The position numbers and the translations under genes are program-made. A stretch of 64,000 bases of DNA, taken from the IMG/VR virus record IMGVR_UViG_3300032245_001860, positions 1-64,000 of that record. The stretch is one strand, 5' to 3'. The number at the start of each line of letters is the position of its first letter. Positions within the stretch are counted from its first letter, which is position 1. The notes beneath the pieces are model-generated. The model saw nothing but the letters and a program-made list of their open reading frames with translations, was not told the DNA's origin and ran no database searches. Shown piece after piece: positions 1 to 64,000 of the stretch.

Positions 1-1
1 T

Positions 2-1045
2 GTCAAGCCAGAATCTGATGTACGCCTTCAGGACGCTTCGACCCTGACCAATGGCATGACCCTTACAAAGTCTGGTCTCAATTCGCTTCGGTCATTCACT
101 GACATTCCATCGTCCATGGTTTCGTTCTTGGAAGAGCGTGGGTTTGAAGAAGACTTGACCCGTTTTGTCAATTCCGAATTGAACCGCCGGGAACAAGACT
201 GGTCAAACGATGGCAAGGAATCAAGAGAATTCCGTGTCCGTGTCCGCCAAGATGAGAATGGCAACGATGCTGTACGGGCTGTTGTATCTGGTCGATATGG
301 TGTGATTGATAACCATGAGGCTATGGAAATGATTGCAAATTCTTTGCCTTCATTGTCTGATGCGCTTGCATCCCACATATCCAATGATGGAGATGATATC
401 TTTGGTAACGTGCTTTTACCAGACTACATGAAGAGTGAACCAGACTCTGATTATGGGGTAGGCATTGCATTCCGCAACAGCGAGATTAAGAATTCTACCT
501 TCAACATCTCACCGTTCCTGTTCCGTGCCATCTGCCTTAACGGTATGATTTGGGGTCGGCAGGATTCCAGTATCCAAATTAACCAAAAGCATCTTGGCAA
601 CATTGACCGTGCGGAATTGCAACATAAGGTTAACCATGCCGTCAAGGTTGCATTGACACAAGGCAATGACCTTTTGACTTTGCTTGGACATTCCAAGAAA
701 GTTAAGGTTGACAACCCATTGCAGGTGATTGCACAACTCTCCCGTGATAATGGTATGACCATTGAACAAGGACGTGCATGGCACAAGGGATACTTGGAAT
801 CCCTTGGTGAGGCTAACGGTCAACTACATGACCGTTCTGCATTCGGTATTGTCAACGGTTTGACCCGTTCTGCCCAACTTTACAAGGGTTCTACCCGTGA
901 AAGCATGGAAACAACCGCTTCTTTGATACTTTCACCTGCTATTGATGCAGATTTGCAGGCAATAAGCAAAAGATGGGGCAGAATTGCCGATAATGCATCA
1001 CAATTGAAGGAAAAAGTGGTGCAACAGTACGCTTATATAGGCTAA
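2..1045 (+). CDS. DUF932-family phage protein (5' end outside window)
   Basis: Frame is open from position 2; NSEI..STFNISPFLFRAICLNGMI motif and C-terminal F.IVNGLT resemble DUF932. Confidence 0.65.
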   Translation, partial: VKPESDVRLQDASTLTNGMTLTKSGLNSLRSFTDIPSSMVSFLEERGFEEDLTRFVNSELNRREQDWSNDGKESREFRVRVRQDENGNDAVRAVVSGRYGVIDNHEAMEMIANSLPSLSDALASHISNDGDDIFGNVLLPDYMKSEPDSDYGVGIAFRNSEIKNSTFNISPFLFRAICLNGMIWGRQDSSIQINQKHLGNIDRAELQHKVNHAVKVALTQGNDLLTLLGHSKKVKVDNPLQVIAQLSRDNGMTIEQGRAWHKGYLESLGEANGQLHDRSAFGIVNGLTRSAQLYKGSTRESMETTASLILSPAIDADLQAISKRWGRIADNASQLKEKVVQQYAYIG

Positions 1046-1233
1046 AACCTGCATAAGTGACACTAAATCCCCTTATAACACGCTTATAAGGGGATTATTC
1101 TACTTAAATAATTTATTTGCAGCTCCTCCCCTTGGGGTGGTAGACCTACCACCCCAAAATATCCATGTCAAATAAAATAATTTTTCTTGCATCCCTTGTA
1201 TGAGGTGATATAATTCAGATTGAGGAAACCACT

Positions 1234-3219
1234 ATGATAGTTGATGACATGAGAGCCACAGTTTTGGTCAATGGAACGATGACAGAATCGTTCTTTACTG
1301 TAAAGCAAGAGAACCTTGCACATATCTTTTCTATTCTACGCAACAATTTGTATTCTGATAAGGCTGGCGCAATCATCCGTGAATATTGCACAAATGCCTA
1401 TGATGCTCACGTTCAAGCTGGCATCAAAGATACTCCAATTTCAATCAAGTGTCCAACATCATTCCACCAATTGCTTTGCATTCGTGACTATGGTTATGGT
1501 TTGTCAGAAGATGAGATTTTCAACATCTATGCATCCTATGGTGAATCCACAAAGCGTAACACAAATGACCAAGTAGGAATGATGGGTTTGGGTTCCAAGT
1601 CTGCATTCTCTTACACTGATTCATTCACCATCATATCTTACAATCAAGGTATGCAGAAAAATTACCTTGCATACATTGATGATTCTGGCATTGGTAAGGT
1701 CATGAAGGTAGAAGAGAATCCAACCACTGAGACTGGAATTGAAATTCAAATTCCTGTAGCACGTTTTGATTGTTACAAGTTTGAGAATGCCATCACCAAA
1801 CAATTGAAATTTTTCAGTCCAAAGCCTGTTATCAATCTCGCATATGTCCAAAGGTCTTTAGAAGAGAATCTCAATATTCACATCCATGGTGATGGGTACG
1901 ATATCATCAATTCCTACGACACACATTTTGTTGTGATGGGGAATGTTGCATATCCTTTTACCACTGAGACATTTGAGAATCACCCGCATTTCAAAGATGC
2001 AATTAACAGCTTAACTGAACATTCATTAAAAATTGTTCTGTATGCAAAGATAGGTGATGTAATACCATCTGCTTCCCGTGAATCTCTTGACTTATGTGAG
2101 AAGACCATCAATTGGATTGGTAATGCGTTAATCAATGTATCTGATGACGTTAAGCAAAACCTTGTCAGCCAAATGGATGCTTCCGACACAATCTGGAATA
2201 CAAAAGTAAGATTCTCAAATCTGAAATCCAAATTCCAAAGATTATTGACTGGCTACACAAAAGATGGCATTCTGTGTGATTCAAACCAGACTGATGTACC
2301 AAAGATTCCACTCATCACCGCCAAGAGACTGAATGAGAATAAGTTTGAGACTGTTGAGAAAATTTACAATACATCCCGGACTGTAATCTATGTTAGTAAA
2401 GGTGACGTAACATCTGGCTCAATCAAAAAGCGGATTAAGTTGGACAATCATTCATCTGATTTGTTGTATGCTGTTGAATGCAAAGATAGAGCCACATACA
2501 ATGAATTTATCAATCATCCTGAAATCATCGGCGCAAACATCATAGACCTTGCGACAATTGAACTACCAAAGATTGAACGTGAGAAAACAGCCTCCAATCA
2601 TGATGCTTATCAGTTTGTAGGTGACAGATATAACAATCAACCAAGAGATGCATGGCAAAAGACCCGTGTTAATTTCAAACTTGGAACAGGCGTATACATC
2701 AAGATTAGCAATTATAATGTCGAAGGCTTCTCTCCACATATGATGTACAAGGTACTTGAATCTCTTAAGGACTTGGGACATGAAATCACCTTGTATGGCA
2801 TTCGAGATAGTGATTCATCAAAATTGGGTGCTGGCTGGAAACACCTTAAAGTTTACGTGCAAGAGGTCATAGATAATTTGCCACAATCATTCAAGGATAG
2901 TGCTTCCAGAGGTTACATCCATGATTATATTGATATTGATACACGCTCTTTGTACGATTCATTTGCTCACTTAGATAATGACCCATTCAACTTTAAGGAC
3001 ATTGTAGACTTTGATAACTACAATTATGATGACACTAAAGCAATTCAAACGATAAGTTTGTTCATTAACTGTAATTTCAGATATGATTTGACAAAAGAGA
3101 AGCAAATTGTCAATGAATTGAAAGAATTACGGTCAAAGTATCCCTTAATTAAGTATACACAGATACATAGCGGTTCAATACCGTACATTAAGGAGTACAT
3201 TGAGGCTATGAACAGGTAG
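1234..3219 (+). CDS. rIIA: rIIA-like protein with N-terminal GHKL/HATPase domain
   Basis: LYSDK..IIREYCTNAYDAH, IRDYGYGLS and GMMGLGSKSAFSY motifs; directly upstream of rIIB-like gene. Confidence 0.88.
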   Translation: MIVDDMRATVLVNGTMTESFFTVKQENLAHIFSILRNNLYSDKAGAIIREYCTNAYDAHVQAGIKDTPISIKCPTSFHQLLCIRDYGYGLSEDEIFNIYASYGESTKRNTNDQVGMMGLGSKSAFSYTDSFTIISYNQGMQKNYLAYIDDSGIGKVMKVEENPTTETGIEIQIPVARFDCYKFENAITKQLKFFSPKPVINLAYVQRSLEENLNIHIHGDGYDIINSYDTHFVVMGNVAYPFTTETFENHPHFKDAINSLTEHSLKIVLYAKIGDVIPSASRESLDLCEKTINWIGNALINVSDDVKQNLVSQMDASDTIWNTKVRFSNLKSKFQRLLTGYTKDGILCDSNQTDVPKIPLITAKRLNENKFETVEKIYNTSRTVIYVSKGDVTSGSIKKRIKLDNHSSDLLYAVECKDRATYNEFINHPEIIGANIIDLATIELPKIEREKTASNHDAYQFVGDRYNNQPRDAWQKTRVNFKLGTGVYIKISNYNVEGFSPHMMYKVLESLKDLGHEITLYGIRDSDSSKLGAGWKHLKVYVQEVIDNLPQSFKDSASRGYIHDYIDIDTRSLYDSFAHLDNDPFNFKDIVDFDNYNYDDTKAIQTISLFINCNFRYDLTKEKQIVNELKELRSKYPLIKYTQIHSGSIPYIKEYIEAMNR

Positions 3220-3410
3220 GTTTCCTCAAATAATACCTGTTCAGAAGGGTGGAGCTTTTCCACCCTTTTTTTATTTGTCAACCCAGATGTGGGGTGGTAG
3301 TCTTACCACCCCAATGAGACAGATTGCAAATAAAATAAATTTTCCTATATAAAAAATATTTTGTTGCAGTGGTATAAAGAGATATGGTATGATTCTCTGT
3401 TAGCAAATTA

Positions 3411-4613
3411 ATGGAGAGAAAAATGGATAATATACCAGTCATTCACAACACCGACCCAGTATCAGGGTCTCTAACTGTATTTCTTGATGGCAAGCAATAC
3501 AAGATTTTTGTATCTGAGCCAAATTTCCAATCTGCTCTTACCGCATATAAAAGCAAAGACTGGGAATCTCTTCGCAATATTGTAAACCCTGCTGAAGCCT
3601 TCAAGAAACTCTATGCCAAATATGAGCAGATTGAGGTTAAGGATGGCAATGTCTTTGTCAGCGGTGAACCAATCTCTACCCTTGTCGCAAACCGAATCCT
3701 TGATTACTTGTCAATGGAACTTGACTGTGTCCCTGTATTCAAGTTTATCACCAAGTTGAATTTGAATCCAAGTAAACGTGCAGTCGATGAACTGTACACC
3801 TTCCTTGAGCATAAGTTCTTGCCAATCACTGAGAATGGTAATTTTCTTGCTTACAAGGCTTTACGCTCGGACTACACCGATGTTCACACTGGTAAATTTT
3901 TAAACACTGTAGATTCGGTGTTGGAAATGCCACGGAACAAAGTGGATGATAACAAAGAGGTAGGATGTTCTTACGGCTTCCATGCTGGCACTCTTGAATA
4001 CGCCAGAGATTTCCGACCTTCCAATGGTAAGTTGGTTGTAGTGGAAATCAACCCAGCAGATGTGGTTTCGATTCCGACTGATTGTCAATGTCAGAAATTG
4101 CGTACCTGCAAGTACAAGGTTCATTCCGAGTATGAGGTTCCGCTTGAAGACCTCACCTATGAATCACGCTACACCACAGAGTATGATGATGATGTAGACC
4201 GAGAATGGGATGATGATGGTAAATTTGCCTGTTCTGGTTGTGGATGGAATCGCCATATGTGTGAAGAGTGCGACTATTGTGTGGATTGTTGCGACTGTCC
4301 ACAAGATGATAATGGTTATGAAGAACCCGAAGGTGGCTGTATGGGTGACCCTGATGCACCAAAAATAGAAATACAGCTCGAATTGAATCTTGATAATAAG
4401 ATGACCTCAAATTGGGCAGATGCGAGATTTCAATATCTTGTAATGTTGCCTTGGCTTTATGCTCATCAACGTCCTGCTGTAGCCAATGCCTTGAGGCGAT
4501 TTTATGCTGATGTTGATGACCAGAATAAAATAAATCCTATATTTGCTATCCTTAAGCAATTCACATCTGATGAGGATGCTTATAAGATTTACAAGGAATT
4601 CACAAATTCATAA
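3411..4613 (+). CDS. rIIB: rIIB-like protein with Cys-rich/acidic C-terminal extension
   Basis: LNLNPS..AVDELYTFL, LPITENGNFLAYK, CSYGFHAG and VEINPADVVSIPTD..KLRTCKY motifs. Confidence 0.88.
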   Translation: MERKMDNIPVIHNTDPVSGSLTVFLDGKQYKIFVSEPNFQSALTAYKSKDWESLRNIVNPAEAFKKLYAKYEQIEVKDGNVFVSGEPISTLVANRILDYLSMELDCVPVFKFITKLNLNPSKRAVDELYTFLEHKFLPITENGNFLAYKALRSDYTDVHTGKFLNTVDSVLEMPRNKVDDNKEVGCSYGFHAGTLEYARDFRPSNGKLVVVEINPADVVSIPTDCQCQKLRTCKYKVHSEYEVPLEDLTYESRYTTEYDDDVDREWDDDGKFACSGCGWNRHMCEECDYCVDCCDCPQDDNGYEEPEGGCMGDPDAPKIEIQLELNLDNKMTSNWADARFQYLVMLPWLYAHQRPAVANALRRFYADVDDQNKINPIFAILKQFTSDEDAYKIYKEFTNS

Positions 4614-4772
4614 GAATTGTGATTTGTCAAGAGTATCCCCGGAGAAATCTGGGGATATTTTTTTATTTGAAGCTTTACCCTTGGGGTGATAATATTATCA
4701 CCCCAAATCTTTCATTAAATAACAAAAATAAATGTTTCAAACTGGCTTATTTTAGATATAATATGATAGAGT

Positions 4773-5423
4773 TTGATATCCAACAAAGGGGATAAAAAAA
4801 TAGTGGAACAAAAGTATGTGAATGAAGTACTTGGTGCAATAGGAGAAAAAGTAGTATCCAGCACCAAAGATTTAGATTTTGAAGCAGCGAAGGCTTTTGC
4901 GGATATAGGTTTATTGATTAAGAATTTTAATCATTTGAATATGCCTAAATTTCCTGAAACAATAGATTTAAAGAATGAAGACCACATCAATCTTAATCTT
5001 CCAGTTTCAAATCTTCAATTAGCATTGGAAGATTTGTTACCTAAGCAAGAATCTACTCCAGTTAAAAAAACATCACGACAAAGGACATCTACTAAGAGAA
5101 AACCACGTCGAAATATGGTATTTGGAGTTAGTGAATTAGAGACAGAAAATTTTATCATTGCTTGCCTACAAAAAACCAATGGCAAAGGAATGGGAAATGA
5201 GATAGCTGATACATTTGGTGAACACTATAAATCTCAATTCACTGAAGATGATTTGTCAATATCAGAGTTTCCTGACAACAATGGTAAATCATTAACCAGA
5301 CGAATCATGTGGAGACAAAGGTTCTTTTATGTTGTTTCTTCCATGCGTAAAAGAAACATTATTGTAAGCAGCACCCCAAATTTCTATGTTTTACATGAAG
5401 ATTATCTCTTGAGTAAGGTATAA
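4773..5423 (+). CDS. Hypothetical protein, possible C-terminal winged-helix (Mrr_N-like); start uncertain
   Basis: WRQRFFYVVSSMRKRNII..PNFYVL pattern; own promoter after palindrome 4682. Confidence 0.45.
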   Translation: MISNKGDKKIVEQKYVNEVLGAIGEKVVSSTKDLDFEAAKAFADIGLLIKNFNHLNMPKFPETIDLKNEDHINLNLPVSNLQLALEDLLPKQESTPVKKTSRQRTSTKRKPRRNMVFGVSELETENFIIACLQKTNGKGMGNEIADTFGEHYKSQFTEDDLSISEFPDNNGKSLTRRIMWRQRFFYVVSSMRKRNIIVSSTPNFYVLHEDYLLSKV

Positions 5424-5485
5424 TGTATATGTTGCTGGTAATCACAAACTTGCCAGCAACATATTTTGATGGTATAATAGATTAT

Positions 5486-5566
5486 CCTCCGGTGGTGGAA
5501 CGGTATACACGACGGACTTAAAATCCGTTGGCGCAAGCCTTACGAGTTCGAATCTCGTCTGGAGGA
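5486..5566 (+). tRNA. tRNA-Leu(TAA)
   Basis: Acceptor CCTCCGG/CTGGAGG, anticodon arm ACGGA-CTTAAAA-TCCGT, long variable arm, TTCGAAT T-loop. Confidence 0.93.
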
Positions 5567-5570
5567 CTTT

Positions 5571-5642
5571 GGGTTGGTAGCTCAGTGGTAGAGCAGTGCC
5601 CTTTTAAGGCATTGGTCGTGGGTTCAAATCCCACCCAACCCA
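5571..5642 (+). tRNA. tRNA-Lys(TTT)
   Basis: Acceptor GGGTTGG/CCAACCC, anticodon loop CTTTTAA, TTCAAAT T-loop. Confidence 0.95.
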
Positions 5643-5803
5643 TTTCACTTGGATTGTTTCATGCCTTTCTTACCAAGTGAAAACCAATCCCCCTCTTTCA
5701 GGCAGAGGGGGATTTCCTTATTTATGGGGTTATAATATTATAACCCCAAGATCTTGTTCTAAATAAAATTTGCACAGATTTAATTTATGTGATATAAAAG
5801 GAT

Positions 5804-6295
5804 ATGGAAAACACTACTATTGTTCCCACATTTGAGATTCATGTCCAGTTTAGTTGGAAATATCCCGGCAAGCCTTTTAAAAATATAGTCAAGGATGGCT
5901 ATATTCAATCTATTAATACAGAAGACAAATTGATTGCCGAAGAGTTTATCAATACCTTTGTCAGCAACTATGAGATTGGTATTTGTGAAGTGAAGGATAT
6001 GAAAATTCTATCCATCAAGAGAGTATTTACTTTTGATGAATGGGTGGAGAAATACAAGCCAATTCAGAATCATATAGAAGAATCAAGCACATTTGAGGGC
6101 TATGCTTTCGAGACATATGGTGAAGAGTTTGATTTCGTATGCAATCAATCTCCAGACAAAATTTGGACATTGAGAAACTTAGGTCATCGAGAAGTTATTA
6201 CATTTGGCTTGGGATGGGTTGACAGAGACTTTTATTTTGTCACTGAGAAGCCATGTGAAAAAGAAGATGAATTGAAACAAATCGTTGTGATATAA
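5804..6295 (+). CDS. Hypothetical phage protein
   Basis: 163-aa ORF; ATG 5 nt after TGA-TATAAA -10 box; FETYGEE motif common in phage proteins. Confidence 0.7.
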   Translation: MENTTIVPTFEIHVQFSWKYPGKPFKNIVKDGYIQSINTEDKLIAEEFINTFVSNYEIGICEVKDMKILSIKRVFTFDEWVEKYKPIQNHIEESSTFEGYAFETYGEEFDFVCNQSPDKIWTLRNLGHREVITFGLGWVDRDFYFVTEKPCEKEDELKQIVVI

Positions 6296-6309
6296 TTTGA
6301 GGAAACAAA

Positions 6310-6651
6310 ATGGGACTTGATAATTTTTGGAAGAAGAACCCAGATGAATTTGGTATTGTTAAAGCTAAGTTGAAAGTTTGTGGTTCAATGCTAAATGATG
6401 ATGATGATGAAAACTATTCATTTCGTGGCAAAGTATATTCTAATATAATTCAAGATGTTTCTATGGTTAATCTTTATGATGATATAATACCTCATGAAAC
6501 AGTGAAACAGATAGCAGATGATTTGGAATCTGTAACATTCATTCCAGAGTACATTGTTCATTATGACATTGAAGAAGATGAGTTTATAGACCTTGCCAAG
6601 ATGTTCAGACTCCATGCTGATGCTGGTCATTATCTTGTAAGTAGTTGGTGA
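6310..6651 (+). CDS. Hypothetical phage protein (MGLD...SW type)
   Basis: GAGG RBS; MGLD N-terminus, SFRGKVY motif. Confidence 0.7.
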   Translation: MGLDNFWKKNPDEFGIVKAKLKVCGSMLNDDDDENYSFRGKVYSNIIQDVSMVNLYDDIIPHETVKQIADDLESVTFIPEYIVHYDIEEDEFIDLAKMFRLHADAGHYLVSSW

Positions 6652-6656
6652 AAAAT

Positions 6657-6860
6657 ATGCCCCAAGATACATTAAATTATTTATCTGAAAAAACCGAGCA
6701 TGATTTGTTAGTCATACTTGAAGGATTTCGAATGCTTTTGGCTGATGCTGAATTGTTTGATATGTTAGCTGAAAAGTTAGATTACAATGATGATTGTCTA
6801 ATGGAATTGAGAGATGATGTTCAAAATTATCTTGAAGATGTTCTTGTAGATGTGGTATAA
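6657..6860 (+). CDS. Small acidic hypothetical protein
   Basis: ORF in operon with upstream genes, D/E-rich. Confidence 0.6.
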   Translation: MPQDTLNYLSEKTEHDLLVILEGFRMLLADAELFDMLAEKLDYNDDCLMELRDDVQNYLEDVLVDVV

Positions 6861-6870
6861 TTAGTTTGTT

Positions 6871-6955
6871 GGAGAGGTGGCTGAGTGGTCGATAGCGACT
6901 GTCTTGAAAACAGTTAACGTGAAAGCGTTCGCAGGTTCGAATCCTGTCCTCTCCT
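6871..6955 (+). tRNA. tRNA-Ser(TGA)
   Basis: Acceptor GGAGAGG/CCTCTCC, anticodon arm ACTGT-CTTGAAA-ACAGT, long variable arm AACG-TGAAAG-CGTT, TTCGAAT T-loop. Confidence 0.94.
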
Positions 6956-6968
6956 TTTTTAAAACACC

Positions 6969-7274
6969 ATGACTAAAGAACAAGCAGAAGAAATTAAAAC
7001 AACAATAGATGGTTTTAATAAGCTTTATCATCCTATAACTTTGTCTTTTGATATGTATAGAAATCCAAAAGAAGACCATGATGATAATTGGTTTGTCACT
7101 ATTGTTTATCATGTTACTCCAGATGATTGGTTTACTTTTGTTAGCTTAAGTTTTAATTTTGAAATGGTATCAGATAAGCTTAAAGGATATCAGTTTGCTT
7201 TGGAAGCAGTGCAAGCATATCAAGAAGAATATGGAAATTTAAAATTTTCTCATTCTGGCTTGCCTTTGGGGTAG
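6969..7274 (+). CDS. Hypothetical protein
   Basis: 101-aa ORF between tRNA-Ser and a terminator. Confidence 0.65.
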   Translation: MTKEQAEEIKTTIDGFNKLYHPITLSFDMYRNPKEDHDDNWFVTIVYHVTPDDWFTFVSLSFNFEMVSDKLKGYQFALEAVQAYQEEYGNLKFSHSGLPLG

Positions 7275-7438
7275 GAGTCAATATTGAAACAGAATGAGAG
7301 CTATCCCCCAGTTTAGTAGTGTTTTCTGGGGGATTTTTTATGCATGGGGTTATAATATTATAACCCCAATTCTCTTACTCAAAATAAAATTTGCATTTCA
7401 AGATATTGTGATATAATGAGCCATCAGAGGTAAATACA

Positions 7439-7816
7439 ATGTCGAAATCTATCAATGTTGTTTATATTGAAACTCCACGTCATGGCTATCTCAAGGTAGA
7501 TGGTGATGATGTTCGTGCAAGAAATATCAGTCAATCATTTTCAGACTATTCTTATTATGATGAAGACAATGATATTTTTTATCTTGAAGAAGACCGTGAT
7601 GCTTCAATGTTTTCTAAGCGATGTGAACTTGATGGTGTTACAACAATAGAAACAGATGAATACATGGATTCTGATGAAGAAGCAAAAAATATCCTTTGCC
7701 ATAATGATGCTCTTGGCGGTGATGTGGGATATTTTGGCGAACTTGAACAAAACCATGTAGGATTAGAAAAATTCTTCAGTGACGAAGATGATGATGACGA
7801 AGAAGATGAAGAGTAA
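7439..7816 (+). CDS. Acidic hypothetical phage protein
   Basis: GAGG RBS; TPRHGYLKV and FYLEEDRDA motifs, poly-D/E tail. Confidence 0.7.
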   Translation: MSKSINVVYIETPRHGYLKVDGDDVRARNISQSFSDYSYYDEDNDIFYLEEDRDASMFSKRCELDGVTTIETDEYMDSDEEAKNILCHNDALGGDVGYFGELEQNHVGLEKFFSDEDDDDEEDEE

Positions 7817-7945
7817 AATCTTTTCATTTTTAGAAATGGTGTATTTTATGATTTATTTCCTAATTGCTATCATTGCTGGTATCATACTTTATCCATTGTC
7901 TTTTCTTATTAAAAAAGAGCATTACGAAGAAAGTGGATATGATGT

Positions 7946-8176
7946 ATGAAATATGTGCTTTATGAAGTGACAGAAAATTATGATGTAGTAATCAAATTAT
8001 CTTTTGAGAATCACACATATTTAAATGCTTTTATTGAACAGCATACAACAGAAAAATCATATGAGCCAAAATTTCTTGTATTAGAATTTGATTCAAATGA
8101 TGATATTGAATATCTTTCTGAATATCAAGGAACTGAACAAAAAAGTCGAAAATATGTGGCGAAGATTATAGATTAA
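7946..8176 (+). CDS. Hypothetical protein
   Basis: 76-aa ORF in cassette. Confidence 0.55.
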   Translation: MKYVLYEVTENYDVVIKLSFENHTYLNAFIEQHTTEKSYEPKFLVLEFDSNDDIEYLSEYQGTEQKSRKYVAKIID

Positions 8177-8191
8177 AGGTATTATTAGTTT

Positions 8192-8312
8192 GTTCAAGAT
8201 GTCTTCAGCATCAAGAACAAAATCCAGAAGGTGGTGCTTCTGGAAAACCATGAGAAGGATGTATCTAAACCTCCTTTGCCAGTTCGTATCTCCTTGGTAC
8301 ATTCTTCTCATG
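8192..8312 (+). ncRNA. Putative structured small RNA with CU-rich anti-SD loop
   Basis: Hairpin TCCAGAAG/CTTCTGGA at 8223-8244; 15-bp stem 8249-8312 enclosing CCTCCTT and TCTCCTT. Confidence 0.5.
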
Positions 8313-8315
8313 ATT

Positions 8316-8383
8316 TGGTGGATAGCTTAAGTAGAGCAGAGGAACATAAGCCTTTGATATGGGTGCAAATCCCATTCCACCTT
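8316..8383 (+). tRNA. Degenerate tRNA-like element, CAT anticodon
   Basis: GGTGGA/TCCACC acceptor, ATGGG-TGCAAAT-CCCAT T arm, irregular anticodon arm. Confidence 0.5.
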
Positions 8384-8385
8384 TT

Positions 8386-8458
8386 GGGCGATTAGCTTAA
8401 TGGTTAAAGCAGGGGACTCATAATCCCTTGAGTGGGGGTTCGAGTCCCTCATCGCCCA
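8386..8458 (+). tRNA. tRNA with CAT anticodon (Ile2 likely, or Met)
   Basis: Acceptor GGGCGAT/ATCGCCC, anticodon arm GGGGA-CTCATAA-TCCCT, TTCGAGT T-loop. Confidence 0.92.
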
Positions 8459-8711
8459 TTGTTTCTGGTTGGTTGGTGTTTTGCATGTCCTATCTCTTCC
8501 CTCCATTAAAATTTCCAGAGAGAAATTATGGAGGGATTTTTTTATTTGAAAATCGAGCTTGGGGTGATTGAATAATCACCCCAATATTTCGAGATAAAAC
8601 ATACCACAATTGCCAGTTAAAGAATAAATTAGTTGATATAAATACACGCATTAGGTATACTATATTACGTGATGAAAATCACACAATGACAAAAGAAAGT
8701 CCTACAATAAA

Positions 8712-9071
8712 ATGTCAATTGTTCATGAAATGCAGGTAGCGGTTCAGGAACAGAAGCGTCATCGTGGTAACCCTAAATTGGGCGTTTCTCTTCCTTATTC
8801 TGTTGTGAGAGAAGCAATAAAATCACATCAATTCAAAAACTTCAAGCAATATCAGGATTGGGTTCGTGAGAATAATCCTGAAGGTTTTCCATTACATCCC
8901 AAGATGACCTACTCAAGGAAGAATGAATGGATAAGCAAGGCTCATTTTCTTGGTAAAACAGAAGACATCACTCCAGAGATTGTCGCACAAGAAGATAAGA
9001 CCATTGAAACCCCGATTGCTTTTGGTGGATTGAGACGTATTATAAGGCAAATACTGGGGATAAGCAAGTGA
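8712..9071 (+). CDS. Protein with a phage integrase-repeat-like unit
   Basis: Y..W...NP.GFPLHP..TY....EWIS..HFLG pattern. Confidence 0.6.
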   Translation: MSIVHEMQVAVQEQKRHRGNPKLGVSLPYSVVREAIKSHQFKNFKQYQDWVRENNPEGFPLHPKMTYSRKNEWISKAHFLGKTEDITPEIVAQEDKTIETPIAFGGLRRIIRQILGISK

Positions 9072-9230
9072 TTCTAAAGGGGAGAGTAAAATCTCCCCTT
9101 TTTTATTTGTCATGGCAAGCTGGGGTGATAATATTATCACCCCAAAAGAGAACAAATAATTTTAATTTTTTGTACCTAATTCTTTTACCAATCTCTTGCA
9201 AGTTATACTACATTATGTTATTATTAGTCA

Positions 9231-9782
9231 GTGGTTGATAAACAAAAACAATCAATCAAGGAGAAGAAGTTGAAAAGTACGCTTTCACTTTCAGATGCTA
9301 TGAGCATCATTGTTGGTTCAAAGATTCGCTACAAGTCAGAGTATGAGAAGTTTGTTAGAGATAACAACCTCAAGGAAATCGGTTTACCTCTCTACCCTGT
9401 TATCTCTTACGGTAGTGCATTTCCGGGCTGGGATGCATTCCTTGGCAATCCAGAAGGCACAGCGAAAGCCACTGTTTCTGCTATAAGAGTCAACTCAGCA
9501 AACAACTCTAAGTTCTGGAAGAAATCATTAACACATACTGGTGTTTCTAAGCCAAAGTCATCATACCAGAAGCCTCAACCTGTAGTTGTTGTTCAAGATA
9601 TGAGTATGGCAAATATTCTCCAGACTCTTCACAATGATTTTGGAATTGCTTTGCCAACCTTGTATCGTTTGAATGAAGAAGCCAAACAAACCTCATTAAT
9701 GAAGGTCGAAGCAATCAATGAAACCCTTACTGTCCTATTGAAGATAGCAATAGAGAAAAGTAACACTAAAGTCAAGGTCTGA
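9231..9782 (+). CDS. Protein with a phage integrase-repeat-like unit (start probably TTG at 9270)
   Basis: EYEKF...LPLYP...YG..FPGWDAFLG pattern; AAGGAG RBS before 9270. Confidence 0.55.
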   Translation: MVDKQKQSIKEKKLKSTLSLSDAMSIIVGSKIRYKSEYEKFVRDNNLKEIGLPLYPVISYGSAFPGWDAFLGNPEGTAKATVSAIRVNSANNSKFWKKSLTHTGVSKPKSSYQKPQPVVVVQDMSMANILQTLHNDFGIALPTLYRLNEEAKQTSLMKVEAINETLTVLLKIAIEKSNTKVKV

Positions 9783-9802
9783 TACTTGACAAACCTCATT
9801 CG

Positions 9803-10644
9803 TTGACTATAATAGTATTGCAGTTCGCTGTAATACTATTTTTTTATAGGTATGTAATGAAGAAGATTCATATTTCCAATTTCAGGAAGAAGCATGGTGT
9901 AGAGTTGTTTGCACAAGTGTCAGAAGCAGTCAAGAAGTCTAACTGCGATAGTCATGTAATGAAGAATTCCTTTGTAAACATTTCAAAGATTATTCAACAG
10001 CTACCAGAAAATGAAATCAAAACCAAGTTTGTGAATTGGGCCTCAGGTTATGATTTCGCTGTTATTGATGTAGTGTAATTTATTTACAAGATCTTCATGG
10101 GGTGGTAAGATTACCACCCCATTTTTCTATGTCAAATAAATTTTTATGTGATACAATGTGCTATGAACAAACTTATGCATCTTACCAGTGAATTAGATTC
10201 GCACATCAGTATGGTTGATTTTTTTGAAACCCTTGAGAAATGTCATGAGTATGGCAAAGTGATAGTTCAAGACAAGCAAGGACAAAATTATAAAATTCAT
10301 TCTGTACAGGAAGATGACAATCTCAATACTATCTTGATGATAGTACCAGAGTATAATCCAGATGAAGATGAAGATTGGGAAGAATGAAACCTATTACAAT
10401 AAGAAAAACATTAGCCAGATTTGCTTTTTATGCAAGTGAAATTAAATCAGGTAAAGAACATAAGATGATATTGGAATCTATGGATTTTACTGAAGATGAT
10501 TTCCAATATATGATAGAGCAATCATTGAAAATCGCTAACAGTGATGATTATGATTTAGATGTTGTTCTCACTGACCACACGCACAAAAGTCCTATTGGTG
10601 GATGTTATATTTCAAAAGATGGTACCAATCTTGCATGGTTGTAA
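9803..10644 (+). CDS. Three small hypothetical genes (ending 10078, 10387 and 10644)
   Basis: Co-oriented ORFs with sigma70-like promoters; true starts likely downstream of the ORF-track starts. Confidence 0.55.
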
Positions 10645-10664
10645 TTTTTGTGTATAAAAAATTC

Positions 10665-10760
10665 AACGCAGATGACATTCCCCTTTCTTCATCTGCCAGT
10701 GTTGTACAGGTCTGCAACACAACAAAACAGGCAAGAATCCTCCACTTGCCTGTTTTTATT
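10665..10760 (+). ncRNA. Putative three-hairpin small RNA with anti-SD loops
   Basis: Promoter TTGCAT-N16-TATAAA (10631-10658); hairpins GCAGATGA/TCATCTGC (loop CATTCCCCTTTCT), GTGTTG/CAACAC, and terminator AAAACAGGCAAG/CTTGCCTGTTTT (loop AATCCTCCA). Confidence 0.6.
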
Positions 10761-10794
10761 TGACTATTCCAGTATACAACGATATAATGGTTAT

Positions 10795-11190
10795 ATGAAA
10801 ATCGCTATTAGTGCTTTTTCCAATCAAGAAGACTTGACTGCATTTTTTGTCATTGATTGCAGTAACAGTTTGCATTTAGACTTGGAAGATTTTATCTCTA
10901 ATCATAAATCTGAAGAATTTATGTCTTTCAAAACTGATGATGTTTATTTAATTACCGGAACATATCATTATCTGAGAAAAAAAGTAAGTTTTTCTGAAAT
11001 CTTTAAAAATCAATACACAAACAAAGTGACTGATTTCAATTATTCAAAGAAGCAACCTGAATCAATCAAGATTTATGCAAATCGTTTTTTGTGCTATTTT
11101 TATGCTGAAAAAGATGGCATTGTATACCAATCTCATGATATGACAGTAGATATAGTTAAAGATTGGTGCAAGGAGTTAGTAGTTGTCTGA
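10795..11190 (+). CDS. Hypothetical protein (leaderless start)
   Basis: ATG 6 nt after TATAAT (10783-10788); the ORF-track extension to 10648 runs through a terminator. Confidence 0.65.
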   Translation: MKIAISAFSNQEDLTAFFVIDCSNSLHLDLEDFISNHKSEEFMSFKTDDVYLITGTYHYLRKKVSFSEIFKNQYTNKVTDFNYSKKQPESIKIYANRFLCYFYAEKDGIVYQSHDMTVDIVKDWCKELVVV

Positions 11191-11512
11191 CCAAGTATGG
11201 ATTTATTTTTCAAAGACTGGCACAGGATATGAAATCAAAGGTTCTGATGCTATTTCTGGATTTGATGCATTTATAAACATGGATGGTACATATCTTGTTG
11301 AGTATTGCTATTCTGACTTGAAAGACTCAATGCATTTCTTTATCTATGAATGGGATAATTCTCAAAAGAAACGCAGAACAGTTTTTGAGGGATATCAAAG
11401 ACAAAACATCCTTGTGAACTTTGCCAAGAATGTTCATGTTTGTCATAATGTTAGACAAGCAATCTACAAAGAATACATGATGGATTTGGAAGAACAAGAT
11501 GCAAACTCGTGA
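11183..11512 (+). CDS. Hypothetical protein
   Basis: AAGGAG RBS, TTG start, coupled to neighbours. Confidence 0.6.
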   Translation: MSDQVWIYFSKTGTGYEIKGSDAISGFDAFINMDGTYLVEYCYSDLKDSMHFFIYEWDNSQKKRRTVFEGYQRQNILVNFAKNVHVCHNVRQAIYKEYMMDLEEQDANS

Positions 11513-12011
11513 ACAGAGACTTAAGTATTTAAATAAAACCATAGACACACTTTGGCATGGTGTTCAAGAAACAAAGACTGGTGATTATCCAAAGATTGTC
11601 AACCTGTATAAAGAAGTGCTGAAAATCGAACCAAAAGACAGAGATGCTTGGGAAAATATGGTTTGGTTGATGTGGAGCTTGGCTATTAATAATAAAGATA
11701 CTGCTTGGCTTTTAGAGGCTGAAAAGTTTGTAAAAAGATATCTTTCTATTATGCCAAATGGATACCGTTCTTATGAATATGTTGGTATGTTTTATCGCTC
11801 AATGATAAAAGATGAAAAGTTAGCGGTGAGATATTATGAATCTGCAATTAGATGGAAAGATGCTCCAAAGAGCACTCATCATTCTCTTATTAACTTGTGC
11901 GTTAAATCTAATGACAAAATAAAAGCCATTGGGTATTGCAAAATGACTCTTGCCAGATTCCCCAATGACCCTTATACGAAATCGAAACTACAATCTTTAC
12001 TTAAGAATTAA
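11499..12011 (+). CDS. TPR-repeat protein
   Basis: Helical repeats YKEVLKIEP, A..YYESAI and LARFPND. Confidence 0.65.
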   Translation: MQTREQRLKYLNKTIDTLWHGVQETKTGDYPKIVNLYKEVLKIEPKDRDAWENMVWLMWSLAINNKDTAWLLEAEKFVKRYLSIMPNGYRSYEYVGMFYRSMIKDEKLAVRYYESAIRWKDAPKSTHHSLINLCVKSNDKIKAIGYCKMTLARFPNDPYTKSKLQSLLKN

Positions 12012-12368
12012 TTTTTCATATGGAATTGAAATAGGAGCACCTTGGGTCTTTCCATCTTTTAAGCGGATAACAACAACATAAACTTTACCATTATGTCTGT
12101 AATCATCAAGAACGCTACCTGTTTCAATTTCTTTATGTTTATCGAGCCATGTAATTTGCTTTCCAACATCAATGATTCTGTCTTCGTTTCGAGCTATTAA
12201 CTCAGAATGAAGCATAGCATTTTTTGTTTTCAATTCATTTACATCTTCGTCTAACTTATTGTTTAACTCTATCAGGTTATTATTATTGTCTTTGAGATTT
12301 GTGTACATTAATGCCAACACGCCACAAAGAAATAATAACAAAGTGAACAATATACTCATTACTATCAT
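11997..12368 (-). CDS. Membrane-anchored coiled-coil protein
   Basis: N-terminal hydrophobic helix followed by coiled coil; AGGAGG RBS. Confidence 0.65.
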   Translation of the reverse strand: MIVMSILFTLLLFLCGVLALMYTNLKDNNNNLIELNNKLDEDVNELKTKNAMLHSELIARNEDRIIDVGKQITWLDKHKEIETGSVLDDYRHNGKVYVVVIRLKDGKTQGAPISIPYEKLILK

Positions 12369-12385
12369 TTTATCCGCCTCCTAAA

Positions 12386-12670
12386 TTGTATTATACTCAT
12401 ATGAAAGAAATAATAACTGCAATAGCCAAAAATGGAACCTTTAAGGAAAATAAGATCCTTAGGCCTCATCTCATGGACAGGTTAGGTTTGAGATTAATTT
12501 TTCCTGAAGGCGCACAATGTATTCTCTGGACTAATGGTAGAAAATATTACGCCAGGTGTGAAGCTTTTGGTTCTTTATTTACTGTAAACATTCCACAAAA
12601 AATAGGTGATGATATCTGGTTAAGATTCAAAACTCAATTTGAAGGAAATTATTCTTATGAGGACATTTGA
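12386..12670 (+). CDS. Hypothetical protein (start likely 12401)
   Basis: ORF ends immediately before palindrome 12671. Confidence 0.55.
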   Translation: MYYTHMKEIITAIAKNGTFKENKILRPHLMDRLGLRLIFPEGAQCILWTNGRKYYARCEAFGSLFTVNIPQKIGDDIWLRFKTQFEGNYSYEDI

Positions 12671-12774
12671 TGGGGTGATAATATTATCACCCCAAGATCC
12701 TTTTAGCAAATAATTAATTTTTCTTGCATCAGTATACCATTTGTGATATAAAAGAGTATCGAAAGGTTACTACA

Positions 12775-13116
12775 ATGAACAAGAACGAAATCATCTCCAA
12801 GTTTATGTCTATTGTCGAAAAGCACGTTGATGCTATTGACAACACTGCTCAAGCAAAAGTCAATTATAACAATGCTTCTTTCGCATTAACTGACAAAGTA
12901 AATGCAATCTATCTAAACCATGATTCAAAAGAACTTGGTAGCAATGCAGAAATTCGTGGTGCTAAAATTGCATCTTTGACCAGTGCAGAACAACAAGCAA
13001 TTCGTACACTGGAAAACGAACTTGAAATTGCTCGTGCTAAGGAAGCCAGAACCAAAGCAGAAGTAGAGCAAATGAAGTACATTATTCGTGCTTTAGAAGC
13101 CAAAGCAGAAGCCTAA
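12775..13116 (+). CDS. Coiled-coil hypothetical protein
   Basis: GAAAGG RBS; LGSNAEIR motif followed by heptad repeats. Confidence 0.7.
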   Translation: MNKNEIISKFMSIVEKHVDAIDNTAQAKVNYNNASFALTDKVNAIYLNHDSKELGSNAEIRGAKIASLTSAEQQAIRTLENELEIARAKEARTKAEVEQMKYIIRALEAKAEA

Positions 13117-13177
13117 TCACAAGGGGGATTGAAAAATCCCCCTTGACATACTTAATTATATCAGGTATCATTAACCC

Positions 13178-13450
13178 ATGAAGAAACCACATATCCTTAT
13201 TGAGCGTTTTCAGCCAACAACAGACAACACCATTTATCAGGTGTACTTTGCTAATGGCTCATCAAAAACAATCCTCTCTTCCAGTCCTTTCAAACAAGGT
13301 GCATATCAGAATGCTCACCGTGAAGCAAAGAAGAACAATGTTCCCTTGTATGAAACGTACTATGTAAAAACCATTGACCGAAATGGCTTTGAGAGCATCG
13401 TTCCTACCAAAGTTGTTGAAGTACCATTGGAGAAAACAACAACCAACTAA
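13178..13450 (+). CDS. Hypothetical protein (leaderless start)
   Basis: TTGACA-N17-TATCAT-N6-ATG. Confidence 0.65.
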   Translation: MKKPHILIERFQPTTDNTIYQVYFANGSSKTILSSSPFKQGAYQNAHREAKKNNVPLYETYYVKTIDRNGFESIVPTKVVEVPLEKTTTN

Positions 13451-13587
13451 TCACATCCCTTGGCTTTTGTCAAGGGATATTTTTTATTTGTCAAGCTCTC
13501 CCTTGGGGTGGTAATCTTACCACCCCATTTTATTTTGTCAAATAAATTAATTTTTGTTGCAAGGTTAGTATATTGTGATATACTTTT

Positions 13588-13917
13588 ATGTGTAAGGAGA
13601 TGGAGATGGAACTTTCGATTCGTGGTATATTGACAGCCAACTTTGAGTTGACAATTGATGAAGCAGATTTTTCTGATGCTTGTGAGAGTGTAGAACTTGA
13701 CCCAGAAAAGTTCAAGAAATTCACTTTCGCACAATGGCAAAAACTCCGTGATGCTTTGATTGACACCACTTGCAACATGGAAAGTGAAATTGACTATGTG
13801 GAAATCCATGAGCAAAACACTGTGTCTGTGGATGAGATTCACATTGATGACACTGACAACATGACCATTGTGACTTATCAACATGATGGTAAAGTAGATT
13901 CAGTAGATATCCAATAA
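13588..13917 (+). CDS. Acidic hypothetical protein
   Basis: AAGGAG RBS, D/E-rich, followed by terminator. Confidence 0.65.
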   Translation: MCKEMEMELSIRGILTANFELTIDEADFSDACESVELDPEKFKKFTFAQWQKLRDALIDTTCNMESEIDYVEIHEQNTVSVDEIHIDDTDNMTIVTYQHDGKVDSVDIQ

Positions 13918-14198
13918 AGAAAGGATGGGTGGGATTTTCCCACCCTACTTTAATCAAATGTTCTTTGATGATTATCCTATAGTAATCTGGTTTGTTCGCA
14001 AAATCAAAAACAGTTATTGTTTATATGATTCTTGTGGGCAACTTGTAATGCGACGAGATGAAAAAAGAAAAAAAGACATATACCAATACTGTGAAGATAA
14101 TGGTATTGATTTACAAGAAGAATTCTAACCAGCTCAGACTGGTTTTTTTATTTGACAAGTGAATCTGGGGTGATAATATTATCACCCCAGAGGGTGGA

Positions 14199-14813
14199 TT
14201 ACCCACCCTCTTTTATAAAATCTTTTGAAATTACTTGATTGAACTTTCTTGGGTCATACCAGAAACATCCAAAACAAGTACCAAGATAGTTTTCGTTACC
14301 TGTAATCCAACCAGCAGAATAACCTAATCTTCTTGCATCATACCTTTTGTTTGTTTGTTCGCAGATATTACAATGTGTTCTTTTTGTATCATTGCAAGTT
14401 TTGTGTAAAGGTTGAAAATCATCTTCTTTTTGTTTGCTGATGTCTTCGTAAGTCTCAGGTGAATATCTACCATCCTTATGGTCACATTCTATTCGAGCGG
14501 CAGAATCTACAATTCTACATCTTTGTTTTTTTATGGATTTTCTAATATCACTTCGTATATTAGATTCTTTAGATTTATCTACAAAGCCATCAAGTTTTAT
14601 TGCAGTAAGTTTTCCACCAACAATAGTTTTTCTCAAAACATAGTCTTTGAGAGGCCCTCTGTCATCTTGTGCCCAACTACCATTTGTTGTATGGAAACTT
14701 ACACCAAAGTGATTCTGCAACTCTTCGAATGTTATCCATTCAGTTATTCCATCAACAGGCTTCGCATATTCAAAAAACATACGACCATATTCTGCTGGTT
14801 TTAGATTAGCCAT
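14199..14813 (-). CDS. HNH-type restriction endonuclease, NlaIII/IceA family
   Basis: IECDHKDGR, DFQPLHKTCNDTKR.HC..C, RYDA and C.GCFWYDP match the IceA1/R.NlaIII pattern; overlaps the MTase stop codon. Confidence 0.75.
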   Translation of the reverse strand: MANLKPAEYGRMFFEYAKPVDGITEWITFEELQNHFGVSFHTTNGSWAQDDRGPLKDYVLRKTIVGGKLTAIKLDGFVDKSKESNIRSDIRKSIKKQRCRIVDSAARIECDHKDGRYSPETYEDISKQKEDDFQPLHKTCNDTKRTHCNICEQTNKRYDARRLGYSAGWITGNENYLGTCFGCFWYDPRKFNQVISKDFIKEGG

Positions 14814-15510
14814 TTAGTTTACCGATTCTTTCTGTTGCTTTTGTAAAGTATGTTTCGTCCAACTCACAGCCAATGAATTTACGTTTGGTGTTATGACAAG
14901 CCACAGCACAAGAAGCAGAGCCAGCAAAACAATCCAAAACTAAATCACCTTCATTGGAATGTTTAGTAATTAAAGCTTGAAGTAGATTGAGAGGCTTTTG
15001 GGTAGGATGGAATCTATCTCTTTCATGACAGATTGCAAATTCATATATACCCTTATCATATTCGGAATGAAATGTTGGTTTCGAGCCTTTGATTGCAGTG
15101 AGAGCAATTTCTCTTGAATTAGTGAGGTAATTGATTTTCGAATTGATTGGAACTGGATTTGTCTTGACCCATTCTATAAATCTCAACTGCTTAAACTTAG
15201 CATCTTCAATCCATTTTTTAAGTGTTTCAATTTTCCAAAGGTCATAGAAACAAATAATCGTTCCACCGGGTTTTAGAATGCGATAACATTCTTCCATTAC
15301 CTTATCAAGAGCAAAAATCTCATTGTCCCATTCTCCAAACTCGTAGGACATTTTGAATCTTTCCACACCTTTTTCACCACAAGATTCAAAACCTGTAGGG
15401 CGAGAAATTGTATATGGTGGGTCAATCAAAACAAGATTGACACTTTTATCTTCTACTGTTGGCAAAAAATCCAAACAAGATTGATTTACCAGAGATATGT
15501 TTTCATTCAT
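14806..15510 (-). CDS. Beta-class N6-adenine/N4-cytosine DNA methyltransferase
   Basis: IDPPY, HPTQKP and VLDCFAGS motifs in beta order. Confidence 0.93.
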   Translation of the reverse strand: MNENISLVNQSCLDFLPTVEDKSVNLVLIDPPYTISRPTGFESCGEKGVERFKMSYEFGEWDNEIFALDKVMEECYRILKPGGTIICFYDLWKIETLKKWIEDAKFKQLRFIEWVKTNPVPINSKINYLTNSREIALTAIKGSKPTFHSEYDKGIYEFAICHERDRFHPTQKPLNLLQALITKHSNEGDLVLDCFAGSASCAVACHNTKRKFIGCELDETYFTKATERIGKLNG

Positions 15511-15588
15511 AATGAATTATACCATACGATATAGGATGCAAGAAATTAATTTTTTTATTTGACATCTGATCTTGGGGTGATAATATTA

Positions 15589-15759
15589 TCACCCCATAAA
15601 TAAAGAATCGCCAGAACTTTTATCCTGGCGATTTTTGTGCTTATCTTTTCGAGTGTATTTAGTTTTATCTTTAAACACTATGGGTCTTTGCCTACTTGCT
15701 CGCATCATTTCTGTTCCTGATGCAAGATTCAGCTCCTCAACATACTTTCTCTTTTTCAT
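15589..15759 (-). CDS. ArfA/BrfA-like alternative ribosome rescue factor, 56 aa (not in ORF track)
   Basis: AGGAG RBS; MKKRKYVEELNLASGTEMMRASRQRPIVFKDKTKYTRKDKHKNRQDKSSGDSLFMG; terminator hairpin lies inside the ORF before the stop. Confidence 0.65.
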   Translation of the reverse strand: MKKRKYVEELNLASGTEMMRASRQRPIVFKDKTKYTRKDKHKNRQDKSSGDSLFMG

Positions 15760-16069
15760 TTTGAACTCCTATCCAGCCATATGTTTCTGAGTGGTTTTTA
15801 AAATCTTCCACTAACTTATAGTATTCATTCTCGTATATTGTATACAAAGACTTGAATCTTTTTTGGTATTTTGTTTCTGATAATCTTTTTGCCATGTATT
15901 TGACAGTAGTACTACATAAATCCTCTGACATGGTAAAGCCTGTAATATCTTGCACTAAAATTTCATAATGATGAAAATGATTCCATTGCCCTAAACAATC
16001 ACCATTAGAAGTCATCCAGAAAACTTTCTTCATCTCTGCTCTCCCACTACAATATACCAAACTATACAC
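15737..16069 (-). CDS. Hypothetical protein (start likely MKKVFW)
   Basis: ORF in cassette, upstream of the ArfA-like gene. Confidence 0.55.
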   Translation of the reverse strand: MYSLVYCSGRAEMKKVFWMTSNGDCLGQWNHFHHYEILVQDITGFTMSEDLCSTTVKYMAKRLSETKYQKRFKSLYTIYENEYYKLVEDFKNHSETYGWIGVQNEKEKVC

Positions 16070-16196
16070 AAATCTGCAACAAAATTAATTTATTTGACAT
16101 TATGTCTTGGGGTGATAATATTATCACCCCAGATTCAATATTTGTCCATAAAATAATATAATGATACAATAGGTCATCAACTATAAGGAGATTCTT

Positions 16197-16884
16197 GTGT
16201 TTGACCCATCCAACATTGTCAACCCAGAGTATTGGTTTGACAAGCCGCTTATATATACAAACCATGCCAGAGAAAGATGTTTAGAACGTGCAATATTGTT
16301 TTATGATTTTATTCCGATAAATTCTAAACTTATGGATTGCGAAAAAGATAACAACAATAACATCACTTTTTTATGTTTCAAGATAAATGAACGAGGAGAT
16401 TGTTTTATTGTAACTCATGATGGTGTGGTAATTACAGTGTTCAACTGCCATGATAGAGGTTTTAATAAATACACTCATAGAAAGAACTTAAGAAGGCAAC
16501 ATAAGAATAATCTGATTGCTTATTTTGGAGATAGCACACACAGATTAATCCCAAGGAAATTTGCCAAGAGATGAGGACAAAATGAATATAAATCTTACTG
16601 AATTTGGAGACTGTATAGTTGTTAGAGGTACATATAAAGAAACTGGCCATTTGTCTGTTTTGATTACAGATTTAGAAAATAAAGTATTGGCACAAATTTC
16701 AAAAGATTTACCTAATGCATCTACATTATCTGAGGATGAATTTTATTTTGATTCAAAAGAATACAGTGGTTTATCTTCTCAACTTTTAGCGTTACCAGAG
16801 TTTACAAAAACTACAAGGAAAACTAAATCTTCAAGTTTGTTTGATGATACTGTTTATTATATTTGGAAATTTACTGGAGCATAA
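16197..16884 (+). CDS. Two hypothetical genes (16197-16574 and ~16582-16884)
   Basis: AAGGAG RBS with GTG start; first has YTNHARER...VVITV motif; terminator at 16885-16912. Confidence 0.6.
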
Positions 16885-16913
16885 AAAAATCCCTCTTCGG
16901 AGGGATTTTTCTT

Positions 16914-17120
16914 TTAACTGTACTTTATATTCTCTACTAAAACATAAAACTCCATGGGTGTTTTGTTCAATACATTACACAACTTAACCAAGTTTTTAGA
17001 ACTTGGAATCCTCTGACCTGATAACCAGCTACTAACATGAGGCTGAGAAGTGCCTACTCTTTCTGCTATTTCCTTCTGAGTTAAACCATTCTGTAGTTCC
17101 GATATAAAAAATCTTTTCAC
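16914..17120 (-). CDS. XRE-family HTH transcriptional regulator
   Basis: GLTQKEIAERVGTSQPHVSSWLSGQRIPS; GGAGG RBS before GTG at 17120. Confidence 0.88.
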   Translation of the reverse strand: MKRFFISELQNGLTQKEIAERVGTSQPHVSSWLSGQRIPSSKNLVKLCNVLNKTPMEFYVLVENIKYS

Positions 17121-17275
17121 ATTACAAACCTCCAAGCATAATAATACCACAATATACCACTGTAGACAAATATTATTTATGGGGTGATAATATTATCACC
17201 CCAAGCTGAGTAAATAAAGTAAATTCCATTATGACATATGTGATATAATTGGATATCAAAGACTGGGAGAATCAA

Positions 17276-17488
17276 ATGGATAAAAGGATGGAAGTTATCA
17301 TCTTACAAAAAGGTATGACACAAAAAGAGATAGCAGAGAGAGTGGGAGTACATCAACCCAAAGTTTCAGAATGGCTTAGAGGAGTAAGAATTCCAAATTC
17401 GAAGTTATTATATAAACTTGCTGAAGTCTTAGAAGAAGAACCAGCAGTGTTAGTAGATAAGTTAAAGCAAATATCAGAGTTAGAATAG
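17276..17488 (+). CDS. XRE-family HTH transcriptional regulator (paralogue, divergent)
   Basis: GMTQKEIAERVGVHQPKVSEWLRGVRIPN; GGGAG RBS. Confidence 0.88.
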   Translation: MDKRMEVIILQKGMTQKEIAERVGVHQPKVSEWLRGVRIPNSKLLYKLAEVLEEEPAVLVDKLKQISELE

Positions 17489-17517
17489 AAAATCCCCCAG
17501 AAATGGGGGATTTTAGT

Positions 17518-17829
17518 TTAGTCCATGATTACGCTGAGTCTGTCTTCTTTTGTCTTTATATGACCAGAAAACCAGCCATTTTTAGAAGGCTCAATCTCAG
17601 ACACAGATTCAACCAGATTCAATTGGTGCTTGTACACCTCTTCAAGTGATACAATCTGCTGTTGGATGTTTTCTGCTATTGCTTTGTTTATTGCAAGCAT
17701 CTCAATCTTGATATCTTGAAGAGCGACAATCTGATTGCGAGTTGACAAAAGAATCTCACGAAGCCTGTCCGAATTTTTAGTAGTTCTCATAACTACCTCC
17801 TTATGATAGAAGTATATCACAATATACAA
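17518..17829 (-). CDS. Hypothetical coiled-coil protein (start likely MRTTKN)
   Basis: AAGGAGG RBS. Confidence 0.6.
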   Translation of the reverse strand: MYIVIYFYHKEVVMRTTKNSDRLREILLSTRNQIVALQDIKIEMLAINKAIAENIQQQIVSLEEVYKHQLNLVESVSEIEPSKNGWFSGHIKTKEDRLSVIMD

Positions 17830-17955
17830 GCCTCACCACTAAATTAATAATTTATTTTTGTATTGAATCTGGGGTTATAATATTATAACCCCAAGAGCTA
17901 TTATGCAAATAAAAAAATATCCCTTGACTTTCGTCAAGGGATATGGTTGTGGAGT

Positions 17956-18156
17956 TTAGTAATCGTCTCCGTCATAACCACCATAGTCTTCATCGGTTCC
18001 GAAACCAGCAGAAGCCAATGCATCAGCATCCATCCAAGATTCATCCTCATAAGGCTCATCGCATTCCTGTTCTTCAAAGTCCTCTTCCCAATCTCTTGGG
18101 TCGAGGTCAACGCTTGGGAAAATTCTTGCTTCCAGTTCTGCTTCAGTGTAATCCAT
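17956..18156 (-). CDS. Very acidic 66-aa protein
   Basis: AAGGAG RBS; MDYTEAELE...DADALASAGFGTDEDY. Confidence 0.7.
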   Translation of the reverse strand: MDYTEAELEARIFPSVDLDPRDWEEDFEEQECDEPYEDESWMDADALASAGFGTDEDYGGYDGDDY

Positions 18157-18187
18157 CTCTATCTCCTTACTCCTAAAGTATACCACA

Positions 18188-18538
18188 TTATACTGAGGTG
18201 TCAACTGTATCCCAGCCAGCTGGAGCACCTTTCTTCCAATCAATTTCTTTTGTATCATTCCAAGTTGCAGGGCAATTAGATTCTACGAATAAAGCAAAGT
18301 CTGATGCCTCTTCGTCATCTCTAAGGTAATATACTACCGCTTCGTAGTATGACCCGTAATCGCTACCATCTTCACGCTTAATGCCAAACCAAGCACCTTC
18401 AGGAACATTAAGAAATATGTCCTTGAGCATCTGTACATACTTGCGAACCTCTGCTACATGAGCAGAATAATCATGCATATCCACACATTCTTCTTCGCAT
18501 GGGTTTGGTCCAAGGTAAAACCAGTTCTTTTTATCCAT
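18188..18538 (-). CDS. Hypothetical phage protein (leaderless start)
   Basis: LGPNPCEEEC and DYGSYYEAVVYY motifs; TATACT-N6-ATG. Confidence 0.7.
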   Translation of the reverse strand: MDKKNWFYLGPNPCEEECVDMHDYSAHVAEVRKYVQMLKDIFLNVPEGAWFGIKREDGSDYGSYYEAVVYYLRDDEEASDFALFVESNCPATWNDTKEIDWKKGAPAGWDTVDTSV

Positions 18539-18625
18539 GACGTAAGTATACCATAATATACTACCTGTTCAAGAAAAATTAATTTATTTGACAAAATTAT
18601 TTGGGGTGATTTTTATATCACCCCA

Positions 18626-18706
18626 AAAAAAGCCCAGCAATAAATTACTGAGCTTTTTCTGAAGGAGTTTGAAATGAATAACAAGTTGAAAATGAAAGGT
18701 TCAACA
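18626..18706 (-). ncRNA. Putative small antisense RNA complementary to an RBS+AUG
   Basis: TTGACA-N16-TATACT promoter (18739-18712), no sense ORF, terminator at 18626-18658; complementary to GAAGGAGTTTGAAATG. Confidence 0.6.
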
Positions 18707-18761
18707 TGTTAAGTATACCTGTTTTTCAAATAATGTCAAGGGGAATTTCTTCCCCTTGTTT

Positions 18762-19100
18762 TTAGTTTAATTTAGATGATTGGCAAATTATGCATTTACC
18801 AATAATGCCTACCTCATCAGTACCGTATGCCTCACGGTACATATTGGTGGCAATCATATTCACTACAGGATATGCTCTAAGCAATGCCTCTTCGTCGCAA
18901 ATAAGAATCAAGTCATCCTTAAGATTTACCACTTGGATAAGTTCACAACCTAATGCTTCGTATAGGGAATCAAGCGTAAACTCACCCTTGTATTCATAAA
19001 CGTCACGACTTGGCGTGATAACAAATGACTTGCCAGATTTAATCTGGTCAAGCATCACATTCAAAGCCAACACTGGAAGTCCAATCATCGTATACCTCAC
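18762..19100 (-). CDS. DUF3846-like protein
   Basis: LYEALGCELIQVV, LICDEEALL..PVVN.IAT and IIGKCII motifs. Confidence 0.65.
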   Translation of the reverse strand: MRYTMIGLPVLALNVMLDQIKSGKSFVITPSRDVYEYKGEFTLDSLYEALGCELIQVVNLKDDLILICDEEALLRAYPVVNMIATNMYREAYGTDEVGIIGKCIICQSSKLN

Positions 19101-19198
19101 TTACAGAATAAGTATACCAGATTATATCAGCGATGCAAATTTATTTAATTATTTGACAAAAGGATCTGGGGTGATAATATTATCACCCCAAGGTACAG

Positions 19199-19981
19199 TT
19201 AATAACCGTACCAAGGAATAATTTTTTCTGAAAAAACAAAGAGCTGGACTTCATCATTGACTACTTTATATCTCATAATGCAATAATTACTACCACATTG
19301 ACAAAAAGGCGCCCAAGCATTCCATCCTAAACAATCAGGCAGACAGGCATCACTCTCAAAGTGATGCCATTTCTCTTCAGCCAAAAGTTCAGAATATTTC
19401 TTGAGAAATTCATGGCGGTAAGTTCTCAAATTATCCCTCAACAATTTCTACATGGTCTTTGAGTCTGAACACTGGATATTCACACCAACCTGATTGATGT
19501 GATTTGCCTGTGTCTTCAAAATGTCCAGAATTCAAAACTTCTTCTTTCATGGAGCCAGCATCATTACTGTTAAAATGAAACTCTCTTGGCTCAATGTCTG
19601 TGTCTGGAAGGTTAGCTGAGATTTTTACAAGTGGCATACCATCTTGAAACAATTGGATGCCGACATGACCATTGGTATATCTACCAATCTTTGCAGTAGC
19701 CCAACCATATCTTGTAATGAGTTCAATTTTTTGCATTATACTAACTGCTCCATGTTTTCTTTTGCTCTGTTAAAGATAGTATACCAGTCAATAGTAGCCC
19801 ATGCAGAATAAAACATATCCCTGCCATATAAATTCATGTCTTCTGGTTTGCAAAAATCTTTAATCTGAAACTTAATAAATTCTTCGCTATTTCCTTTATT
19901 CAACATCTCAACAATTGTTTCCATATGAAGGACATTGACAGACCAAGTAGCCTGATTCTTCCAGCCGTTGTAATCGCTCAT
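19199..19981 (-). CDS. Three-gene cassette: 19736-19981 (YNGWKN.ATW protein), 19431-19736 (DUF4313-like) and 19199-19444 (Cys-rich)
   Basis: Coupled ORFs; DUF4313-like Y.NG..GIQL..ISANLP...SGWCEYP motif. Confidence 0.6.
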
Positions 19982-20114
19982 AGGAAAAGTATATCATAAT
20001 ATACCAACGATGCTACAAATATTTAATTATTTGACAAATTATTTTGGGGTGGTAATAATACCACCCCAATTTGATGATGATAAATAAAAAAGAGGGAGCT
20101 TTTGCTCCCTTTCA

Positions 20115-20267
20115 CTACTTTTTTTTCCGCTCTTCTTTTTTCTCTTGGAAACAATCTTCACAGGCTCCCTACCACCTGTTAGTCTCCTCCCATCTCCAAC
20201 ATCTACCTTCACCTGCTCCAACATAGCAAGCACAATAACAACATTGTTTTCCATACTTGTTTTTCAT
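20115..20267 (-). pseudogene. Zn-ribbon small protein interrupted by an in-frame TAG at 20169-20171
   Basis: GGAGG RBS; MKNKYGKQCCYCACYVGAGEGRCWRWEETNRW*GACEDCFQEKKEERKKK. Confidence 0.6.
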
Positions 20268-20322
20268 AACTACCTCCAAAGTAAATATACCAGTATATAC
20301 TTCAGATGTCAAGAAAATTTAT

Positions 20323-21919
20323 CTACTTTGCGTAATCTATGCTTTGGAATGTTGACTGCTTGAACATATCTGCTATCTTGTATGCCTCTGAAAGAAATGC
20401 ATAGATAGCACTTGAAAGAACCAAAAAACTACTTTGGTCATATGTCAGGTCTTTTGGCAAGATTTGATAGCACTGTTCATTTCCATTATTGAGAAATGTA
20501 TAAACTGTGCCTGAAATCTGCAATTTTTGTTTATTATATTGAACTTGAATTTGTCCAACATCATGAGTAATGACTAATACTAAATCTTGAGTGGCAAAAG
20601 AATCTATTGATTCTTTAACAAATGTTTCAGAGTCATAAATAAACTTTGCATTATTACTGTAAATCATTAGATTACTCTTCTCTTTTCATTCTCATCAGCG
20701 TTACTTATCATACAGCACAAAAAATAATAAAACAATACTGCAAAACAAGCAAGCATACCATTACTAAACAACCAGTATGCGGTTTTGCCATCACCTGTAA
20801 AAATCCACTCAAACAAACCATACACCAATGAAAGAGGAGTGGCACAAGCAAGAATGGTAAGAATGTTTTTCAATACTTTCAGACCTGTTGTGGTGTAAAG
20901 TCTCATATGGGCAAAAAAGACAAGCAATCCGCCACCCCAAACCACAACATACAATAATCTATTAACCATATCTAAAGTCATCCTGCTACCTCCCAATTTT
21001 CTGCCATTACATCTTCTGTCTTCAGAGTATAATATGCCCAATTAACTACATCACCATTTGAAAAAATAATCTTGAATTTCAATCGCTCATTTTCTAACTT
21101 GACAAATAGAATTGTGCTTTTATGTTCATATGGTTTTGTTCTTGTGATTGTTTGACCATCACGTAATGCTGGTAATACCTGTTCAAGTTTCATGATTAGA
21201 GTATACCATAGTATACTATCGTTGCAACAAAAATTAATTTATTTGACAAGATTATTTGGGGTGGTATTATTACCACCCCAAAAAGAAAACCCCAAGATAA
21301 ATTTCCTGGGGTTTTATATTATGCTTCTACGTTTACATACTTGGCTTCGGGATACCAGTGTTGAACCATCAGGACAGCTTCTTTTGGTTCCTGATCATCA
21401 AGATTATTTACAAAGTCTTTCAACAATGTAAAAAACTTGTATCTGGAAACCAATGTCAATGAAGTGTTTTCATCACCTGTAGTGAACTTTTCCAAAAACT
21501 GTTCCTGTTCATCATCACCCAATTCAATACTTTCAAAGATATATGAAGCATTCCAATAACCAACAGTTTCAACCGCCATTATTTCACCTCAACTTTCTTT
21601 GACAACATTCCAAATGCGATAGACAACAACGCCAAAGTTACAAGCACAGACATTACAATACTATCCATTACTTTGCCTCCTCTGCAAACGGGTCACCAAT
21701 CTCATCCTGTTCATCAAAAGCCTTGCCAATCGCTTCCAACTCTGCATCAAGTTTTGCAAGGTCTTCGGTAATCCAAGCCAACCTTTGTTCTGGTGTTGCA
21801 ATCTCGACTGAAAGAGAGGCTGAAACTTGGCACTTGAATGCCGTCTTTGCTACTTCACACTTGATAATGTAATCTTGATATGTCATCTCTATCCCCTTAC
21901 ACTTAGAAGTATACCACAA
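20323..21919 (-). CDS. Small hypothetical genes (20323-20667, 20667-~20981 membrane protein, 20978-21193, 21319-21579, 21668-~21886)
   Basis: Coupled minus-strand ORFs inside palindrome-delimited cassettes. Confidence 0.55.
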
Positions 21920-21994
21920 TATACTACCATTGCAAGAAAAATTAATTTATTTGACAAAATACTTTGGGGTGATATCAATATCACCCCAAATAAC

Positions 21995-22330
21995 AAATAA
22001 ACCCCCAAGAAAATTCTTAGGGGGTTTATTTGATGGTTACACTATAGAGGATTGATTTGTGGTTAGCTGGACTTCAACCAGTACGGAACACAAGGGCAGT
22101 TCTTTCGATGGTCTCTGCCTCCGATGTTATCCTTGTCCTTAAAGGAGCATGATACCCAACCACAAATCATTATACTTGGAGATATTGTTTGCGTCAATAG
22201 TCTCCAAGGTTTCAGTAAAAGATTGTGGACTAAACCACTCCAAGGTTGCTACCCTTATTTGGACTACGCAATTAGTCCGAGCCGTTCTGGTCTTTTACTG
22301 GATGAAGGTTGCTAATTACTTCAACCTTAC
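21995..22330 (-). ncRNA. Putative ~335-nt multi-stem non-coding RNA
   Basis: TTGACA-N17-TATTAT promoter (22365-22337), at least five helices, terminator at 21995-22031. Confidence 0.6.
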
Positions 22331-22797
22331 TTTGTTATAATACTGGAATAATCTTCGTTTGTCAAGGAGTAGACTGGAAGAAATTCCTTAACTAATTTCC
22401 ATCCTTGTTCTTCATGGGCAAAATCTAAGACCCACCATTGACCACCAGAATAAAGATAATAAAAGTCAGCCATAGTAGAATAGAAAGGTTTCATCCATTC
22501 ATCCAGTGAGACAACCTCAGCAATGACTTCTGATGAATCCTCTCCACGGTCTCTGCCATATGCTACACATACATAGGCTTGAGGCTTATCGAAAGAATGC
22601 TCACCTGTAGGATTGAGATTTTGAGCCAATTGTGAAAGGTCACCAAGCTCTAAGAGTGCATCAATATTTTCTTCAGTGTTATAATACTCTACAAGAGTTT
22701 CACCTACACCACCCTCAATATATCCATCCCAATGACAATAAATTTGTTTGATTGTGCCATCAGGTAACATTTTGCCGATTCTTGAATTGGTTGCCAT
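22327..22797 (-). CDS. Conserved phage protein (MATxSRIG...IYCHWDGY family)
   Basis: IYCHWDGY, LLELGDLS.L and AYGRDRGE motifs. Confidence 0.75.
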   Translation of the reverse strand: MATNSRIGKMLPDGTIKQIYCHWDGYIEGGVGETLVEYYNTEENIDALLELGDLSQLAQNLNPTGEHSFDKPQAYVCVAYGRDRGEDSSEVIAEVVSLDEWMKPFYSTMADFYYLYSGGQWWVLDFAHEEQGWKLVKEFLPVYSLTNEDYSSIITK

Positions 22798-22824
22798 GAT
22801 TGTTCTCCGTTATATTATATCAGG

Positions 22825-24043
22825 TTATTTCCACATATTTTTAGGCTTGGTAGACCTTTCACCGGGCATATAGAATTTCTTAATCTTATTCTTGTTGTAT
22901 GTCCAGCGTCCAACCAATTCGCCTAAGGGATTTTCATCAGTAGCCTTGTAAATAGCAAAATACCAGCCTTCAAGCGCATATTTCTTTGCTGTTTCCTTAG
23001 CCTGAATCAAAGTGGTGCAAGGCGTTAAAGATTTGGTTTTATCCCAAGTTTCGCCGATAACGATTCTGTATAGTGTCATAGGTTAAGTATATCAGTTTAT
23101 ATCAAAAATGCAAGGAAAATTATTTTATTTGACATAAAAAAATGGGGTGGTTTTTATACCACCCCAAAATCCTGCCAACAATATAAATTATTAGCAGGAT
23201 AGAACTTTTTTCTAATTTACTCCAGTTTCCAGTCTGACGGAATATGATTTGTTTTTAGCCCATTGCATTCCAAACAAATCAAAAATTCCAATTACTAATA
23301 ACGCAATATGCCATTCTTCAAACTGACTATGAATATCAACTACACTGCCAAAAGTAAATTTGGTGTTTTCATAAAAGATTGAAAACATCAGAGCTGCAAC
23401 AAAAACCTGAACATACAAACATAACTTTTCATAACTCTTTAACTTCATAACTTTTCTCCTACACAGGTAGTATACCACAATATACTACCTGTGTTAATTA
23501 ATTTTAAGGAAGATTTGCGACAAAGTCACTCAGGAAGGAATCGTAATTTCTTTTAGAGTTATCCTTAAGAATACGCTCTATGGTCATGCGACTTTCGAGT
23601 AATTTGTAATGGGAATCATTGTTTTGTTTTTCGATGAGTTTTTCGATGGATTCTTTAAGCTCTTCTGACTTAACATAGAATGAAGCATCAATATCATCCA
23701 GTGTTGCGATAAAGTCTTCAGCAACCAAACCACCATGTTGAGATTTCTTGCCATGAGAGAGACGAGCAACCTCAGTAACAGGAACAAGCATCCAATCAAT
23801 CTTAGAATCAAGTGTGCCAATTCCAAGCAGATGAATTGCCATGTTGATAGTTTCCATCTGATTGAAGTTTTGCACAGAACTGTTAAGGTCAGTTACAGAA
23901 ACTTTCAATTGATAATCTTCACCATTGTAAACAAAATATTTAATCTTGTTCTTGATAATAAGAGAGTCACCCAAAATTTCTTTGAGCGATTCAAGACCAT
24001 AAGTGTTAATGCTTCGGTTTTTCATAACTGGATTGTATCTCAC
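22825..24043 (-). CDS. Hypothetical genes (22825-23079, 23212-~23448 membrane protein, 23504-~24025)
   Basis: Each has its own extended -10 promoter. Confidence 0.55.
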
Positions 24044-24061
24044 TTTATATCAGAGCGCAAG

Positions 24062-24113
24062 AAAAAAAGACCAGATATTTCTACCTGGTCTGAATGAAAG
24101 ACAAACTATGAGC
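24062..24113 (-). ncRNA. Putative ~50-nt antisense RNA complementary to an RBS+AUG
   Basis: TTGCAT-N16-TATAAT extended promoter (24147-24120); complementary to GAATGAAAGACAAACTATG; terminator AGACCAG/CTGGTCT. Confidence 0.55.
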
Positions 24114-24254
24114 ACACTTATTATATCAAAATATATTTATCATGCAAATTAATTTATTTCTTTATTCTGGGGTTATAATATTATAACCCCATGAGCTGTT
24201 TCGCAAATAAAAAAATATCCCTTGACAAGTGCCAAGGGATGTGATAGTGGAGTT

Positions 24255-24851
24255 TTAGTCTTTGAAGCGGTCTGCGTTGGTCTCGATGACTCGCTTGGCT
24301 TCCGCTACCGTCATGAGGTCAATCAATGCTTTTTCAATGACCTTTTCCATCTGTTCAATTTCAAAGTCACCATTCTTTGTGTAGATGGCGTTTGTGCCGT
24401 ATCGGGTTGTATTGAATCCGACATTGTTCTTGAAATTGTTTACCACAATATGGAAATTGCGGATGAGGTCTTCGTACACTTCATCATTGTTTGAGGAGAT
24501 GAAGGTAAGGTGCGTAAAGTGTTGATTCTTGCGGTCACGGGTATTCTCATACCAGTAATTCTTGTGGAACCACTTGCGAGATGCGTCTGAACCCTTCTCG
24601 GCATGAATGCGGGTAACCAAGAGAATTGGCGTACCATTGTAAGAGAACAAGTAATCGCCAGTATGCTTGAAATCTAAAATACCCAAGCCACCATCAAACA
24701 TATCTGCGGTAATCTTGTTTGTGCCTGTGAGAAGGCTGTTAAGTTCATTGTACTTTGTTACCAGTACGCTGTTGACAACAAACAAGCTATCTTGTTGAGC
24801 CTGAGATTGAGGGGTTGTTGCACCGTGAGAACCAATTTGAATACCTTGCAT
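24255..24851 (-). CDS. Hypothetical protein
   Basis: 198 aa, AAGGAGG RBS, sole gene of its cassette. Confidence 0.7.
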   Translation of the reverse strand: MQGIQIGSHGATTPQSQAQQDSLFVVNSVLVTKYNELNSLLTGTNKITADMFDGGLGILDFKHTGDYLFSYNGTPILLVTRIHAEKGSDASRKWFHKNYWYENTRDRKNQHFTHLTFISSNNDEVYEDLIRNFHIVVNNFKNNVGFNTTRYGTNAIYTKNGDFEIEQMEKVIEKALIDLMTVAEAKRVIETNADRFKD

Positions 24852-25071
24852 CGTATTCCTCCTTGTTGATAGTATACCACATTATCAACCCTGTGCAAGA
24901 AAAAACTTTTTATTTGACAGGTGATTTTTGGGGTGGTACAACTACCACCCCAATCCAGGCTTTGTAAATAAAAAAATATTTTTTATTTTTTCTTGACAAA
25001 AACCTGGAAAGATGGTAGCTGAAAAATATATTAAAGCATCCCTTGACTTTCATCAAGGGATGTGGTGCAGG

Positions 25072-25952
25072 TCAGGCGCATACCTCACGTTTGCGCAGAA
25101 CATTAACCAATCTGCTGTTTTCCGCTTCAATGTCACCTCTTGAGATAAGGTTCTTAATTGCATTCTCAGGCGTATCATCGCACAGGTTAGAATGAATCTC
25201 AAGAGTGTTACCGAAACTGTAAAGGTATTGAATTGGGAAGCGATACAGTTGATTGTGTACACGCTCTCGCATTGAATCAGAGAAAGGTTGATAATACATA
25301 CGGTCTTCCTTGCCGTTTCCAAGTTTGGCATATGCCATTGCCTTTCCAACGGATTGAAAGAACTCCAAAGCCCAAAGGAAGGTATCGACAATGCCTTCAT
25401 ATGCAAAGACATACAGTTCGCTTGAATTCCAAGCGCAGGCAATACAATCCTGCCCGTTGGCTGTTCGACCTACAAAGAGAGACTTGACCGACGATGATTG
25501 GAAATTCTTGATTTCCCAGAGGTGCATAGTGTTTTCCATGGCTTAAATATACCACCTTATACCAGCAGTTCGCAAGTAATTAGGTGTGAAAAAATACACT
25601 AAAAATAAATTTGACAAACTGAAAAAAGTGTGATAGAAAAATATTTAATTTGACATTTTTTCTGGGGTGGTATTTGTACCACCCCAATTGAGGCTTTGCA
25701 AAATAAAAAAATAAATTTAAAAATCCCTTGACATCTGCCAAGGGATATGGTAGCTGTCTACTCTGCGTAGATTTTTAGTTGATTGGTTTCAGGAATAAAC
25801 CTTGTTTCAAATTCATCATTGTTGATGAAATCTGCAATTTTTGCATTGAATTCTTCTTCGGTCATACCTTCTGTGTAACCAAGGTCAGACATGGAGAGTT
25901 CCCAGAATCGATTGGTAGAAAAGGTGAGTTCTACTTGTGTATCTTTGTTCAT
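25072..25952 (-). CDS. Two single-gene cassettes (25072-25539 and 25758-25952)
   Basis: Leaderless-type starts, ATCCCTTGAC-type terminators. Confidence 0.6.
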
Positions 25953-26965
25953 GTCTATATATTACAGTATAAAGTGGTATGATGTCAAATTTATTAATGT
26001 AAGAATTAATAACTAATTAGCCCTTGCATCTGATTATATAAAGTGGTATATTATGTACATGAACGATATGTACCGACCAACAGCCTACGTCATCGAAGCC
26101 GGTATGCAAAAAGCATATGTGCTAATCCTCCACAGAATCATCAAGAACAGCATCAAGAATAAATTTGTTCTTGCTGAAGCAGACCGCATACTTGAAGAAT
26201 CAAACACTGCCTATGAACGTGCAAAGGCTAAAGCAATAGAGATGTAGGCTCTATCATATAACCAGAGTTTTGTCAAGTAAAAAATTATTTTATTTGATAA
26301 AACTTTGGGGTGGTTTGTGTACCACCCCAAAACCCCTAATGCAATATAAATTTTACATTAGGGGTTTTTATTTACTAAGGGTAAAGTATGTAACCTACTA
26401 AACCATAACGACGTAGACAATGTGTAATTCCTGCCATGGAATTCGTTGTTGCCAATAGCTCACCATTTGGGTGATATAACTCATACAGCATATTTCTGTA
26501 TTTGACTGTGCCTGTTTTCATAACAGGCACATTATATCATTTTAGAATGTTACTTGGCAACAATTCCCCTTTGTGTATAGAATTTACTTCCATCATTGAG
26601 AATCCACTCTGTGTTATATTGGCGAGCATACTTCTCACCCAGTTCTTGTGCATTGCTACCAGATGCAAGCAACAATCCATTCCGGAATGCAGAGAATTTC
26701 ATCTTTGGCATATTGGTGACAAAGGTAACAATAATCTTGTCTGTAGTGTTCATGTCAATAGTATACCACAATATACTATCTAAACAAATTAAATTAACTT
26801 GCTGTGGATCCATTGCAATCGTTATATAAGATGGTATACTTACTCTATGAACATAATCATCTCCATCATCGGCATCATCTTGAGTGCTATTCTATTGCTG
26901 GGTACTATCACAATCAACAAAGAAAAGTAATTTGCAAAGTCTATATAAGGTGGTATACTTAACCT

Positions 26966-27136
26966 ATGAACGAAAACGATGACCCAATGTTTACAATGTT
27001 CGTCTCCCAAGCCCTTCAGGAACTTGCCAAACAAAAGCCTGATGTGTCGCAAGAAGACCTCTACGAAGAGGCTATTGAACTTGCATACGAGCGATGGGAT
27101 TCCTACTGCGAATCACAATACTTTCAGGGAGAGTAA
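26966..27136 (+). CDS. Small acidic 56-aa protein (not in ORF track)
   Basis: TGG-TATACT-N6-ATG; MNENDDPMF...YFQGE. Confidence 0.55.
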   Translation: MNENDDPMFTMFVSQALQELAKQKPDVSQEDLYEEAIELAYERWDSYCESQYFQGE

Positions 27137-27239
27137 AATCTCCCTACCACACAATCTCTTTCTTGTCAAATTAAATTATTTTATTTTCAAGAAAGGGATT
27201 GGGGTGATAATATTATCACCCCATAATACAAGATATAAT

Positions 27240-27309
27240 AAAAAAAAGACCAGACAAATAAATCATCTGGTCTATAAAAAGTACCTTTTAGAAAGATAAC
27301 CAATGTATC
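27240..27309 (-). ncRNA. Putative antisense RNA, paralogue of 24062-24113
   Basis: TTGCAG-N17-TAGAAT promoter; complementary to AGAAAGATAACCAATG; same AGACCAG/CTGGTCT terminator stem. Confidence 0.5.
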
Positions 27310-27453
27310 AACACTATTCTACCCAATCATCGTTATCTCTGCAAGGTTTTCCCCATGATTTTATTGTCAAAGTCATAAGAAGACCGAAGCCGATAAAACT
27401 AACAGCGCAAATGATGATGATAGCGTGTACAATAGGGTTCATGTTTATATGAT

Positions 27454-28223
27454 ATGGTATATTTGCTGGGTTGTCAATTAAATACCAGTATAATTGCCTA
27501 TAGCGAAATAAGGAGAAAGGATATGGAAATCAAAGAAAATCCAACAGAACAAATACAAGATTTAGACCCATTACCAGAAGTATTTTTGTTTGTTAATGTT
27601 CTTACTGGTAGACATGCACAAACAACTGATACAAATAAGTTAGCTGTGTTTAAAAATGAGAATGTAGCAAGAATATGGGAAGAAAAATCTAAAGCATTGA
27701 AAGGTATGGTGGGTTATTGGGCTGCTTGGAAAGAAATGTTAGACATAGCCAAGAAACAAACAGGTGGTCAATATGAATACTTTGGAACTGGTAACTAATG
27801 GTCTGTTGGTTGCTTTTATAATATGGTTTGTAGTATTTAGTTATATGGTGGGAAAAAATAAGAAAGATGACGATAGTAAACAAGACTGACCACGTAGTAG
27901 CTTTGTGGGTAAATGATGCCTGGACTACTATTATGCCTTATGGTTTGTGTTCTAAGCTAAAAGAAGAAAAGCAGCTAATAGAAACAAGAAATGGTGTAAC
28001 ATTGAAGAAGCTTATAGTTCATGGGGTTATAGAGTTGCCTGATAGAAAACCAGATACTATATATATTGTTGAGCCAGAAGTTGCCCGATATGTTTGGAAG
28101 TCATCTTATAGAGAAGATGTATGTTATTTAGATAATCCAGTAGTAAGAGATGATAAATACAGAACCTTAGCTGCTATGTCTCTTGTTTGTTTTCATGAAG
28201 TATTATTATCTTATTGCTTGTAG
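27454..28223 (+). CDS. Two hypothetical genes (~27523-27798 and 27867-28223)
   Basis: Second has IVNKTDH, LPDRKPDTIYIV and REDV motifs of a common phage family. Confidence 0.6.
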
Positions 28224-28392
28224 GGGGTAGTTAAAAACACTTGACGGGGGGTACTTAAACTTTTGGGTCCCATATGGATCCGCACCCCCTATCAAAAAAA
28301 GGCCATAGGTGGAGAAATCGTCAGCTATATTTTTAAAATCACATAGGGGGTATACTATTTTTTTCGAATTCTCAAAAAAGTAACCATCCTTT

Positions 28393-28788
28393 TTATCTAT
28401 AACTTGCTACTAAATTTTCTGCATATTTTACTACTGTTTCATTTCTTAGATATATATGTTGTTTTCTGTGACAATTAGCACATAACATCATACATTTATC
28501 TAATTCGTTTTTGACATCTTCCCATTTACGTGATTCTATCTTGTCGCCAAGTTCAAAAGATTTATTATTTCTGTCAATATGATGAAAATCAAACATTTCA
28601 AGATCATCAATTGTTTTTCTTTCAATACCACAAATTTCGCATTTGTTATTTTTGTAATTTGATGCTGATATTCTTCTTGCAAGTCTTTTTGATTTTCTTT
28701 TGCAAATGATACATAGTTGAATAGCATCTGTTTTATGTTTTATTTCCCTATTGCAACATTTACAAAAAGAATTATAATAAACTATCAT
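28393..28788 (-). CDS. HNH endonuclease
   Basis: KCEICG, FDFHHID and ELDKCMMLCANCHRKQH motifs. Confidence 0.88.
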   Translation of the reverse strand: MIVYYNSFCKCCNREIKHKTDAIQLCIICKRKSKRLARRISASNYKNNKCEICGIERKTIDDLEMFDFHHIDRNNKSFELGDKIESRKWEDVKNELDKCMMLCANCHRKQHIYLRNETVVKYAENLVASYR

Positions 28789-28878
28789 ATCTATTTTTTA
28801 CAGAAACTATATGGGGGTGGTTAATTTTTTTTGATTTTGCCCAGAAATAACCATCCTTTTTTGGATGGTTATATTTAT

Positions 28879-30405
28879 TTAATTAATTTGATTACCATTT
28901 TCGTCTAATAATGGCAGGTTATATTTTGCTGCTAAATCTTCCGCAGACATTATTTGATCAAATTTTGTAGCAGATTCATTTCCATAACTTTTTACAATTG
29001 CTATAGGTTTCCAGTTTACTAAAACAAATTCATTAAATTCATCTTCAATAAAATCTTTTTCATCTACTATAAGAGGTAATCTATCTGTCCATCTCATTTG
29101 TCTTTGTCTTGGAGCAAAAACATATTGATTTGTTTGTAGGTCATGGTTTGCTGCTAATGTAACGTGTCCTTTTAGCATTATTCCAGCATTGCCCACCCAT
29201 CTATTTTTGTATGGTGGTTTTTTGTAAGCTATGCATGACATTTCTACATTTGACAGATTCATTCTTGGATCTAATTTTGAAGCTTGTCCATAATGTATAT
29301 ATGTAAGAGAGTTTAAGAATTCTCTATTAGCTTTTTGGTTCCATGTAGCTTTGATGTCATGCATTACATCTCTTTGATCTTCTACCATACCGGGTTGAAA
29401 TTTTTCATTCCATTCTTTTAATTTATCTTCACCGGCCCATTCTGCAGTGTTATCAGGTTGTTTAGTAGTGTTTTGTGTATCTGGTAGTGCAGCTATCTTG
29501 ATTTGATTTGTAATTTGATCAGCTAATTCTAACAATCCATTTTCATCTAAATTATTAGCTATTTTAATTAGTGATGCAATGATTTGTTTTTTCTTTATAT
29601 TTTTTGCAACTGAGGTTTTTTGTAAATTTTCTATTTCTTCTTCTGTTGGTGTTAGGTAATCTTTTAGTTCTTCGTGAGCATTTAATTTATCTTCATACCT
29701 TGGTTTATATGCTCTTTCTGCATCATAAATTTCTGTTTCATTTGTCCATTGTTGTTCAAGCCATTCGTTCATGGCTTGCACTTCGGATCTGAATTCTGTA
29801 GGTAATATTTCACTTATTTTGAGTAGTGCAGGAAGAACACGTCTTATATTAGTTTTATTTGTATCTCTATAAACACTTTTAAGTTTTTTGAATTCTCTTC
29901 TTAGTCTATATGTTAATGCAAACTCGCCTTTTTCAATCATTTCTTTGAATTGATCTTTGAGTCTTGTGTTGCCTTCTTTCTTGGTAAATATATAATCATG
30001 AAGAAGATTGACAAACTTTGGAGAATCGATTAGTAGGTCTTGAAAATCATTATTAATATGTCCAGTGCCTTCATAGTCTCTTATAACGTCTGCAAAGAAT
30101 TTATCAGGTGTCCAGTCAATTTTAGTTTCTGGAAAAAATGGTAATTTGACTTTTGGTAATGGTTTTCCATATCCTGCAACATCTTGGTATAGTGTTTCTA
30201 ATAAATTTTGTGGTGGTAATGGTTCTAAATAATTTCTTTTTAAGTCATAAGTTCCAGGATGGTCAAGTCTTTGTGGAGGTAAGTTGAGGATAGCAAGTCT
30301 TGTAGCAAGATTTTGTATTTCATCACTATATCTGTATTGTTCTTGTTGATCAAGAGTATCAGAAATATCATATAAATTAGCTATTACTTGTCTATTATTC
30401 ATCAT
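28879..30405 (-). CDS. Putative virion protein with two copies of the helical tag
   Basis: RQVIANLYDISDTLD and internal KQIIASLIKIANNLDENGLLELADQIT. Confidence 0.7.
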   Translation of the reverse strand: MMNNRQVIANLYDISDTLDQQEQYRYSDEIQNLATRLAILNLPPQRLDHPGTYDLKRNYLEPLPPQNLLETLYQDVAGYGKPLPKVKLPFFPETKIDWTPDKFFADVIRDYEGTGHINNDFQDLLIDSPKFVNLLHDYIFTKKEGNTRLKDQFKEMIEKGEFALTYRLRREFKKLKSVYRDTNKTNIRRVLPALLKISEILPTEFRSEVQAMNEWLEQQWTNETEIYDAERAYKPRYEDKLNAHEELKDYLTPTEEEIENLQKTSVAKNIKKKQIIASLIKIANNLDENGLLELADQITNQIKIAALPDTQNTTKQPDNTAEWAGEDKLKEWNEKFQPGMVEDQRDVMHDIKATWNQKANREFLNSLTYIHYGQASKLDPRMNLSNVEMSCIAYKKPPYKNRWVGNAGIMLKGHVTLAANHDLQTNQYVFAPRQRQMRWTDRLPLIVDEKDFIEDEFNEFVLVNWKPIAIVKSYGNESATKFDQIMSAEDLAAKYNLPLLDENGNQIN

Positions 30406-30806
30406 TGATCCAACTTATCGTCTAAATCTCTTGCGCTATCAAAATCCATATTTTCTACAAGTAATGAAGATATTTTGTTTCCAGCTTCTTGTAGATTTTG
30501 TATTAGATCTCTTCTATGATAATAAAACATAGAGTCATCAGGGCCTTCTTCATTTTCAAGCAATTCTGGTAATGAATTTGCGGTATTGATGATTGTTAGG
30601 ATTTGTGATTTTAGGTTATCTAAAATCACATCAACATTACTAAAATCTTGTTGTATTTCTGGTTTTTGATCACCTGGCATAATAATATCGTCAGGAGAAA
30701 CATCATAAGCTAATTTAGTAAGAGAATTAGCTTCTTTATAATAGCCAGAATTATCAAGTGTATTTGCTATTTTAATTAGTGATGATACTATTTGTTTATT
30801 ATTCAT
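30402..30806 (-). CDS. Putative virion protein with N-terminal helical tag
   Basis: MNNKQIVSSLIKIANTLDNSGYYKEANSLTKLA. Confidence 0.7.
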   Translation of the reverse strand: MNNKQIVSSLIKIANTLDNSGYYKEANSLTKLAYDVSPDDIIMPGDQKPEIQQDFSNVDVILDNLKSQILTIINTANSLPELLENEEGPDDSMFYYHRRDLIQNLQEAGNKISSLLVENMDFDSARDLDDKLDQ

Positions 30807-30860
30807 TTTATTATAGAAACAAGTGGTAAGTAAAATTACCACTTGTTTTTGTTATTTAAA

Positions 30861-31352
30861 TTATCTTAAAGAATTCATTATTTGATTTTTAATTTCTTCG
30901 TATCTATTTTTTTGTTCTCTATTCATTGTCATATTTTCTGCAACTAAATCATCTAAATCTCTGAACACATCTCCCATTTCTGAATGAGTTGGGTTATTGT
31001 AATCTTTGGAGTAATCTTCACGCAGTTTGTCAGCAGGATGATTTCCATGCATATCCATCATACTGCTAATTTCATCTAATCCATTTGAAAGATCCATAGT
31101 TGAATCATTTTCATCTTCGCCATATCCACAGTCAAAACATACACCATCTTCATCAAGATATTCACCACAATCTGGGCAGATACCATAATCTTCTGTGTTA
31201 TATTCATCGTCCTTAGCGATTCTTGACATCACTTTTGTCACTGTGTTGGCTTCTGTAAAAAGGCCAGTATTATCGAGTTCATTTGCGATCTTGTTTAAGG
31301 ATGCAACTATTTGTCTTTTGTTCATATTTTTTTCCTTTTGAGAGGGGTTCAT
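30861..31352 (-). CDS. Putative virion protein: helical tag plus Zn ribbon
   Basis: KRQIVASLNKIANELDNTGLFTEANTVT; CPDCG..CFDCG. Confidence 0.7.
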   Translation of the reverse strand: MNPSQKEKNMNKRQIVASLNKIANELDNTGLFTEANTVTKVMSRIAKDDEYNTEDYGICPDCGEYLDEDGVCFDCGYGEDENDSTMDLSNGLDEISSMMDMHGNHPADKLREDYSKDYNNPTHSEMGDVFRDLDDLVAENMTMNREQKNRYEEIKNQIMNSLR

Positions 31353-31779
31353 TATATTTTTACAATTATAGAAAAGTAATCCCTTTCTCTTTTATAATTA
31401 GGATATGTTTTTAATTTTTGGTGTTGAGTTTTTGACATATACATTTTTTGCTTACACTTCTGAAAATTTTGTAGCTTGGTTTTTGTATATTTTATGTTTA
31501 TGGATAAGTGGTTATTATTGTTGGAAGTATATTTTTGAGAAAGTGAAAACATATAGGTTGGCTTATGTATTTTTATCTAATATTATTTTTTCATTTATAT
31601 TAGTGTGTAAGCTTCTTGATATGTGGTACTCAAATTTATAAACATCTTGTATCAATTAGAACCGCCATTTATAGGCTAAATAGTGAAAAAAGTTGCGACG
31701 GATTGTAGATGACGCAGTAGATAAATAAAAAAGAGGGGCAAAAACCCCTCTTTTTTATTTATAGTATGCGGCAGATAGT

Positions 31780-32730
31780 TTGTACAAGAAGAATATGGAT
31801 CAAACAAAAAGAGTGTTGATTAATGTTCAAAATAATATAAGCATTTACATTGAATTATTAAACGCAATAGAAGCAAATATTTTAGCAATTGATAAAGATG
31901 GTAATGAATCAAGAAAAAAGTTTGAAGATTCAATTTCTTATGTTAGTGGTAATCATAAGTTTAAAATGAAGTATGCTGATTTTTGCAATTTGTTATTGAA
32001 AAATAATCAATCTCTTTCTTTGAATTTGATAATTGAAAGAGCTGAAAAGTGCAATAAGACAATTATATTTTATCATGGCAAAAATAAGAAAAATGAGCAA
32101 GTTTGGGGAGTCAAGTGTTTGTTGTGTGGGCATGAGGCTAAAAAGTTTGCAAGATGGTTTAATCAATGTTCTGGTTGCAATAATTTATATAAAGTCACTT
32201 GTCATGATGAATTTATAGTTGCAGCGAATGAAAAACATATAAATAAATATTTATATGATGATCTTTACATAAATGCTGTTACTAAAATAAATATTTTTTG
32301 CACTATGTGTAAAACATTTTTCAAGCAAACACCTCACAATCATTTAAAAGGAACAGGTTGTCCTAAGTGTAAAATATCCAAAGGCGAATTAAGGATAGAA
32401 AAATACTTAATTAAGAGAAAAAGAAATTATACTTGGCAAAAAGATTTTGATGATTTGAGACATAAACTTAAATTGAAACTTGATTTTTTTTGTCCTGATG
32501 AAAAAACTATAATTGAGTTTGATGGTGAAGGGCATTATCTTCTTTCTTTTTATATTGCCAAGAGAGTGAAAGATCCTGAAAAAGCTTTGAGAGAAGTAAA
32601 ATTAAGGGATGAAATAAAAAATGCTTGGGCAAAAGCAAATGGTTACACAATTATTAGGATACCATATTGGGATTTTGATAGAATTGAAGAGATATTAGAT
32701 GCGCATTTTGAGGGAAAATATGCAAAGTAA
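31780..32730 (+). CDS. Homing-endonuclease-like protein (DUF723-type Zn motifs plus Vsr/DUF559-like nuclease)
   Basis: QTPHNHLKGTGCPKC, SKGE, LDFF, IEFDGEGHY, RDEIKN and IIRIPYW motifs. Confidence 0.8.
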   Translation: MYKKNMDQTKRVLINVQNNISIYIELLNAIEANILAIDKDGNESRKKFEDSISYVSGNHKFKMKYADFCNLLLKNNQSLSLNLIIERAEKCNKTIIFYHGKNKKNEQVWGVKCLLCGHEAKKFARWFNQCSGCNNLYKVTCHDEFIVAANEKHINKYLYDDLYINAVTKINIFCTMCKTFFKQTPHNHLKGTGCPKCKISKGELRIEKYLIKRKRNYTWQKDFDDLRHKLKLKLDFFCPDEKTIIEFDGEGHYLLSFYIAKRVKDPEKALREVKLRDEIKNAWAKANGYTIIRIPYWDFDRIEEILDAHFEGKYAK

Positions 32731-32944
32731 AGAAGTGTATCAAGGTTTAAGTTTTGTAAATAATTTTATTGCGCTTGTTAATATTTTAATATGGCGAGAT
32801 TTATTTTTAATGTTTTTGTGTGGGTTTAATTGTTGTGTATTTGCTTTAAAAATATATTACCCCAATCATACAACAACAAAAGTTATTAGTACAGTTGGGG
32901 CAATTACAATATTTTTAGTATTTGCTTTTAGAATATTTTTCTAA

Positions 32945-33295
32945 TTATTTATTTGTATGTCTGGATTTTAACTTTTGTTGGATATGTCTTTCATCTACAC
33001 CTTTATTTGTAGAGTCCACCATAAATCCAAGAGGTTGATCATATGAACCTCTTCTTGAATATAATCCAGCTTTGTCTAAAAGATCTTCAAAAAACTCATC
33101 ATATTCATTATGATGTAATTTTTTAAGTCTATCTTGAATATGTTCAGTCACTTCATCATGATATTTATTTAGACCATCTTGAAGTGTTTCATAAGTTTCT
33201 TCAGTTCTCACTTCTTCAAGTTGTTCTTCTTTATTATCCATTCTTTCTTTTTGTTGTAATAATGCAGTTTTTATAAATTTAGCCATAAGAATCAC
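32945..33295 (-). CDS. Hypothetical protein
   Basis: GAGGTG RBS; MAKFIKTA start. Confidence 0.6.
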   Translation of the reverse strand: MILMAKFIKTALLQQKERMDNKEEQLEEVRTEETYETLQDGLNKYHDEVTEHIQDRLKKLHHNEYDEFFEDLLDKAGLYSRRGSYDQPLGFMVDSTNKGVDERHIQQKLKSRHTNK

Positions 33296-33525
33296 CTCTT
33301 CTTAATTATTCTTTTTCTTTTTCCAATAATACTTTGAGTCGAACCTCATTTGTATAAATTTGGTATGTTATATTCTTTCATTTTATTTATAAAATTTCTT
33401 TTATTTTTGATTTTATCTTTTTCAGCATTGTTTATTTTGTCTATGGCAATGATCTCTAATTATATTTGTCAAGGGCTTTTAGATTCGGATTATGAATAAA
33501 ACTATAGTTTTTTAGGAGAAAAAAA

Positions 33526-33894
33526 ATGAAAGATGTAATTGCAAAGTTATTAAAAACTGCGAATGATTTAGATGCTATTGGTATGTTCAGTGATGCTAAT
33601 TCTTTAACAAGGTTAGCTTATGATTTTAACAATCCAGAAAAAGAAGAGATAGTGGATGATTCTTTTGTCAATGCGGATGAGCATGAAGAGTTGATGAGAG
33701 TATTAGATGAGATGTCTAACTCTGGCGAAATCGATGACACTCAAGTTCAGCATATTATGGAAATTATTCAAGAAGGCAATCCATCAGCTCATTCTTGGGA
33801 AAAAGAAGAGTTAGTAGATGATTCATTAGCTATGGATATGCCAGTAAAGCAATTTTCAGATAAGAAGAAAAATTACAGTATCAAGGTTTTATAA
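33526..33894 (+). CDS. Putative virion protein with N-terminal helical tag
   Basis: MKDVIAKLLKTANDLDAIGMFSDANSLTRLAY. Confidence 0.7.
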   Translation: MKDVIAKLLKTANDLDAIGMFSDANSLTRLAYDFNNPEKEEIVDDSFVNADEHEELMRVLDEMSNSGEIDDTQVQHIMEIIQEGNPSAHSWEKEELVDDSLAMDMPVKQFSDKKKNYSIKVL

Positions 33895-34139
33895 TGAATA
33901 GAAATTTTGTTATTTTTGATGTAAGTGAAATTCCATTAATTGATTTTACTACAGTTATGGAAACTTCTCCAGATACATTGAGATTGTCAGTCGATGGCAC
34001 TAAAACATTTGTCAAGTGGGAAAATGAAGAACCTGCTTGTATTTCTCTTTTAACTACAAAAACACAAATTTATTCCTACGAAGAAATTTTAGAAATTTTA
34101 GCTGGACCTGAATGGACTCCAGTTATGCCTCCAGTGTAA
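33894..34139 (+). CDS. Conserved small phage protein
   Basis: IDF..VMETS..TLRLSVDGTKTFVKW...EW pattern common in aquatic phages. Confidence 0.7.
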   Translation: MNRNFVIFDVSEIPLIDFTTVMETSPDTLRLSVDGTKTFVKWENEEPACISLLTTKTQIYSYEEILEILAGPEWTPVMPPV

Positions 34140-34140
34140 A

Positions 34141-37134
34141 ATGAAAAAATTAAGTTATAGAATTGTAATATCTGGTATCAAAGAAGATATTGAAGCGCTT
34201 TGCAAACATATTGGCTTTACTGATCCTGAATATATAAAAGTTGTTAGGCAAAAAGTTGATGACTACAAAGGTTATCAAGTTTTTGCTGCTTGGTTATATA
34301 TTAGGGATGTTGAACCTGAATCATATGTTGTTGCATTGAATAAATATGTTAAAGCCAGACAATTAGATCCTTCAAAAATAAAAGTCACTAAAGATGCTGT
34401 TTCTATTAATGACAATGTTTTTAAGGATAAAATTGAGCTTACTGAATATATCCATTCTACATTCCCCATTATGCAAGTTGAGCAAAAAAAAGATAATGAG
34501 GAAGTAAAAAGCGAAGATCCAGTAATTGTCAACAAAGATAATTCTATAAAAATATATGAAGTTAATAGTGCAGATGATGGTAGAAGATTAGTTGGTGATG
34601 ACACTTCTTGGTGTATTGGGTACAAAGGCCCAAGTAATATGTGGCAGGGTTATAGAGACACCAAAGAATCTTCATTTTTTATTGTTTTTGATAATAATCC
34701 TCCTACTCCTGATCAAAGAAAAGTTGCGATTGATTTTACTTTTAGAGGTGTAGAACTTACTGATATACCTAATCGCACAGGTACACAATTGACTAATGGT
34801 ATGGATTGGGATGCTTATTCTAATTATCTTAAAAGTAGAGGGATTAATTTAGAAGCAAAAAGAGTTAATCCTAATACTGGTCAAGAAGAAAAGATACTTC
34901 AAAATAAACCTGTATCTCCTGAAGAAAAAATTCAAAAAGCAACATTTTCTACTGTAAATATGACTTCTGCCAGAATATTAGAAAAAAATACTGTTATGTT
35001 ATGGCAGTCTGGTAAATGCGAAATATATACGGGTACTCTTAACAGAAATTTTTTAGTTGAGCACGTTTTTCCTAAAGACCCAAAACAAACTTATCTTCAA
35101 TATCCTGATGACCGCACTGATTTTTTGATTACTATTGACAATCCAGATGCTATTTATTACACAGCAAGATGGATGTCTCAAGGAAAACCATTTACAGATG
35201 AAATATTAACATTTCTTATGAAATCTGTTGGTGGTGAAGATGTTTTATCAAAATTCTTAAACTCTGGCGCTGAAGTTCAAGACTCTCAATACAAAATTAT
35301 AAGAGAAAATAAAAGCTTATGGAAAACATACATAAGAACACAAATAATTAAGGCTGAGCAAACTGGGTACTATACACTTCCTTTTGAATATTTCAAAGAC
35401 TTAATGAATTCTGGCAACGATAAACTGATTACATATTATTTATCACTTGGCCTTAATGCAAGCCGAGAATTTGATGTCAAATTATTAAGAGATGAATTTC
35501 CAAATTACCTAAAATTATTATTGATGAGTTCGATGGGAGAAAATAAATCAAATCAATTTGCTCCATCAGTGCAACAAATAATAGTTGATACAAAAGATAA
35601 AGAAATTATTCAAAAATTTGTTCAAGTAGCAACAAATGTAACACCAGATATTGCCTCACAAATACAATCTGATCCAGAATTGTTTTTATTTTATAGTAAA
35701 GCTAATTTGGCGAAACCAGGCAGGAATGCATTTTTTGGTGAATTGGGCAATAAAATGGTTGATGCTGTTTTGAGATCTGGTGATAGAGAAGCAGTAAAAA
35801 AGGCAGCTCTTGGTAGGGGCTTTGAATATCGTGATTTTGCCCTGGCTAAAGAAATGGGTGTTTATGATGAAGCAAAGTTATCCATTTTAAATCCTAATAC
35901 TGTTGATCCAGATATATATCAATTATATGATCCTTCCAATCCTTATGATGTGTCATTAGTAGAGCAAATTCAAGATGTAAATGTTTTATCTTATTTGCAT
36001 CCTGAGTGGAGATCAAATTCAAAAGTTTCGATGGCTAATGCAATAATTAATTTTGAAAATAGACCTCATTCTCAAGAAAAACCAATACCTGATTCTGTTT
36101 ATGAACTAATGTTATATTTGATCAATGACAGTGATTATATGGCTTTTATAAGTCAATATGAATTAAGCGAAAGTGAACAAAATAAACTCAAATCTCTTTA
36201 TTCAGAATTGCAAAATTCATTAAAAAATCCAGAATTTGTAAAAACCTTTTTTACCAATTTCCAATTGATTAAGGGCAATACTCCTGGAATCAGTAGAATG
36301 TTTTCAATGATATATAATAATGTATCCGATGTTTTAAATATTCTACCGAGTGAAGCTTTATCAATTCCAGAAGTAAAAGAATATATTGAAGAGTATATAG
36401 AAGATATTAAATTTGAAAGTCTTTTAAAACATATTGATGTACCTTGGTTGTATGAAGAATTTGTGGAAAGTTGCGCTAAAGACCAAGACTTCTTAAGGCA
36501 AAAATTTAATGATTTTTACAATAAAGACAAAGAATTTGCTTTCCATTTTTTAGGTGATTGTTTTGAAAAACAAAAACCAGATTTAGGTTATTTTATTGCT
36601 ATTCCAGTGAACGTAAAAATTAAGGTAGCTTCTATTTATTTTGAAATTTATCCTGACGAAAAAGAAAGTGAAGAGACCTTAAAAAATAATTTTTTTGATT
36701 CTTTACTGATGAATAAAGGAAATAGAAGTTCTATCACTGAACAGCTTTACATATTAAGAAATTTTCCTAAATTATTCTATTATAAAATAGTACATGGTCT
36801 TCTTATGTTAAGATACATTTATCCAGAAATAAGATCTGCATTAAGACAAATGTATCCTAATATAGCCAATTTAATTCTTCAATATGAAACTGAAACAAAA
36901 TATGGAAGTGATTATTTTGATGAAAATACTGAAGAAGTAATGAGAGGGAAAAGACCAGATGAAGTTGAACCAGAACAACAAGATACATTCTATGATGGTC
37001 CCTCTGAAGAAGATTGGCCAAAGCAAGCTTCAATAAAACTTATGGTAAAAGTTGCCCAAAAACTTGATTTAAAAAAGAAATATAAGTTAGCAGATAAGTT
37101 TACAAATATATTGAGAAAATACAATGTTCAATAA
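34141..37134 (+). CDS. Large paralogous protein 1 (TxWCI domain, C-terminal tag)
   Basis: GDDTSWCIGYKGPSNMW..Y; C-terminal MVKVAQKLDLKKKYKLADKFT. Confidence 0.8.
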   Translation: MKKLSYRIVISGIKEDIEALCKHIGFTDPEYIKVVRQKVDDYKGYQVFAAWLYIRDVEPESYVVALNKYVKARQLDPSKIKVTKDAVSINDNVFKDKIELTEYIHSTFPIMQVEQKKDNEEVKSEDPVIVNKDNSIKIYEVNSADDGRRLVGDDTSWCIGYKGPSNMWQGYRDTKESSFFIVFDNNPPTPDQRKVAIDFTFRGVELTDIPNRTGTQLTNGMDWDAYSNYLKSRGINLEAKRVNPNTGQEEKILQNKPVSPEEKIQKATFSTVNMTSARILEKNTVMLWQSGKCEIYTGTLNRNFLVEHVFPKDPKQTYLQYPDDRTDFLITIDNPDAIYYTARWMSQGKPFTDEILTFLMKSVGGEDVLSKFLNSGAEVQDSQYKIIRENKSLWKTYIRTQIIKAEQTGYYTLPFEYFKDLMNSGNDKLITYYLSLGLNASREFDVKLLRDEFPNYLKLLLMSSMGENKSNQFAPSVQQIIVDTKDKEIIQKFVQVATNVTPDIASQIQSDPELFLFYSKANLAKPGRNAFFGELGNKMVDAVLRSGDREAVKKAALGRGFEYRDFALAKEMGVYDEAKLSILNPNTVDPDIYQLYDPSNPYDVSLVEQIQDVNVLSYLHPEWRSNSKVSMANAIINFENRPHSQEKPIPDSVYELMLYLINDSDYMAFISQYELSESEQNKLKSLYSELQNSLKNPEFVKTFFTNFQLIKGNTPGISRMFSMIYNNVSDVLNILPSEALSIPEVKEYIEEYIEDIKFESLLKHIDVPWLYEEFVESCAKDQDFLRQKFNDFYNKDKEFAFHFLGDCFEKQKPDLGYFIAIPVNVKIKVASIYFEIYPDEKESEETLKNNFFDSLLMNKGNRSSITEQLYILRNFPKLFYYKIVHGLLMLRYIYPEIRSALRQMYPNIANLILQYETETKYGSDYFDENTEEVMRGKRPDEVEPEQQDTFYDGPSEEDWPKQASIKLMVKVAQKLDLKKKYKLADKFTNILRKYNVQ

Positions 37135-39853
37135 TCGTATAGTAGTTGCGCAAGCTGAATTATTAAGACAAATCTTTCTTGCCAAAGAAAAAGATTATAG
37201 TGAGTTTAGAGATTTAGTTCAATCATATCAAGGCCCATATAAACTTTTGTCTGCTTGGTTATTTGCAAGAGATTTTCAAAAACCTCAAGTGGATGATATT
37301 GTTAGACATTTAGATCCATATATCAGAAAAGGTCATTTGAAGCCTGGTGAAATAAATGTTTCACCTAATGCAGTAAAAATCAGAGACAGTCAAGCTTTTG
37401 AGGAAATAGTTCCTTTCACAGATTATATTCATGCGCAATTTCCAGTAGCAACAAAAGAATCTAAAGAACCTGTAAAACAACAAGTTGAAGATATTCCTGT
37501 AGCCACCGGAGATGGAATAAAAATATATCAAATCAATAGTGCAGATGATGGAAGAAGATTAGTTGGCGGCGATACAAAATGGTGTATTGGTTATCCTGGT
37601 CCTAATAATATGTGGCCTCATTATAGACAAAATCAAGCTTCCACATTTTTTGTTGTATATGATGAAAATCCTCCAACTTCTGATCAAAGAAAAGTAGCTA
37701 TTGATTTTACTAAAAATGATATTCTATTAACAGATATACCTAACACAACTGGACATCAATTGTCTAATGGTATGGACTGGGAAGATTATTCTAAATATCT
37801 TATGAAAAAGGGCGTAAATTTAGATGCTACAAGAATAAACCCTGAAACCAATGAAGAAGAAAAGATTTTTCAAAATAAACCAGTTACACCACAAGAAAAA
37901 TTAGTAACTACTTTATTTAATTTGACAAGAAATCAAAGTAAATATCAACCCAATTTAGGTCTTACTCCAGAAGATATAAAAATGTGGTCTACTGGTAAGT
38001 TTCAAATAAGATCTGATATGGAAAACCAAACTGTCATTCAAGCAGATGATAATGATCCAAATTATTTTTATTTTAGAAAAAATTCCAGATCAACTCCAAT
38101 AAATCTTCCAACAGAAGAAGAAATTCCTGGCATAAGCATTTCAAAAGAGCCTATGGATAATCCTTCAGGTGATGGAAGAACCCTATATAGTTCTATCACC
38201 ATAAATACAGATGAAACAAAAACATTTCTATCAAAATTTATTGGTATGGGATGGATTTTACCAGATCCAATATTTGATTATGTTATTGATTTACCTGATG
38301 GCAAAGATATCATAATTCAATATATAGACACAGGATTAAAACTTCCAAAACAGCAACTGGACAAAATAAAAAATGTACCAAGTTTCATAAAAAGCTATGT
38401 TCGTAAACAACTTCAAGCTGTAGAAAGAGCTGGTTCTACAGATTTAGAATTTTTAGAATTTGCAGATCCAAATGACCTAAAAATCAGAAATCAAGTTTTA
38501 GACGCACTTTATTCAAGATATGAAAATCAATCATATGACGATATGAATATTTTCTTTGAAAATACTCCATTAGAATGGTACAAAATACCTCAAATAGGTT
38601 TATTCTTAACAGATAAAACTGATTATATTGATTTCAATGATGAGTTAGCTATAAAAGTTGCCCTTGCTAAAGGTATGTGGTTTTATCTTAATGAAAATCC
38701 AACACTTGAAAATGCTCTAATATATTTGCATGATTTAAATGCTATAAATTCATTTAAAGACAAAGCAATAGCAGAAAAATATCATCCAACATTTTTTGAA
38801 GCTCCTTATTTTTTAGGAGTATGGAAAAAATTGTGGGATAAAGTTCCTGATTCTTTAAAAAAACTTCCTGAACTAAATCAATATAAAGCAGTGGGTGAAT
38901 TTGAACCATATGGTGGTTTACATCTTGAGCAACCATATCCCGGCGATGACATTGAATTATTATATGAAACAGCTGCAATTAATATTTTGGCTGGTAATGC
39001 ACAAAGAACTTATTTATATAAAAATAAACCTGAATTTTGGATGTATTTAATAAAGAATTTTAACAAATTGATGGAAGGTGTTTTCAGGAATATTAATTAT
39101 ATAACTCTTGAATCTGAAACTGATGAAGATGGCAATGATACTGAAACTAAAACTTATAGTAGACATGATCAAAGAGAAAAATTTTTAAAGTATTTTTCTT
39201 ATGCTTTGTCAACTAATATTTTAAGTAATCCTGAAATCATATCAGCTATAAAAGACAATTTTAAGGAAAATGAAACAGATTATATATTATCTGGTTTTAT
39301 GAATGTTCCACAAGTATTAGATTATTTCGTTGAAAAAATAAATACTTTTTCAGATGCATATCAAATAGCTGATTTTAGGTTTTCAAATTTATTTATGAAA
39401 GAAAACCCTATTTTAAGAAAAATTACACAAAATGGTTTTGATGTTGATAATTTCTTAAATGTTACATTTCAGCCTTTGCATCTTATTTATAATGCATACA
39501 AATGGTATCCAGAAATAATTGATAAGATTAGCGATGAAGGTTTCCTTAAAATTTTAAAATCTCCAAGAGACAGTACTATTGCAAGAGAATATTTCAGTTT
39601 CTTGCTTGAAAAAAGACCTAATGTTATATGGACTTTATTTGAAGAAGGTTCAAGAATATTTACCTACGAGCAAAGAGTTTTCCTGACACAAAAGAAAAAA
39701 GAAATGTCTCAACAACCACAAGAACCAATTGAAGAAGAACCTACTACAGCTTTTGTAAAATCAATAGTGAAGGTGGCTAATAAACTTGACAGCAAAAATA
39801 AATACAAGTTAGCGGACAAGTTTACAAATATCTTGAGAAAATACAATGTTTAA
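37124..39853 (+). CDS. Large paralogous protein 2
   Basis: GGDTKWCIGYPGPNNMW..Y; C-terminal IVKVANKLDSKNKYKLADKFT. Confidence 0.8.
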   Translation: MFNNRIVVAQAELLRQIFLAKEKDYSEFRDLVQSYQGPYKLLSAWLFARDFQKPQVDDIVRHLDPYIRKGHLKPGEINVSPNAVKIRDSQAFEEIVPFTDYIHAQFPVATKESKEPVKQQVEDIPVATGDGIKIYQINSADDGRRLVGGDTKWCIGYPGPNNMWPHYRQNQASTFFVVYDENPPTSDQRKVAIDFTKNDILLTDIPNTTGHQLSNGMDWEDYSKYLMKKGVNLDATRINPETNEEEKIFQNKPVTPQEKLVTTLFNLTRNQSKYQPNLGLTPEDIKMWSTGKFQIRSDMENQTVIQADDNDPNYFYFRKNSRSTPINLPTEEEIPGISISKEPMDNPSGDGRTLYSSITINTDETKTFLSKFIGMGWILPDPIFDYVIDLPDGKDIIIQYIDTGLKLPKQQLDKIKNVPSFIKSYVRKQLQAVERAGSTDLEFLEFADPNDLKIRNQVLDALYSRYENQSYDDMNIFFENTPLEWYKIPQIGLFLTDKTDYIDFNDELAIKVALAKGMWFYLNENPTLENALIYLHDLNAINSFKDKAIAEKYHPTFFEAPYFLGVWKKLWDKVPDSLKKLPELNQYKAVGEFEPYGGLHLEQPYPGDDIELLYETAAINILAGNAQRTYLYKNKPEFWMYLIKNFNKLMEGVFRNINYITLESETDEDGNDTETKTYSRHDQREKFLKYFSYALSTNILSNPEIISAIKDNFKENETDYILSGFMNVPQVLDYFVEKINTFSDAYQIADFRFSNLFMKENPILRKITQNGFDVDNFLNVTFQPLHLIYNAYKWYPEIIDKISDEGFLKILKSPRDSTIAREYFSFLLEKRPNVIWTLFEEGSRIFTYEQRVFLTQKKKEMSQQPQEPIEEEPTTAFVKSIVKVANKLDSKNKYKLADKFTNILRKYNV

Positions 39854-42563
39854 TTATCGCATAGTAGTAGCAAATAAAGATTTATTCATTTCAATCTTTA
39901 GATCTGTTGGTAAAGATTACAACAACTATAAAGAAACAATTAATAACTATAATTCTGTTTTCAAATCTATTGCTGCTTGGATGCTTGCAAGAGACTCCAA
40001 TGAATTTGCAATTAACGATATAGTTAGCCATCTTACCGAATATATAAATCGTAAAAAATTAAACCCTGCTAATATCAAAGTATCTATAGCTAATATTGTA
40101 ATTAATGACAAATCTATTCCTGATTTAGAAGAATTATTCAACTATGTCCATGCCACCTTTCCAATAGTAAAGAAACAAGAAGAACAACCAGCTGAAGAAA
40201 TAATAGAACGTACTCCTATTCTCACTGGCGATGGAATACAGATATTCAAAGTAGATAGGGCTCAAGATAGTAAAGAACTTGCAGCTGATACTTCTTGGTG
40301 CATAGCTTATAAAGGCCCAAATAATATGTGGCAAAGCTATAGGAGTAACCAAGCTGCTACTTTCTTCATTGTATGGGATGAAAATCCACCAACACCTAAT
40401 CAAAGAAAAGTGGCTTTGCAATATAATAAAAATAATGTCCAAATCACTGATATTGTAAACAGAACAGGTTTTAATTTAACTAACGACATTACTTTTGAAT
40501 ATCAAGGACAAACTATTACAGGCAGAGATATACCTACTTATCTTACATATTTGAAAAGTAAGGGAGTGGATATTGATGCCACAACTATTAACCCTGAAAC
40601 TGGCCAAGAAGAAAAAATACTTAAAAACAAACCTATCACTCCTGAAGAAGCAATGGAGACAGAGATTGGCGCATATGTAAGATATAATTCTTCAGATATT
40701 AGTGTTGATAATATTAAAAGTTGGGCTACAGGAGAGTTTACTCTTACCATTCCTCAAGGTTTCATCAACAAAGTCCGTGATGGAGAATATCAAGTTTTTA
40801 CTAAAGATAATTACTCTGGAAGAAGTTTTAAAGTTCCTTATGATTTTGTAACTGAAGAAATACCATTTGATGATCACCCCCGGAACGCTTTACCTTTGCC
40901 ATTAAAATCCGTCACTTTTGAATCAGAAAATATAAAAACATACCTTGCCAAATTCATCGGAATGGGATGGATTATGTCTGATGAAATTGTAGATTATTTG
41001 ATGGAAGTTCCTGGTGGTAAAGATTACTTAATTCAATATGTAAATACTGGCTTACAATTACCTAAAAGTCAAGTTGATAAATTAAGCACTAATAAACAAC
41101 TTTTTAATTCCTATTTGAAACAACAACTGACAGCATTCGAATTAGGGCACAACAATGGAGAGTTTTTACAATATATTGATACTGATAATGAAGAAGTAAA
41201 AAATAAAATTCTTGAAAGATATAAGAAAAATTCATTTATCAATATTCCCTTAAAATGGCTTAAAGTATTACCACAAATAGGTGTTTTTAAGTTTACAGGT
41301 CCTAACTTTGATTTTGGAGATGAATTTATAAATCAATTGGCTATTTCTCATGGTAATACTGACATTTATGAACAATTTCCAACTCTTGAAAATACAAAAA
41401 TTTTACTTCAATTTCCTGAAGCAATTGATAAACTAAAACCAAGAGCTGAAGCAGAAGGATATTCTTCAAATGTATTTAGTGAGATTGATCAATTAAGTGA
41501 TTGGACTGTTAGATGGAAATCCGTGCCAGAAATATTTCACGACAATCCTGAATTTCAAATATATAAATCCGCTGCTTTAGCTGGTCAAAATTCATATGAC
41601 AGAATGGATCTCAAGAAACACGAAGGTAATAATCCAGATGATTTCTTATATTACACAATTCTTTTGATGAATGATGAAATACAACATGAAGAAAAAAATT
41701 CTCCGATAATCAAAAACCCTGAATTTTGGAAATTTGCAATTAATAACTTTGATCATTTGATAGATACAGTATTTAAAAAAATCAAAATATGGCATAGAGA
41801 TTTACCTGATAATTTTGATGAAGATAATGATGACGAAGAAAATTTTGATGAAATAGAAGACAAAGATAAACAAAGGGTAGAACTTGCTGGTTTCTTAAAA
41901 AATATGCCACCTGAAATATTCTTCTCCCCTGAAATGGTTGAATTGATCAAGAGCAAGTTTGACCTTGAAATAATAAACAATGCATTAGTAAACTATTTGC
42001 AAAAAGGTTGGAATCTTGACGCATTTTCAGCATACATAAAAGATTTTGCTGATTTAGCTCAGTTTTCTAATTATGGATTTATATTTTTTACTCATCCAAA
42101 TAATTTAATTAAAACATTAGTGAGAGATCATTACGATGAACAAAAATTCTTATATGCTTTGAGTAATTTAGCTGGCTTTAAATCAAGTGTTTTTGTAGAA
42201 CTTACTAAATGGCTTCCAGAATTATTTCTAAAAGTATCTGATGAAGCAATATTGAAAATGCTTACCAATATTCGTGGCACAATACCAAGAGAATTTTTAG
42301 ATCATATCTTAGAATATAAACCAGATTTCATAAAAAAATATTCTGATCGATTAATACCTAAAATGCATTCACAAGATGTATGGTATTATCTTACTGAAGA
42401 ATTGAGAAAACAACAAGAAGAAGCAGATAAAACAATTGAAGAAGAAGATAAGTTTGCTTCTGTAAAAATTATGGTGAAAGTGGCACAAAAGCTTGATATT
42501 AAAAAGAAATATGAGTTAGCAGATAAACTAACTCATATTCTAAAGGTAAAAACCTCTCAATAG
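39846..42563 (+). CDS. Large paralogous protein 3
   Basis: ADTSWCIAYKGPNNMW..Y; C-terminal MVKVAQKLDIKKKYELADKLT. Confidence 0.8.
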   Translation: MFNYRIVVANKDLFISIFRSVGKDYNNYKETINNYNSVFKSIAAWMLARDSNEFAINDIVSHLTEYINRKKLNPANIKVSIANIVINDKSIPDLEELFNYVHATFPIVKKQEEQPAEEIIERTPILTGDGIQIFKVDRAQDSKELAADTSWCIAYKGPNNMWQSYRSNQAATFFIVWDENPPTPNQRKVALQYNKNNVQITDIVNRTGFNLTNDITFEYQGQTITGRDIPTYLTYLKSKGVDIDATTINPETGQEEKILKNKPITPEEAMETEIGAYVRYNSSDISVDNIKSWATGEFTLTIPQGFINKVRDGEYQVFTKDNYSGRSFKVPYDFVTEEIPFDDHPRNALPLPLKSVTFESENIKTYLAKFIGMGWIMSDEIVDYLMEVPGGKDYLIQYVNTGLQLPKSQVDKLSTNKQLFNSYLKQQLTAFELGHNNGEFLQYIDTDNEEVKNKILERYKKNSFINIPLKWLKVLPQIGVFKFTGPNFDFGDEFINQLAISHGNTDIYEQFPTLENTKILLQFPEAIDKLKPRAEAEGYSSNVFSEIDQLSDWTVRWKSVPEIFHDNPEFQIYKSAALAGQNSYDRMDLKKHEGNNPDDFLYYTILLMNDEIQHEEKNSPIIKNPEFWKFAINNFDHLIDTVFKKIKIWHRDLPDNFDEDNDDEENFDEIEDKDKQRVELAGFLKNMPPEIFFSPEMVELIKSKFDLEIINNALVNYLQKGWNLDAFSAYIKDFADLAQFSNYGFIFFTHPNNLIKTLVRDHYDEQKFLYALSNLAGFKSSVFVELTKWLPELFLKVSDEAILKMLTNIRGTIPREFLDHILEYKPDFIKKYSDRLIPKMHSQDVWYYLTEELRKQQEEADKTIEEEDKFASVKIMVKVAQKLDIKKKYELADKLTHILKVKTSQ

Positions 42564-42575
42564 AGAGGTTTTTTA

Positions 42576-42938
42576 TTATCGAAGTGGTTTTACTTGTTCT
42601 ACGTTTTTAGCAACAGTAGAAGCCCATTTTTCAGCTAATTTTTGAGCTGAAGAATTGTGAACCTTTGCATCAGATTTAGTAACAGATACTAAAACCTTGT
42701 CACCTACCAATACACACCATGTATTGTTCACCTTCTTGACATTTACATCAGAAGCTTTTACATCTGCATTCAAGCAAAGAGCATTGAAACGATCATAGAG
42801 ATCATCTAATCTTTTGCCATCATCTACAACAGAAAGATATCTTACACCACTAAATGAAAGTGATCTAACATATTTCACTGAACTTCCCATTGTATTTAGA
42901 CTGCATACAGCCAATAAACCAATCATTAGAGTTTTCAT
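42576..42938 (-). CDS. Secreted small protein
   Basis: Signal-peptide-like N-terminus; LVSVT..DA......LA.KW motif. Confidence 0.6.
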   Translation of the reverse strand: MKTLMIGLLAVCSLNTMGSSVKYVRSLSFSGVRYLSVVDDGKRLDDLYDRFNALCLNADVKASDVNVKKVNNTWCVLVGDKVLVSVTKSDAKVHNSSAQKLAEKWASTVAKNVEQVKPLR

Positions 42939-42975
42939 ATTTTTATTTTACCTCTTATATTTTTATTTGCAAATT

Positions 42976-43938
42976 TTAATCAATATTTTCAGCTACAAGT
43001 TCAGCTCTATTTGTCCAGCCTTTTCCATATATATCTGCTTGTTCATCAGATTTATACCTATGGATCTGTGCATCAAGAATTTGCTTCGTAAATGTTTTAT
43101 CATCTTTTTTGCATTTTGACCAGATAGCAGCAAGAGTTTTAGGACCCATAAAACCAGTTTGTTCAATATTTAATAATCTTTGAACAAATCTAATTGAATC
43201 TTGTGGGCCATCAGTTAAAGCCATTGACATCATAGCTTTAGCAACATTATGAGGAAGTTGATCACCTTTTATCACTCCCCAAAATAATTTTCTATAAATT
43301 TTCAATGCTCTTGTCTTTGATATCTTAAAGACATCAGAAGACTTGATTTTGTTCTGTTTTGCCCAATCATTATATGTTCTTTGGGTGATGCCAAAATTAG
43401 TTCTACCGCCTCTATCTGATTTTTCATCAGTTTTTCCACCTTCAAGATTTAACATCAACTTCATTGTTTCGTCAAAATTGCCTTTAGGTAACTGTGAAGC
43501 TTTGAATGGTTCAGGTTTTTTTACTTCTTGCTCTTTTACAGGTTCAAATTTAGGTCTTGGAGCAGGTTGAACTCTTCTGCGTAATCTTTTTTGAACAGGT
43601 TTTTCTACTGGGGTTTCAATTTGTTTTGGAGCTGGTTTTGCTTGTGGCTTGACATATGTATCTTCAACAAATTCAGAATCTTCCCCATATTGATCCATGA
43701 AAGCTTGTTGGTCCATCATTCTTTGTTCAGCAGCAGGAGGTTTAGTTGGTAAAGGACTGACAACATTCCCTAAAGTTCCAATACCAACTGCTAATGGAAG
43801 TGCTTTTAAGAAATCAACAGGTCTGAAAGTTTTTTCGCCAGCTAATTTTATAAGTTGATCAAGATTGTCTGCTGTTTGAAAATCTCCAATATCATCGTAG
43901 ATTCTTGCAGCAATTCTTATATTATTTACAGAGGTCAT
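42976..43938 (-). CDS. Glycoside hydrolase family 108 lysozyme with N-terminal tag and hydrophobic segment
   Basis: LEGG..D..SDRGGRTNFGITQ; C-terminal peptidoglycan-binding G.MGPKTL and YGKGWTNR. Confidence 0.88.
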   Translation of the reverse strand: MTSVNNIRIAARIYDDIGDFQTADNLDQLIKLAGEKTFRPVDFLKALPLAVGIGTLGNVVSPLPTKPPAAEQRMMDQQAFMDQYGEDSEFVEDTYVKPQAKPAPKQIETPVEKPVQKRLRRRVQPAPRPKFEPVKEQEVKKPEPFKASQLPKGNFDETMKLMLNLEGGKTDEKSDRGGRTNFGITQRTYNDWAKQNKIKSSDVFKISKTRALKIYRKLFWGVIKGDQLPHNVAKAMMSMALTDGPQDSIRFVQRLLNIEQTGFMGPKTLAAIWSKCKKDDKTFTKQILDAQIHRYKSDEQADIYGKGWTNRAELVAENID

Positions 43939-44134
43939 AAAGTAATTTTACTTTTATGAGCCTTACTTACCTCTTGATCCGCTTCTTCTGATTTGTGGCT
44001 TTAAGGCATTTGAATTAGCTTTTTGATTATTGTTTGTATTTAAGGGTAAAGCTTTTTCATTAACATTATTTTGAAATTTAGCCAAGAGTTTTTCTTGCTC
44101 TGGTGATAATAAAGATTTGCGATTCGCCATTGAA

Positions 44135-45868
44135 TTAGTTTCCTTTTTTATAGTTTTTATTATTATACACACCTGCATAGGCCCAATTTTCATCTTTATC
44201 AGTCATTGGCCTTTCAGTGAGCTTGTCTATTGTTTGATTGTTATTTTCTTCTATTTCGTGTTTAGGAGCAAATAATCTTAATTGTGATCTGTTATTTTCT
44301 ATTTGTTTTTCATGAAGATCAAGAAGTGGTTGTGTTTTTAAGAACGGGATTATTTCATCATCACTGTAGAAATTTTTTCTATATCCACTTGGTATTCTAA
44401 AATCATTGCCTGTCTTTTCTTTATATTGAAATGCAAATTTACTTTTCTCAAAGAAATTTTCTATTTTATTTGCCACTAAAAAATAAAGATATTCAGGTTG
44501 TTTTTGATACCAAGACATGAATGGTTCTTTTGATTCTGAATCTTTATATTTTTCTTTTGCTTCTTCAAACTTTTTTGTAGCTGTTTCAAGTACACCATTG
44601 ACATCTAAATATCTTTCAAAATTGTGTGTAGTAAATGATTTTTTTAATGCTAATTCTGCTTTGTGTTCTAATGCAGTGTAGAAAGTGTTAGCGTAATCAT
44701 CAAGAGGATAATCTTCTATTGTATATGCTTCATTATCCCAATTAAATGCACTACCTGATCTTTGTAATCCATCATGCATTTCACTAATTGCAGCATCTAT
44801 AATATCTGGAATATGTGAGCCATAAAGATTTGATTCAGCGAATTGTTCATGATTCCAAACAGGAGATATAATTCCAAATCTGTTAAAATCTTCTGTTACA
44901 TCATCATCAATAGCATCATATTCTGATTCATCTGGGCCATAAATAGATTCTGTTATAGCGTATCCAATTTGATCAGGTTCATATGTCCAATAAATTCTTT
45001 CTTGCCAATCTTCAAAATGATCAGCTACAGGATTTATATTAGATTGTTTTTTGATATCTTCTCTGTCGTCAAAAAATTCTCTAATTTTTTCCACTAAATC
45101 ATCATCTTCAACTTTAGCATTATTTGGGCCCTTGATTTGAATTACTTTATCACCTTGTATTTCAATTGTTGCTTTAGGTTGATTTTGTGGATCTCTTAAG
45201 GAATAGATTCTTGAATGTCCTCTTCTCACTGCATCCCAATATCCAGCAACACAGTGATGCATTTTTGCACCTTCAACATCAAGATCATTTTCTGATTTGA
45301 CATTTACCATATTCCAACCATCAGGATATGCCATTACTACTTCTCGGTCAGCTGGATTGTAAAATTTACCTCCACCTTTACCTATAAGTATTTGCTCCCA
45401 TTCATCTGTGTCTTCAACCACTTGTTCCCAGGACTTCAATCCAAGATTATAATCAGGGTCATTTGTTTCAATATTGTTGACAAAATCTTGCATATGGAGA
45501 GCTTGTTCTAAAAAATTAGCATGCTCACCATTCATACCACCTGAAGGAATATTATGATCATATTCACCATTAGGTTTTTGAGGTTGTATTCTCCAGCCTT
45601 TTAATTTATGAAATAACCAGTTTTTAAATCTTTCATTTGTGAAGTTGTCTAATATGAATTTTTCTTCTCTTGTTGGTCTATTTTGACTTGAAAGATTTTC
45701 TAATTCTTGCAATGTGATATTTGGATTTTGTTTGATTGCGCCTAACATTTTACCTTTGGCAGCATTATCAAATTTGGGGTCAGAAAAAACAGCTAAAATA
45801 GATTCATTTATGCCTTGAGTTCTAAGCTTTTCTACTTCATCTTGTAAACTTGCAAATCTGTACCACAT
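44135..45868 (-). CDS. PcfJ-like domain protein with MWYR N-terminus
   Basis: LDVEGAKMHHCVAGY...IYSLRD..QPKATIEI...QIKGPNN. Confidence 0.78.
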   Translation of the reverse strand: MWYRFASLQDEVEKLRTQGINESILAVFSDPKFDNAAKGKMLGAIKQNPNITLQELENLSSQNRPTREEKFILDNFTNERFKNWLFHKLKGWRIQPQKPNGEYDHNIPSGGMNGEHANFLEQALHMQDFVNNIETNDPDYNLGLKSWEQVVEDTDEWEQILIGKGGGKFYNPADREVVMAYPDGWNMVNVKSENDLDVEGAKMHHCVAGYWDAVRRGHSRIYSLRDPQNQPKATIEIQGDKVIQIKGPNNAKVEDDDLVEKIREFFDDREDIKKQSNINPVADHFEDWQERIYWTYEPDQIGYAITESIYGPDESEYDAIDDDVTEDFNRFGIISPVWNHEQFAESNLYGSHIPDIIDAAISEMHDGLQRSGSAFNWDNEAYTIEDYPLDDYANTFYTALEHKAELALKKSFTTHNFERYLDVNGVLETATKKFEEAKEKYKDSESKEPFMSWYQKQPEYLYFLVANKIENFFEKSKFAFQYKEKTGNDFRIPSGYRKNFYSDDEIIPFLKTQPLLDLHEKQIENNRSQLRLFAPKHEIEENNNQTIDKLTERPMTDKDENWAYAGVYNNKNYKKGN

Positions 45869-45871
45869 AGT

Positions 45872-47680
45872 TTAAGCCTTGTTCGCCAATCTAAATCTTT
45901 TATTATTGAATGAATATCTCCACTCATTCACGCCTTCAGTAAATAATTTTTGCTGTTGTCTTCTACTTAAGAAATCTTGGTAATAATCTTCTGTTCCTCT
46001 ATACAATGCTTCACTTGGAGTAACTGGTGAAACATCTAAATTAATAGATAGTTTATTTGCAATATCATAAAACTCTTTTGGCATATTGTTTCTTATATAG
46101 GTATACAAAGCTCTATAAAAATAAACAGGATAAACATCATAAATATTTTCATATTCTTTGAGTTGATGATAACCTCTTGAATCTGGCCTCTCATATGGTT
46201 GATTTGCTAATTCATTTATTTCATCATCACTCATATTTTCAAGATTTAATTTGACAGGTTTGTTTCCAGGATTAAATTCTTCACTTACTGCTGCTTCTTT
46301 ATAATCTCTAATTTTTTCTAATTCTTCTGAGAGAGCTTCTTTGTATTTATGTCTTATATCATCTATATTAAGACCGCTTATTATAATTTCTCTGTTTGTT
46401 CCTAAAGTACCAACTTGAGATGCATAGTCCTTAATTTTTTCTAAATCTTTACGAATATACATATCGCCAAGTAAAGAAATTAATTCATCAAATCTATCAT
46501 CATCAGGTATTTCTTGATAAGTTTTATAATAACCAGCATTATCTACCCCGACTTGACTGATTAAATATTCAACTGGCAAGTCTCTGTAAAGGTCATCATA
46601 ATCTCTTTCAATTGGCCTGTAACGAACACCCAATTCGTCAGTCATTGTTTCATCATTTTCAGGATTTAAATAATCTGCAATTGCATACAAAGCATCTTGT
46701 TCAGACATATTCTGATTCAGGTTCAGGTCTTCATTGAGATCATGTTTAGAATAAAAATTATTTTGTTCAATCCAGTAAAGAGCTAATTTTTTATACTCTG
46801 GTTTGGGTGGTTTATTGCCTTTGCCTTGAATTTGCTTTACTTTGTCAGGCAATCCTATTTCTATAGTAACATGTGGTTTGTTTGATTCATCTCTTAAAGA
46901 ATAAGTGTCGCTAATGCCTTGTTCATATAAGCCATGGTAATTATTTGTGCCTGTACAGTGACCCATATTTTGACCTTCAGCATCAAAATCTCTTTCTTGG
47001 GTAAGTTTGACCATCATCCAATCATTGTATTCTTCAGGTAATCCTAAAGATTTAACTGTCTGTGCATCAAAAATCATTACTACATTTGGGTCAACTATTT
47101 TGCCATTTTCTTTCTTGATTTTAGAATATGTTGCACCTGGTTCTTGATTACTTAATTCTTCATGCCATATTTCACTGGCTCTACTTGCTTGATCTAAATT
47201 CATAGAAAAAATATTGAATCTTGGGTTTTCACTTACATATTCAACATACCAATCTAAAATATGATAAAGCTCATTTGTAACACCGATAATTGGTCCTATA
47301 GCAATATGTGAAAATTTAGGATAACTGAATTTTTCTGGGTCATGTTGATTTGGTCTGTAAGAAGGTAAAGCTACTCTTTCAACCCATTTATAAAAATTAG
47401 CTTTTTGTTCTTCGGAAATATTCATTCCTGATAATCTTGTGTCTAAATCTGCTAATAATCTTAATTCGTCATTAGATACTTTTTGTAATTGATTAGTTTG
47501 GAATTTGCCTTGTAATTCATCCCAAGGCATAAGAGGATTTTGCATCAAGGCTCCAATATATTTACCTCTTAATGGTATATCGGTCATTGCTTGTAGGTTA
47601 TCAATTGTGTCATCGCTTACACCTTTAGATTTAAGTGTTTCAAAAGCTCGTTCTACGTTTTGTGCAAGTCTATACCACAT
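45872..47680 (-). CDS. PcfJ-like domain protein (paralogue) with MWYR N-terminus
   Basis: EGQNMGHCTG...YSLRDESNKPHVTIEI...QIQGKGN. Confidence 0.78.
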   Translation of the reverse strand: MWYRLAQNVERAFETLKSKGVSDDTIDNLQAMTDIPLRGKYIGALMQNPLMPWDELQGKFQTNQLQKVSNDELRLLADLDTRLSGMNISEEQKANFYKWVERVALPSYRPNQHDPEKFSYPKFSHIAIGPIIGVTNELYHILDWYVEYVSENPRFNIFSMNLDQASRASEIWHEELSNQEPGATYSKIKKENGKIVDPNVVMIFDAQTVKSLGLPEEYNDWMMVKLTQERDFDAEGQNMGHCTGTNNYHGLYEQGISDTYSLRDESNKPHVTIEIGLPDKVKQIQGKGNKPPKPEYKKLALYWIEQNNFYSKHDLNEDLNLNQNMSEQDALYAIADYLNPENDETMTDELGVRYRPIERDYDDLYRDLPVEYLISQVGVDNAGYYKTYQEIPDDDRFDELISLLGDMYIRKDLEKIKDYASQVGTLGTNREIIISGLNIDDIRHKYKEALSEELEKIRDYKEAAVSEEFNPGNKPVKLNLENMSDDEINELANQPYERPDSRGYHQLKEYENIYDVYPVYFYRALYTYIRNNMPKEFYDIANKLSINLDVSPVTPSEALYRGTEDYYQDFLSRRQQQKLFTEGVNEWRYSFNNKRFRLANKA

Positions 47681-47797
47681 GTGTCTTATTCCTCAATATA
47701 CAAATTATTATAAGAATTTAGCTTACGAACCTGTAATTAATCAATTTTTCATTTTTGGTGCGTATAATAGAGTACTTGTGAAAGGAAAAATAAAAAA

Positions 47798-48097
47798 ATG
47801 AACAAGATTTTAGTTTCTATTGCAGCTTTTATGGTTGTACTTGGTGTAGTATTCGCTCAAAGTCCTGGTGGATTTCAAGATCCACAAGAGGCACCACGTC
47901 CAGGTCAAGTTCCAACATTTGGTGGTGGACGAAATGGTGGAAATGGTGGTGGTGTAGTTGTTACAGCAAATGAAAAGTATCTTTTTGTTGTTACAGGTGG
48001 CACTATCTATAAGTATGATGTTGATAGCATGATCCTAAAGGGTAGAACAGAGGTGCCATCTAACCAAAATCGTAGACCTGAAAGACCAAATAACTAA
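47798..48097 (+). CDS. Secreted Gly-rich small protein
   Basis: Signal peptide ending VFA-Q. Confidence 0.65.
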   Translation: MNKILVSIAAFMVVLGVVFAQSPGGFQDPQEAPRPGQVPTFGGGRNGGNGGGVVVTANEKYLFVVTGGTIYKYDVDSMILKGRTEVPSNQNRRPERPNN

Positions 48098-48216
48098 ACA
48101 AATAAAGAGTGGAAAAATCTTCCACTCTTTATTATTTAACATTCACTTAACATAACTTGTTAATAAATACATAATAATAATTGTGTTTGCAGACTTTTCT
48201 TTCAAAGGTTTATAAA

Positions 48217-49116
48217 ATGAAAAAAGCTTTTACCTTAATTGAACTTCTCGTAGTTATTGCCATCATTGCTATTTTGGCTGCTATTCTCTTCCCTGTCTTC
48301 GCTCAGGCTCGTGATAAGGCTCGTGGTGCTTCTTGTCTTTCCAACCTTAAGCAAATCGGAACATCCACCATGATGTATGTTCAAGATTACGATGAGAGCT
48401 ATTATCCTCACCGCTTCAACTGCCGTGATGCATCTGGTGCTTTCCAAGTTTGCCCTCAATATGTTGGCGATCCTGCTGCTGCAGCCTATGATTCTAACTC
48501 TTCAATGCGTTATTATTGGGTTTACTTGCTTCAACCATATGTAAAGAACTACCAACTGTTTAAGTGTCCAAGTAATCCAACAGCATTTGTCCCTGGCGAC
48601 AAGGCGAAGGTTAACTTCAACGCTCCAGGTGCCCTCGGAACAAACTATGGTGGACAGAACTCATATGGTCACAATGATGCTTGGATGAGCCCTGCAGGTG
48701 CTTTCGCTGATGCAAGTGGCAACCCAGCAACTGTTGCTGGTGCAAGTGTTTCCCGTCCAGCTGGTGTTATTCTTGTCACTGATGCATCTTATTATGGTGT
48801 TGTTCCTGACATTATGAACGAATCAGGTCTCCTTGAAACCAACAAGTTTACAGCTGATGAACTTGCTGCAATCCAAAACTATGTCAATGGTCAAGGTTCT
48901 CAATACAAGTCTTACTGGAAAAACCTTGGTAATGGGGGCTGGAGTGCAAATGGCGGAACTGTAACTGCTGCTACTGCTCTTTCAAGAATGTCTGGTCGTC
49001 ACACTGGTGTCTTGAATGCAATCTTTGTTGATGGACATGCTAAGGCTGTTCAATATAAGAAGGCTGTTGGTGACCTTTGTCTGTGGACTACTGCCGAGTA
49101 TGCTGGCTGTAACTAA
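48217..49116 (+). CDS. Prepilin-type N-methylation / DUF1559 protein with H-X9-DG motif
   Basis: [41 protein letters not shown]...MYVQDYDE; [16 protein letters not shown]. Confidence 0.92.
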
Positions 49117-49177
49117 TCTTTAGTTACTCAAAAAAGAGAGGAGAAATCCTCTCTTTTTTTATTAGTATAAAAAGAAT

Positions 49178-49903
49178 ATGGAAAAATTAAGAGGTTTGTT
49201 AATTTTAAGAGGAACAAGTTTTCGGCATAAGAATACAACAGGTCATTGGAAATCAGTATATCAACAAATTGCCTGTACACTGAGCCATCTTAAGTTAGTC
49301 AAAACTACAATAAAAAAATATGGCTGTAATTTTGATATTGCATTAGATACATTAAGCACACCTTACGATCTAATTATATTATTTATCTTGAGAAAGTATT
49401 TAGTTTACAGAAACATCATGTCCTGGCCTGATTACAGTCAGATAGATGGAATATTGAGATTTTTCTGTCAAATAGAATCAAAACTGTTTGAATATGATTT
49501 TATTTTAATTGCTCGAAACGATATTATTTTATTTGATGAATTTATTAATAAATTTAATCCTAATGATGATAAAATTAAGTTTCCTTTCATTCATTCTTAC
49601 AGAACAAGAAGAGTTTATGGAACAAGTGAGTTTCCTATAGTTGGAGATGCTTTCATGTATTTTCCAAAAAAATATTTCTTCACATTAGCTATAATCAACA
49701 TAATTGCTTCTGGATTTCACATGCATGATATTGTTCACTTGATGAAAGAAGCAAACTTTGATTTTGAATTTGATGTATATTGTAATACCTATCATGATAC
49801 AAACTCAGAACTTGAATGGAATCCTTTATATAAGATGAGTGGCAGACCTCAATCTAAAGTAATTGGCTCTGATTTAAATTTGAAATATCCAGAAGATTTT
49901 TAA
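49178..49903 (+). CDS. Uncharacterised protein, possible glycosyltransferase-like; paralogue of 57473 and 58228
   Basis: GL.I.RG.SFR, RND and HDTN..WNPLYK..RP...NLKYPEDF motifs. Confidence 0.6.
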   Translation: MEKLRGLLILRGTSFRHKNTTGHWKSVYQQIACTLSHLKLVKTTIKKYGCNFDIALDTLSTPYDLIILFILRKYLVYRNIMSWPDYSQIDGILRFFCQIESKLFEYDFILIARNDIILFDEFINKFNPNDDKIKFPFIHSYRTRRVYGTSEFPIVGDAFMYFPKKYFFTLAIINIIASGFHMHDIVHLMKEANFDFEFDVYCNTYHDTNSELEWNPLYKMSGRPQSKVIGSDLNLKYPEDF

Positions 49904-49962
49904 TCCAATATGTCAAAAAAACGATAAGATTATCCTATTTTTTTATTGGTATAATATGCAAA

Positions 49963-50820
49963 ATGAGTAACATAAAACTTGGATTGTCAGGATGCAAAAT
50001 TGAGTTGCTATCAAAAAATATAATAAGAAAGCACTCCAAGGATTTATCTTACAATGCAAGATTAGTTTCTCAAGCAAATAAACAAAAATATTTTAATAGC
50101 TTATATATACCAAACATAAGTTCGCCTCAAGTTTATTCTATAAATCAAAATAATTTATATTATTTTGATATGGAATATTGTACTGGTAAGAACTATTTTC
50201 AATTTTTAGACAATTGTTCAATTAAAGACTCTCAGGATATTTTATGTACACTTTTTCGATATTTTGACTTTATAATAAATAACTCTCAACCGCTTGAATA
50301 TAACTACGTTAAGGATAAAATTATCCAAAAACTGCAATCTTTAGCCTCAAAAAGTGAGTATTCAAAAATTATAAATTGTATTATTGAGACGTATGATGAG
50401 TTAGGCATTAATAATGTAAGAAGTTCTTTTTGCCATGGAGATTTGACTTTTAGCAACATTTTATTTTCTAAAGGCCACATCTACTTTATAGATTTTTTGG
50501 ACTCTTTTATTGATTCTTATTATATTGATTTTGCAAAAGTAAAACAAGATATTTATTATCACTGGGCTATCAATATCAATCATGATGAATCTTTGAGAAT
50601 TTTGCAAAACTTTTCTTTCTTTTGGTATAATATATGTGAAAGATACAGTGAAATTATATCTTCAGAAACATTTGATTTATTTGATTTCTTAAACCTAATT
50701 AGAATAGAGCCCTACGCAAATGAAACACATCGTGAAATCTTGAGACACTGTATAAGAAAACACAAGTATTATGTCAACTTTAATAGTACCAATGGCAGGT
50801 CAGTCATCCAGATTTCCTAA
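49963..50820 (+). CDS. Phosphotransferase (APH/choline-kinase-like) of sugar cluster
   Basis: GLSG, FDMEY, CHGDLTFSNILF and YFIDF motifs. Confidence 0.8.
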   Translation: MSNIKLGLSGCKIELLSKNIIRKHSKDLSYNARLVSQANKQKYFNSLYIPNISSPQVYSINQNNLYYFDMEYCTGKNYFQFLDNCSIKDSQDILCTLFRYFDFIINNSQPLEYNYVKDKIIQKLQSLASKSEYSKIINCIIETYDELGINNVRSSFCHGDLTFSNILFSKGHIYFIDFLDSFIDSYYIDFAKVKQDIYYHWAININHDESLRILQNFSFFWYNICERYSEIISSETFDLFDFLNLIRIEPYANETHREILRHCIRKHKYYVNFNSTNGRSVIQIS

Positions 50821-51829
50821 TAGTAGACCGAAATGGATGTTGTCTCATCCAGTAACTAAAACTTACATGGTTTTAGAATCTATTTCAGGCATTAATTTAG
50901 ATTTTTTCGATAAGATTATTTTTGTTGTCTTGAGAGAACAAATTGAAAAATATGATGTTTTGCCTTTTTTCAATAAAGAATTATCAAAACTCGGATTACA
51001 AGATAAGAGTGAAATTTGCATTCTCGATAAACAAACCAAATCCCAGTCAGAAACAGTAGCTAATGCAATTAAAATTCACAATATTAAAGGTTTTATTTAC
51101 ATCAAAGATTGTGATAGTTTTTTCAAGGTAAAACTTACAGAGAAGAAAAATCTTGTTTCGTATTTTGATTTACACAATATTAAATATATAAATGCAATTT
51201 CTAAAAGTTATATTGATATTGATTCAAATCATAAAATTATAAATATTGTTGAAAAAAAGATTATAAGTACTTATTTCAATGTTGGCGGTTATGCTTTTGA
51301 GAATGCTGAGGAATTTTTGAGTCATTTTCAAAAAATAAACTCTTTTGAAAAAGAATGTTTTATTTCTAATGTCATTTACGAAATGATGCTTTCAAATAAT
51401 GATTTTCATGGACTTCTGACTACAGACTATATTGACTGGGGAACTTCAGAAGATTGGGAAAATTATACTAAAAAATTCAAAACATTATTTGTAGATCTTG
51501 ATGGAACTTTAGTTCAAAATTCTTCACATTTGATCCCTCCCAGTATTGGTGAAGGACTACCATTATTGAAAAATATTGAAACTCTCAGGAAGCTTTACAA
51601 AGATAAAAAAACCTATGTTGTAATAACTACTTCAAGACCAGAAGAATTTTATAAAGAGACTATTCAAGAACTATCAAGAAACAACATTCCGTTTGACAAA
51701 TTAATTATGGGATTGCCACATTCCCAAAGAATTATAATTAATGACTTTGCGAATTCTAACAAATATCCGTCATGTTCTGCCATAAATGTTCCGAGAAATA
51801 GTGAGACACTTGAGGATTTCCTAAAATGA
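50771..51829 (+). CDS. Nucleotidyltransferase fused to HAD phosphatase
   Basis: IVPMAGQSSRF..PK, IKDCD, DWGT; C-terminal FVDLDGTL and TTSR. Confidence 0.85.
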   Translation: MSTLIVPMAGQSSRFPNSRPKWMLSHPVTKTYMVLESISGINLDFFDKIIFVVLREQIEKYDVLPFFNKELSKLGLQDKSEICILDKQTKSQSETVANAIKIHNIKGFIYIKDCDSFFKVKLTEKKNLVSYFDLHNIKYINAISKSYIDIDSNHKIINIVEKKIISTYFNVGGYAFENAEEFLSHFQKINSFEKECFISNVIYEMMLSNNDFHGLLTTDYIDWGTSEDWENYTKKFKTLFVDLDGTLVQNSSHLIPPSIGEGLPLLKNIETLRKLYKDKKTYVVITTSRPEEFYKETIQELSRNNIPFDKLIMGLPHSQRIIINDFANSNKYPSCSAINVPRNSETLEDFLK

Positions 51830-52830
51830 AAATATTGATTACTGGGGCTGCTGGTGGTATTGGTTCTCTAATATGTGAATCCTTGGGTGAACATTTTGAA
51901 TTAGTTTTGGTTGATAACTTTAGAAATGGATTTCGTGAAAATTTACCAAATCATTGCATTCATGAAATTGATATTTGTTCAAAAGAATTTATTGATCTAA
52001 CAAAAAATGTTAAACCTGATGTTATATTGCATTTAGCAGCTATCACATCTCTGCCAGATTGTGAGTCAAATAAATCAGAGTGTATTCAAGTAAATGTCAA
52101 TGGGACTGTAAATGTTTTAGAGGCAGCCAGACATGCAAATGTGGAAAAAATAATCTTTGCTTCTACATCAGCTGTTTATGAAAACAATTTATCAACTGAA
52201 TCTCCTTTTATTGAAAGTTTACAAGTAAGTCCATTATTGTTTTATAGTTTGTCTAAAAAGATGGCTGAAGATGTTTGCAATTCATATATAAAAAATTATG
52301 ATATGAATATTATTACATTAAGATTTTTCAATATTTTTGGACCAAATCAAGATACTAAAAGGAAATCCCCTCCTTTACTTAATTATTTGGTCAAAAGTGT
52401 TATTGATCAAGTTCAACCAGTTTTACATTCAGATGGAAAGCAAGAAAGAGACTATGTATCGGCATATGATTTAGTTGAGTTGATTAAGACTATTTTACAA
52501 AATGATACTTTTGAAAGTGATTGTTACAATGTAGCATCAGGTGCAACTTTGTCTGTCAAAGATATTGTTCATTTTGTCGAAGTTTCTTTAGGTACTAAAG
52601 TAAATCCAATTTTCAGATCTCCAAGTATGTTGTGGGACAACTATCCTGCATTGTTTGAAACCAATAAGCCTCTTAATAAAAACGTTATAAGTAAAGAAGC
52701 AAACAAATTTAGTCTTGGTTGCAACAAAAAACTTTTCAAAAAATTTGGATGGAAGCCTACTACTGAATTTCAAAAAGAATTTGAAAAAGTTATAATAAAA
52801 TTGTCTGAGAGAATAAAAAATGAAGATTGA
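51826..52830 (+). CDS. NAD-dependent epimerase/dehydratase
   Basis: ITGAAGGIGS, HLAA, ASTSAVY, YSLSK, LRFFNIFGP and RDYV motifs. Confidence 0.93.
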   Translation: MKILITGAAGGIGSLICESLGEHFELVLVDNFRNGFRENLPNHCIHEIDICSKEFIDLTKNVKPDVILHLAAITSLPDCESNKSECIQVNVNGTVNVLEAARHANVEKIIFASTSAVYENNLSTESPFIESLQVSPLLFYSLSKKMAEDVCNSYIKNYDMNIITLRFFNIFGPNQDTKRKSPPLLNYLVKSVIDQVQPVLHSDGKQERDYVSAYDLVELIKTILQNDTFESDCYNVASGATLSVKDIVHFVEVSLGTKVNPIFRSPSMLWDNYPALFETNKPLNKNVISKEANKFSLGCNKKLFKKFGWKPTTEFQKEFEKVIIKLSERIKNED

Positions 52831-53671
52831 CATTTTGATGCAAGGTAGATTTCATGACTACACTTTTGATTTTGCATACGATTATGCTGATTTAGATTAC
52901 GTTAATAAAGTAATTATTTCTACTTGGAAAAATCATAATGAACCATTTACCTGGCTTGAATCACATCCTAAGATAGAATATGTATTTTCTGAAGATGTTG
53001 ACTTTGCTGCAGACAACAGAAATAGACAAATTTATAGCACTCTTGCTGGATTAAGGAAATGTAAATCTGAGTTTACATTGAAAACAAGGACAGACCAATT
53101 CATATACCTTAAGTGTATTGACAAACTTGTAGATTTTTATGACAAACATAAAGAACCAGTGATGCACTATCACGACAATCCCTCTATGCCTCACAATAGA
53201 ATGTGCGTAGCTGGGATGTATAAAACTTATCCTTATTGTCCAAGAGACCACTTTATGTTAGGTAATACAAAAGACTTAATTGAATTCTTTGATATCCCTT
53301 TAGATTATCAATTCCAATTTACCCCAGAGAGACAAAAAGAATTTAATGAAAAAGGAAGAGTAATGCTTGAAGACTTCGAGTGGAACACAAGATGTGAAGT
53401 CTATATGGGCGCTTGGTATTGTGCAAAATTTGACAAAAGGGTATATAATCATTTATGGAATTATAAAAAATATCTTACAGATTTAGCTCCTAACTTGCAT
53501 GAGTCAATAGATCTATCAAAAGAAATAGTTACCAAAATCATGAAACCATTTCCAAGACAAGGCGTAGACTTTATGTGGCCATCGCACGGAATCAAAAATT
53601 ATTATTATGATTATCAAGCTGAACATGGTCAATTTTGGGCAGAAGATGATTCTGAATGGAACAAAGATTAA
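52820..53671 (+). CDS. WavE-like LPS synthesis protein
   Basis: ILMQG, IISTW, NRNRQIYSTLAGL, KTRTD and RDHFMLG motifs. Confidence 0.78.
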   Translation: MKIDILMQGRFHDYTFDFAYDYADLDYVNKVIISTWKNHNEPFTWLESHPKIEYVFSEDVDFAADNRNRQIYSTLAGLRKCKSEFTLKTRTDQFIYLKCIDKLVDFYDKHKEPVMHYHDNPSMPHNRMCVAGMYKTYPYCPRDHFMLGNTKDLIEFFDIPLDYQFQFTPERQKEFNEKGRVMLEDFEWNTRCEVYMGAWYCAKFDKRVYNHLWNYKKYLTDLAPNLHESIDLSKEIVTKIMKPFPRQGVDFMWPSHGIKNYYYDYQAEHGQFWAEDDSEWNKD

Positions 53672-54891
53672 TGAAAAAATATTTATCAATGGGATCACAT
53701 TATGTATCTGATTTCATTAAGAATGAAAACGAATACAATAGAGAAAAATATTCATTAGATTTATATTTTGATGAAAGTATTGGTGCATTAAGACTCAATG
53801 AAACAGCTCCTCATGACACAATGTGGGGTACTTATTGGTATAGATCTGGTATCAATGAGTCTATGCCATTAGAACTTAAAAGTATTGTTGAGCAGGTTAC
53901 TAAACGAGTAAAACACAATTCTGGTGACATTTGGCTTGACATTGCCTGTAATGATGGGACAATGTTTAAATTTATTCCTGATTCTTTCACTAAAATTGGA
54001 ATAGATCCAAGTGATGATTCTTATTACTCTGAGTCATCAAAATTGGCCACTGTGGTACAAGATTATTTTTCATATGAAGCTTACAATAAGACAGGTTTTG
54101 CTGATCAAAAATGTAAGATTATTACATCCATAGCAATGTTTTATGATTTGGAAAATCCTCATATTTTCATCAAAGATATTTGCAGAATCTTAGACAATGA
54201 TGGAGTGTGGGTTATGCAACTTTCATACACCCCATTGATGTTAAAGCAAATGGCTTTTGACAATATCTGTCACGAACATGTATATTACTATTCTTTGCAA
54301 AGCTTGAAGAATTTATTTGAACAACATGATCTTAAAATAGTTGATGCTGAAATCAATGACGCTAATGGTGGTAGTGTTAGAGTTTATATCCAAAAAAATA
54401 CAGCTTCATTAACAAGTTTTGGAACAGCTCATTTAAGAGATGTATGTGAATTCAAAATCAATGCATTATTGGATTATGAATTGAAACATTACGACATAAC
54501 TTCAGAAGAAAATTGGATTAGATTTTCAGAAAAACTCCATGATCTTAAGAATCAAACTGTTGATTTCATAAAAAAAGAAAAAGAATTAGGCAAGAAGATT
54601 TATGGATATGGAGCTTCTACAAAAGGTAATACTTTATTGCAATTTTATGGTTTAGATCATAATCATATTGATGCAATAGCAGAAAGGTCACCATATAAGT
54701 TTGGTTTGAAAACTGTGGGTTCTAACATCCCAATTGTTTCTGAATCTGAAATGAGGGCTGCAAAACCTGATTATTTACTTATTTTGCCTTGGTGTTTTGT
54801 TTCTGAATTTGTAGAAAGAGAAAAAGAATTCTTGGAAAATGGAGGCAAATTTATTGTCCCATGTCCAGATTTTCAAATAATAGGATTATAA
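53656..54891 (+). CDS. NDP-hexose C-methyltransferase-like protein
   Basis: YWYRSG, LDIACNDG, FDNICHEH, NGGSVR, YGASTKGNTLL and LILPW motifs. Confidence 0.88.
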   Translation: MEQRLMKKYLSMGSHYVSDFIKNENEYNREKYSLDLYFDESIGALRLNETAPHDTMWGTYWYRSGINESMPLELKSIVEQVTKRVKHNSGDIWLDIACNDGTMFKFIPDSFTKIGIDPSDDSYYSESSKLATVVQDYFSYEAYNKTGFADQKCKIITSIAMFYDLENPHIFIKDICRILDNDGVWVMQLSYTPLMLKQMAFDNICHEHVYYYSLQSLKNLFEQHDLKIVDAEINDANGGSVRVYIQKNTASLTSFGTAHLRDVCEFKINALLDYELKHYDITSEENWIRFSEKLHDLKNQTVDFIKKEKELGKKIYGYGASTKGNTLLQFYGLDHNHIDAIAERSPYKFGLKTVGSNIPIVSESEMRAAKPDYLLILPWCFVSEFVEREKEFLENGGKFIVPCPDFQIIGL

Positions 54892-54892
54892 T

Positions 54893-55513
54893 ATGAAGAA
54901 TGTATTTTATGATGGTGATGGTCCTGTTGGTGAATACTTGAGGAACAATTATTTTTTAGATTATGATTACAAAGGTATTTTGCTTGAAGTAGGTGGGGGA
55001 CATCCAGAACAGTATTCATTTTCTAAACATTTTATTGACAATGGCTGGAGAGGTATTATTTTCGAACCAAATCCAAAATATGCTCAAATGCATAGAGAAT
55101 TGGGAAATGAAATTTATCAAGTAGCAGTTTCGACCAAAGATGAAGAAAATGTAGATTTTCAAATATTAACAAAATTTGGTGATTTTGAAATGTCTGGTAG
55201 TGCGTTAAGTGTCAAATATCAAAATGAATTTTCACCAGGTACAACAGTAAGTTCAATCAAGGTTGATGTAATAACACTAAATTCTTTTTTTGAAAAAAAT
55301 AATCTAAAAGAAGTTGACATTATCTCAGTTGACACCGAAGGATGGGAATTAGAAGTCATGGAAGGCTTTGATACATCTAAATATTATTCAAGATTTGTTG
55401 TCTTGGAAAATTTGAAATATAGTCCAAAGTATAATAAATTTATGAGAGAAAAAGGATATAAACTCCTTACAAATTTGGGTATTAACTATATTTACGAATT
55501 TGTAAAAAAATAA
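54893..55513 (+). CDS. FkbM-family methyltransferase
   Basis: EVGG, GWRGIIFEPNP and SVDTEGWELEV motifs. Confidence 0.85.
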   Translation: MKNVFYDGDGPVGEYLRNNYFLDYDYKGILLEVGGGHPEQYSFSKHFIDNGWRGIIFEPNPKYAQMHRELGNEIYQVAVSTKDEENVDFQILTKFGDFEMSGSALSVKYQNEFSPGTTVSSIKVDVITLNSFFEKNNLKEVDIISVDTEGWELEVMEGFDTSKYYSRFVVLENLKYSPKYNKFMREKGYKLLTNLGINYIYEFVKK

Positions 55514-55549
55514 TCATTACAATAAAAAACCCTCCTTTCGGAGGGTTTT

Positions 55550-55876
55550 TTATCTTTTATAAGCTCTAATACTTTTTATCTTATTATCTTCATCAAACTC
55601 TAAAATATCAACTACAAAAAGCTGAGTATTACTATTGATCAAAATATCAATTTCTGCAAATACATTTTTATCATTAGATCCAATTCTTTTTACTAATATA
55701 TTTACAGATTGAACAGAATCAAATAAGTTTTTATTTGCAGATAATACTTGTTCTTTTCCATCAAAAAATAAAGGCTCCCAATCTGCGAGAGTAACATCAT
55801 CTGAGTAAAGTTCAGAAAGTTTTTCTAAATCTTTATTAGAGAATGCTTCAAAATAATTACAAGCTTTTTCAATCAT
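55550..55876 (-). CDS. SnoaL/NTF2-like protein
   Basis: YFEAFSNKDL..LYSDDV.L.DW...VVDILEF..KIKSIRAY. Confidence 0.8.
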   Translation of the reverse strand: MIEKACNYFEAFSNKDLEKLSELYSDDVTLADWEPLFFDGKEQVLSANKNLFDSVQSVNILVKRIGSNDKNVFAEIDILINSNTQLFVVDILEFDEDNKIKSIRAYKR

Positions 55877-56321
55877 AAATTGTTTCCTTTAGTGAATAAA
55901 ATTCAAGATAATCATCAACTTTATTAACAACATCACAGCAAGTACTATAAAAATCTTCCAAAGAAAACTCAACTAATGAATCAAGTCTCAAGGTGTCAAT
56001 AATTTCAGATAAATTATATGGAGGTGGGATGTCTTTCATATCCTTTGGCTTCCAACAATTATCTTTGTCTAAAATATATTCTCTATTGTATTCAGATAAT
56101 GAAAATGCATGAATAGCATCTTCACAGTTGTCATCAAAATATTCATATTGTTCATCTAATCTTTGAGTGCGTAAAAGTGTTTTAAAATCTTTCTCTGAAA
56201 AGATTCGATCATTAAAAACCATACATTCGATAAAGATATATGAAAGAAATTCAATTTTCTCTTGCATGATTTTATTATACCTTGCTCTGTATAAAGTTAC
56301 TATGCAAAAAACTTCATGCAT
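55869..56321 (-). CDS. Hypothetical protein (start likely MQEKIE)
   Basis: ORF upstream of the SnoaL-like gene. Confidence 0.55.
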   Translation of the reverse strand: MHEVFCIVTLYRARYNKIMQEKIEFLSYIFIECMVFNDRIFSEKDFKTLLRTQRLDEQYEYFDDNCEDAIHAFSLSEYNREYILDKDNCWKPKDMKDIPPPYNLSEIIDTLRLDSLVEFSLEDFYSTCCDVVNKVDDYLEFYSLKETIYD

Positions 56322-56670
56322 TGTCCATAAACCCTTTTCTGCAAATCAAATGTATGTTCCAATAGCTCGTGGAAAAATGATTAAGTCCAGAAAATACAAT
56401 GCATGGATAGATAAAAATCTTCCTTTGATGAAAGAAGAAATGTTACCAGCTTATCAGTTTCCAATAAATGTAGAATTACTTGTTATGGCTAATCATTTAT
56501 GGAGAATGAAAAATGATTCTGATAACTTAGTAAAACCATTAATTGATCTTTTAGTTAGAGCTGAAATCATTCCTGATGACACCTCAAGATATATTGAAAA
56601 TGTACATATAAGGTATTTATACATTCCGGGCGATCCAATGGTAAGAATTTCATATGAACCTGTGGAATAA
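56302..56670 (+). CDS. rusA: RusA-family Holliday junction resolvase
   Basis: PFSANQMY and DSDNLVKPLIDLL...IIPDD motifs. Confidence 0.82.
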   Translation: MQKTSCIVHKPFSANQMYVPIARGKMIKSRKYNAWIDKNLPLMKEEMLPAYQFPINVELLVMANHLWRMKNDSDNLVKPLIDLLVRAEIIPDDTSRYIENVHIRYLYIPGDPMVRISYEPVE

Positions 56671-56679
56671 ATAAATACT

Positions 56680-57456
56680 ATGTGGTATAGACTTTCCAAA
56701 AAAATTATCAAAGCAGAAGACGAAAAAGATCCATTAGGTATAAGTGAAATTAAACCTACTCAAATTTCTGATGACCCATATATAAAGAAACTCAATTCAT
56801 TGATCAAGTCTGGGCTAATGACAGAGTCAGAATTTTTTGATGAACTTATATTAGAAAGACCTGATTTGATGCAAAGTATGGTTTCAACATCAAATATTCC
56901 TAATGATCAAGAAATAGATAGAATAGTTTCACATGTTAAAAGTCAAGGTGTTAAAGTAAATGCAAAAGACAGAGATGCTTTGGCTAAATTTTACGATATA
57001 ACAGCATATGTATATATTGATTTCATAAAAGAACTCGAAACAAATTTTTCTTTTATCTTGAGAAATTTAGCAAGCAAAAATTTATTGCCACAACAATATT
57101 TTAACAATATAGATGATCATGATGCTGGAATGTTATTAGGAGAGTTGATAGAACCATCAACAATTGAACAGTATCTTTCAAGAGAATATCTTGAGTTAAG
57201 ATCTGCTGGTATTGATATTAATGAAGCAATAAAAATGATTTCTGATGGTGATTTTAGCACAATAGAAGAAGCATTTAATGATTTCATTGAAAGATATATT
57301 TCTGTATTAGCTCAAAAAGTTACAAGAGCTACAGGCGTTCAATATCATGAAGAAGATATTGCAAGAAAATTTGAAGAAAAACAAATTAATTTAGACAATT
57401 TAAATTTTACAGTTGAAGATACATTAGCGGAACTTTATTACATATATAAGAATTGA
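56680..57456 (+). CDS. Hypothetical protein with MWYR N-terminus
   Basis: MWYRLSKKIIKAE. Confidence 0.65.
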   Translation: MWYRLSKKIIKAEDEKDPLGISEIKPTQISDDPYIKKLNSLIKSGLMTESEFFDELILERPDLMQSMVSTSNIPNDQEIDRIVSHVKSQGVKVNAKDRDALAKFYDITAYVYIDFIKELETNFSFILRNLASKNLLPQQYFNNIDDHDAGMLLGELIEPSTIEQYLSREYLELRSAGIDINEAIKMISDGDFSTIEEAFNDFIERYISVLAQKVTRATGVQYHEEDIARKFEEKQINLDNLNFTVEDTLAELYYIYKN

Positions 57457-57472
57457 TTGTACAATTGCCTTT

Positions 57473-58195
57473 ATGAAGGGTTTAATTTTATTTCGAGGAT
57501 TGACTTTTAGAGGTTTTGGCAAAAGTAGAGATATTGATTTATCTGATCATTCTTATTCTAATCAATTAAGTGCAACAAAATCGCACGTTTCTTTAGTTAA
57601 GCATCTTGAATCACAAGGTCATGAAATAGATGTTGCATTTGATACTGTTGAATGCGAAAAAACTTACGATCTTATAAGATTGTTTGGTTCCAATCTTAAA
57701 TATTACGCACTTAAAAATGTAATAGATTTAGATATGCAATTTTCTTTTTATAGATCTGTAAGAAGTTTAGAACCAATTTTCTTTTATGTTGATTATGATT
57801 TCTTTTTAGTTGTTAGAAACGACTTAATGTTCAAAGAAAATTTTTTTGAAATGTTTGATCCCAGTTGCCAAGAGTTGAAATTTATTTCTGTTTTGTGGCA
57901 TATAAATAGAAAAACTGAAAATAATAATCCAAGAGTTAATGATTGTGTGTTCTTTTTTCCCAAAAAATATTTTCACCTAATCAGTTCAATACCTGAACCT
58001 GGTGGGTGCGATTTTCACAACATTTTAGATAATTGGAATAAGCCTGAAAATAAATTAAACTTTAATTTTTATTTAGATAGATATCATGATTCAAACACTC
58101 ATTTAGACTGGAATCCTCTATACAAATTAGTAAATAGACCTGAGGCTGATAAGCAATTTAGTGATCCTAATTTGAAATACCCAGATGATTTTTAA
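57473..58195 (+). CDS. Paralogue of 49178 and 58228
   Basis: MKGLILFRGLTFR...VRND...NPLYKLVNRP..DPNLKYPDDF. Confidence 0.7.
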   Translation: MKGLILFRGLTFRGFGKSRDIDLSDHSYSNQLSATKSHVSLVKHLESQGHEIDVAFDTVECEKTYDLIRLFGSNLKYYALKNVIDLDMQFSFYRSVRSLEPIFFYVDYDFFLVVRNDLMFKENFFEMFDPSCQELKFISVLWHINRKTENNNPRVNDCVFFFPKKYFHLISSIPEPGGCDFHNILDNWNKPENKLNFNFYLDRYHDSNTHLDWNPLYKLVNRPEADKQFSDPNLKYPDDF

Positions 58196-58227
58196 TTGTT
58201 TGAAACCTTAATTGTACAAAAGACTTT

Positions 58228-58950
58228 ATGAAGGGTTTAATTTTATTTCGTGGTTTGACTTTTAGAGAGTTTGATTCAAAGAGAAGGTTTGCAGAATCTT
58301 TAGAATCATATAATAATCAAATAAGTGCAACACTTTCTCATGTGAAATTTGTCAAGCATTTAAAATCTCAAGGTCATGATATTGATGTTGCATTTGACAC
58401 TATTCAAACACAACATACTACCGACTTAACTAATTTATTTGAAGATAATCTAAAATTTTGTTCTTTGAAAAATGTTATGGACGTTCATACACATTATTCA
58501 CTTTATAGAGCTGTAACTAACCTTGAGCCTGTGTTTTATAATGTGTTTTATGATTTTTTTGTCATTGTAAGAAATGATATGTTTTTGAAAGATCAATTTT
58601 TCGAAGTTTTTAACCCTGATGATGATAAATTAAAATTTATGTCCATCACATGGTACAAACATAGAAAAACACCTAAAAACAATCCAAGAGTCAATGATTG
58701 TATGTTTTTTATACCACGACAATATTTCAATATTATGAGATTTTTGCCAACTGATCCTGGGTCAGATCATCATGATATTTTAGATATTTGGTTAAAGGAA
58801 TTTCCAAAATTAGAATTCGATTGTTATCTTAAGGGGTATTTTGATTCTAATACAAAAAATGACCAAAACCCTCTTTATAAATTAGTAGACAGACCTGAAG
58901 CTCAAAATCAGGATAGTGACCCAAATCTTAAGTTTCCAGATGATTTCTAA
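58228..58950 (+). CDS. Tandem paralogue of 57473
   Basis: Same length (240 aa) and same motifs. Confidence 0.7.
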   Translation: MKGLILFRGLTFREFDSKRRFAESLESYNNQISATLSHVKFVKHLKSQGHDIDVAFDTIQTQHTTDLTNLFEDNLKFCSLKNVMDVHTHYSLYRAVTNLEPVFYNVFYDFFVIVRNDMFLKDQFFEVFNPDDDKLKFMSITWYKHRKTPKNNPRVNDCMFFIPRQYFNIMRFLPTDPGSDHHDILDIWLKEFPKLEFDCYLKGYFDSNTKNDQNPLYKLVDRPEAQNQDSDPNLKFPDDF

Positions 58951-59210
58951 TTTCTCAACATTCTTTCTATTGCTATTTGCTTTGATGTCTTAACTGGTCT
59001 GTGTGGAAAACTTTGCTTCATACTGGATAAAGTATATAAAGCTTTATGACATAGCTCTTGTTGTTGAATTACTGCGCTTTGAAGTTCTTTTGCTCTTTGA
59101 TCAGGTCCAGCTTGATACCCAAAGCCATAACCTATCACACCGAAGGCAAAACAACTGAATACAAATATAGGTAAATTCTTCAAAAATTGATTCTTCATCA
59201 TTTTCTCCAA
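58947..59210 (-). CDS. Small membrane-anchored protein
   Basis: N-terminal hydrophobic segment. Confidence 0.55.
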   Translation of the reverse strand: MEKMMKNQFLKNLPIFVFSCFAFGVIGYGFGYQAGPDQRAKELQSAVIQQQELCHKALYTLSSMKQSFPHRPVKTSKQIAIERMLRN

Positions 59211-59288
59211 TTAAAAAAGCCCTATCCATTTTAGGATAGGGCTTCTGTGCTCTATTTATATAATACAATATTTGAAGAAAAGTTCCTA

Positions 59289-60053
59289 TTAGATTTTAGA
59301 TACTTGAAAATTTTTACCTGTCAATTCTGTATATCTTGCTAATGAAAGTTCAAAATATTCATCGTCAAGTTCGCAACCTTTGAAATTTCTTCCAGTATTA
59401 TCGCAAGCAATCATAACAGAAGCTGCCCCTGAAAATATATCCAGAACAACATCTCCAGGATTTGTGTATGCCTTTATCAATCTTTCTAAGATTTCTAATG
59501 GCTTTTGTGTTGGATGCCAATTACAGTATTCTTTTGAAGTTGTATGATTATTCTTTTCCCATACACAAGTTGGGATAGTGCCTTTTTCATATTCTTTGCC
59601 TGTACGAATATTAATTTTTTGTTTACGAGCTACATTGACATCATCAGCATTAAACAAGAATTGCTTATCTTTTGAATAGCACCAAATATATTCATGCTTT
59701 CTGGCAAAATTCTTTTTTGATCTTCCTCCCCAATTGTAAGACCAAATAATTTCTTCATTACTAAAGAAATTAGGAATTTTATTGAGGATATCAAGTTTAT
59801 ATTTGAGAAATGTGTCATATTTCAGAGTTCCAAAAACACACATCATTCTGTTAGGCTTCAAAACTCTAAAACATTCTTTTGTCCAGAGTTCGCACCAATC
59901 AAGATAATCTTTTTCAGAAGCCCATTGAGAATCCCAACCTTTACCTCCATCATATCCAAGAAAATATGGAGGGTCAGTAAGAATCATATCTACACTGTTA
60001 TCAGGCAATGTCTTGAGATATTGAAGGCAATCAATGTTTTTGTACTCGTGCAT
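59289..60053 (-). CDS. Beta-class N6/N4 DNA methyltransferase (orphan)
   Basis: TDPPY, HPTQKP and VLDIFSG motifs. Confidence 0.93.
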   Translation of the reverse strand: MHEYKNIDCLQYLKTLPDNSVDMILTDPPYFLGYDGGKGWDSQWASEKDYLDWCELWTKECFRVLKPNRMMCVFGTLKYDTFLKYKLDILNKIPNFFSNEEIIWSYNWGGRSKKNFARKHEYIWCYSKDKQFLFNADDVNVARKQKINIRTGKEYEKGTIPTCVWEKNNHTTSKEYCNWHPTQKPLEILERLIKAYTNPGDVVLDIFSGAASVMIACDNTGRNFKGCELDDEYFELSLARYTELTGKNFQVSKI

Positions 60054-60137
60054 AGTTGCTATTATACCATAAGAAGGTTCAATATTTTTAATTGTAGAAA
60101 AAGAATGTAACTGTTTTTCAGATAAGGATTTTTTATC

Positions 60138-61436
60138 ATGGATAGAGATGAACTTGATATTTATTTAGAGCTCGCCAATGAAGCTGAAAATGCTGGCGAT
60201 TATAGAACTGCTGACAAAATTGATGGCATGATTAGAGAAGCGCAAGCTGGCGTAATGGAAAGATTGAGAAGAAGACTCAGAAATACCAAACTCCCAAGTG
60301 AAAGACGTGAGCTTGAAAGACAAATTCGCCAAACAACAAATGGACCTTCCTTTGTTGATAGATTTATGAGAAGACAACCGTCATTTTCTGATGCACAAGC
60401 AACAATTGATGCTGGACAAAACATAAGTGGTGGATTTGAAAAGAAAAATCTTAATATGGATAAATCTTTGCTTGGAAGATTAAGAAATGCTTTTCAATCA
60501 GTTTATTCTCAAGAAATGAAATTGAGAGATCAGTTTCCACAAGCTTTTGAAGCCTGGGATGCTGACATCCGAAGACAAGTCCAGACACAAATTAATGATG
60601 AGATTGCAAAAAGAACACAACATAATGATGCATTAGCTGCTTGGAGAGCTGCAAACCCTGGCAAAGGAGCAACAGCAGCAAATGGCTGGGTTTCTCCTGT
60701 ACCTGCGTATGGGAGCAAAAATAATACTTTTAATTTATCTCCAACTACAGTTGAAGAATATCTAACAAGAAAAAGTATGCTTTCTAAAATAGACGATCCG
60801 AATAATCCATTAGTTACATTAAGAGATGCCCATCTTGATACAATTCAACGTGCAATTGGTCTTGCAAGAGCTGCTGGACACTCAACTCCAAGAGATATTC
60901 TTGCATTTATAGCCTCCGATAGGCAGCTTAGAGGTTTTCTATACGATAACTCTTCTATTACAGATGGTATGGTTAAGGAAGTTATCAGAACTAATTCTCT
61001 TCCAATGAGTGAATTCTGCAATAACTACAAGGCATTCAAGAAAAGAATGTCTCCTGGTGCAGCTTGGTTAATTGGAGCTGCAGTCGCTGGCGGAGTTACA
61101 ACTATAATAAGACCTAAGGGCGAAGATAAAGTTGTTTATGTTCCAGTACCTGGCAAACCTGAAGCCTTAAAGATTGATAATGAATTGGAAGCTGACAGAA
61201 GGAAAGCAAGACAGTTTGACACTCCTATTGCAGATCTTGAAGCATATCTTAATTTTAAGAAATCCAAGGGTGTTTACACACAAGGCAAAACTACTAAGAA
61301 AGAGCTTTACAATATGGCACTTCAAGAAAAGGGTGGGCACTTTGCAAACAACTTAATTCAATATGTATTGAAAAAATATGGATTGTATACACCTGCAGGT
61401 GGTGGAGCCGAGCCAGACGCAGCAATTGGAGTATAA
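60138..61436 (+). CDS. Putative virion protein with N-terminal tag and one TM segment
   Basis: LELANEAENAGDYRTADKID..IREAQ; AAWLIGAAVAGGVTTII. Confidence 0.65.
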   Translation: MDRDELDIYLELANEAENAGDYRTADKIDGMIREAQAGVMERLRRRLRNTKLPSERRELERQIRQTTNGPSFVDRFMRRQPSFSDAQATIDAGQNISGGFEKKNLNMDKSLLGRLRNAFQSVYSQEMKLRDQFPQAFEAWDADIRRQVQTQINDEIAKRTQHNDALAAWRAANPGKGATAANGWVSPVPAYGSKNNTFNLSPTTVEEYLTRKSMLSKIDDPNNPLVTLRDAHLDTIQRAIGLARAAGHSTPRDILAFIASDRQLRGFLYDNSSITDGMVKEVIRTNSLPMSEFCNNYKAFKKRMSPGAAWLIGAAVAGGVTTIIRPKGEDKVVYVPVPGKPEALKIDNELEADRRKARQFDTPIADLEAYLNFKKSKGVYTQGKTTKKELYNMALQEKGGHFANNLIQYVLKKYGLYTPAGGGAEPDAAIGV

Positions 61437-61464
61437 CAAAAAACCCCTCAAAAGAGGGGTTTTT

Positions 61465-61722
61465 TTATTTAACTTGTGAAATCTTTAAAAATATTTCATG
61501 TAAAGTTGAAGCTTCTTTTTCAAAACCTTTTTCTTCAAGAGCTGTGATAACTTTATTAAGTTCATTCAAGCTCTTCTTTTTTCTTTTCTTAGTCTTTTTC
61601 TTTTTGAATTTTGACCAAGCTATTGCCCAAGCAATTGATTCTTTTTGTTTATCGCTTTTGTCAGGATAAAATTCAGGATCAGCAATTAAGGCATCATGTA
61701 TTTCGTCAACTTTCTTTGGCAT
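61465..61722 (-). CDS. Small basic protein with C-terminal tag
   Basis: MPKKV..AWAIAWS; LNKVITALEEKGFEKEASTL. Confidence 0.6.
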   Translation of the reverse strand: MPKKVDEIHDALIADPEFYPDKSDKQKESIAWAIAWSKFKKKKTKKRKKKSLNELNKVITALEEKGFEKEASTLHEIFLKISQVK

Positions 61723-61723
61723 A

Positions 61724-62626
61724 TTATTCTCCTTTCAAAATTTTGATTGCTTTATCAACATCATTTTGAGTCAAGCCTTGTTTGTCTTTTGTTTTTACAA
61801 AGTTAGGGTTGTCAAAATCTTCATCTGTACTTAAATGATCATCATCTAATATCACATAACGCTCAGGTGAATATTCTTTAATTATTTTATTTATTTGTTT
61901 CCATCTGTCATCATGCTCAACTCCACCTTTTTCAGTTGCGCATTCCAATTCACCTTTGAATCCTTTATCTTCAAATATTTTTTGCATTTCTTTGATAGAT
62001 AAAACATTTCTCCAAGCAGATGAAATAACTATAGTAGGATTTACTTCTTCAACTATTTGATTTAATAGTTTGATTTTATCTTTTTGAATATATTTTGAAA
62101 GTTTGCCTTGATCAAAATCTTCTGGATGTTTCATTATATGTAAATGCGGATCTGTATTTAAAACTCCATCACAATCCAAGAATAACATTTTTGTTTGAGA
62201 TGCATAAAGTTTAGAAACAGCTTCTAAAATATGTTTTTTGCCATCCCATAAAATTTCAGGAAGATCATTTACATCAAACCATTTTAAAGCTTCACAATCA
62301 CTATCAGCTACTGGCTCTTTGTCATCTTTGTATTTGTAAGCATAAATATCGCAAAATCTTCCGTCTGATTCTGATTTGAACGATTTTTCAATTGTGTGTA
62401 GTTTTTTCTTTTTAAGCTTAAGATGAGTTTCTTCTTTGATTTCTCTGACAGCTGCTGATTCTGATGACTCTCCTGATTCTATTTTTCCACCAGGTATTGC
62501 ATATTTTGTTGAAGTTTTTTGCTCTAATAAAACTTCAACTTTGTCATCTTCTTTTCTAAATACAATAACACAAGCTACTGATTTGCTGTCACTCATTGTT
62601 CCACTTTGAGCTATTTTGTACCACAT
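61724..62626 (-). CDS. Nudix hydrolase fused to HAD (Swiss-army-knife RNA-repair-like) domain, MWYK N-terminus
   Basis: GGKIESGESSESAAVREIKEETHL Nudix box; FLDCDGVLN, VISSAWR and YVILDD motifs. Confidence 0.85.
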   Translation of the reverse strand: MWYKIAQSGTMSDSKSVACVIVFRKEDDKVEVLLEQKTSTKYAIPGGKIESGESSESAAVREIKEETHLKLKKKKLHTIEKSFKSESDGRFCDIYAYKYKDDKEPVADSDCEALKWFDVNDLPEILWDGKKHILEAVSKLYASQTKMLFLDCDGVLNTDPHLHIMKHPEDFDQGKLSKYIQKDKIKLLNQIVEEVNPTIVISSAWRNVLSIKEMQKIFEDKGFKGELECATEKGGVEHDDRWKQINKIIKEYSPERYVILDDDHLSTDEDFDNPNFVKTKDKQGLTQNDVDKAIKILKGE

Positions 62627-62696
62627 GCTAATTTTATTCTGCCTTACTTGCTTTTTTTCTTGTTATTGTGTATTATCTAATTTGAGGTGATATAAA

Positions 62697-63305
62697 ATGT
62701 TTGTACCAGAAAGCAGATCCTGGAAAGAATTGTTTGTTTATGAAAGCAATTTGATAGATCCACAACCAGGCTATATAGGAAACTCTCCTGGTTGTCCGAT
62801 GTTTGAAAATCACATGAATGCTATTAATTTTTGCCTAAGTAATGGCTGGGAGTTAAATGAAAATACTCCACTTGACATACATAGATTTTTAACTCGTGGC
62901 ATACCTTTTTTTGAAGATCATAATTCATCAGGTAAATATAGAACAGTGGATGTTTGGATTGGCCATGATTTATGTCCTAATCCTATTTTAATTCCTAATC
63001 TTATGAATCAATGGTTTAAGATTACCAATAAAATGATGAATAGTTTTATTAACAAATGTGGCAATGAATCAGAAGCTCGTAAAATAGCTTGGATTTCGCA
63101 TCATATTTTTGAAACCATACATCCTTTTATAGATGGGAATGGAAGAACTGGTAGGCTTTTATTGGCCAAAATTTTACATGATTTAGGTCATGATCCAATT
63201 GTTGTAAGATTTGATGATAGATTTGAATATTATGATGCTATTCAAAGTTTTAGAGATCAATATTGGACTGGCAAGCAATTCATAATTACTGACTTCGAAA
63301 TGTAA
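62697..63305 (+). CDS. Fic-domain protein
   Basis: HPFIDGNGRTGR motif. Confidence 0.92.
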   Translation: MFVPESRSWKELFVYESNLIDPQPGYIGNSPGCPMFENHMNAINFCLSNGWELNENTPLDIHRFLTRGIPFFEDHNSSGKYRTVDVWIGHDLCPNPILIPNLMNQWFKITNKMMNSFINKCGNESEARKIAWISHHIFETIHPFIDGNGRTGRLLLAKILHDLGHDPIVVRFDDRFEYYDAIQSFRDQYWTGKQFIITDFEM

Positions 63306-63330
63306 AAAACCGGGGTTTTTCCCCGGTTTT

Positions 63331-63999
63331 TTATAAGATTCTTACTGGTCCTGAAGATAAGTTGCTTGATGGTGTGCTTGGTGAAGAAATATTTTCATTT
63401 TCATTTTTTTCACCACCTGTAAAATCTTTTACTTTATCTTTGACAAATTTACCAGCTGTTCCAATTTTTTCTTCAATAGCTTGTACTAAATTTTCAAGCA
63501 TACCCTTGTCTTTATTGTCAAGATTCATTTTTTCAATTTCTTTTAATAGTTCAGAAGATTTTTCCACAAGTGTATTTGCAAGATTAATATCTATTTGCTC
63601 TAATGCATCTGACATTTTAGATATTTTATAAGATAAATCTTTTGATTGGAGATAAGCTTTTCCAGTGTTAGAAATATTTCTATACCAAAGATCTTCAGCG
63701 CCTTTTGTAAGTACATTTCCAGCCCCACCAGTTAGACTTCCAACTAATGCTCCAATTGGTCCACCTATAACACCACCAGCTGCACCCCCTGCTAAAGCAC
63801 CAGTAAAAAACTCTCTTAAGTAACCCGGCATTTCTTCTTCAATATTTCCTCTTATTGCCAGTTTTTGAGTTTTTGCATTGTAAACTTTTCTGAAATTAAT
63901 ATTACAAGCAGTTTTTACTGTTTCTTTGCCTTCATCAAACTTTTTCATTCCTTCTTTTGCCAATTCTTTAATTTGATCTGTAAGTTGAGAAACTGTTGG
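63331..63999 (-). CDS. Glycine-zipper protein (5' end outside window)
   Basis: Frame open to window edge; GALAGGAAGGVIGGPIGALVGSLTGGAG. Confidence 0.65.
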   Translation of the reverse strand, partial: PTVSQLTDQIKELAKEGMKKFDEGKETVKTACNINFRKVYNAKTQKLAIRGNIEEEMPGYLREFFTGALAGGAAGGVIGGPIGALVGSLTGGAGNVLTKGAEDLWYRNISNTGKAYLQSKDLSYKISKMSDALEQIDINLANTLVEKSSELLKEIEKMNLDNKDKGMLENLVQAIEEKIGTAGKFVKDKVKDFTGGEKNENENISSPSTPSSNLSSGPVRIL

Positions 64000-64000
64000 T

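Follow-up and report, generated by a model that had tools for sequence, protein, structure and literature searches.

The closest described counterpart to the locus analyzed here is the PeSL system of T4-like phages, in which GGGG...CCCC stem-loops that act as terminators (PMC2839356) separate early-gene cassettes, and indels and minicircles arise between them (PMC2839356, PMC4122927). We examined a window comprising bases 1-64000 of IMGVR_UViG_3300032245_001860, a 316-kb contig from an uncultured jumbo phage. This phage carries the same perfectly symmetric 24-bp palindrome at every boundary between small, self-expressed early-gene units, at which relatives have gained, lost, swapped and inverted units much like PeSL cassettes. 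In contrast with PeSLs, however, the palindrome is a hairpin-capable element separate from the terminator, and its center repeatedly flips.

The initial annotation had described 26 copies of TGGGGT-xxT-N6-Axx-ACCCCA, and this observation was confirmed. The pattern matched 26 times, compared to 0 in 100 shuffles, and relaxing it added only a tRNA T-arm. The arm and center counts (GGT x10, GAT x12 and TAT x4, with AATATT x13) were also as described. All copies in the contig lie within 1133-27223, although a close relative has one more site 460 bp upstream of window base 1 and none in the 8.3 kb before that. Oriented contexts show an intrinsic terminator, followed by TTATTTG(A/T)CA, 8-11 nt, the palindrome, 8-11 nt, TGTCAAATAAA, an AT-rich tract, TTGCAA, 16-17 nt, and TGnTATAMT. 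A complete module is found at 13455-13584 (+), with a terminator at 13455-13478, an outer box at 13484-13493, the palindrome at 13504-13527, a second outer box at 13536-13546, a -35 element at 13557-13562 and a -10 element at 13579-13584. The six central bases had been described as freely variable, but symmetry extends inward, with pair 10/15 formed in 64 of 74 distinct sites and pair 11/14 in 39 of 74. The element is therefore a 10-bp stem with a 4-nt loop, and the truly free core is 0-4 nt in 70 of 74 sites.

The palindromes delimit about 25 cassettes, with genes mostly on the + strand up to 14166 and mostly on the - strand after it, forming two convergent arms. Palindrome 1 (1133-1156; arms GGT, center AGACCT), whose orthologues are flipped, has a terminator to its left and the rIIA promoter to its right. 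Palindrome 2 (3290-3313; GGT, AGTCTT) lies between rIIA (1234-3219) and rIIB (3411-4613), which are separate cassettes spanning 1234-4613 (+). Palindrome 3 (4682-4705; GAT, AATATT) is followed by a gene that a relative lacks, with homology ending at base 4706, and palindrome 4 (5725-5748; TAT, AATATT) is downstream of tRNA-Leu/Lys. These are followed by palindromes 5 (7345-7368; TAT, AATATT), 6 (8560-8583; GAT, TGAATA), for which 5 orthologues have the same orientation and 3 are flipped, and 7 (9121-9144; GAT, AATATT). Palindromes 8 (10098-10121; GGT, AAGATT), which is followed by a T-run and is flipped in the relative, and 9 (12671-12694; GAT, AATATT), which directly abuts the stop codon of the upstream gene, have no separate terminator. 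Palindrome 10 (13504-13527; GGT, AATCTT) belongs to the module detailed above, and palindrome 11 (14166-14189; GAT, AATATT) marks the convergence point, with terminators on both sides and no promoter.

Palindrome 12 (15573-15596; GAT, AATATT) forms the right border of a restriction-modification (R-M) cassette at 14199-15510 (-), composed of an IceA/NlaIII-family endonuclease (14199-14813) and an N6/N4 DNA methylase (14806-15510). Palindrome 13 (16108-16131; GAT, AATATT) lies between divergent promoters, as does palindrome 14 (17180-17203; GAT, AATATT), which occupies the center of the 98-bp spacer between two divergent Cro-like HTH genes. Palindromes 15 (17870-17893; TAT, AATATT) and 16 (18602-18625; GAT, TTTTAT) follow, the orthologues of the latter carrying GGT arms with other centers. 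The remaining copies are palindromes 17 (19167-19190; GAT, AATATT), 18 (20045-20068; GGT, AATAAT), flipped in the relative, 19 (21257-21280; GGT, ATTATT), 20 (21965-21988; GAT, ATCAAT), flipped in the relatives designated L046 and L153, 21 (23143-23166; GGT, TTTTAT), 22 (24168-24191; TAT, AATATT), 23 (24929-24952; GGT, ACAACT), flipped in the relative, 24 (25663-25686; GGT, ATTTGT), 25 (26306-26329; GGT, TTGTGT), for which 4 orthologues have the same orientation and 2 are flipped, and 26 (27200-27223; GAT, AATATT), where the array ends. L046 lacks the cassette between palindromes 24 and 25. Thus, sites are not restricted to the terminator/promoter junctions originally described as typical, but also occur at terminator/terminator and promoter/promoter junctions.

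To determine whether the symmetry of the arms is under selection, we turned to relatives from metagenomes, which add about 340 further sites, although these are not independent samples. A scan of all loci using sequence alone found 258 canonical sites, 2 with one mismatch, 59 with two, 1 with three and 19 with four, and all 78 sites with two or four mismatches were compensated in the opposite arm. Among 74 distinct sites, 9 of 10 pairs showed double-sided changes, none showed a one-sided or wobble change, and 98.2% of cells were paired, compared to 0 of 500 shuffles. Mixed arms were never observed. Two more distant relatives, L108 and L119, hold 12 and 14 sites with new arms, all of which are perfect, with several variants coexisting in one genome and the same module context, and here too nine of ten pairs covary. 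These results indicate that the arms are under real compensatory constraint.

It is possible that such symmetry reflects a stem-loop acting in RNA as a terminator, processing site or stabilizer, given that sites lie downstream of genes, that three copies are followed by a T-run, and that PeSL stem-loops are themselves terminators. However, 23 of 26 sites lack a T-run and most follow a separate terminator, sites 16108 and 17180 lie upstream of both flanking promoters, where nothing transcribes them, no G-U states occur in about 340 sites, and an Rfam search found only tRNAs. We therefore regard this reading as very unlikely. As single-stranded DNA, the elements are predicted to fold at -8 to -10.2 kcal/mol into the 10-bp stem with a 4-nt loop.

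A role as a transcription signal also appears improbable. The site might be a hairpin promoter for a virion RNA polymerase, as in phage N4, whose early promoters are small extruded hairpins, or alternatively the outer TTGACA box and the TGnTAATAT core might form two face-to-face sigma70 promoters. The spacing from outer box to core is 16-17 bp, several sites (14152-14179, 9107-9134, 13541-13514 and 10083-10111) score 9-10 of 12 with an extended -10, and T6, G7, T9 and A10 are conserved. On the other hand, GGT-arm sites have poor -10 hexamers, a promoter does not explain covariation at positions 1, 2, 4 and 5, N4-type recognition is loop-specific whereas here the loops vary and flip, strong canonical promoters already follow most sites, and symmetric firing would drive antisense transcription into the upstream genes.

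A further possibility is that the palindrome is a duplex operator for a dimeric phage regulator that switches off or insulates all early units, by roadblock or promoter control, with cassette exchange as a by-product of the repeated site. The best candidates for site-binding proteins are the HTH_3 (Cro/XRE-type) proteins encoded at 16914-17150 (-; 78 aa; E-value 4e-15) and 17249-17488 (+; 79 aa), paralogues that are 57% identical and transcribed divergently across site 17180. This pair flanks a site, either divergently or in tandem, in most lineages examined. Positions G2, G3, G4, G7 and T9 are nearly invariant, pointing to sequence-specific protein contact as well as structure, symmetry at pairs 10/15 and 11/14 goes beyond what a hairpin strictly needs, the core orientation is neutral, as expected for a spacer between half-sites, and the sites are confined to the early region. 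Moreover, 9-N-9 operators such as CIRCE/HrcA exist, as do small HTH repressors of strong early anti-defense promoters (Aca proteins). However, independent half-site recognition predicts that single-arm variants are commoner than symmetric double variants, whereas the opposite was found (2 compared to 59). Varying positions are always changed on both sides, and several arm variants coexist in one genome while the HTH recognition helices stay the same. The distance to the -35 hexamer also varies (+22, +30 or +50), and one site has no promoter at all. In L108 and L119, the nearest canonical-arm site is 0.7 to 5.5 kb from the HTH pair, although a variant-arm site lies between the two L108 genes. 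Finally, the model does not explain the family-specific flipping described below, and on balance we consider it unlikely, though it remains the strongest alternative.

The initial annotation had named, as a test of cassette shuffling, whether breakpoints between strains fall inside the palindrome, and we found that the end points of indels, replacements and inversions between relatives fall at the sites. The R-M slot is filled, empty or occupied by a different 1562-bp cassette in relatives, with homology stopping at the palindrome. Among 69 non-redundant junction pairs with one homologous flank, homology ends cluster at the site, with 23 at +25 to +27. In one lineage, the 5.1-kb block 13504-18625 is inverted, with its end points on palindromes 10 and 16, and identity steps from 99% to 80% within 100 bp of site 16108. 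Nevertheless, crossover points are spread from -45 to +82 across the roughly 130-bp module, and cassette order is largely conserved down to about 70% identity, so that exchange is occasional.

Comparison of orthologous sites also revealed that the central 2-6 bp sit in either orientation, with 17 flipped and 21 the same. Of 20 pairs whose flanks are at least 99.5% identical, 5 were flipped, and the flips were strictly local. In contrast, 29 other hairpin-capable inverted repeats of the same region showed 0 flips compared to 76 in the same orientation. One explanation for both the symmetry and the flips is that the sites are functionless relics kept symmetric by templated correction during replication, as template switching at quasi-palindromes is known in the T4 rII genes and in E. 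coli. However, other perfect inverted repeats of similar stem length never flipped, the elements persist at orthologous boundaries down to about 70% identity with conserved G-rich arms, and by our rough estimate a correction rate comparable to the flip rate would leave many asymmetric sites, yet only 3 in about 340 were found. This explanation is thus improbable.

The interpretation offered in the initial annotation, an integron-like, possibly undescribed system for capturing or shuffling early or anti-defense genes, was partly supported. The units behave as cassettes, and the region is rich in small genes of unknown function and includes the R-M cassette, which is present or absent between relatives. 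The integron-like label was not supported, as each cassette carries its own sigma70-type promoter and terminator, cassettes occur in both orientations, and the sites are perfect palindromes with a conserved sequence as opposed to imperfect attC folds with extrahelical bases. The absence of mixed arms also argues against routine exchange through the 6-bp center, the suggested dif/pdif-like geometry. It is possible that a dedicated enzyme encoded elsewhere in the genome recognizes the folded or duplex palindrome to excise, insert and invert cassettes, leaving flips as its footprint. Fast, family-restricted flipping, end points lying in some cases exactly at the palindrome edge with the arm variant traveling with the incoming cassette, the site-bounded inversion, and the behavior of the palindrome as an indivisible unit favor this idea, and selection at the level of a mobile cassette would explain the strict upkeep of perfect hairpins. 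However, no integrase, HUH nuclease, protelomerase or other recombinase was found in the 64-kb window or in the 8.3 kb upstream in a relative, crossovers are spread and synteny is largely conserved, and no recombinase is known to invert a 2-6 bp core within a single site, leaving this reading doubtful.

Based on the data presented above, we tentatively favor, with a probability of roughly 45%, the view that the 24-bp element is a DNA-level hairpin- or cruciform-forming boundary marker, rather than an RNA element or plain operator, joining autonomous early-gene units in a hyperplastic region of the phage genome. The data directly establish that perfect intrastrand complementarity of the 10-bp G-rich stem is maintained by compensatory change while the arm sequence drifts, that one element sits at every unit boundary whatever its type, that relatives differ by deletion, replacement, homologous exchange and inversion of units with end points in the module centered on the palindrome, and that the core flips fast and only at these elements. 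What we infer is that the palindrome extrudes in vivo, helped by its AT-rich center, AT-rich flanking boxes and negative supercoiling behind strong promoters, and that it is then cut or copied as a branched structure by a junction-processing activity, which would produce the flips and make the site a local recombination hot spot. No junction resolvase or hairpin-binding protein was identified in the 64 kb of the 316 kb examined, and no known mechanism cleanly explains a core flip that spares other hairpins. Additionally, a benefit through evolvability is second-order selection that would not by itself purge single-arm mutants to about 1%, implying some role in every infection, and a boundary or insulator role is likely, although inferred from sequence alone. 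In this view, because the site reads the same on both strands, any two copies could pair in either direction, so that the general phage recombination system could delete, insert, swap or invert units without disturbing neighboring expression, making this a PeSL-type shuffling system in which a dedicated symmetric palindrome would serve as the joint.

The array described in the initial annotation was confirmed copy for copy, as the reported 24-bp palindrome pattern matched 26 times and no shuffled sequence gave a single match, while a looser pattern added only a tRNA T-arm. The window is the first 64 kb of IMGVR_UViG_3300032245_001860, a 315,852-bp viral contig, and a scan of all IMG/VR contigs for the general pattern returned, for this contig, only stretches inside 1-34052, indicating that the family is confined to the first 27 kb of a 316-kb genome. 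A close relative, IMGVR_UViG_3300032326_002117 (84-96% identical), has one more site 460 bp upstream of window base 1 and none in the 8.3 kb before it. Single hits in other viral contigs are attributed to chance, since none of these contigs holds two family palindromes. To determine whether the palindrome might be a repeat of a host genome, 185,579 species genomes were scanned, giving 10 unrelated matches, 9 of them arm-asymmetric, and one 5-copy repeat in a Devosia MAG. In the latter (Devosia sp. MAG RYN_484), five contigs (L157, L160, L161, L163 and L164) of one high-GC MAG carry an identical repeat holding an arm-asymmetric match, with GGT on one side and ATC on the other, which is an unrelated multi-copy element. 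A host repeat was accordingly rejected. A literature search for jumbo-phage intergenic palindromes found nothing relevant.

The region starts with rIIA and rIIB and holds five tRNA genes, about 45 small ORFs that mostly have no family, two Cro/XRE-type HTH genes and a restriction-modification pair. Rfam 15 reported only five tRNA matches at the gathering threshold in 1-29000, one of which, at 8316-8383 (+) directly upstream of tRNA-Met (39.4 bits, gathering score 29), was not listed by ARAGORN. No isolate phage is close: megablast of both halves of the array against 50,697 phage records found nothing, and rIIA is at most about 31% identical to any record, with the best isolate hits coming from varied phage groups and the core genes lying outside the window. 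The first ORF of the window, at 56-1045 (+), encodes a DUF932 protein of 329 aa and is cut by the contig start; in the relative (locus L087, 8458-9810) the gene is 450 aa and begins 308 bp upstream of window base 1. The relative also has a second rIIA-like gene, a UvdE-like endonuclease and an Ogg-like glycosylase further upstream. Beyond the array, three consecutive ORFs of 997, 909 and 905 aa at 34141-42563 (+) have no Pfam or PHROG match, and nearby are a GH108 lysozyme (42976-43938), two PcfJ-like proteins (44135-47680) and a prepilin-type DUF1559 protein (48181-49116), the last belonging to a family typical of Planctomycetes and Verrucomicrobia, which may hint at the host. A run of sugar- or nucleotide-modifying genes at 49963-55513 (+), comprising kinase-like, HAD phosphatase, NAD-dependent epimerase/dehydratase, WavE-like, C-methyltransferase and FkbM methyltransferase genes, could represent a glycan or DNA-modification pathway.

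Read in the direction of transcription, a typical unit boundary consists of a variable intrinsic terminator with its T-run, the outer box TTATTTG(A/T)CA, 8-11 nt, the palindrome, 8-11 nt, TGTCAAATAAA and an AT-rich tract, and then TTGCAA, 16-17 nt and TGnTATAMT, the promoters and terminators being called from consensus matches; the stretch 13455-13584 is an example of such a module. Genes run on the + strand up to 14166 and mostly on the - strand after it. The spacing between the outer boxes and the palindrome is fixed, but that from the palindrome to the -35 hexamer is not, being about +22, +30 or +50. Site 14166 lies between two convergent terminators and has no promoter, sites 16108 and 17180 lie between divergent promoters, and only 3 of the 26 copies are followed by a T-run, most being preceded by a separate terminator. 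The element therefore marks boundaries of every type and is neither a terminator nor a fixed-distance promoter element, and we consider a role as a transcription signal very unlikely. A half-site logo from 255 distinct contexts showed that positions 10 and 15 are A and T in 90% of cases, and as single-stranded DNA the element is predicted to fold into a 10-bp stem with a 4-nt loop at -8 to -10.2 kcal/mol, whereas pairing of the two outer boxes was not predicted in 64-nt folds. A MITE-like element was also rejected, as the 8-11 nt spacers between the boxes and the palindrome are not conserved between copies. Other hairpins were also observed in the array. A second repeated family, ATCCCTTGRC-N4-GYCAAGGGAT, which contains CCCTT on both strands, serves as the terminator in several cassettes (13455-13478, 17917-17944, 24217-24240, 25037-25062 and 25723-25746, and also in the more distant relative L108). 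At 13120-13145, a stem-loop, CAAGGGGGATT-GAAA-AATCCCCCTTG, lies right after a stop codon and overlaps a TTGACA -35 hexamer, which is the classic layout of the promoter-early stem-loop (PeSL) of T4-like phages, inside a cassette and without a family palindrome.

To determine whether the symmetry of the palindrome is under selection, an exact search for the commonest 24-mer in metagenome contigs was used to collect 69 loci totalling 376 kb. In these, the arm triplets paired GAT with GAT 156 times, GGT with GGT 102 times, TAT with TAT 30 times and a fourth variant, TAA with TAA, 6 times, and different variants were never mixed. A scan that used sequence similarity only, with no pairing requirement, gave 258 sites with no mismatch to the canonical arms, all perfectly paired; 2 sites with one mismatch and one pair broken; 59 with two mismatches, all compensated; 1 with three mismatches and one pair broken; and 19 with four mismatches, all compensated. 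Three further hits with four mismatches were unpaired, two of them one recurring coding-like sequence, and were taken as noise. The only three family sites with one unpaired arm position (L046:2790, L133:9391 and L123:3053, in three loci; A·C, C·A and T·C) may be recent mutations that have not yet been purged. Two more distant relatives, L108 and L119, carry 12 and 14 sites whose arms differ at positions 1, 4, 5, 6, 8 and 9, all of them perfect palindromes with nothing at 7 or 8 of 9 pairs, and several variants coexist in one genome, all in the same box-and-promoter context. On 74 distinct sites, 9 of 10 pairs showed changes on both sides and none showed a one-sided (wobble) change, with 98.2% of cells paired, which no shuffle or slid control came near; part of that alignment was chosen with a pairing criterion, so that the similarity-only scan is the unbiased count, and the metagenomic sites are related by descent and are not independent. 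Symmetry fades toward the center, pair 9/16 being formed in 100% of sites, 10/15 in 86%, 11/14 in 53% (twice the expectation) and 12/13 in 30% (no enrichment).

The rarity of single changes compared to double changes is the signature of pairing, rather than of two independently read half-sites. The absence of G·T states, together with the untranscribed sites between divergent promoters, places the constraint on DNA and not on RNA, and an RNA element is the least likely of the alternatives, with a functionless relic also considered very unlikely. Positions G2-G4, G7 and T9 stay nearly invariant, so that sequence-specific contact by some protein is likely as well. The most obvious candidates for such a protein are two 57%-identical HTH_3 proteins, encoded at 16914-17150 on the - strand and 17249-17488 on the + strand, that are transcribed divergently across site 17180 and lie next to a site in most lineages. 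However, a plain duplex-operator model for this pair does not explain the compensatory pattern or the coexistence of arm variants with unchanged recognition helices, and we regard it as an unlikely alternative. Mimicry of host transcription factor sites was likewise rejected. GTGAT-N6-ATCAC has the wrong spacing for CRP, and although the inner 14 bp of sites with GAT or TAT arms and center AATATT (e.g., 4682-4705 and 5725-5748), TGATAAT-ATTATCA and TTATAAT-ATTATAA, correspond to the Fur and PerR 7-1-7 boxes of Bacillus with the central base missing, GGT sites do not fit, and the resemblance was judged to be a coincidence.

At orthologous sites, defined by both distal flanks, the asymmetric core was found as its exact reverse complement 17 times and unchanged 21 times, and among pairs whose flanks are at least 99.5% identical, 5 of 20 were flipped. 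The flips are strictly local, and the adjacent spacers are unchanged in flipped pairs, on which ground inversion between the outer boxes was rejected as their cause. As a control, we took 29 other perfect inverted repeats in the same 29 kb, with arms of at least 8 bp and asymmetric spacers of 3-9 nt, most of them terminators. Their orthologues in the same loci showed 76 unchanged spacers, 38 changed, 31 of different length and 0 flipped, and the loops of the second hairpin family likewise never flip. Flipping is thus a property of this family and not of hairpins in general, which argues against generic replication template switching and implies some DNA transaction specific to the palindrome. 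No known mechanism that we could identify fits cleanly, and cleavage of an extruded cruciform followed by hairpin-transfer-like repair is an inference on our part.

We subsequently mapped the cassette interiors of all loci onto the window by best hit, since single-linkage clustering of cassettes collapsed because of the shared modules, and found a mostly conserved order with variable slots. The restriction-modification cassette (14190-15572), which holds an IceA/NlaIII-family endonuclease (E 1e-28) and an N6/N4 DNA methylase (E 3e-35) at 14199-15510 on the - strand, is present in some genomes and absent in others, which then have a single site there. In locus L153 it is replaced by an unrelated 1562-bp cassette, with homology to the window stopping 8 bp before one palindrome and resuming at the first base after the other, and the arm variant travels with the incoming DNA. 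Locus L046 lacks two cassettes that are bounded by sites. In one lineage the block 13504-18625 is inverted, with end points on palindromes 10 and 16 of the array, which is possible because any two copies of a palindrome are inverted repeats as well as direct repeats. Adjacent cassettes can also differ sharply in identity to the same relative, one example going from 99% to 80% with the step 50-100 bp from site 16108. To locate the end points, which had been proposed beforehand as a test of the cassette interpretation, we examined 69 non-redundant junction pairs in which one flank is homologous and the other is not, using gapped anchoring because ungapped comparison is confounded by small indels. 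Homology ended at about -109 in 1 pair, at -45 to -8 in 19, inside the palindrome in 5, at +25 to +37 in 27 (23 of them at +25 to +27) and at +43 to +82 in 17. Crossovers are therefore centered on the palindrome but spread over the module, as expected for short-homology recombination and matching what was reported for PeSLs (PMC2839356). Other indels between the window and its relative end at gene boundaries away from any site.

No recombinase, HUH nuclease or resolvase domain was found in the window or in the 8.3 kb upstream in the relative, a search that leaves out the remaining 252 kb of the contig. An HNH endonuclease gene (28393-28788, - strand) lies just beyond the last palindrome, in a segment (28332-28878) that is replaced by 2.4 kb of other DNA in the relative, and is probably a mobile homing-endonuclease gene; a second HNH gene lies at 31780-32730. 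A dedicated structure-specific recombinase is thus an unlikely alternative on present evidence, but the family-specific flip-flop keeps alive the possibility, which we also consider unlikely, that the palindromes are substrates of an as yet unidentified enzyme acting on the folded (hairpin or cruciform) site, encoded elsewhere in this jumbo-phage genome or carried in the virion. Its cut-and-rejoin cycle would flip the core and move self-expressed early or anti-defence cassettes in either orientation between co-infecting genomes, and it would represent a phage counterpart of the integron, working on perfect, strand-neutral hairpins.

The interpretation offered in the initial annotation was partly supported, but its integron-like label was not. 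As in an integron, there is an array of about 1-kb cassettes with accessory or defence-related content, separated by palindromic sites whose structure matters more than their sequence. However, attC sites are imperfect palindromes of variable sequence with extrahelical bases that select one strand, whereas perfect 9-10 bp arms with a conserved sequence were found in about 99% of sites; integron cassettes lack promoters and share one orientation, whereas every unit here has its own promoter and both orientations occur; and the intI/attI/Pc platform that integrons require was not found in the sequence searched. REP/BIME elements are also short, multicopy intergenic palindromes with compensatory changes at the ends of transcription units, but they are imperfect, transcribed, spread genome-wide, and carry a conserved 5' tetranucleotide and are linked to a RAYT (HUH) transposase gene, while no conserved bases directly flank the palindrome and no HUH domain was found in the sequence searched. 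The arm-N6-arm geometry of the dif/pdif and loxP/FRT-type tyrosine-recombinase core sites is shared, but Xer sites have two different 11-bp arms around a 6-bp center, whereas the arms here are identical inverted copies rather than XerC/XerD-specific, and exchange through the center would create mixed arms between GAT and TAT sites that share the center AATATT, of which none occurs in about 340 sites. The flip/flop hairpin termini of parvovirus and poxvirus telomeres, and loop inversions at chloroplast hairpins, similarly show a short asymmetric core between perfect inverted arms in both orientations at high frequency, but those are terminal hairpins or slow, generic events, in contrast with 26 internal positions of a phage genome at which neighboring hairpins do not flip. 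Finally, the early promoters of phage N4 are small GC-stemmed extruded DNA hairpins upstream of early genes that act at the DNA level, but N4 has three such hairpins, with 5-7 bp stems and sequence-specific 3-nt loops used by a virion RNA polymerase, whereas here the loops vary and flip and sigma70-type promoters are present.

The closest described system is the PeSL cassette of T4-like myoviruses (Arbiol et al. 2010, PMC2839356; Comeau et al. 2014, PMC4122927), in which a G-run/C-run stem-loop with an AT-rich tract and a sigma70-like early promoter flanks small ORFans in hyperplastic regions next to rII-type early genes, and indels and minicircles arise between copies. The array shares the composite module, as seen in the oriented contexts of the 26 sites, the setting in a hyperplastic region of small ORFans next to rII-type early genes, the transcriptionally self-contained units (as predicted from sequence), the indels and replacements between close relatives that end in or next to the modules, and the spread of crossovers within them. 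It differs in that the conserved palindrome is separate from the variable terminator that precedes most copies, whereas the stem-loop of a PeSL is itself the terminator of the upstream gene, that its 24-bp sequence is near-identical over hundreds of copies and perfectly symmetric with compensatory drift, that it also marks terminator/terminator and promoter/promoter boundaries, that it supports inversions, and that its core flips; in addition, it is found in a 316-kb uncultured phage. Our favored explanation, to which we assign a probability of only about 0.45, is that the palindrome is a DNA hairpin or cruciform-forming boundary element that would serve as an orientation-free joint for cassette exchange by general recombination and would be processed in vivo. 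The compensatory symmetry, the placement at boundaries of every type, the exchange end points and the family-specific flips are seen directly in the sequences, while formation of the folded structure in vivo, its processing and its function as a joint are inferred from sequence alone, without expression or structural data.

PeSLs were proposed in 2010 as the device that shuffles accessory genes in T4-like phages, and the authors themselves raised the question of whether their G-run stem-loop is merely a patch of homology or a recognized structure (PMC2839356). In this phage group, the terminator function and the conserved palindrome are physically separate, and the palindrome shows textbook compensatory evolution at the DNA level and carries a fast flip-flop signature specific to this family, making the question directly testable with synthetic DNA and with existing metagenome reads. 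The palindrome also gives a simple sequence marker for locating the early, accessory and anti-defence gene region in an abundant group of uncultured jumbo phages, and further suggests that orientation-free joints may be a general way for phages to trade self-contained gene units.

What the first reader, a model, noticed from the sequence alone, without database searches (positions are those of the whole stretch)
5793..27136. Widespread leaderless phage mRNAs
Seen: ATG lies 5-6 nt after a -10 box, usually with no room for an SD, at 5804, 10795, 13178, 15510, 18538, 19981, 21193, 23079, 25539 and 26966, and also at 49963 and 60053. Inference: these messages start at or next to the AUG and would be immune to the anti-SD RNAs encoded in the same region. 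That would give a translation-takeover logic together with the tRNAs and the ArfA-like factor. Other phage genes do have SD sequences, so any shut-off would be selective.
Basis: partly seen in the sequence, partly recalled or inferred. Interest (0 to 1): 0.6.

Follow-up and report, generated by a model that had tools for sequence, protein, structure and literature searches.

The report
Leaderless genes in freshwater jumbo phage
About a third of the early genes of this uncultivated 316-kb freshwater phage, plus some late genes such as the portal gene, start exactly where their promoter should start transcription, so their messages probably have no ribosome-binding leader; relatives keep this layout, the likely host group has it too, and nothing supports the proposed "translation takeover".

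Summary
All 12 listed ATGs sit 5-7 nt after a sigma70-type -10 box, usually TGnTATAMT with a -35 TTGCA/TTGACA 16-18 bp upstream. I found five more in the window. Genome-wide, 33 ORF-opening ATGs lie 5-7 nt after a scored promoter where 5.4 are expected (P about 1e-15). GTG, TTG and control codons show no such peak.

Relatives keep the spacing to the nucleotide while the intervening bases change freely, and the base before the ATG is always a pyrimidine (58 of 58 junctions). A distant 358-kb relative has 17 such starts in 80 kb. The portal gene has GGTATAAT+7 nt+ATG in all 35 relatives examined.

The promoters belong to PeSL-like cassettes (hairpin, A/T-rich block, promoter). These same cassettes also drive genes with short Shine-Dalgarno (SD) leaders, and some orthologues switch between the two forms. 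Leaderless mRNAs are therefore well supported, but no transcription start was mapped.

The takeover reading is not supported. ArfA, S21, IF3, RegA and RegB profiles find nothing. Anti-SD motifs are not enriched. Two thirds of the early genes use an SD. The probable host phylum (Armatimonadota, tentative) also carries -10 boxes next to its ORFs. This is a new variant of a known kind.

The parts
5770..6295 (+). Promoter (TTGCAC, 17 bp, TGaTATAAA) + 5 nt + ATG 5804; 163-aa ORF
   Evidence: relatives keep d=5 (one at d=6) with discriminators aggat/aagat/agtat/acaggt
10129..10387 (+).
   Evidence: the orthologue in L060 has TACAAT + 6 nt + ATG
10760..11190 (+). TTGACT, 17 bp, TATAAT + 6 nt + ATG 10795; 131-aa ORF; a hairpin lies upstream, so the longer TTG-10648 frame is not the gene
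   Evidence: discriminators ggttat/gtaaat/ggaagc, all 6 nt; d=8 in a homologue of 40-43% identity
13143..13450 (+). TTGACA, 17 bp, TATCAT + 6 nt + ATG 13178; 90-aa ORF
14806..15545 (-). Cassette TGGTATAAT + 5 nt + ATG 15510; 234-aa N6/N4 DNA methyltransferase
   Evidence: Pfam N6_N4_Mtase matches from residue 24. Orthologues of 89-91% identity in L120 and G001 are SD-led instead.
18188..18572 (-). Cassette TTGAAC, 16 bp, TGGTATACT + 6 nt + ATG 18538; 116-aa ORF
   Evidence: discriminators tacgtc/acaatc/tgtgct/aatctc, always 6 nt; SD-led in G001
19736..20016 (-). Cassette TGaTATACT + 6 nt + ATG 19981; 81-aa ORF
   Evidence: 8 distinct discriminators, all 6 nt
20978..21227 (-). Cassette TTGCAA, 16 bp, TGGTATACT + 6 nt + ATG 21193; 71-aa ORF
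   Evidence: ctaatc/ttgcat/ttttct/tactct/ctatct, all 6 nt
22825..23113 (-). Cassette TTGCAT, 16 bp, TGaTATACT + 6 nt + ATG 23079; 84-aa ORF
   Evidence: 6 discriminators, all 6 nt
25072..25575 (-). TTGCGA, 18 bp, TGGTATATT + 6 nt + ATG 25539; 155-aa ORF
25758..25987 (-).
26024..26247 (+).
26550..26787 (-).
26932..27136 (+). TTGCAA, 16 bp, TGGTATACT + 6 nt + ATG 26966; 56-aa ORF. Its length is conserved at 55-56 aa, so this frame is the gene, not the 106-aa frame from 26979.
27314..27477 (-).
49927..50820 (+). TGGTATAAT (weak -35) + 7 nt + ATG 49963; 285-aa kinase-like protein (weak APH match)
59289..60090 (-). TGGTATAAT (weak -35) + 7 nt + ATG 60053; 254-aa N6/N4 DNA methyltransferase
   Evidence: the Pfam domain matches from residue 21
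1131..1236 (+). Internal control: the same hairpin and promoter cassette with a 19-nt SD leader (gattGAGGaaaccact) before the rIIA ATG at 1234. Similar leadered cassettes lie before 3411, 13588, 16033(-), 19088(-), 21886(-) and 24851(-).

Best explanation
The window is the first 64 kb of an uncultivated freshwater jumbo phage of 316 kb and 33% GC, estimated 88% complete. Its early region (about 4.6-28.4 kb) is an array of small transcription units built from a repeated cassette. The cassette consists of a GGGGTG..CACCCC hairpin, the block TGTCAAATAA plus A/T-rich sequence, a -35 TTGCA, 16-18 bp of spacer, and an extended -10 TGnTATAMT. This is a host sigma70-type promoter, similar to the PeSL elements of T4-type phages.

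In roughly half of these promoters the ATG lies 6 nt (range 5-7) after the -10. Transcription should then begin on the A of the AUG, with a pyrimidine at -1. The resulting mRNA has no 5' leader and would be translated by the 5'-AUG-dependent, SD-independent route. In the other promoters a 15-24-nt leader carries a strong SD (TGTAAGGAG).

A second promoter class, GTATAAT without a -35, puts some replication and structural genes in the same geometry, including the portal gene and a helicase. Two phage-encoded sigma factors may read this class.

Shown by the sequence: the geometry, its statistical excess, its restriction to ATG, and its conservation across a phage family. Inferred: the exact transcription start, leaderless translation, and early timing. 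The most economical reading is that the phage follows the expression grammar of a leaderless-competent host, probably Armatimonadota. It gains compact regulatory modules that can be swapped between genes. It is not a discriminating takeover device.
For: 1. Complete promoter anatomy at every site.
2. A sharp peak of ORF-opening ATGs at d=6-7: 33 observed against 5.4 expected, P about 1e-15, and only for ATG.
3. 61 distinct orthologous junctions in relatives, down to about 40% protein identity. Nearly all keep d=6 (or 5) while the discriminator takes about 45 different sequences. The -1 base is C or T in 58 of 58.
4. The leaders of SD-led orthologues vary in length (20, 21, 23 nt), so only the leaderless spacing is constrained.
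5. The distant relative G001 (rIIA 37% identical) has 17 ATGs at d=6 in 80 kb, against about 1 at other distances.
6. The portal gene has GGTATAAT + 7 nt + ATG in all 35 IMG/VR relatives (66-97% identical), although the DNA further upstream cannot be aligned.
7. The same cassettes place an SD 8-12 nt after the -10 in leadered genes. This fixes the transcription start to the position that the ATG occupies in the others.
8. Two of the leaderless genes are DNA methyltransferases whose Pfam domain needs that N-terminus.
9. ORF lengths and the ATG are conserved in relatives.
Against: No 5'-end data exist. The one RNA library that holds the phage (X20) is stored as contigs. Two of its contigs run across promoters (18426-18596; 21200-21989). 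Read-through transcripts or contaminating DNA are therefore present, and some copies of these genes may sit inside longer RNAs. Most of the upstream hairpins lack a U-tract, so they may not terminate well. The host is not cultured and its assignment is indirect. My gene calls and promoter scores are home-made.
Confidence: 0.75

Rival explanations
1. One reading: the leaderless messages form a privileged class that escapes a phage-imposed block of SD-dependent initiation by anti-SD RNAs. Phage tRNAs and an ArfA-like factor help, giving a selective translation takeover.
For: Both leaderless and SD-led genes exist in the phage. Two ORF-free promoter-terminator units each contain one CUCCUU: about 18625-18705(-) and 22000-22332(-). 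A takeover that favours leaderless mRNA was proposed for Thermus phage phiYS40 (PMC3594737).
Against: Anti-SD hexamers are not enriched. No ArfA, S21, IF3, RegB or RegA homologue is detected. The tRNA-CAU is not an initiator. Most early genes, including rIIA and rIIB, depend on an SD from the same promoters. Orthologues flip between the two modes. Genes read from host-type promoters must be translated by unmodified host ribosomes. The likely host phylum itself shows the leaderless geometry.
Confidence: 0.07
2. The TATAAT-like boxes are not the promoters of these genes. Transcripts start further upstream, by read-through or from other promoters. The A/T-rich box next to the ATG acts as an SD-independent translation enhancer, or is simply a sequence preference.
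For: Contigs from the RNA library span two of the promoters. Most upstream hairpins lack a U-tract. About a third of the phage genes have neither an SD nor a -10 box.
Against: A -35 lies at 16-18 bp and TGn is present. The spacing is held to 1 nt, whereas a translational enhancer would tolerate shifts. The -1 base is always a pyrimidine. The peak is limited to ATG. The identical cassettes serve as promoters for SD-led genes.
Confidence: 0.12
3. It is a chance by-product of an A/T-rich genome, in which TATAAT-like words and ATGs are common.
For: The genome is 33% GC. 126 promoter-like sites are found in 20 kb against 82 in shuffles, so many consensus hits are noise.
Against: The peak is confined to d=5-7, to ATG and to ORF-opening codons, with P about 1e-15. 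It is conserved in relatives and in a distant relative.
Confidence: 0.01

Closest known systems
PeSL (promoter-early stem-loop) cassettes of T4-type phages (Arbiol et al. 2010, PMC2839356; Comeau et al. 2014, PMC4122927)
   Same: Both have a stem-loop just upstream of a sigma70-like early promoter with an A/T-rich block before the -35. Both are repeated many times among small ORFs of unknown function in a plastic region next to rIIA/rIIB. Both are linked to gene replacement between close relatives: an RNA-library contig diverges exactly at the end of the -10 at 21200, and L005/L027 carry a chimeric junction in which tacgtcATGGAT precedes the 19981 gene, the sequence that heads the 18538 gene in the window phage.
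   Different: Published PeSLs end in an SD plus start codon (PMC4122927). Here about half of the cassettes omit the leader and fuse the start codon to the predicted transcription start. The phage has a DnaE-type polymerase and no close cultured relative, so it is not shown to be a T4-type phage.
Leaderless middle/late transcripts of Thermus phages phiYS40 and P23-45. For phiYS40 the source is PMC3594737, citing Sevostyanova et al. 2007. For P23-45 the source is my recollection of Berdygulova et al. 2011, which I did not check.
   Same: In both, many phage genes have the -10 placed so that the mRNA begins at the AUG. The host phylum (Deinococcus-Thermus) itself has about 30% of its ORFs with an adjacent -10 (PMC12340547). 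A -35-less class with an extended -10 exists.
   Different: There the leaderless class is middle/late and forms the majority. Here it is most dense among genes with full host-type (-35 plus -10) promoters, and it coexists with strong SD leaders on the same promoter cassettes. The phage is a 316-kb, 33% GC freshwater phage with a different probable host phylum.
Classical single leaderless phage mRNAs (lambda cI from PRM; Shean and Gottesman 1992, cited in PMC12340547)
   Same: A 5'-terminal AUG, no SD, and a sigma70 promoter.
   Different: Those are single regulatory genes. Here the count is at least 15 in 24 kb and about 30-40 in the whole genome.
Jumbo phages with mapped TSSs (phiKZ, PMC8244752; AR9, PMC5312081)
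   Same: Large genomes with many early promoters.
   Different: phiKZ has no leaderless transcript, with UTRs mostly 31-40 nt. AR9 has UTRs of 26-491 nt. Both use their own RNA polymerases, whereas the early promoters here are host sigma70-type.

Membership tests
Bacterial leaderless mRNA | Transcription start at, or within a few nt of, the start codon | not testable with these tools
   Only contigs of one metatranscriptome are available, and no read 5' ends can be seen.
Bacterial leaderless mRNA | Promoter -10 element about 5-8 nt upstream of the start codon | tested here: met
   d=5-7 at all 17 window sites; the genome-wide peak has P about 1e-15.
Bacterial leaderless mRNA | 5'-terminal AUG (other start codons poorly tolerated) and no SD | tested here: met
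   Only ATG peaks at d=6-7; GTG and TTG are flat. No SD is found for these starts.
Bacterial leaderless mRNA | The AUG is the real N-terminus | tested here: met
   The ATG and the ORF length are conserved in relatives. The methyltransferase domains begin at residues 21-24. No proteomic evidence is available.
PeSL cassette (T4-type phages) | Stem-loop immediately upstream of a sigma70-like early promoter with an A/T-rich upstream block, repeated in a region of small variable ORFs | tested here: met
   29 hairpin + TGTCAAATAA units occur in the genome, all in the first 28 kb. 50 terminator-like hairpins are found against 10 expected.
PeSL cassette (T4-type phages) | SD and start codon at the 3' end of the element | tested here: not met
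   This holds for about 8 cassettes (d=17-24 with an SD). It fails for at least 6 hairpin-linked cassettes and 9 further promoters, where the ATG lies at d=5-6.
PeSL cassette (T4-type phages) | Breakpoints of gene replacement between close relatives fall in the element | tested here: inconclusive
   One contig diverges at the 3' edge of the -10 at 21200. One chimeric promoter/first-codon junction is seen in L005 and L027. No systematic synteny analysis was done.
phiYS40-type leaderless programme with translational takeover | Change in the host IF2/IF3 balance, or a phage factor that favours leaderless initiation | tested here: not met
   No IF3_C, S21, ArfA, RegA or RegB profile hit in the phage genome. 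Host factor levels cannot be tested.
   No match at E<=1 in six frames of the 316-kb genome. The profile is short, so a very divergent homologue could be missed.

The most novel reading that the evidence does not exclude
Within one promoter cassette family the phage keeps two interchangeable translation modes: AUG at the transcription start, or a short strong-SD leader. It may use them as a two-tier programme. After infection a phage factor or the abundant ORF-free RNAs would shift ribosome preference, so that the two classes are translated at different times or levels. If so, these freshwater jumbo phages and their Armatimonadota hosts would be a natural system for studying competition between leaderless and SD-led initiation.
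Probability: 0.12. Interest if true: 0.7.

Novelty: new variant of a known kind. Interest (0 to 1): 0.45.

Why it matters
Leaderless mRNAs are usually treated as rare exceptions, or as a trait of Actinobacteria, Deinococcus-Thermus and archaea. Here a whole family of abundant freshwater jumbo phages shows the architecture, held to single-nucleotide precision. It sits side by side with SD-led genes on the same promoter cassettes, and orthologues flip between the two modes.

This has three practical consequences. First, start-codon and promoter annotation in such metagenomic phages should allow for leaderless starts. Several of the true genes here are short, or are hidden by longer alternative frames. 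Second, it extends the PeSL idea of mobile regulatory cassettes to a leaderless form. Third, it points to Armatimonadota as a phylum that uses leaderless initiation. It does not provide evidence for a new takeover mechanism.

Tried and rejected
- Near-identity search of 5793-27136 against GenBank phages found nothing. Protein searches with rIIA and the DnaE-like polymerase found only relatives of 35% identity or less, so no cultured relative helps.
- The DNA-pattern scans of IMG/VR and of the metagenome collection returned mostly chance single hits. Only loci that also carried the full hairpin and motif were used.
- Read laying on 17200-23150 with the one RNA run and three DNA runs gave contigs only, with no starts or ends (table 6 empty), so no TSS evidence either way.
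- Rfam found only tRNAs at gathering threshold, and only sub-threshold noise near 22 kb.
- The Bacteroidota-type -7 motif TAnnTTTG is not enriched upstream of genes, so a Bacteroidota host was rejected.
- Profile searches for ArfA, S21, IF3_C, RegB and RegA were all negative.
- A search for CRISPR spacers, using 20 kb of the phage against 401 Armatimonadota genomes, returned only tRNA matches among the matches listed. No other phylum was searched as a control, so the tRNA-Lys identity is only weak host evidence.
- An SD signal could not be resolved in the Armatimonas sample, because start sites are ambiguous at 57% GC. I draw no conclusion about SD use by the host.
- The big protein searches, structure prediction and complex prediction were not used, because the question did not depend on them.


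Full report
**What the window is.** The 64-kb window is the first fifth of a single 315,852-bp virus record of 33% GC (CheckV estimate 88% complete). It encodes rIIA (1234-3219) and rIIB (3411-4613). Outside the window it encodes a DnaE-like polymerase, terminase, portal, a protease-like giant protein, both topoisomerase II subunits and a helicase. It has no near relative among GenBank phages. Runs from ten freshwater metagenome studies hold it or close relatives. It is therefore an uncultivated freshwater jumbo phage.

**The observation.** I printed the 60 nt before each of the 12 listed ATGs. Each has a -10 hexamer, most often as an extended -10 TG(G/A)TATA(C/A)T. In most a -35 TTGCA/TTGAC lies 16-18 bp upstream; at 15510, 49963 and 60053 the -35 is weak. 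The ATG follows after 5 nt (5804, 15510), 6 nt (eight sites) or 7 nt (49963, 60053). None leaves room for an SD.

A promoter score (-35, -10, TG bonus) finds 338 sites in the genome. Counting ORF-opening ATGs (at least 40 codons) by distance d after the -10 gives 4, 20 and 9 at d = 5, 6 and 7, against 1.8 per distance elsewhere (P = 9e-16). A second, broad hump at d=15-23 corresponds to short SD leaders. GTG, TTG and four control codons show no peak. Gene calls made from coding potential alone give the same result.

In the early region (4.6-28.4 kb) about 15 genes are in leaderless geometry. About 21 have an SD of at least 5 nt and about 11 a weaker one.

**Anatomy.** The early promoters belong to a repeated cassette. 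It runs: hairpin (T)GGGGTG(A/G)TA-loop-TA(T/C)CACCCC(A), about 8 nt, TGTCAAATAA, A/T-rich sequence, -35 TTGCA, spacer, TGGTATACT. The spacer often holds a second TATA-like word that forms a dyad with the -10 (AGTATA-N6-TATACT).

After the -10 comes one of two things. Either 6 nt and the ATG, or a leader of 15-24 nt carrying TGTAAGGAG-type SDs. The leadered form is found before rIIA, rIIB and the genes starting at 13588, 16033, 19088, 21886 and 24851. Because the SD in leadered cassettes begins 8-12 nt after the -10, transcription must start about 7 nt after the -10. In the other cassettes that is exactly where the A of the ATG lies. The region has 50 terminator-like hairpins against 10 expected.

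This is the architecture described as PeSL in T4-type phages. Those elements end in an SD and a start codon (PMC4122927; PMC2839356).

**Comparative evidence.** Pattern scans of IMG/VR and of the metagenome collection recovered about 20 contigs from relatives that carry the cassettes. For 14 of the window's 15 early-region sites, orthologous junctions could be compared.

- 61 distinct junctions were found, down to about 40% protein identity.
- Nearly all keep d=6 (or 5), while the discriminator takes about 45 different sequences. For 21193 these are ctaatc, ttgcat, ttttct, tactct and ctatct.
- The base at -1 is C or T in 58 of 58. From established knowledge of sigma70 start-site choice, a pyrimidine at -1 and a purine at +1 are preferred.
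- Leaders of SD-led orthologues vary in length (20, 21 or 23 nt for the 21886 gene).

A distant relative, G001 (358 kb; portal 68% and rIIA 37% identical), has 17 ORF-opening ATGs at d=6 in 80 kb around its rIIA, against about 1 at other distances. These include orthologues of the window genes with new discriminators.

The portal gene (genome position 130575) has GGTATAAT + 7 nt + ATG in all 35 IMG/VR relatives (66-97% identical). The DNA further upstream cannot be aligned and has no -35. This points to a second, -35-less promoter class. Similar GTATAAT + 6-7 nt + ATG junctions precede a helicase (208458) and other genes. The phage encodes two sigma70-family proteins that might read this class.

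Some orthologues have switched mode. The 15510 methyltransferase is SD-led in L120 and G001 at 89-91% protein identity. The 18538 gene is SD-led in G001. The two designs therefore appear to be functionally interchangeable.

**Expression data.** The only RNA run that holds the phage is a freshwater metatranscriptome kept as contigs. Laid on 17200-23150, it shows contigs that cross two promoters (18426-18596; 21200-21989). No read starts can be seen. This neither maps a TSS nor excludes read-through or DNA carry-over. The leaderless inference therefore rests on sequence and comparison.

**The takeover interpretation.**
- CCTCC and CTCCTT are not enriched.
- Profile searches of all six frames of the genome find no ArfA, S21, IF3_C, RegB or RegA.
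- The tRNA-CAU has a paired G1:C72, so it is not a bacterial initiator.
- The other tRNAs (Leu-TAA, Lys-TTT, Ser-TGA) read A/T-ending codons.
- Most early genes, on the same promoters, depend on an SD.

I found two ORF-free promoter-terminator units that each contain one CUCCUU: about 18625-18705(-) and 22000-22332(-). Nothing else links them to SD masking.

**Host.** The gene at 48181-49116 encodes a prepilin-type N-methylation motif plus DUF1559. Its GC is 44%, above the phage average. All 80 of its best genome matches are Armatimonadota. It is 87% identical to a freshwater MAG contig of 51% GC, and 70% identical to a gene on a 190-kb Armatimonas contig. The phage tRNA-Lys is 95-97% identical to tRNA-Lys genes in several Armatimonadota genomes, but I ran no control phylum. 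The host assignment is tentative.

In 400 kb of the Armatimonas MAG, TATAAT-like boxes peak 6-7 nt before ATG or GTG codons that open long ORFs:
- With at least 5 of 6 matches and ORFs of at least 100 codons: 12 and 19, against about 4.
- Per long ORF (at least 150 codons): about 8% excess.
- 18 clear examples are listed.

A Fimbriimonadales genome shows an excess of about 12% at d=6-10. If this phylum is the host, the host itself uses leaderless or near-leaderless starts.

**Comparison with the literature.** Widespread leaderless phage transcripts, and the idea that a phage tilts initiation towards them, are known from Thermus phage phiYS40 (PMC3594737). Its host phylum has about 30% of its ORFs next to a -10 (PMC12340547). 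The two jumbo phages with TSS maps have no leaderless mRNAs (PMC8244752, PMC5312081).

The present case is a new variant in three respects. The cassettes are PeSL-like but have the AUG at the predicted transcription start. The phage family is a freshwater jumbo family with a probable Armatimonadota host. Leaderless and SD-led designs are mixed and interconvertible.

**Verdict.** 'Leaderless' is well supported but not mapped. The takeover logic is not supported. Interest is moderate.

Noticed in passing
window 22000-22332, minus strand: An ORF-free unit between a sigma70-like promoter (TTGACA 22365-22360, 17 bp, TATTAT 22342-22337) and a terminator hairpin (22023-22002). It folds at -104 kcal/mol, z=-5.0. 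It matches no Rfam family. Contig depth in the metatranscriptome is 104-124 here, against 13 or less elsewhere in 17200-23150. It is a candidate structured phage RNA of about 320 nt.
   Followed up: partly
window about 18625-18705, minus strand: A strong promoter (TTGACA, 16 bp, TATACT; 18739-18712) is followed by about 80 nt without a real ORF, and then by a U-tract terminator and the cassette hairpin. It contains one CUCCUU (18667-18662).
   Followed up: partly
window 48181-49116 (+): A prepilin-type N-methylation motif plus a DUF1559 protein, at 44% GC in a 33% GC phage. It is 87% and 70% identical to Armatimonadota chromosomal genes, and all 80 best genome hits are Armatimonadota. This is a host lead and a probable recent gene capture.
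   Followed up: partly
L275-L294 (G006:C3:1-400000) and L300-L319 (G009:C1:1000001-1400000): Armatimonadota genomes show TATAAT-like boxes 6-7 nt (G006) or 6-10 nt (G009) before ATG or GTG codons that open long ORFs, in roughly 8-12% of long ORFs. The phylum seems to use leaderless mRNAs widely.
   Followed up: partly
early promoters, e.g. window 18545-18562, 21200-21217, 26760-26777: The promoter spacer carries a second TATA-like word one helical turn upstream of the -10, often forming a dyad AGTATA-N6-TATACT. It is conserved in the distant relative G001. It may be an operator or a second RNA polymerase contact.
   Followed up: no
G000:C1:111022-111186 (+) and 311507-311650 (-): Two phage genes with a sigma70 region 2 domain, at 34 and 33 bits. 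They are candidates for reading the -35-less GTATAAT promoters of the portal, helicase and other genes.
   Followed up: no
window 56680(+), 61724-62626(-); genome 104747(-), 115344(-), 130051, 147687, 240331, 242036(-): Eight genes begin with ATGTGG followed by TACAAA, TATAGA, TACAGA or AACTAC (MWYK, MWYR or MWNY). They look like a dispersed paralogue family or a shared N-terminal module. The member at 61724-62626 has NUDIX and HAD_SAK_2 domains.
   Followed up: no
window 8316-8383 (+): A fifth tRNA-like sequence found by Rfam (39 bits) but not called by ARAGORN, directly before the tRNA-CAU.
   Followed up: no
window 50771-55513 (+): A low-GC block of sugar-modification genes: NAD-dependent epimerase/dehydratase, WavE-like, C-methyltransferase and FkbM methyltransferase. 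It lies just downstream of the leaderless kinase-like gene at 49963.
   Followed up: no
window 21200 and relatives L005/L027: Signs of cassette-mediated shuffling. A contig of a relative matches up to the 3' edge of the -10 at 21200 and then continues into a different, SD-led gene. In L005 and L027 the 19981 orthologue carries the discriminator and first two codons (tacgtcATGGAT) that head the 18538 gene in the window phage.
   Followed up: partly

What the first reader, a model, noticed from the sequence alone, without database searches (positions are those of the whole stretch)
8192..8312. Structured RNA upstream of tRNAs with double anti-SD loop
Seen: after a TATTAT -10 box come an 8-bp hairpin and a 15-bp stem (CATGAGAAGGATGTA/TACATTCTTCTCATG) enclosing AACCTCCTTTGCC and ATCTCCTTGG, both complementary to AAGGAG(G). 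There is no plausible sense ORF. This is reminiscent of CU-loop cuckoo-type RNAs.
Basis: partly seen in the sequence, partly recalled or inferred. Interest (0 to 1): 0.6.

Follow-up and report, generated by a model that had tools for sequence, protein, structure and literature searches.

The report
Structured leader RNA of phage tRNA unit
The flagged stretch is a real, evolutionarily conserved three-hairpin RNA at the very start of a small jumbo-phage transcript that also carries a degenerate tRNA copy and a tRNA-Met; it belongs to a so far undescribed RNA family, but its "anti-Shine-Dalgarno" loop is a feature of one subclass only and it is not a cuckoo-type RNA.

Summary
Observation confirmed and extended. 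Window 8192-8312 folds into three hairpins (hp1 8192-8218, hp2 8223-8244, hp3 8249-8312; z = -6.1). They begin 6 nt after a -10 box (TATTAT 8180-8185). A tRNA-like element (8316-8383), tRNA-Met(CAU), a GU-rich trailer and an intrinsic terminator follow.

The genome is an uncultured 316-kb jumbo phage. I found 91 homologous copies (76 distinct) in viral and metagenome contigs and none in 185,579 prokaryote genomes. Covariation supports all three helices (97.5% of cells paired; 17 of 28 pairs with double changes; 0 of 500 shuffles reach this). No Rfam family matches.

hp1 and hp2 are the constant core. They always sit at +1 of a sigma70-type, mostly extended -10, promoter. hp3 is modular: absent or short in about a quarter of variants, with three loop classes. 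The window's class A loop (CUCCUUUGCCnGUUCGUAUCUCC) is nearly invariant in 20 variants and predicted unpaired. Other classes carry one CUCC or none.

It fails the cuckoo definition and is not homologous to T4 RNAC/RNAD or the HK022 put region. Expression could not be tested. Best reading: a new phage leader RNA family, probably released by RNase P. Anti-SD action remains an untested, class-specific possibility.

The parts
8157..8162 (+). -35-like hexamer TGGCGA, 17 nt before the -10 box. It is weak here (3 of 6 matches to TTGACA). Relatives carry TTGACA, TTGCAT, TTGCAG or TTTACT at the same distance.
   Evidence: Sequence; upstream regions of 76 variants.
8180..8185 (+). -10 box TATTAT. In most relatives it is an extended -10 (TGnTATACT, TGnTAATAT or TGnTATTAT), always 5-6 nt before the G of GUUCAAG.
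   Evidence: The same -10 plus TAGTTTGTT arrangement precedes tRNA-Ser at 6856-6870.
8192..8218 (+). hp1: a 5'-terminal hairpin (4 bp, a 2x2 AA/AA internal loop, 4 bp, 7-nt loop UCUUCAG). The inferred transcription start is G8192.
   Evidence: Pair 9-19 occurs as GC:27, UA:23, CG:12, AU:11. G.U pairs are frequent on the + strand.
8223..8244 (+). hp2: an 8-bp hairpin with loop GUGGUG (8231-8236).
   Evidence: 100% of cells paired; two pairs with compensatory changes. The loop is invariant, but it was fixed in two of my search patterns.
8249..8312 (+). hp3: a 17-bp stem (8249-8265 with 8296-8312) closing a 30-nt loop (8266-8295). This is the 'class A' loop, with CUCCU at 8271-8275 and 8290-8294 and GUUCGUAU at 8282-8289.
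   Evidence: All 13 modelled stem pairs show compensatory changes. The loop core is nearly invariant in 20 class A variants. hp3 is absent or different in other variants.
8316..8383 (+). tRNA-like element: a degenerate copy of the neighbouring tRNA-Met. The cloverleaf is kept. The anticodon loop has 8 nt here and 6-8 nt in relatives, without U33. The T-loop is UGCAAAU and the D-loop has no GG.
   Evidence: Rfam tRNA 39.4 bits; ARAGORN does not call it; 37 distinct relatives, with covarying acceptor pair 7-66 and T-stem.
8385..8459 (+). tRNA-Met (anticodon CAU; G1-C72, so not initiator-like). No CCA is encoded.
8460..8497 (+). Conserved GU-rich 3' trailer (UUGUUUCUGGUUGGUUGGUGUUUUGCAUGUCC).
   Evidence: Alignment A1.
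8498..8543 (+). Intrinsic terminator: stem UCCCUCCAU / AUGGAGGGA (8498-8506 with 8528-8536), then seven U (8537-8543). It ends the unit of about 352 nt.
   Evidence: The simple scan misses it because its loop is longer than 8 nt.

Best explanation
Window 8192-8312 is the 5' leader of a self-contained phage transcription unit of about 350 nt. The order is sigma70-type promoter, three-hairpin leader, degenerate tRNA-Met copy (tRNA-like), tRNA-Met(CAU), GU-rich trailer, intrinsic terminator. The leader is a member of an undescribed structured-RNA family confined, as far as I could see, to one clade of uncultured jumbo phages.

Shown:
- The three helices are real and kept by compensatory mutation on the + strand.
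- hp1 + hp2 form the constant core.
- The core always starts 5-6 nt after a -10 box, in at least eight different upstream contexts.
- hp3 is an exchangeable module with three loop classes, or it is absent.
- The leader is always linked to the tRNA-like element and/or tRNA-Met. In many relatives an 85-aa ORF lies in between; this phage has lost it.

Inferred:
- Transcription starts at G8192, so hp1 is a 5'-terminal hairpin.
- RNase P cuts at the 5' end of the tRNA-like element (8316/8317) and frees an RNA of about 124 nt with hairpins at both ends, which should be nuclease-resistant.
- The constant core acts as a stabiliser and/or protein handle.
- The hp3 loop is a sequence-specific contact surface. 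In class A, the window's class, it is a constrained CU-rich 23-mer whose partner (RNA or protein) is unknown.
For: - Structure: z = -6.1. RNAalifold on 11 sequences gives 11 of 28 pairs with compensatory changes.
- On 76 distinct sequences, 97.5% of cells are paired and 17 of 28 pairs show double changes. The covariation score is 0.337 against 0.135 +/- 0.006, and 0 of 500 shuffles reach it. Slid controls give at most 0.12.
- Many G.U pairs and few A.C pairs indicate RNA on the + strand.
- Promoter: -35, 17 nt, then TGnTAnnnT lies directly upstream in all variants despite unrelated spacers and contexts.
- Downstream parts: tRNA-like element and tRNA-Met; terminator.
- Distribution: single copy in the phage; 0 hits in 185,579 prokaryote genomes; no Rfam match for the window or relatives.
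- The class A loop is nearly invariant while its stem varies.
- The leader is kept with or without the ORF, and with or without hp3.
Against: - The TSS, RNase P cleavage and accumulation of a 124-nt species are therefore inferences.
- The window's own promoter is weaker than its relatives' (-35 TGGCGA, no TG extension), so read-through from upstream genes may contribute.
- A pure stabiliser role would not explain conserved loop sequences.
- The invariance of the hp2 loop is partly an ascertainment effect, because GTGGTG was part of my search patterns.
- Alignment A3 was fitted to the model, and in hp3-less variants the tRNA-like acceptor stem is forced into the hp3 columns. That inflates the helix-3 counts somewhat. 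A2 does not have this problem.
Confidence: 0.55

Rival explanations
1. Trans-acting anti-SD small RNA. The processed leader uses the two exposed CUCC(U) motifs of the hp3 loop to pair with GGAG-type Shine-Dalgarno regions of host or phage mRNAs and block translation. hp1 and hp2 serve as a stability scaffold. The different hp3 loop classes would be different 'seeds'.
For: - Both motifs are predicted unpaired.
- The 23-nt class A loop core is nearly invariant in 20 variants while the stem covaries.
- A first CUCCUU motif also occurs in class C loops.
- Phage genes use SD-like sequences moderately: G rises to 31% at -10, and AGGA occurs in 20% of upstream windows against 4% background.
- Mean duplex energy of the loop with 340 phage start regions is slightly better than for shuffled loops (-9.55 against -8.80 +/- 0.40).
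Against: - Class B loops and the hp3-less variants have no CU motif, so anti-SD pairing cannot be the family's function.
- The best phage targets are not better than with shuffled loops (minimum -23.1 against -21.6 +/- 2.5).
- The one 13-nt perfect complement (genome 106040-106052) lies in the conserved coding end of a dUTPase-like gene and is expected about 0.2 times per genome by chance.
- The host is unknown, so host targets could not be examined.
- There is no expression evidence.
Confidence: 0.2
2. Promoter-proximal protein- or RNA-polymerase-binding element (nut- or put-like). hp1 and hp2 on the nascent RNA recruit a factor, or bind RNA polymerase, to modify elongation or termination through the untranslated tRNA unit.
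For: - The core is two adjacent hairpins starting at +1 of the transcript in every variant.
- The loop sequences nCUnCAG and GUGGUG are conserved while the stems covary.
- The transcript is largely untranslated, a situation in which antitermination is used elsewhere (rRNA operons and HK022 put; my own knowledge).
Against: - The other tRNA units of the same phage (promoters at 5450 and 6832) have no such leader.
- A strong conserved intrinsic terminator closes the unit only about 350 nt downstream, which argues against programmed read-through.
- Model R1 gives no significant hit in the HK022 immunity region (best 6.2 bits, E = 0.45).
- No boxA-like sequence is present.
Confidence: 0.1
3. Vestigial 5' UTR. 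The leader evolved as the translational control region of the 85-aa ORF found between hp3 and the tRNA(-like) element in many relatives, and it is a functionless remnant in this phage, which has lost the ORF.
For: - About half of the variants carry the conserved ORF 5-15 nt after hp3, without an SD.
- The conserved loop motif GUUCGUA is complementary to the ORF's start region UAUGAAC over 7 bp (read from the sequences).
- The ORF is absent from this genome.
Against: - The leader is kept intact, with compensatory changes, in many independent ORF-less arrangements, including hp3-less ones directly abutting the tRNA-like element.
- Class A loops are equally conserved with and without the ORF.
- The 7-bp complementarity has roughly a 0.3 chance expectation (my estimate) and does not covary: class C variants with GUUGUGU keep the same AUGAAC start.
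Confidence: 0.06
4. A DNA-level or mimicry element: inverted repeats acting as an operator, or hp1 acting as a solitary CRISPR-repeat mimic (an RNA anti-CRISPR).
For: - hp1 is a 27-nt GUUC...GAAC unit at +1 of a promoter. This superficially resembles solitary repeat units (Racr concept; PMC10651486, listed).
- hp1 overlaps the transcription start, where operators often lie.
Against: - Frequent G.U pairs (for example 38 of 76 at pair 7-21) and stem covariation fit RNA, not a protein-bound DNA palindrome.
- A scan of 185,579 prokaryote genomes with the hp1 consensus gave only 114 scattered single matches, about the number chance predicts, and no arrays.
- No Rfam CRISPR-DR model matched.
Confidence: 0.03

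Closest known systems
T4 small stable RNAs RNAC (species 1) and RNAD (species 2)
   Same: Both are phage-encoded, structured RNAs of about 120-140 nt, transcribed from the tRNA gene region next to tRNAs, with unknown function (PMC3014915; PMC9697503; T4 annotation). The likely biogenesis, processing together with tRNA precursors, is the same kind.
   Different: - In T4 they lie downstream of tRNA-Arg; here the RNA is the 5' leader.
- There is no sequence or structure homology: model R1 finds nothing at rnaC or rnaD.
- T4 rnaC carries a tRNA-type T-arm. Here the tRNA-like part is a separate element.
Cuckoo RNAs (CcsR / RSs0680 / SmelC397 family) of alphaproteobacteria
   Same: Both have tandem hairpins, a CU-rich anti-SD-like sequence exposed in a hairpin loop, and co-transcription with a neighbouring gene.
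   Different: - The defining feature, every hairpin loop carrying CCUCCUCCC (PMC4615179), is not met. hp1 and hp2 loops are UCUUCAG and GUGGUG, and hp3 has CCUCCUU and UCUCCUU in one 30-nt loop.
- The context is a phage rather than an alphaproteobacterium.
- The CU motif is absent in many family members.
C/U-rich-loop base-pairing sRNAs of Firmicutes (RsaE/RoxS, RNAIII type; from my own knowledge)
   Same: An unpaired pyrimidine-rich motif is presented in a hairpin loop and could pair with G-rich SD regions.
   Different: There is no homology, no evidence of targets, and the motif is class-specific within the family.
tRNA-precursor-derived spacer RNAs (e.g. E. coli 3'ETS-leuZ) and tRNA-like 3'-end processing signals (mascRNA type; from my own knowledge)
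   Same: A non-tRNA segment of a tRNA precursor would be released by tRNA-processing enzymes. A non-decoding tRNA-like element sits exactly where a cut would define the end of the upstream RNA.
   Different: Those are cellular. Here the released part is a conserved, highly structured 5' leader. Cleavage has not been shown.
HK022 put / lambda nut nascent-RNA elements
   Same: Two adjacent stem-loops are encoded immediately downstream of a phage promoter.
   Different: - No similarity by covariance model.
- A conserved terminator closes the unit.
- There is no boxA.

Membership tests
Cuckoo RNA family (CcsR/RSs0680) | 2-4 adjacent hairpins, each loop carrying CCUCCUCCC | tested here: not met
   Definition from PMC4615179. 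The loops here are UCUUCAG, GUGGUG and a 30-nt loop with CCUCCUU and UCUCCUU. CCUCCUCCC does not occur.
Cuckoo RNA family (CcsR/RSs0680) | Alphaproteobacterial host; co-transcription with an upstream small hypothetical (DUF1127-type) gene | tested here: not met
   The genome is a 316-kb phage record. The upstream 76-aa ORF has no Pfam family. The motif is absent from 185,579 prokaryote genomes.
Any Rfam 15 family | Covariance-model match | tested here: not met
   Nothing overlaps 8187-8315 on the + strand at E up to 10. Relatives L008, L020, L107 and L113 give only tRNA hits.
T4 RNAC/RNAD | Small structured RNA transcribed from a phage tRNA cluster | tested here: inconclusive
   Location and structure fit. 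Transcription and stability could not be tested.
T4 RNAC/RNAD | Sequence and structure homology to rnaC or rnaD | tested here: not met
   Model R1 with filters off on the T4 tRNA region: best hit 9.3 bits, E = 0.31, and not at rnaC or rnaD.
HK022 put RNA | Homology to putL or putR (two-hairpin RNAP-binding RNA) | tested here: not met
   Model R1 on HK022 27.6-30.1 kb: best hit 6.2 bits, E = 0.45. The put sites are not annotated in the record; their location there is from my own knowledge.
HK022 put RNA | Suppresses downstream terminators in cis | not testable with these tools
   Needs transcription assays. The conserved terminator 350 nt downstream argues against it.
RNA anti-CRISPR (solitary repeat unit) | Similarity to a CRISPR repeat of a host array | tested here: not met
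   The hp1 consensus in genome contigs gave 114 single scattered matches and no arrays. No CRISPR-DR Rfam hit. The exact-pattern test would miss diverged repeats.
Canonical tRNA (for 8316-8383) | 7-nt anticodon loop with U33, T-loop UUCRANY, D-loop GG | tested here: not met
   The loop is AACAUAAG here and ACAUAAA, AAUAAA or AUAUAAA in relatives. The T-loop is UG[C/U/A]RAnU. The D-loop has no GG. ARAGORN does not call it.
New leader family defined here (model R1) | hp1 (GUUCRAG...GAAC) + hp2 (GUGGUG loop) at +1 of a sigma70-type promoter, followed by a tRNA-like element and/or tRNA-Met | tested here: met
   The window scores 117.6 bits, E = 2e-23. Promoter and downstream elements as.

The most novel reading that the evidence does not exclude
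A modular phage riboregulator made from a tRNA precursor. A constant two-hairpin scaffold (hp1 + hp2) carries an exchangeable 'targeting' hairpin (hp3 loop classes A, B, C, or none). RNase P, acting at a non-decoding tRNA-like punctuation element, releases it. In class A phages such as this one it acts as an anti-Shine-Dalgarno RNA that shuts down SD-led (host) translation.
Probability: 0.15. Interest if true: 0.75.

Novelty: new variant of a known kind. Interest (0 to 1): 0.5.

Why it matters
Functions of phage-encoded small RNAs are almost unknown. T4's RNAC and RNAD, from the same kind of locus, remain unexplained decades after their discovery.

This element gives a second, well-defined case with unusually good comparative support: 76 variants, covariation in every helix, a defined promoter and a defined downstream processing signal. 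It also has a natural modular design, with a constant core and a swappable loop, which makes hypotheses testable by simple swaps.

It also shows a non-decoding tRNA-like element kept next to a real tRNA. In relatives there is a protein-coding gene whose stop codon lies inside a tRNA. Both bear on how phages use the tRNA-processing machinery to punctuate transcripts.

If the CU-rich loop does act on SD sequences, it would be a phage RNA tool for translational takeover.

Tried and rejected
- Rfam: gathering and permissive scans of the window and of four relatives gave no family for the leader.
- Phage GenBank collection, blastn with the region: only the tRNA-Met matched.
- Extra copies in the same genome, by BLAST and by model R1: single copy.
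- CRISPR-repeat mimicry of hp1: no arrays in prokaryote genomes. Rejected.
- Leader in cellular genomes: 0 hits.
- Hypothesis that the CU-rich loop arose only where the ORF was lost: refuted by L107 and about 10 other class A variants that keep the ORF.
- Pairing of the 3' trailer with hp2: no covariation. L004 changes hp2 but not the trailer.
- Tertiary or kissing contacts: a mutual-information scan found only the helix pairs. hp2-loop to hp3-loop (GGUG/YRCC) and hp2-loop to tRNA-like acceptor (GGUGG/CCACC) complementarities are only 4-6 bp and cannot covary, so I make no claim.
- Phage mRNA targets of the hp3 loop: not better than shuffled loops. The 13-nt match at genome position 106040 is judged to be chance.
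- The 85-aa ORF of relatives: no Pfam or PHROG family. The AlphaFold model is all-beta with pLDDT 75, and Foldseek against PDB found nothing (best E = 0.25). An ORF-anchored search for more distant loci found only known ones.
- Host inference: a 997-aa protein found no match among phage records. The terminase-like protein found only relatives of 26% identity or less. The host stays unknown.
- Small sense peptide from AUG 8259: not conserved in frame.
- hp2 as a minus-strand terminator: there are no leftward genes to terminate and the T-run is short. Rejected.
- Only genetic code 11 was used. The costly protein searches were not needed.

Full report
**1. What is at the coordinates**

The window is the first 64 kb of a 315,852-bp IMG/VR virus record, 88% complete. 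It is a jumbo phage encoding a Pol III alpha-type polymerase, ribonucleotide reductase, a Mu-type portal, a terminase-like ATPase, UvsW-like helicase and Hsp70. Its closest cultured relatives share no more than 26% identity in the terminase-like protein. The host is unknown.

- TATTAT at 8180-8185.
- An 8-bp hairpin at 8223-8244 with loop GUGGUG.
- A long stem at 8249-8312, in fact 17 bp with G.U pairs.
- A 30-nt loop inside that stem, with CUCCU at 8271-8275 and 8290-8294.

A further hairpin, hp1 (8192-8218), was overlooked.

The 129-nt stretch folds at -47 kcal/mol, against -26.4 +/- 3.4 for shuffles (z = -6.1). Both CU motifs are predicted unpaired. Two CTCCT within 25 nt is common in this genome (31 pairs), so the motif pair alone proves nothing.

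**2. Surroundings**

- Directly after hp3 comes a tRNA-like element at 8316-8383. Rfam tRNA scores 39 bits and ARAGORN is silent.
- Next is tRNA-Met(CAU) at 8385-8459.
- A conserved GU-rich trailer follows.
- A terminator hairpin at 8498-8536 with seven U closes the unit.

The phage's other tRNA units (Leu/Lys at 5486, Ser at 6871) have strong TTGnnn-17/18-TGnTATAAT promoters and almost no leader. The stretch from -10 to +1 before tRNA-Ser (GGTATAATTAGTTTGTT) is nearly the same as the one before hp1 (GGTATTATTAGTTTGTT).

**3. Relatives**

Homologues came from three routes:
- A neighbouring 76-aa protein.
- DNA words from hp1 and hp2 in the viral collection.
- One word search of the metagenome collection.

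A covariance model (R1) confirmed 91 copies, 76 of them distinct, at E between 1e-10 and 1e-26. The prokaryote genome collection has none, and the phage has one copy.

In 11 hand-picked sequences, 11 of 28 pairs show compensatory changes. In the 76 distinct sequences:
- 97.5% of cells pair.
- 17 of 28 pairs have double changes.
- The covariation score is 0.337, against 0.135 in shuffles (0 of 500 reach it) and at most 0.12 for slid controls.

G.U pairs are frequent and A.C pairs rare, so the structure is read on the + strand as RNA, not as a DNA palindrome.

Two caveats apply. A3 is fitted to the model, and in hp3-less variants it aligns the tRNA-like acceptor stem as 'hp3'. The hp2 loop GTGGTG was also part of my search words.

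**4. Anatomy of the family**

In every variant the G of GUUCRAG lies 5-6 nt after a -10 box. That box is usually TGnTATACT, TGnTAATAT or TGnTATTAT, with a -35 (TTGACA, TTGCAT or TTTACT) 17 nt upstream. At least eight unrelated upstream contexts share this arrangement. That makes G8192 the inferred start and hp1 a 5'-terminal hairpin. The window's own promoter is the weakest type (TGGCGA-17-TATTAT, no TG).

hp1 and hp2 are always present. hp3 is modular:

| Class | hp3 loop | CUCC motifs |
|---|---|---|
| A (window) | xCUCCUUUGCCnGUUCGUAUCUCC | two |
| C | CUCCUUACCG... | one |
| B | AACAUGGUUCGUAUGCCCGUUA | none |
| D | short hairpin or no hp3 | none |

Within class A (20 distinct sequences) the 23-nt loop core is almost invariant, while the stem and linkers vary.

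Downstream modules also shuffle. An 85-aa ORF (MNDIL...) is present in about half of the variants, with or without the tRNA-like element, and there are other inserts. tRNA-Met is found downstream in most contigs that reach far enough.

The ORF is absent from this genome and has no known family or fold. Class A loops occur with and without the ORF, so the CU motifs are not a consequence of ORF loss.

**5. The tRNA-like element**

Thirty-seven distinct copies keep the acceptor, D, anticodon and T stems, with covariation at pair 7-66 and in the T-stem. They depart from canonical tRNA in three ways:
- The anticodon loop varies in length (6-8 nt) and lacks U33.
- The T-loop is UGnRAnU.
- The D-loop lacks GG.

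It looks like a degenerate copy of the adjacent tRNA-Met that is kept for its shape. The most economical role is as a processing signal for RNase P or RNase Z. This is inference.

**6. Mechanism**

Shown: a conserved three-helix RNA at the start of a small tRNA unit.

Inferred:
- Transcription starts from G8192.
- RNase P cleaves at 8316/8317 and releases an RNA of about 124 nt, with a hairpin at its 5' end and hp3 three nucleotides from its 3' end. This geometry is known to protect bacterial RNAs from 5'-end-dependent RNase E or RppH attack and from 3' exonucleases (my own knowledge).

Loop conservation means that mere stabilisation is not the whole story. Something recognises the loops: nCUnCAG and GUGGUG in the core, and the class-specific hp3 loop.

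For the window's class A the obvious candidates are GGAG-type sequences. I tested this as far as possible:
- Phage genes use SD moderately.
- The loop's duplex energies with 340 phage start regions are only marginally better on average than those of shuffled loops, and not better at the top.
- The single 13-nt perfect complement lies in a dUTPase-like coding end and is within chance.

The anti-SD idea therefore stays possible for class A, but it is unsupported, and it cannot be the family's common function.

**7. Comparison with known systems**

- Cuckoo RNAs require CCUCCUCCC in each of 2-4 hairpin loops (PMC4615179). Not met.
- T4 RNAC and RNAD are the nearest analogue in kind: small structured RNAs from the tRNA region with unknown role (PMC3014915, PMC9697503). 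They lie downstream of tRNA-Arg and are not homologous.
- HK022 put-type elements share the position (two hairpins after a promoter) but not the sequence or structure, and the conserved terminator argues against antitermination.
- CRISPR-repeat mimicry was tested and not supported.

**8. Verdict**

It is an undescribed phage RNA family of unknown function, with strong comparative support and a clear set of experiments.

Noticed in passing
window 1132-27199 (26 copies, e.g. 4681-4704, 5725-5748, 7345-7368, 8559-8584, 9121-9143): A perfect 22-24-nt palindrome, (T)TGGGGTG[A/G]TAATATTA[T/C]CACCCCA(A) and close variants, occurs 26 times in the first 27 kb and nowhere else in the 316-kb genome. The copies examined lie in intergenic DNA, four of them about 10-20 nt after an intrinsic terminator. 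It contains an extended -10-like TGnTAATAT on both strands. It may be an operator, a hairpin promoter or a boundary element of the (early?) small-gene region.
   Followed up: partly
window 8316-8383: A non-decoding tRNA-like element that looks like a degenerate copy of the adjacent tRNA-Met. The cloverleaf is kept by covariation in 37 distinct relatives, but the anticodon loop is 6-8 nt without U33 and the T and D loops are non-canonical. ARAGORN misses it; Rfam tRNA scores 39 bits.
   Followed up: yes
relatives, e.g. L004:3126-3383, L008:3370-3627, L107:135-392: A conserved 85-aa ORF lies between hp3 and the tRNA(-like) element. Its last codons are the 5' acceptor strand, and its TAG stop is U8-A9-G10 of the tRNA-like element or of tRNA-Met itself. 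RNase P cleavage would therefore remove the stop codon from the mRNA. The ORF has no SD, no Pfam or PHROG family and no fold match.
   Followed up: partly
genome G000:C1:106040-106052 (outside the window): A 13-nt perfect complement (ACTGGCAAAGGAG) to the hp3 loop lies at the 3' end of a dUTPase-like gene, 12 nt before a 125-aa HAD-like ORF. About 0.2 such matches are expected per genome, so I judge it chance.
   Followed up: partly
window 8460-8497: The GU-rich trailer after tRNA-Met (UUGUUUCUGGUUGGUUGGUGUUUUGCAUGUCC) is conserved among relatives. It shows no covariation with the leader. Its function is unknown.
   Followed up: partly
L113:1100-1160(-), L020, L004:3440-3500: Some relatives carry an extra hairpin of about 60 nt (UUUCCUGAUUGAUGG...CAAUCAGGAA) inserted between the tRNA-like element and tRNA-Met. 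The whole unit is a mosaic of shuffled modules, probably through recombination at the shared TAGCTTAA D-arm sequence.
   Followed up: no
window 5427-5478 and 6832-6870: The other tRNA units have near-consensus extended -10 sigma70 promoters (TTGCCA-17-TGnTATAAT and TTGAAG-18-TGnTATAAT). The stretch from -10 to +1 before tRNA-Ser is almost identical to that before hp1. The phage therefore appears to rely on a host sigma70-type polymerase in this region.
   Followed up: partly
window 56-1045, 44135-45868, 45872-47680; genome 90459-93713 and 210860-212572: The gene content is unusual for a phage: DUF932 and two PcfJ-like proteins in the window, plus a DnaE-type Pol III alpha and an Hsp70/DnaK elsewhere. 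Three consecutive ORFs of 900-1000 aa (34141-42563) have no detectable family.
   Followed up: no

What the first reader, a model, noticed from the sequence alone, without database searches (positions are those of the whole stretch)
10631..10760. Three-hairpin small RNA with anti-RBS loops hidden under a mis-extended ORF
Seen: it has its own promoter and terminator. Loop 1, CATTCCCCTTTCT, is the complement of AGAAAGGGGAATG, and the terminator loop AATCCTCCA is the complement of TGGAGGATT. Inference: a translation-blocking sRNA.
Basis: partly seen in the sequence, partly recalled or inferred. Interest (0 to 1): 0.7.

Follow-up and report, generated by a model that had tools for sequence, protein, structure and literature searches.

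The report
Conserved small RNA in jumbo phage
A roughly 93-base non-coding RNA gene in the early region of an uncultured freshwater jumbo phage keeps its hairpins and two C-rich loops across related phages, so it is most likely a phage regulatory RNA that pairs with ribosome-binding sites, though no expression data exist.

Summary
Window 10665-10757 (+) folds into three hairpins (-35.1 kcal/mol, z = -7.4).

The window is the first 64 kb of a 316-kb IMG/VR jumbo-phage record from freshwater.

I recovered 15 distinct homologues of the element from metagenomes. All lie just after homologues of one 86-aa gene, which are 48-100% identical as proteins.
- 99.5% of base-pair cells stay paired, and 11 of 27 pairs show compensatory double changes.
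- 27 G-U cells fit only the + strand RNA.
- Loop 1 always keeps a C-rich core (CCCCUU; CCCUUU in three). CCUCCA in the terminator loop never changes.
- The -10 box and the first bases of the RNA are conserved. The -35 TTGCAT matches this phage's own early-promoter consensus.
- Stops and frameshifts in relatives rule out the ORF extension 10648-10794.

No Rfam family matches, and the genome holds a single copy. The element is 92-95% identical where the neighbouring gene is 77-79%.

Best reading: a new phage sRNA family, placed like a 3'UTR-derived sRNA, that works like the C-rich anti-Shine-Dalgarno sRNAs (RsaE, LhrC, RNAIII).

Expression, targets and host are untested. No RNA run was listed, and no phage mRNA stands out as a target.

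The parts
10631..10636 (+). Putative -35 hexamer TTGCAT, inside the last codons of the upstream 86-aa gene
   Evidence: It matches this phage's early-promoter -35 consensus TTGCA[AT]. 16 of the 25 genome-wide TTGCA[AT]-N15-17-TATA[ACT][AT] sites lie in the first 29 kb, against 9.6 expected genome-wide. It is not conserved in all relatives: TTGCTT, TCGCTT and TAGCTT also occur.
10651..10658 (+). -10 box TGTATAAA (TATAAA at 10653-10658)
   Evidence: It is invariant in 13 relatives and is TGTACAAT in the most distant clade, with the same 4-nt spacing to TCAACGCA. It lies after the stop codon, so coding does not constrain it. The same nGTATAA[AT] box sits 6-7 nt before the ATG of about 21 leaderless genes in this genome.
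10663..10671 (+). Conserved TCAACGCAG block (last base T in the most distant clade) holding the predicted transcription start (A10665/A10666) and the base of hairpin 1
   Evidence: TCAACGCA is invariant in all 15 homologues. The start is inferred from the 12-13 nt distance between the TATAA box and the start in the leaderless class. It has not been mapped.
10668..10696 (+). Hairpin 1: 8-bp stem, 13-nt loop CAUUCCCCUUUCU (10676-10688)
   Evidence: Hairpin energy -9.0 kcal/mol; loop 98% unpaired. 4 of 8 pairs show compensatory double changes and 100% of cells are paired. Every variant keeps a C-rich core: CCCCUU in 12, CCCUUU in L040 and the L070 clade.
10699..10720 (+). Hairpin 2: 8-bp stem, loop CAGGUC. 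Dispensable, because it is absent in the L028/L029/L043 clade
   Evidence: Hairpin energy -7.8 kcal/mol. The stem sequence is wholly replaced but still a hairpin in L070/L071, with 4 pairs showing double changes. It is missing in three relatives.
10724..10757 (+). Hairpin 3: intrinsic terminator with a 9-12-bp stem, 9-nt loop AAUCCUCCA (10736-10744) and a U-run
   Evidence: Hairpin energy -15.1 kcal/mol. 3 pairs show compensatory double changes, and the loop core CCUCCA is invariant in all 15. It is the only one of 125 terminator-like hairpins in the genome whose loop holds CCTCC or CCCC. Synteny breaks right after it in some relatives.
10384..10644 (+). Upstream 86-aa gene of unknown function. 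The RNA follows its homologue in every case found
   Evidence: 44 homologues were found. The RNA follows the gene in four different downstream contexts. One relative, L073, has the gene with a plain terminator and no RNA. The fold is uninformative.
10648..10794 (+). Spurious N-terminal extension of the downstream ORF (TTG 10648); not coding
   Evidence: In relatives, in-frame stops lie 9-84 nt upstream of the real ATG, and 1-2-nt indels fall inside the element.
10760..11190 (+). Next transcription unit: promoter TTGACT-17-TATAAT (10760-10788) and the leaderless 131-aa gene from ATG 10795
   Evidence: The promoter scores 11 of 12. The 6-nt gap between the -10 box and the ATG is kept in relatives while its sequence varies. 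In other relatives the gene is replaced by unrelated genes.

Best explanation
Window 10665-10757 (+) encodes a non-coding RNA of about 93 nt in the early region of an uncultured freshwater jumbo phage.

Proposed transcription (inferred). The RNA starts from a promoter of the phage's own early type, with -35 TTGCAT inside the end of the upstream 86-aa gene and -10 TGTATAAA. Transcription begins at about A10665 and ends at the intrinsic terminator formed by hairpin 3. Read-through from the 86-aa gene ends at the same terminator. The RNA is therefore placed like a 3'UTR-derived sRNA with an internal promoter.

Proposed mechanism (inferred). The RNA displays two invariant, fully exposed C-rich apical loops: CCCCUU in hairpin 1 and CCUCCA in the terminator hairpin. 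The most likely action is that these loops pair with G-rich Shine-Dalgarno regions (AAGGGG, GGAGG) of host or phage mRNAs. This would block 30S binding, as the UCCC/C-rich sRNAs RsaE, LhrC and RNAIII do.

Shown here: the element is non-coding; the + strand RNA structure is under selection; the loop motifs, the -10 box and the 5' end are conserved.
Inferred: it accumulates as a discrete RNA, its start site, pairing with ribosome-binding sites, and the identity of its targets.
For: - Structure. MFE -35.1 kcal/mol, z = -7.4. Loops are at least 98% unpaired.
- Family. 15 distinct homologues were recovered through homologues of the 86-aa gene that are 48-100% identical as proteins.
- Covariation. 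99.5% of 367 pair cells are standard pairs. 11 of 27 pairs have changes on both sides. The covariation score is 0.268 against 0.114 for shuffles (0 of 500 as high). Slid controls give only 29-49% pairing.
- Strand. 27 cells are G-U, which would be A-C mismatches on the other strand, so the + strand RNA is the selected form.
- Loops. Loop 1 keeps a C-rich core in every variant (CCCCUU in 12, CCCUUU in three) and CCUCCA never changes, while stems, linkers and loop flanks vary.
- Conservation. The element is 92-95% identical where the adjacent 86-aa gene is 77-79%.
- Promoter. The -10 box is invariant, or replaced by a consensus-keeping variant (TATAAA to TACAAT) with the same spacing. The -35 fits the phage's early promoter class.
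- Terminator. It is the only one of 125 terminator-like hairpins with a CCTCC/CCCC loop; most have 4-nt loops.
- Modularity. One relative has the gene with a plain terminator instead of the RNA. Downstream genes differ in four ways.
- Not coding.
- Shine-Dalgarno use. GAGG, GGAG and AAGGGG are enriched upstream of this phage's genes.
- Precedent. Unpaired C-rich motifs, including a terminator loop, bind Shine-Dalgarno regions in RsaE, RNAIII and LhrC (PMC2790875, PMC4132741).
Against: - No RNA evidence exists: no RNA run was listed.
- The -35 hexamer is degraded in several relatives (TCGCTT, TAGCTT), so independent transcription may be weak there.
- A terminator is needed here anyway for the upstream gene.
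- No phage translation-initiation region binds the loops better than random windows. The 1st percentile is -13.6 for initiation regions against -13.3 kcal/mol for background. No target is conserved in neighbouring genes.
- The compensatory changes come from about three lineages, and the alignment was fitted to the model.
- In the closest relatives the element is no more conserved than its flanks.
- The host is unknown.
Confidence: 0.55

Rival explanations
1. The element is only the 3' untranslated region and terminator of the 86-aa gene's mRNA. The hairpins would act in cis to protect the mRNA from 3' exonucleases or to set termination efficiency, and no separate RNA would have trans targets.
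For: No terminator separates the gene's stop codon (10642-10644) from the element, so read-through must end at hairpin 3. The element always follows this gene. The -35 is not conserved everywhere. Hairpin 3 shares the T-run plus ATTTG[TA]C tail of other + strand terminators in the region.
Against: A plain 4-nt-loop terminator does the job in relative L073 and in most of the 125 terminators of this genome. Cis stabilisation does not explain the invariant C-rich loop sequences. It also does not explain an invariant -10 box with fixed spacing to a conserved 5' block lying outside the coding sequence.
Confidence: 0.22
2. The RNA is a decoy or a binding platform rather than an antisense regulator. 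Its exposed loops resemble the anti-Shine-Dalgarno end of 16S rRNA. They could bind a protein (for example the co-inherited 86-aa protein or a host RNA-binding protein) or sponge a G-rich host RNA.
For: The linkage with the 86-aa gene is strict. Two loop motifs are invariant without any identifiable mRNA target in the phage.
Against: The 86-aa protein has no recognisable RNA-binding fold. The model has pLDDT 69, and the best Foldseek hits are weak helix-turn-helix-like bundles with E > 0.3. The complex prediction was not run by the tool. C-rich loops of this kind are a documented base-pairing signature (PMC2790875).
Confidence: 0.12
3. The element acts in cis at the level of transcription, for example as a put-like antitermination RNA or as an attenuator controlling read-through into the downstream gene.
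For: It is a promoter-proximal pair of hairpins followed by a terminator in an early operon region.
Against: The downstream gene has its own strong promoter and is leaderless. Downstream genes differ among relatives. Hairpin 2 is dispensable. No alternative antiterminator fold is evident, since the MFE structure makes up 40% of the ensemble. No Rfam cis-regulatory family matches.
Confidence: 0.04
4. The region is protein-coding, either as the N-terminal extension of the 131-aa gene (TTG 10648) or as the 53-aa ORF 10602-10763.
For: Open frames exist in the window itself.
Against: In relatives, in-frame stops lie 9-84 nt upstream of ATG 10795 and 1-2-nt indels fall within the element. Substitutions follow base-pairing, not codons. 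In some relatives the downstream gene is replaced altogether.
Confidence: 0.01

Closest known systems
RsaE / RoxS (Bacillales sRNA with C-rich motifs; PMC2790875, PMC6158497)
   Same: It is about 100 nt long, with a 5' hairpin plus a stable terminator. It carries several conserved unpaired C-rich motifs of the CCCCUUU type that pair with Shine-Dalgarno regions and block initiation. It occurs in low-GC genomes.
   Different: No Rfam family, RsaE included, matched at E <= 10, so there is no detectable homology. RsaE is a chromosomal bacterial gene, not a phage gene. Here one motif sits in the terminator loop, and targets and host are unknown.
LhrC of Listeria monocytogenes (PMC4132741)
   Same: It is a small two-hairpin sRNA whose CU-rich UCCC motifs in loop A and in the terminator loop both bind the G-rich Shine-Dalgarno region of lapB. 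This is the direct precedent for a terminator loop acting as a seed.
   Different: LhrC is multicopy and bacterial, and its motif is CUCCC...UUUU. The phage RNA is single-copy, has CCCCUU and CCUCCA, and has no tested target.
Staphylococcus aureus RNAIII 3' domain hairpins (PMC2790875, PMC2837412)
   Same: C-rich apical loops of several hairpins, the terminator hairpin included (the last point from my own knowledge), pair with Shine-Dalgarno sequences of target mRNAs by loop-loop contacts.
   Different: RNAIII is 514 nt, encodes delta-haemolysin and is a quorum-sensing effector. The similarity is one of mechanism only.
3'UTR-derived sRNAs with an internal promoter (for example DapZ, MicL; my own knowledge, not checked here)
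   Same: The promoter overlaps the end of the upstream coding sequence, and the sRNA shares the mRNA's terminator.
   Different: Those are Hfq-dependent enterobacterial sRNAs with single-stranded seeds. The promoter's function is not shown here.
Phage-encoded sRNAs in general (review PMC12197685; phiKZ dRNA-seq PMC8244752)
   Same: These are regulatory RNAs encoded by phages. PMC8244752 notes that sRNAs have been predicted for only a few virulent phages.
   Different: Most characterised examples come from temperate phages and prophages of enterobacteria. None resembles this RNA in sequence or structure as far as Rfam shows.

Membership tests
C-rich (UCCC/CCCC) anti-Shine-Dalgarno sRNA class (RsaE, LhrC, RNAIII type; a functional class) | Conserved C-rich motif(s) in unpaired regions or apical loops | tested here: met
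   Loop 1 keeps a C-rich core in all 15 homologues (CCCCUU in 12, CCCUUU in three), and CCUCCA in loop 3 is invariant. Loops are at least 98% unpaired.
C-rich (UCCC/CCCC) anti-Shine-Dalgarno sRNA class (RsaE, LhrC, RNAIII type; a functional class) | Discrete stable transcript with its own promoter and a Rho-independent terminator | tested here: inconclusive
   The promoter motif fits the phage's early class and the -10 box is conserved. The terminator is canonical. No RNA run was listed.
C-rich (UCCC/CCCC) anti-Shine-Dalgarno sRNA class (RsaE, LhrC, RNAIII type; a functional class) | Base-pairs with the Shine-Dalgarno or start region of target mRNAs and blocks initiation-complex formation | not testable with these tools
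   Only duplex predictions are possible. The exact complement of loop 3 (UGGAGGAUU) is the Shine-Dalgarno region of genome gene 162207-162701(-). AAGGGG sites precede the DnaE gene and three other genes. None of these exceeds background.
RsaE (Rfam) or any other curated RNA family | Match to the family covariance model | tested here: not met
   At the gathering threshold only tRNAs are found in the window. At E <= 10 on 10600-10800 there are only spurious miRNA and plastid-UTR hits of 14-18 bits.
3'UTR-derived sRNA with internal promoter | Lies at the 3' end of a protein gene, shares its terminator, and has a promoter overlapping the coding sequence | tested here: met
   The stop codon (10642-10644) lies inside the promoter spacer, and there is no terminator between the gene and the RNA. 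The arrangement is kept in all 15 homologues. This is positional evidence only.
Plain intrinsic terminator | A GC-rich stem and U-tract account for the whole conserved element | tested here: not met
   Hairpin 3 is a good terminator (-15.1 kcal/mol, T5). Hairpins 1 and 2, the -10 box and the loop sequences are conserved as well. Relative L073 uses a simple terminator without them.
Protein-coding sequence | Reading frame preserved among relatives | tested here: not met
   Stops and frame-shifting indels occur in relatives.

The most novel reading that the evidence does not exclude
The RNA is a general anti-Shine-Dalgarno decoy. It displays two mimics of the 16S rRNA anti-Shine-Dalgarno sequence early in infection. 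By doing so it would mask Shine-Dalgarno-led (mainly host) mRNAs and shift ribosomes to the phage's many leaderless mRNAs. At least about 21 genes, many of them early, start 6-7 nt after a -10 box. This would be an RNA-based host translation shut-off.
Probability: 0.07. Interest if true: 0.85.

Novelty: new member of a known kind. Interest (0 to 1): 0.55.

Why it matters
Regulatory RNAs of virulent and jumbo phages are barely charted. PMC8244752 notes that sRNAs have been predicted for only a few virulent phages.

This element is an sRNA family with no match in Rfam, and the comparative support is unusually clear for a metagenomic phage: covarying stems, invariant C-rich loops and a conserved promoter box. 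It also shows that a gene caller would bury the RNA under an extended ORF.

If the loops do pair with ribosome-binding sites, this would extend the C-rich anti-Shine-Dalgarno mechanism, so far shown mainly in low-GC Gram-positive bacteria, to huge phages. Together with the phage's many leaderless genes, it would give a testable idea of how such phages bias translation.

Tried and rejected
1. Cis-pairing of hairpin 1 with the start region of the upstream 86-aa gene. The predicted duplex is -18 to -23 kcal/mol in the window and in L027. In all other relatives, whose gene has its own leaderless promoter, it is only -3 to -13 kcal/mol. The match arises from a lineage-specific inserted 73-aa gene (10166-10387), so I rejected it as the conserved function.
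2. Search for phage mRNA targets of loops 1 and 3 over 305 crude gene starts. The distribution barely differs from random windows. No target is conserved among neighbouring genes in six relatives.
3. Literal complement of loop 1 in the window. Only chance-level near-matches were found.
4. Rfam at gathering and at E <= 10. Nothing relevant.
5. Paralogues. Covariance model R1 finds one copy in the 316-kb genome.
6. Pattern scans of viral and metagenome contigs. They found one IMG/VR relative and two metagenome relatives; the other hits were chance matches in coding DNA.
7. RNA-seq. No RNA run was listed. DNA runs gave variation only.
8. The 86-aa protein. No Pfam or PHROG hit. The model has pLDDT 69 and there is no significant fold match.
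9. Protein-RNA complex prediction. The tool did not fold it, so it is not evidence either way.
10. Host or nearest cultured phage. The phage collection returned no nucleotide match to 10300-11200 (it may withhold the window's own record). DnaE and TerL have only remote hits, the best TerL hit being an uncultured 485-kb phage. The host was not identified.
11. A short ORF from ATG 10671 (at hairpin 1). It is not conserved: the ATG becomes GTG or is absent in relatives.

Full report
**What the window is.** The window is the first 64 kb of a 315,852-bp linear IMG/VR virus record, 88% complete by CheckV and 33% G+C. Near-identical or related DNA occurs in many freshwater and lake metagenomes. The genome encodes a DnaE-type Pol III alpha subunit, a class I ribonucleotide reductase, a large terminase and a Mu-like portal. 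Its nearest terminase is in an uncultured 485-kb phage, and no cultured relative or host could be named. The finding lies in a region dense in short genes, tRNAs, promoters and terminators. The scan found 15 terminator-like sites against 2.6 expected.

**The observation.**
- TTGCAT is at 10631-10636, then a 16-nt spacer, then TATAAA at 10653-10658.
- Hairpin 1 is 10668-10696 with the 13-nt loop CATTCCCCTTTCT (10676-10688).
- Hairpin 2 is 10699-10720.
- The terminator hairpin is 10724-10757 with loop AATCCTCCA (10736-10744) and a T-run.

The fold is far better than chance (-35.1 kcal/mol, z = -7.4, none of 200 shuffles as good). All three loops are essentially always unpaired in the ensemble. 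The ORF listing gives a 180-aa ORF from TTG 10648. The real gene starts at ATG 10795, six bases after a TTGACT-17-TATAAT promoter, so it is leaderless.

**Relatives.** Exact-pattern scans found one IMG/VR relative and two metagenome relatives, all close; the other hits were chance. The productive route was the upstream 86-aa protein. It has 44 homologues down to 38% identity, and I fetched the DNA around 12 of them. In all, 15 distinct versions of the element were recovered. Each lies directly after a homologue of that gene that is 48-100% identical at the protein level.

The downstream gene differs in at least four ways: a 131-aa gene, an unrelated 147-aa gene, a 501-aa HATPase_c_3 protein, or other sequence. 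In two DNA runs the synteny breaks exactly after the terminator, at 10756/10757. One relative (L073, protein 56% identical) has the gene followed by a plain 4-nt-loop terminator and no element. The element is therefore a separable module that travels with the 86-aa gene.

**It is an RNA structure under selection, on the + strand.** A covariance model built from nine sequences aligned all 15.
- 99.5% of 367 pair cells are standard pairs.
- 11 of 27 pairs have changes on both sides: 4 in hairpin 1, 4 in hairpin 2 and 3 in the terminator.
- The covariation score is 0.268 against 0.114 +/- 0.013 for shuffles (0 of 500 reach it).
- Sliding the 3' partners by 1-3 columns drops pairing to 29-49%.
- In the most distant clade (L070/L071) the upper five pairs of hairpin 1 and almost the whole of hairpin 2 have different sequences yet still pair, and two pairs of the terminator stem are swapped.
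- In the L028 clade hairpin 2 is absent, and hairpin 1 carries one deleted base on each arm.
- 27 cells are G-U pairs, which would be A-C mismatches in the complementary strand. The selected form is therefore the + strand RNA, not a DNA cruciform or an antisense transcript.

Two caveats apply. The alignment is fitted to the model, and the double changes come from about three lineages.

**What is conserved.** Loop 1 keeps a C-rich core in every version: CCCCUU in 12, and CCCUUU in L040 and the L070 clade. CCUCCA in the terminator loop is invariant in all 15, while loop flanks, linkers and stems vary. Further variants seen in eight metagenome runs fall at the same tolerated positions (10661/2, 10675, 10679, 10688, 10697, 10707, 10723/4).

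Against moderately diverged relatives the element is 92-95% identical, while the adjacent 86-aa gene is 77-79% and the other neighbouring genes are 58-94%. Against the closest relatives it is no more conserved than its flanks.

Among 125 terminator-like hairpins in the genome, this is the only one whose loop contains CCTCC or CCCC. The usual loop is 4 nt.

**The promoter.** The generic scan missed it because TTGCAT matches TTGACA at only 3 of 6 positions. TTGCA[AT] is, however, this phage's own early -35. The pattern TTGCA[AT]-N15-17-TATA[ACT][AT] occurs 25 times in the genome (9.6 expected), and 16 of those lie in the first 29 kb, in front of genes. They often follow an A/T-rich GTCAAATAAATTAATTTTT box.

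The -10 box TGTATAAA lies after the stop codon. It is invariant in 13 versions and becomes TGTACAAT in the most distant clade, with the same 4-nt spacing to the conserved TCAACGCA block. The same nGTATAA[AT] box sits 6-7 nt before the ATG of about 21 genes. That places the likely start at A10665/A10666 and gives an RNA of about 93 nt.

Against a strong independent promoter, the -35 is degraded to TCGCTT or TAGCTT in several relatives. No terminator separates the 86-aa gene from the element, so read-through transcripts must also carry it. The layout is that of a 3'UTR-derived sRNA with an internal promoter.

**Not coding.** In relatives the frame leading into ATG 10795 is closed by stops 9-84 nt upstream. 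Indels of 1-2 nt fall inside the element. The ATG at 10671 is GTG or absent elsewhere.

**Mechanism.** Both invariant loops are complementary to Shine-Dalgarno-type sequences: AAGGGG for loop 1 and GGAGG(A) for loop 3. Such motifs are enriched upstream of this phage's genes. GAGG occurs before 47 of 305 starts against 7 in random windows, and AAGGGG before 4 against 0.

Unpaired C-rich motifs are the documented signature of a class of sRNAs in low-GC bacteria that block initiation by binding the Shine-Dalgarno sequence; RsaE and RNAIII are examples (PMC2790875). In LhrC the terminator loop itself is one of the binding sites (PMC4132741). I therefore take loop-to-Shine-Dalgarno pairing as the most likely mechanism.

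This is inference. Predicted duplexes with the 305 phage start regions are no stronger than with random windows, and no target is conserved among neighbouring genes. Candidate sites exist: the exact complement of loop 3 is the Shine-Dalgarno region of genome gene 162207-162701(-), and AAGGGG sites precede the DnaE gene and three others. The real targets may be host mRNAs, which cannot be examined without knowing the host.

The strongest single hit was hairpin 1 against the start region of its own upstream gene (-18 to -23 kcal/mol). It is confined to the two lineages that carry an inserted 73-aa gene and is absent elsewhere, so it is not the conserved function.

**Comparison and novelty.** No Rfam family matches and the genome has one copy. 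Functionally the RNA resembles RsaE/RoxS, LhrC and the RNAIII 3' hairpins. Positionally it resembles 3'UTR-derived sRNAs. It is not a member of any of those families by sequence.

sRNAs of virulent phages are still few (PMC8244752; review PMC12197685). I class this as a new member (a new family) of a known kind.

My confidence by claim:
- about 0.9 that it is a conserved structured non-coding RNA element;
- about 0.65 that it accumulates as a discrete sRNA from its own promoter;
- about 0.45 that it acts by pairing with ribosome-binding sites.

The main rival is a purely cis-acting 3'UTR and terminator module.

**Limits.** No expression data exist: no RNA run was listed. The 86-aa protein gave no informative family or fold. 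The protein-RNA complex job was not folded by the tool and is not evidence.

Noticed in passing
window 1134-27222 (22 sites, e.g. 10099-10120, 12672-12693, 13505-13526): A palindromic hairpin family, GGGGTG[AG]T-N2-10-A[CT]CACCCC, occurs 22 times, all in the first 27 kb of the 316-kb genome. About 8 nt later it is usually followed by a GTCAAATAAATTAATTTTT box and a TTGCA[AT]-16-TGnTATA[AC]T promoter. Many copies lack a T-run, so they may be processing or protein-binding sites rather than simple terminators.
   Followed up: partly
whole genome; in the window e.g. ATG 10795, 10166, 15510(-), 49178, 49963, 60053(-): A large class of genes appears leaderless: a -10 box (nGTATAA[AT] or TATACT) ends 6-7 nt before the ATG. 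At least about 21 genes have TATAA at 12-13 nt from the ATG. Other genes have short leaders with GGAGG-type sites.
   Followed up: partly
window 10166-10387: A 73-aa gene (ORF-listing runs it from GTG 10148) is an insertion present only in this lineage and in L027. It removes the 86-aa gene's own leaderless promoter, so the two genes overlap at ATGA. Its 3' end is strongly complementary to hairpin 1 of the RNA.
   Followed up: yes
window 8316-8383: Rfam calls a fifth, weak tRNA (39 bits, shortened anticodon arm) directly before tRNA-Met. ARAGORN does not call it, so it may be a degenerate or unusual tRNA.
   Followed up: no
window 3240, 9076-9101, 13455-13478, 10724-10762: Intrinsic terminators on the + strand of the early region share a common tail, T5-7 ATTTG[TA]CA. 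The TTGACA/TTGTCA part can double as the -35 of the next promoter, as at 10760.
   Followed up: partly
genome G000 130575-132917 (outside the window; locus L053): The Mu-like portal protein carries a C-terminal DUF559 / REase_MTES_1575 endonuclease-like domain, an unusual fusion.
   Followed up: no
window 34141-42563 and 44135-47680: Three consecutive large ORFs (997, 909 and 905 aa; Pfam tested only on the first, no match) sit in a 29-30% G+C stretch. Nearby are two adjacent PcfJ-like proteins (577 and 602 aa).
   Followed up: no
run X9, contig piece matching window 10724-10757: One metagenome contig carries the terminator hairpin alone (34 nt, 2 differences) between unrelated flanks. This hints that the hairpin also occurs in another context in a related phage.
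   Followed up: no
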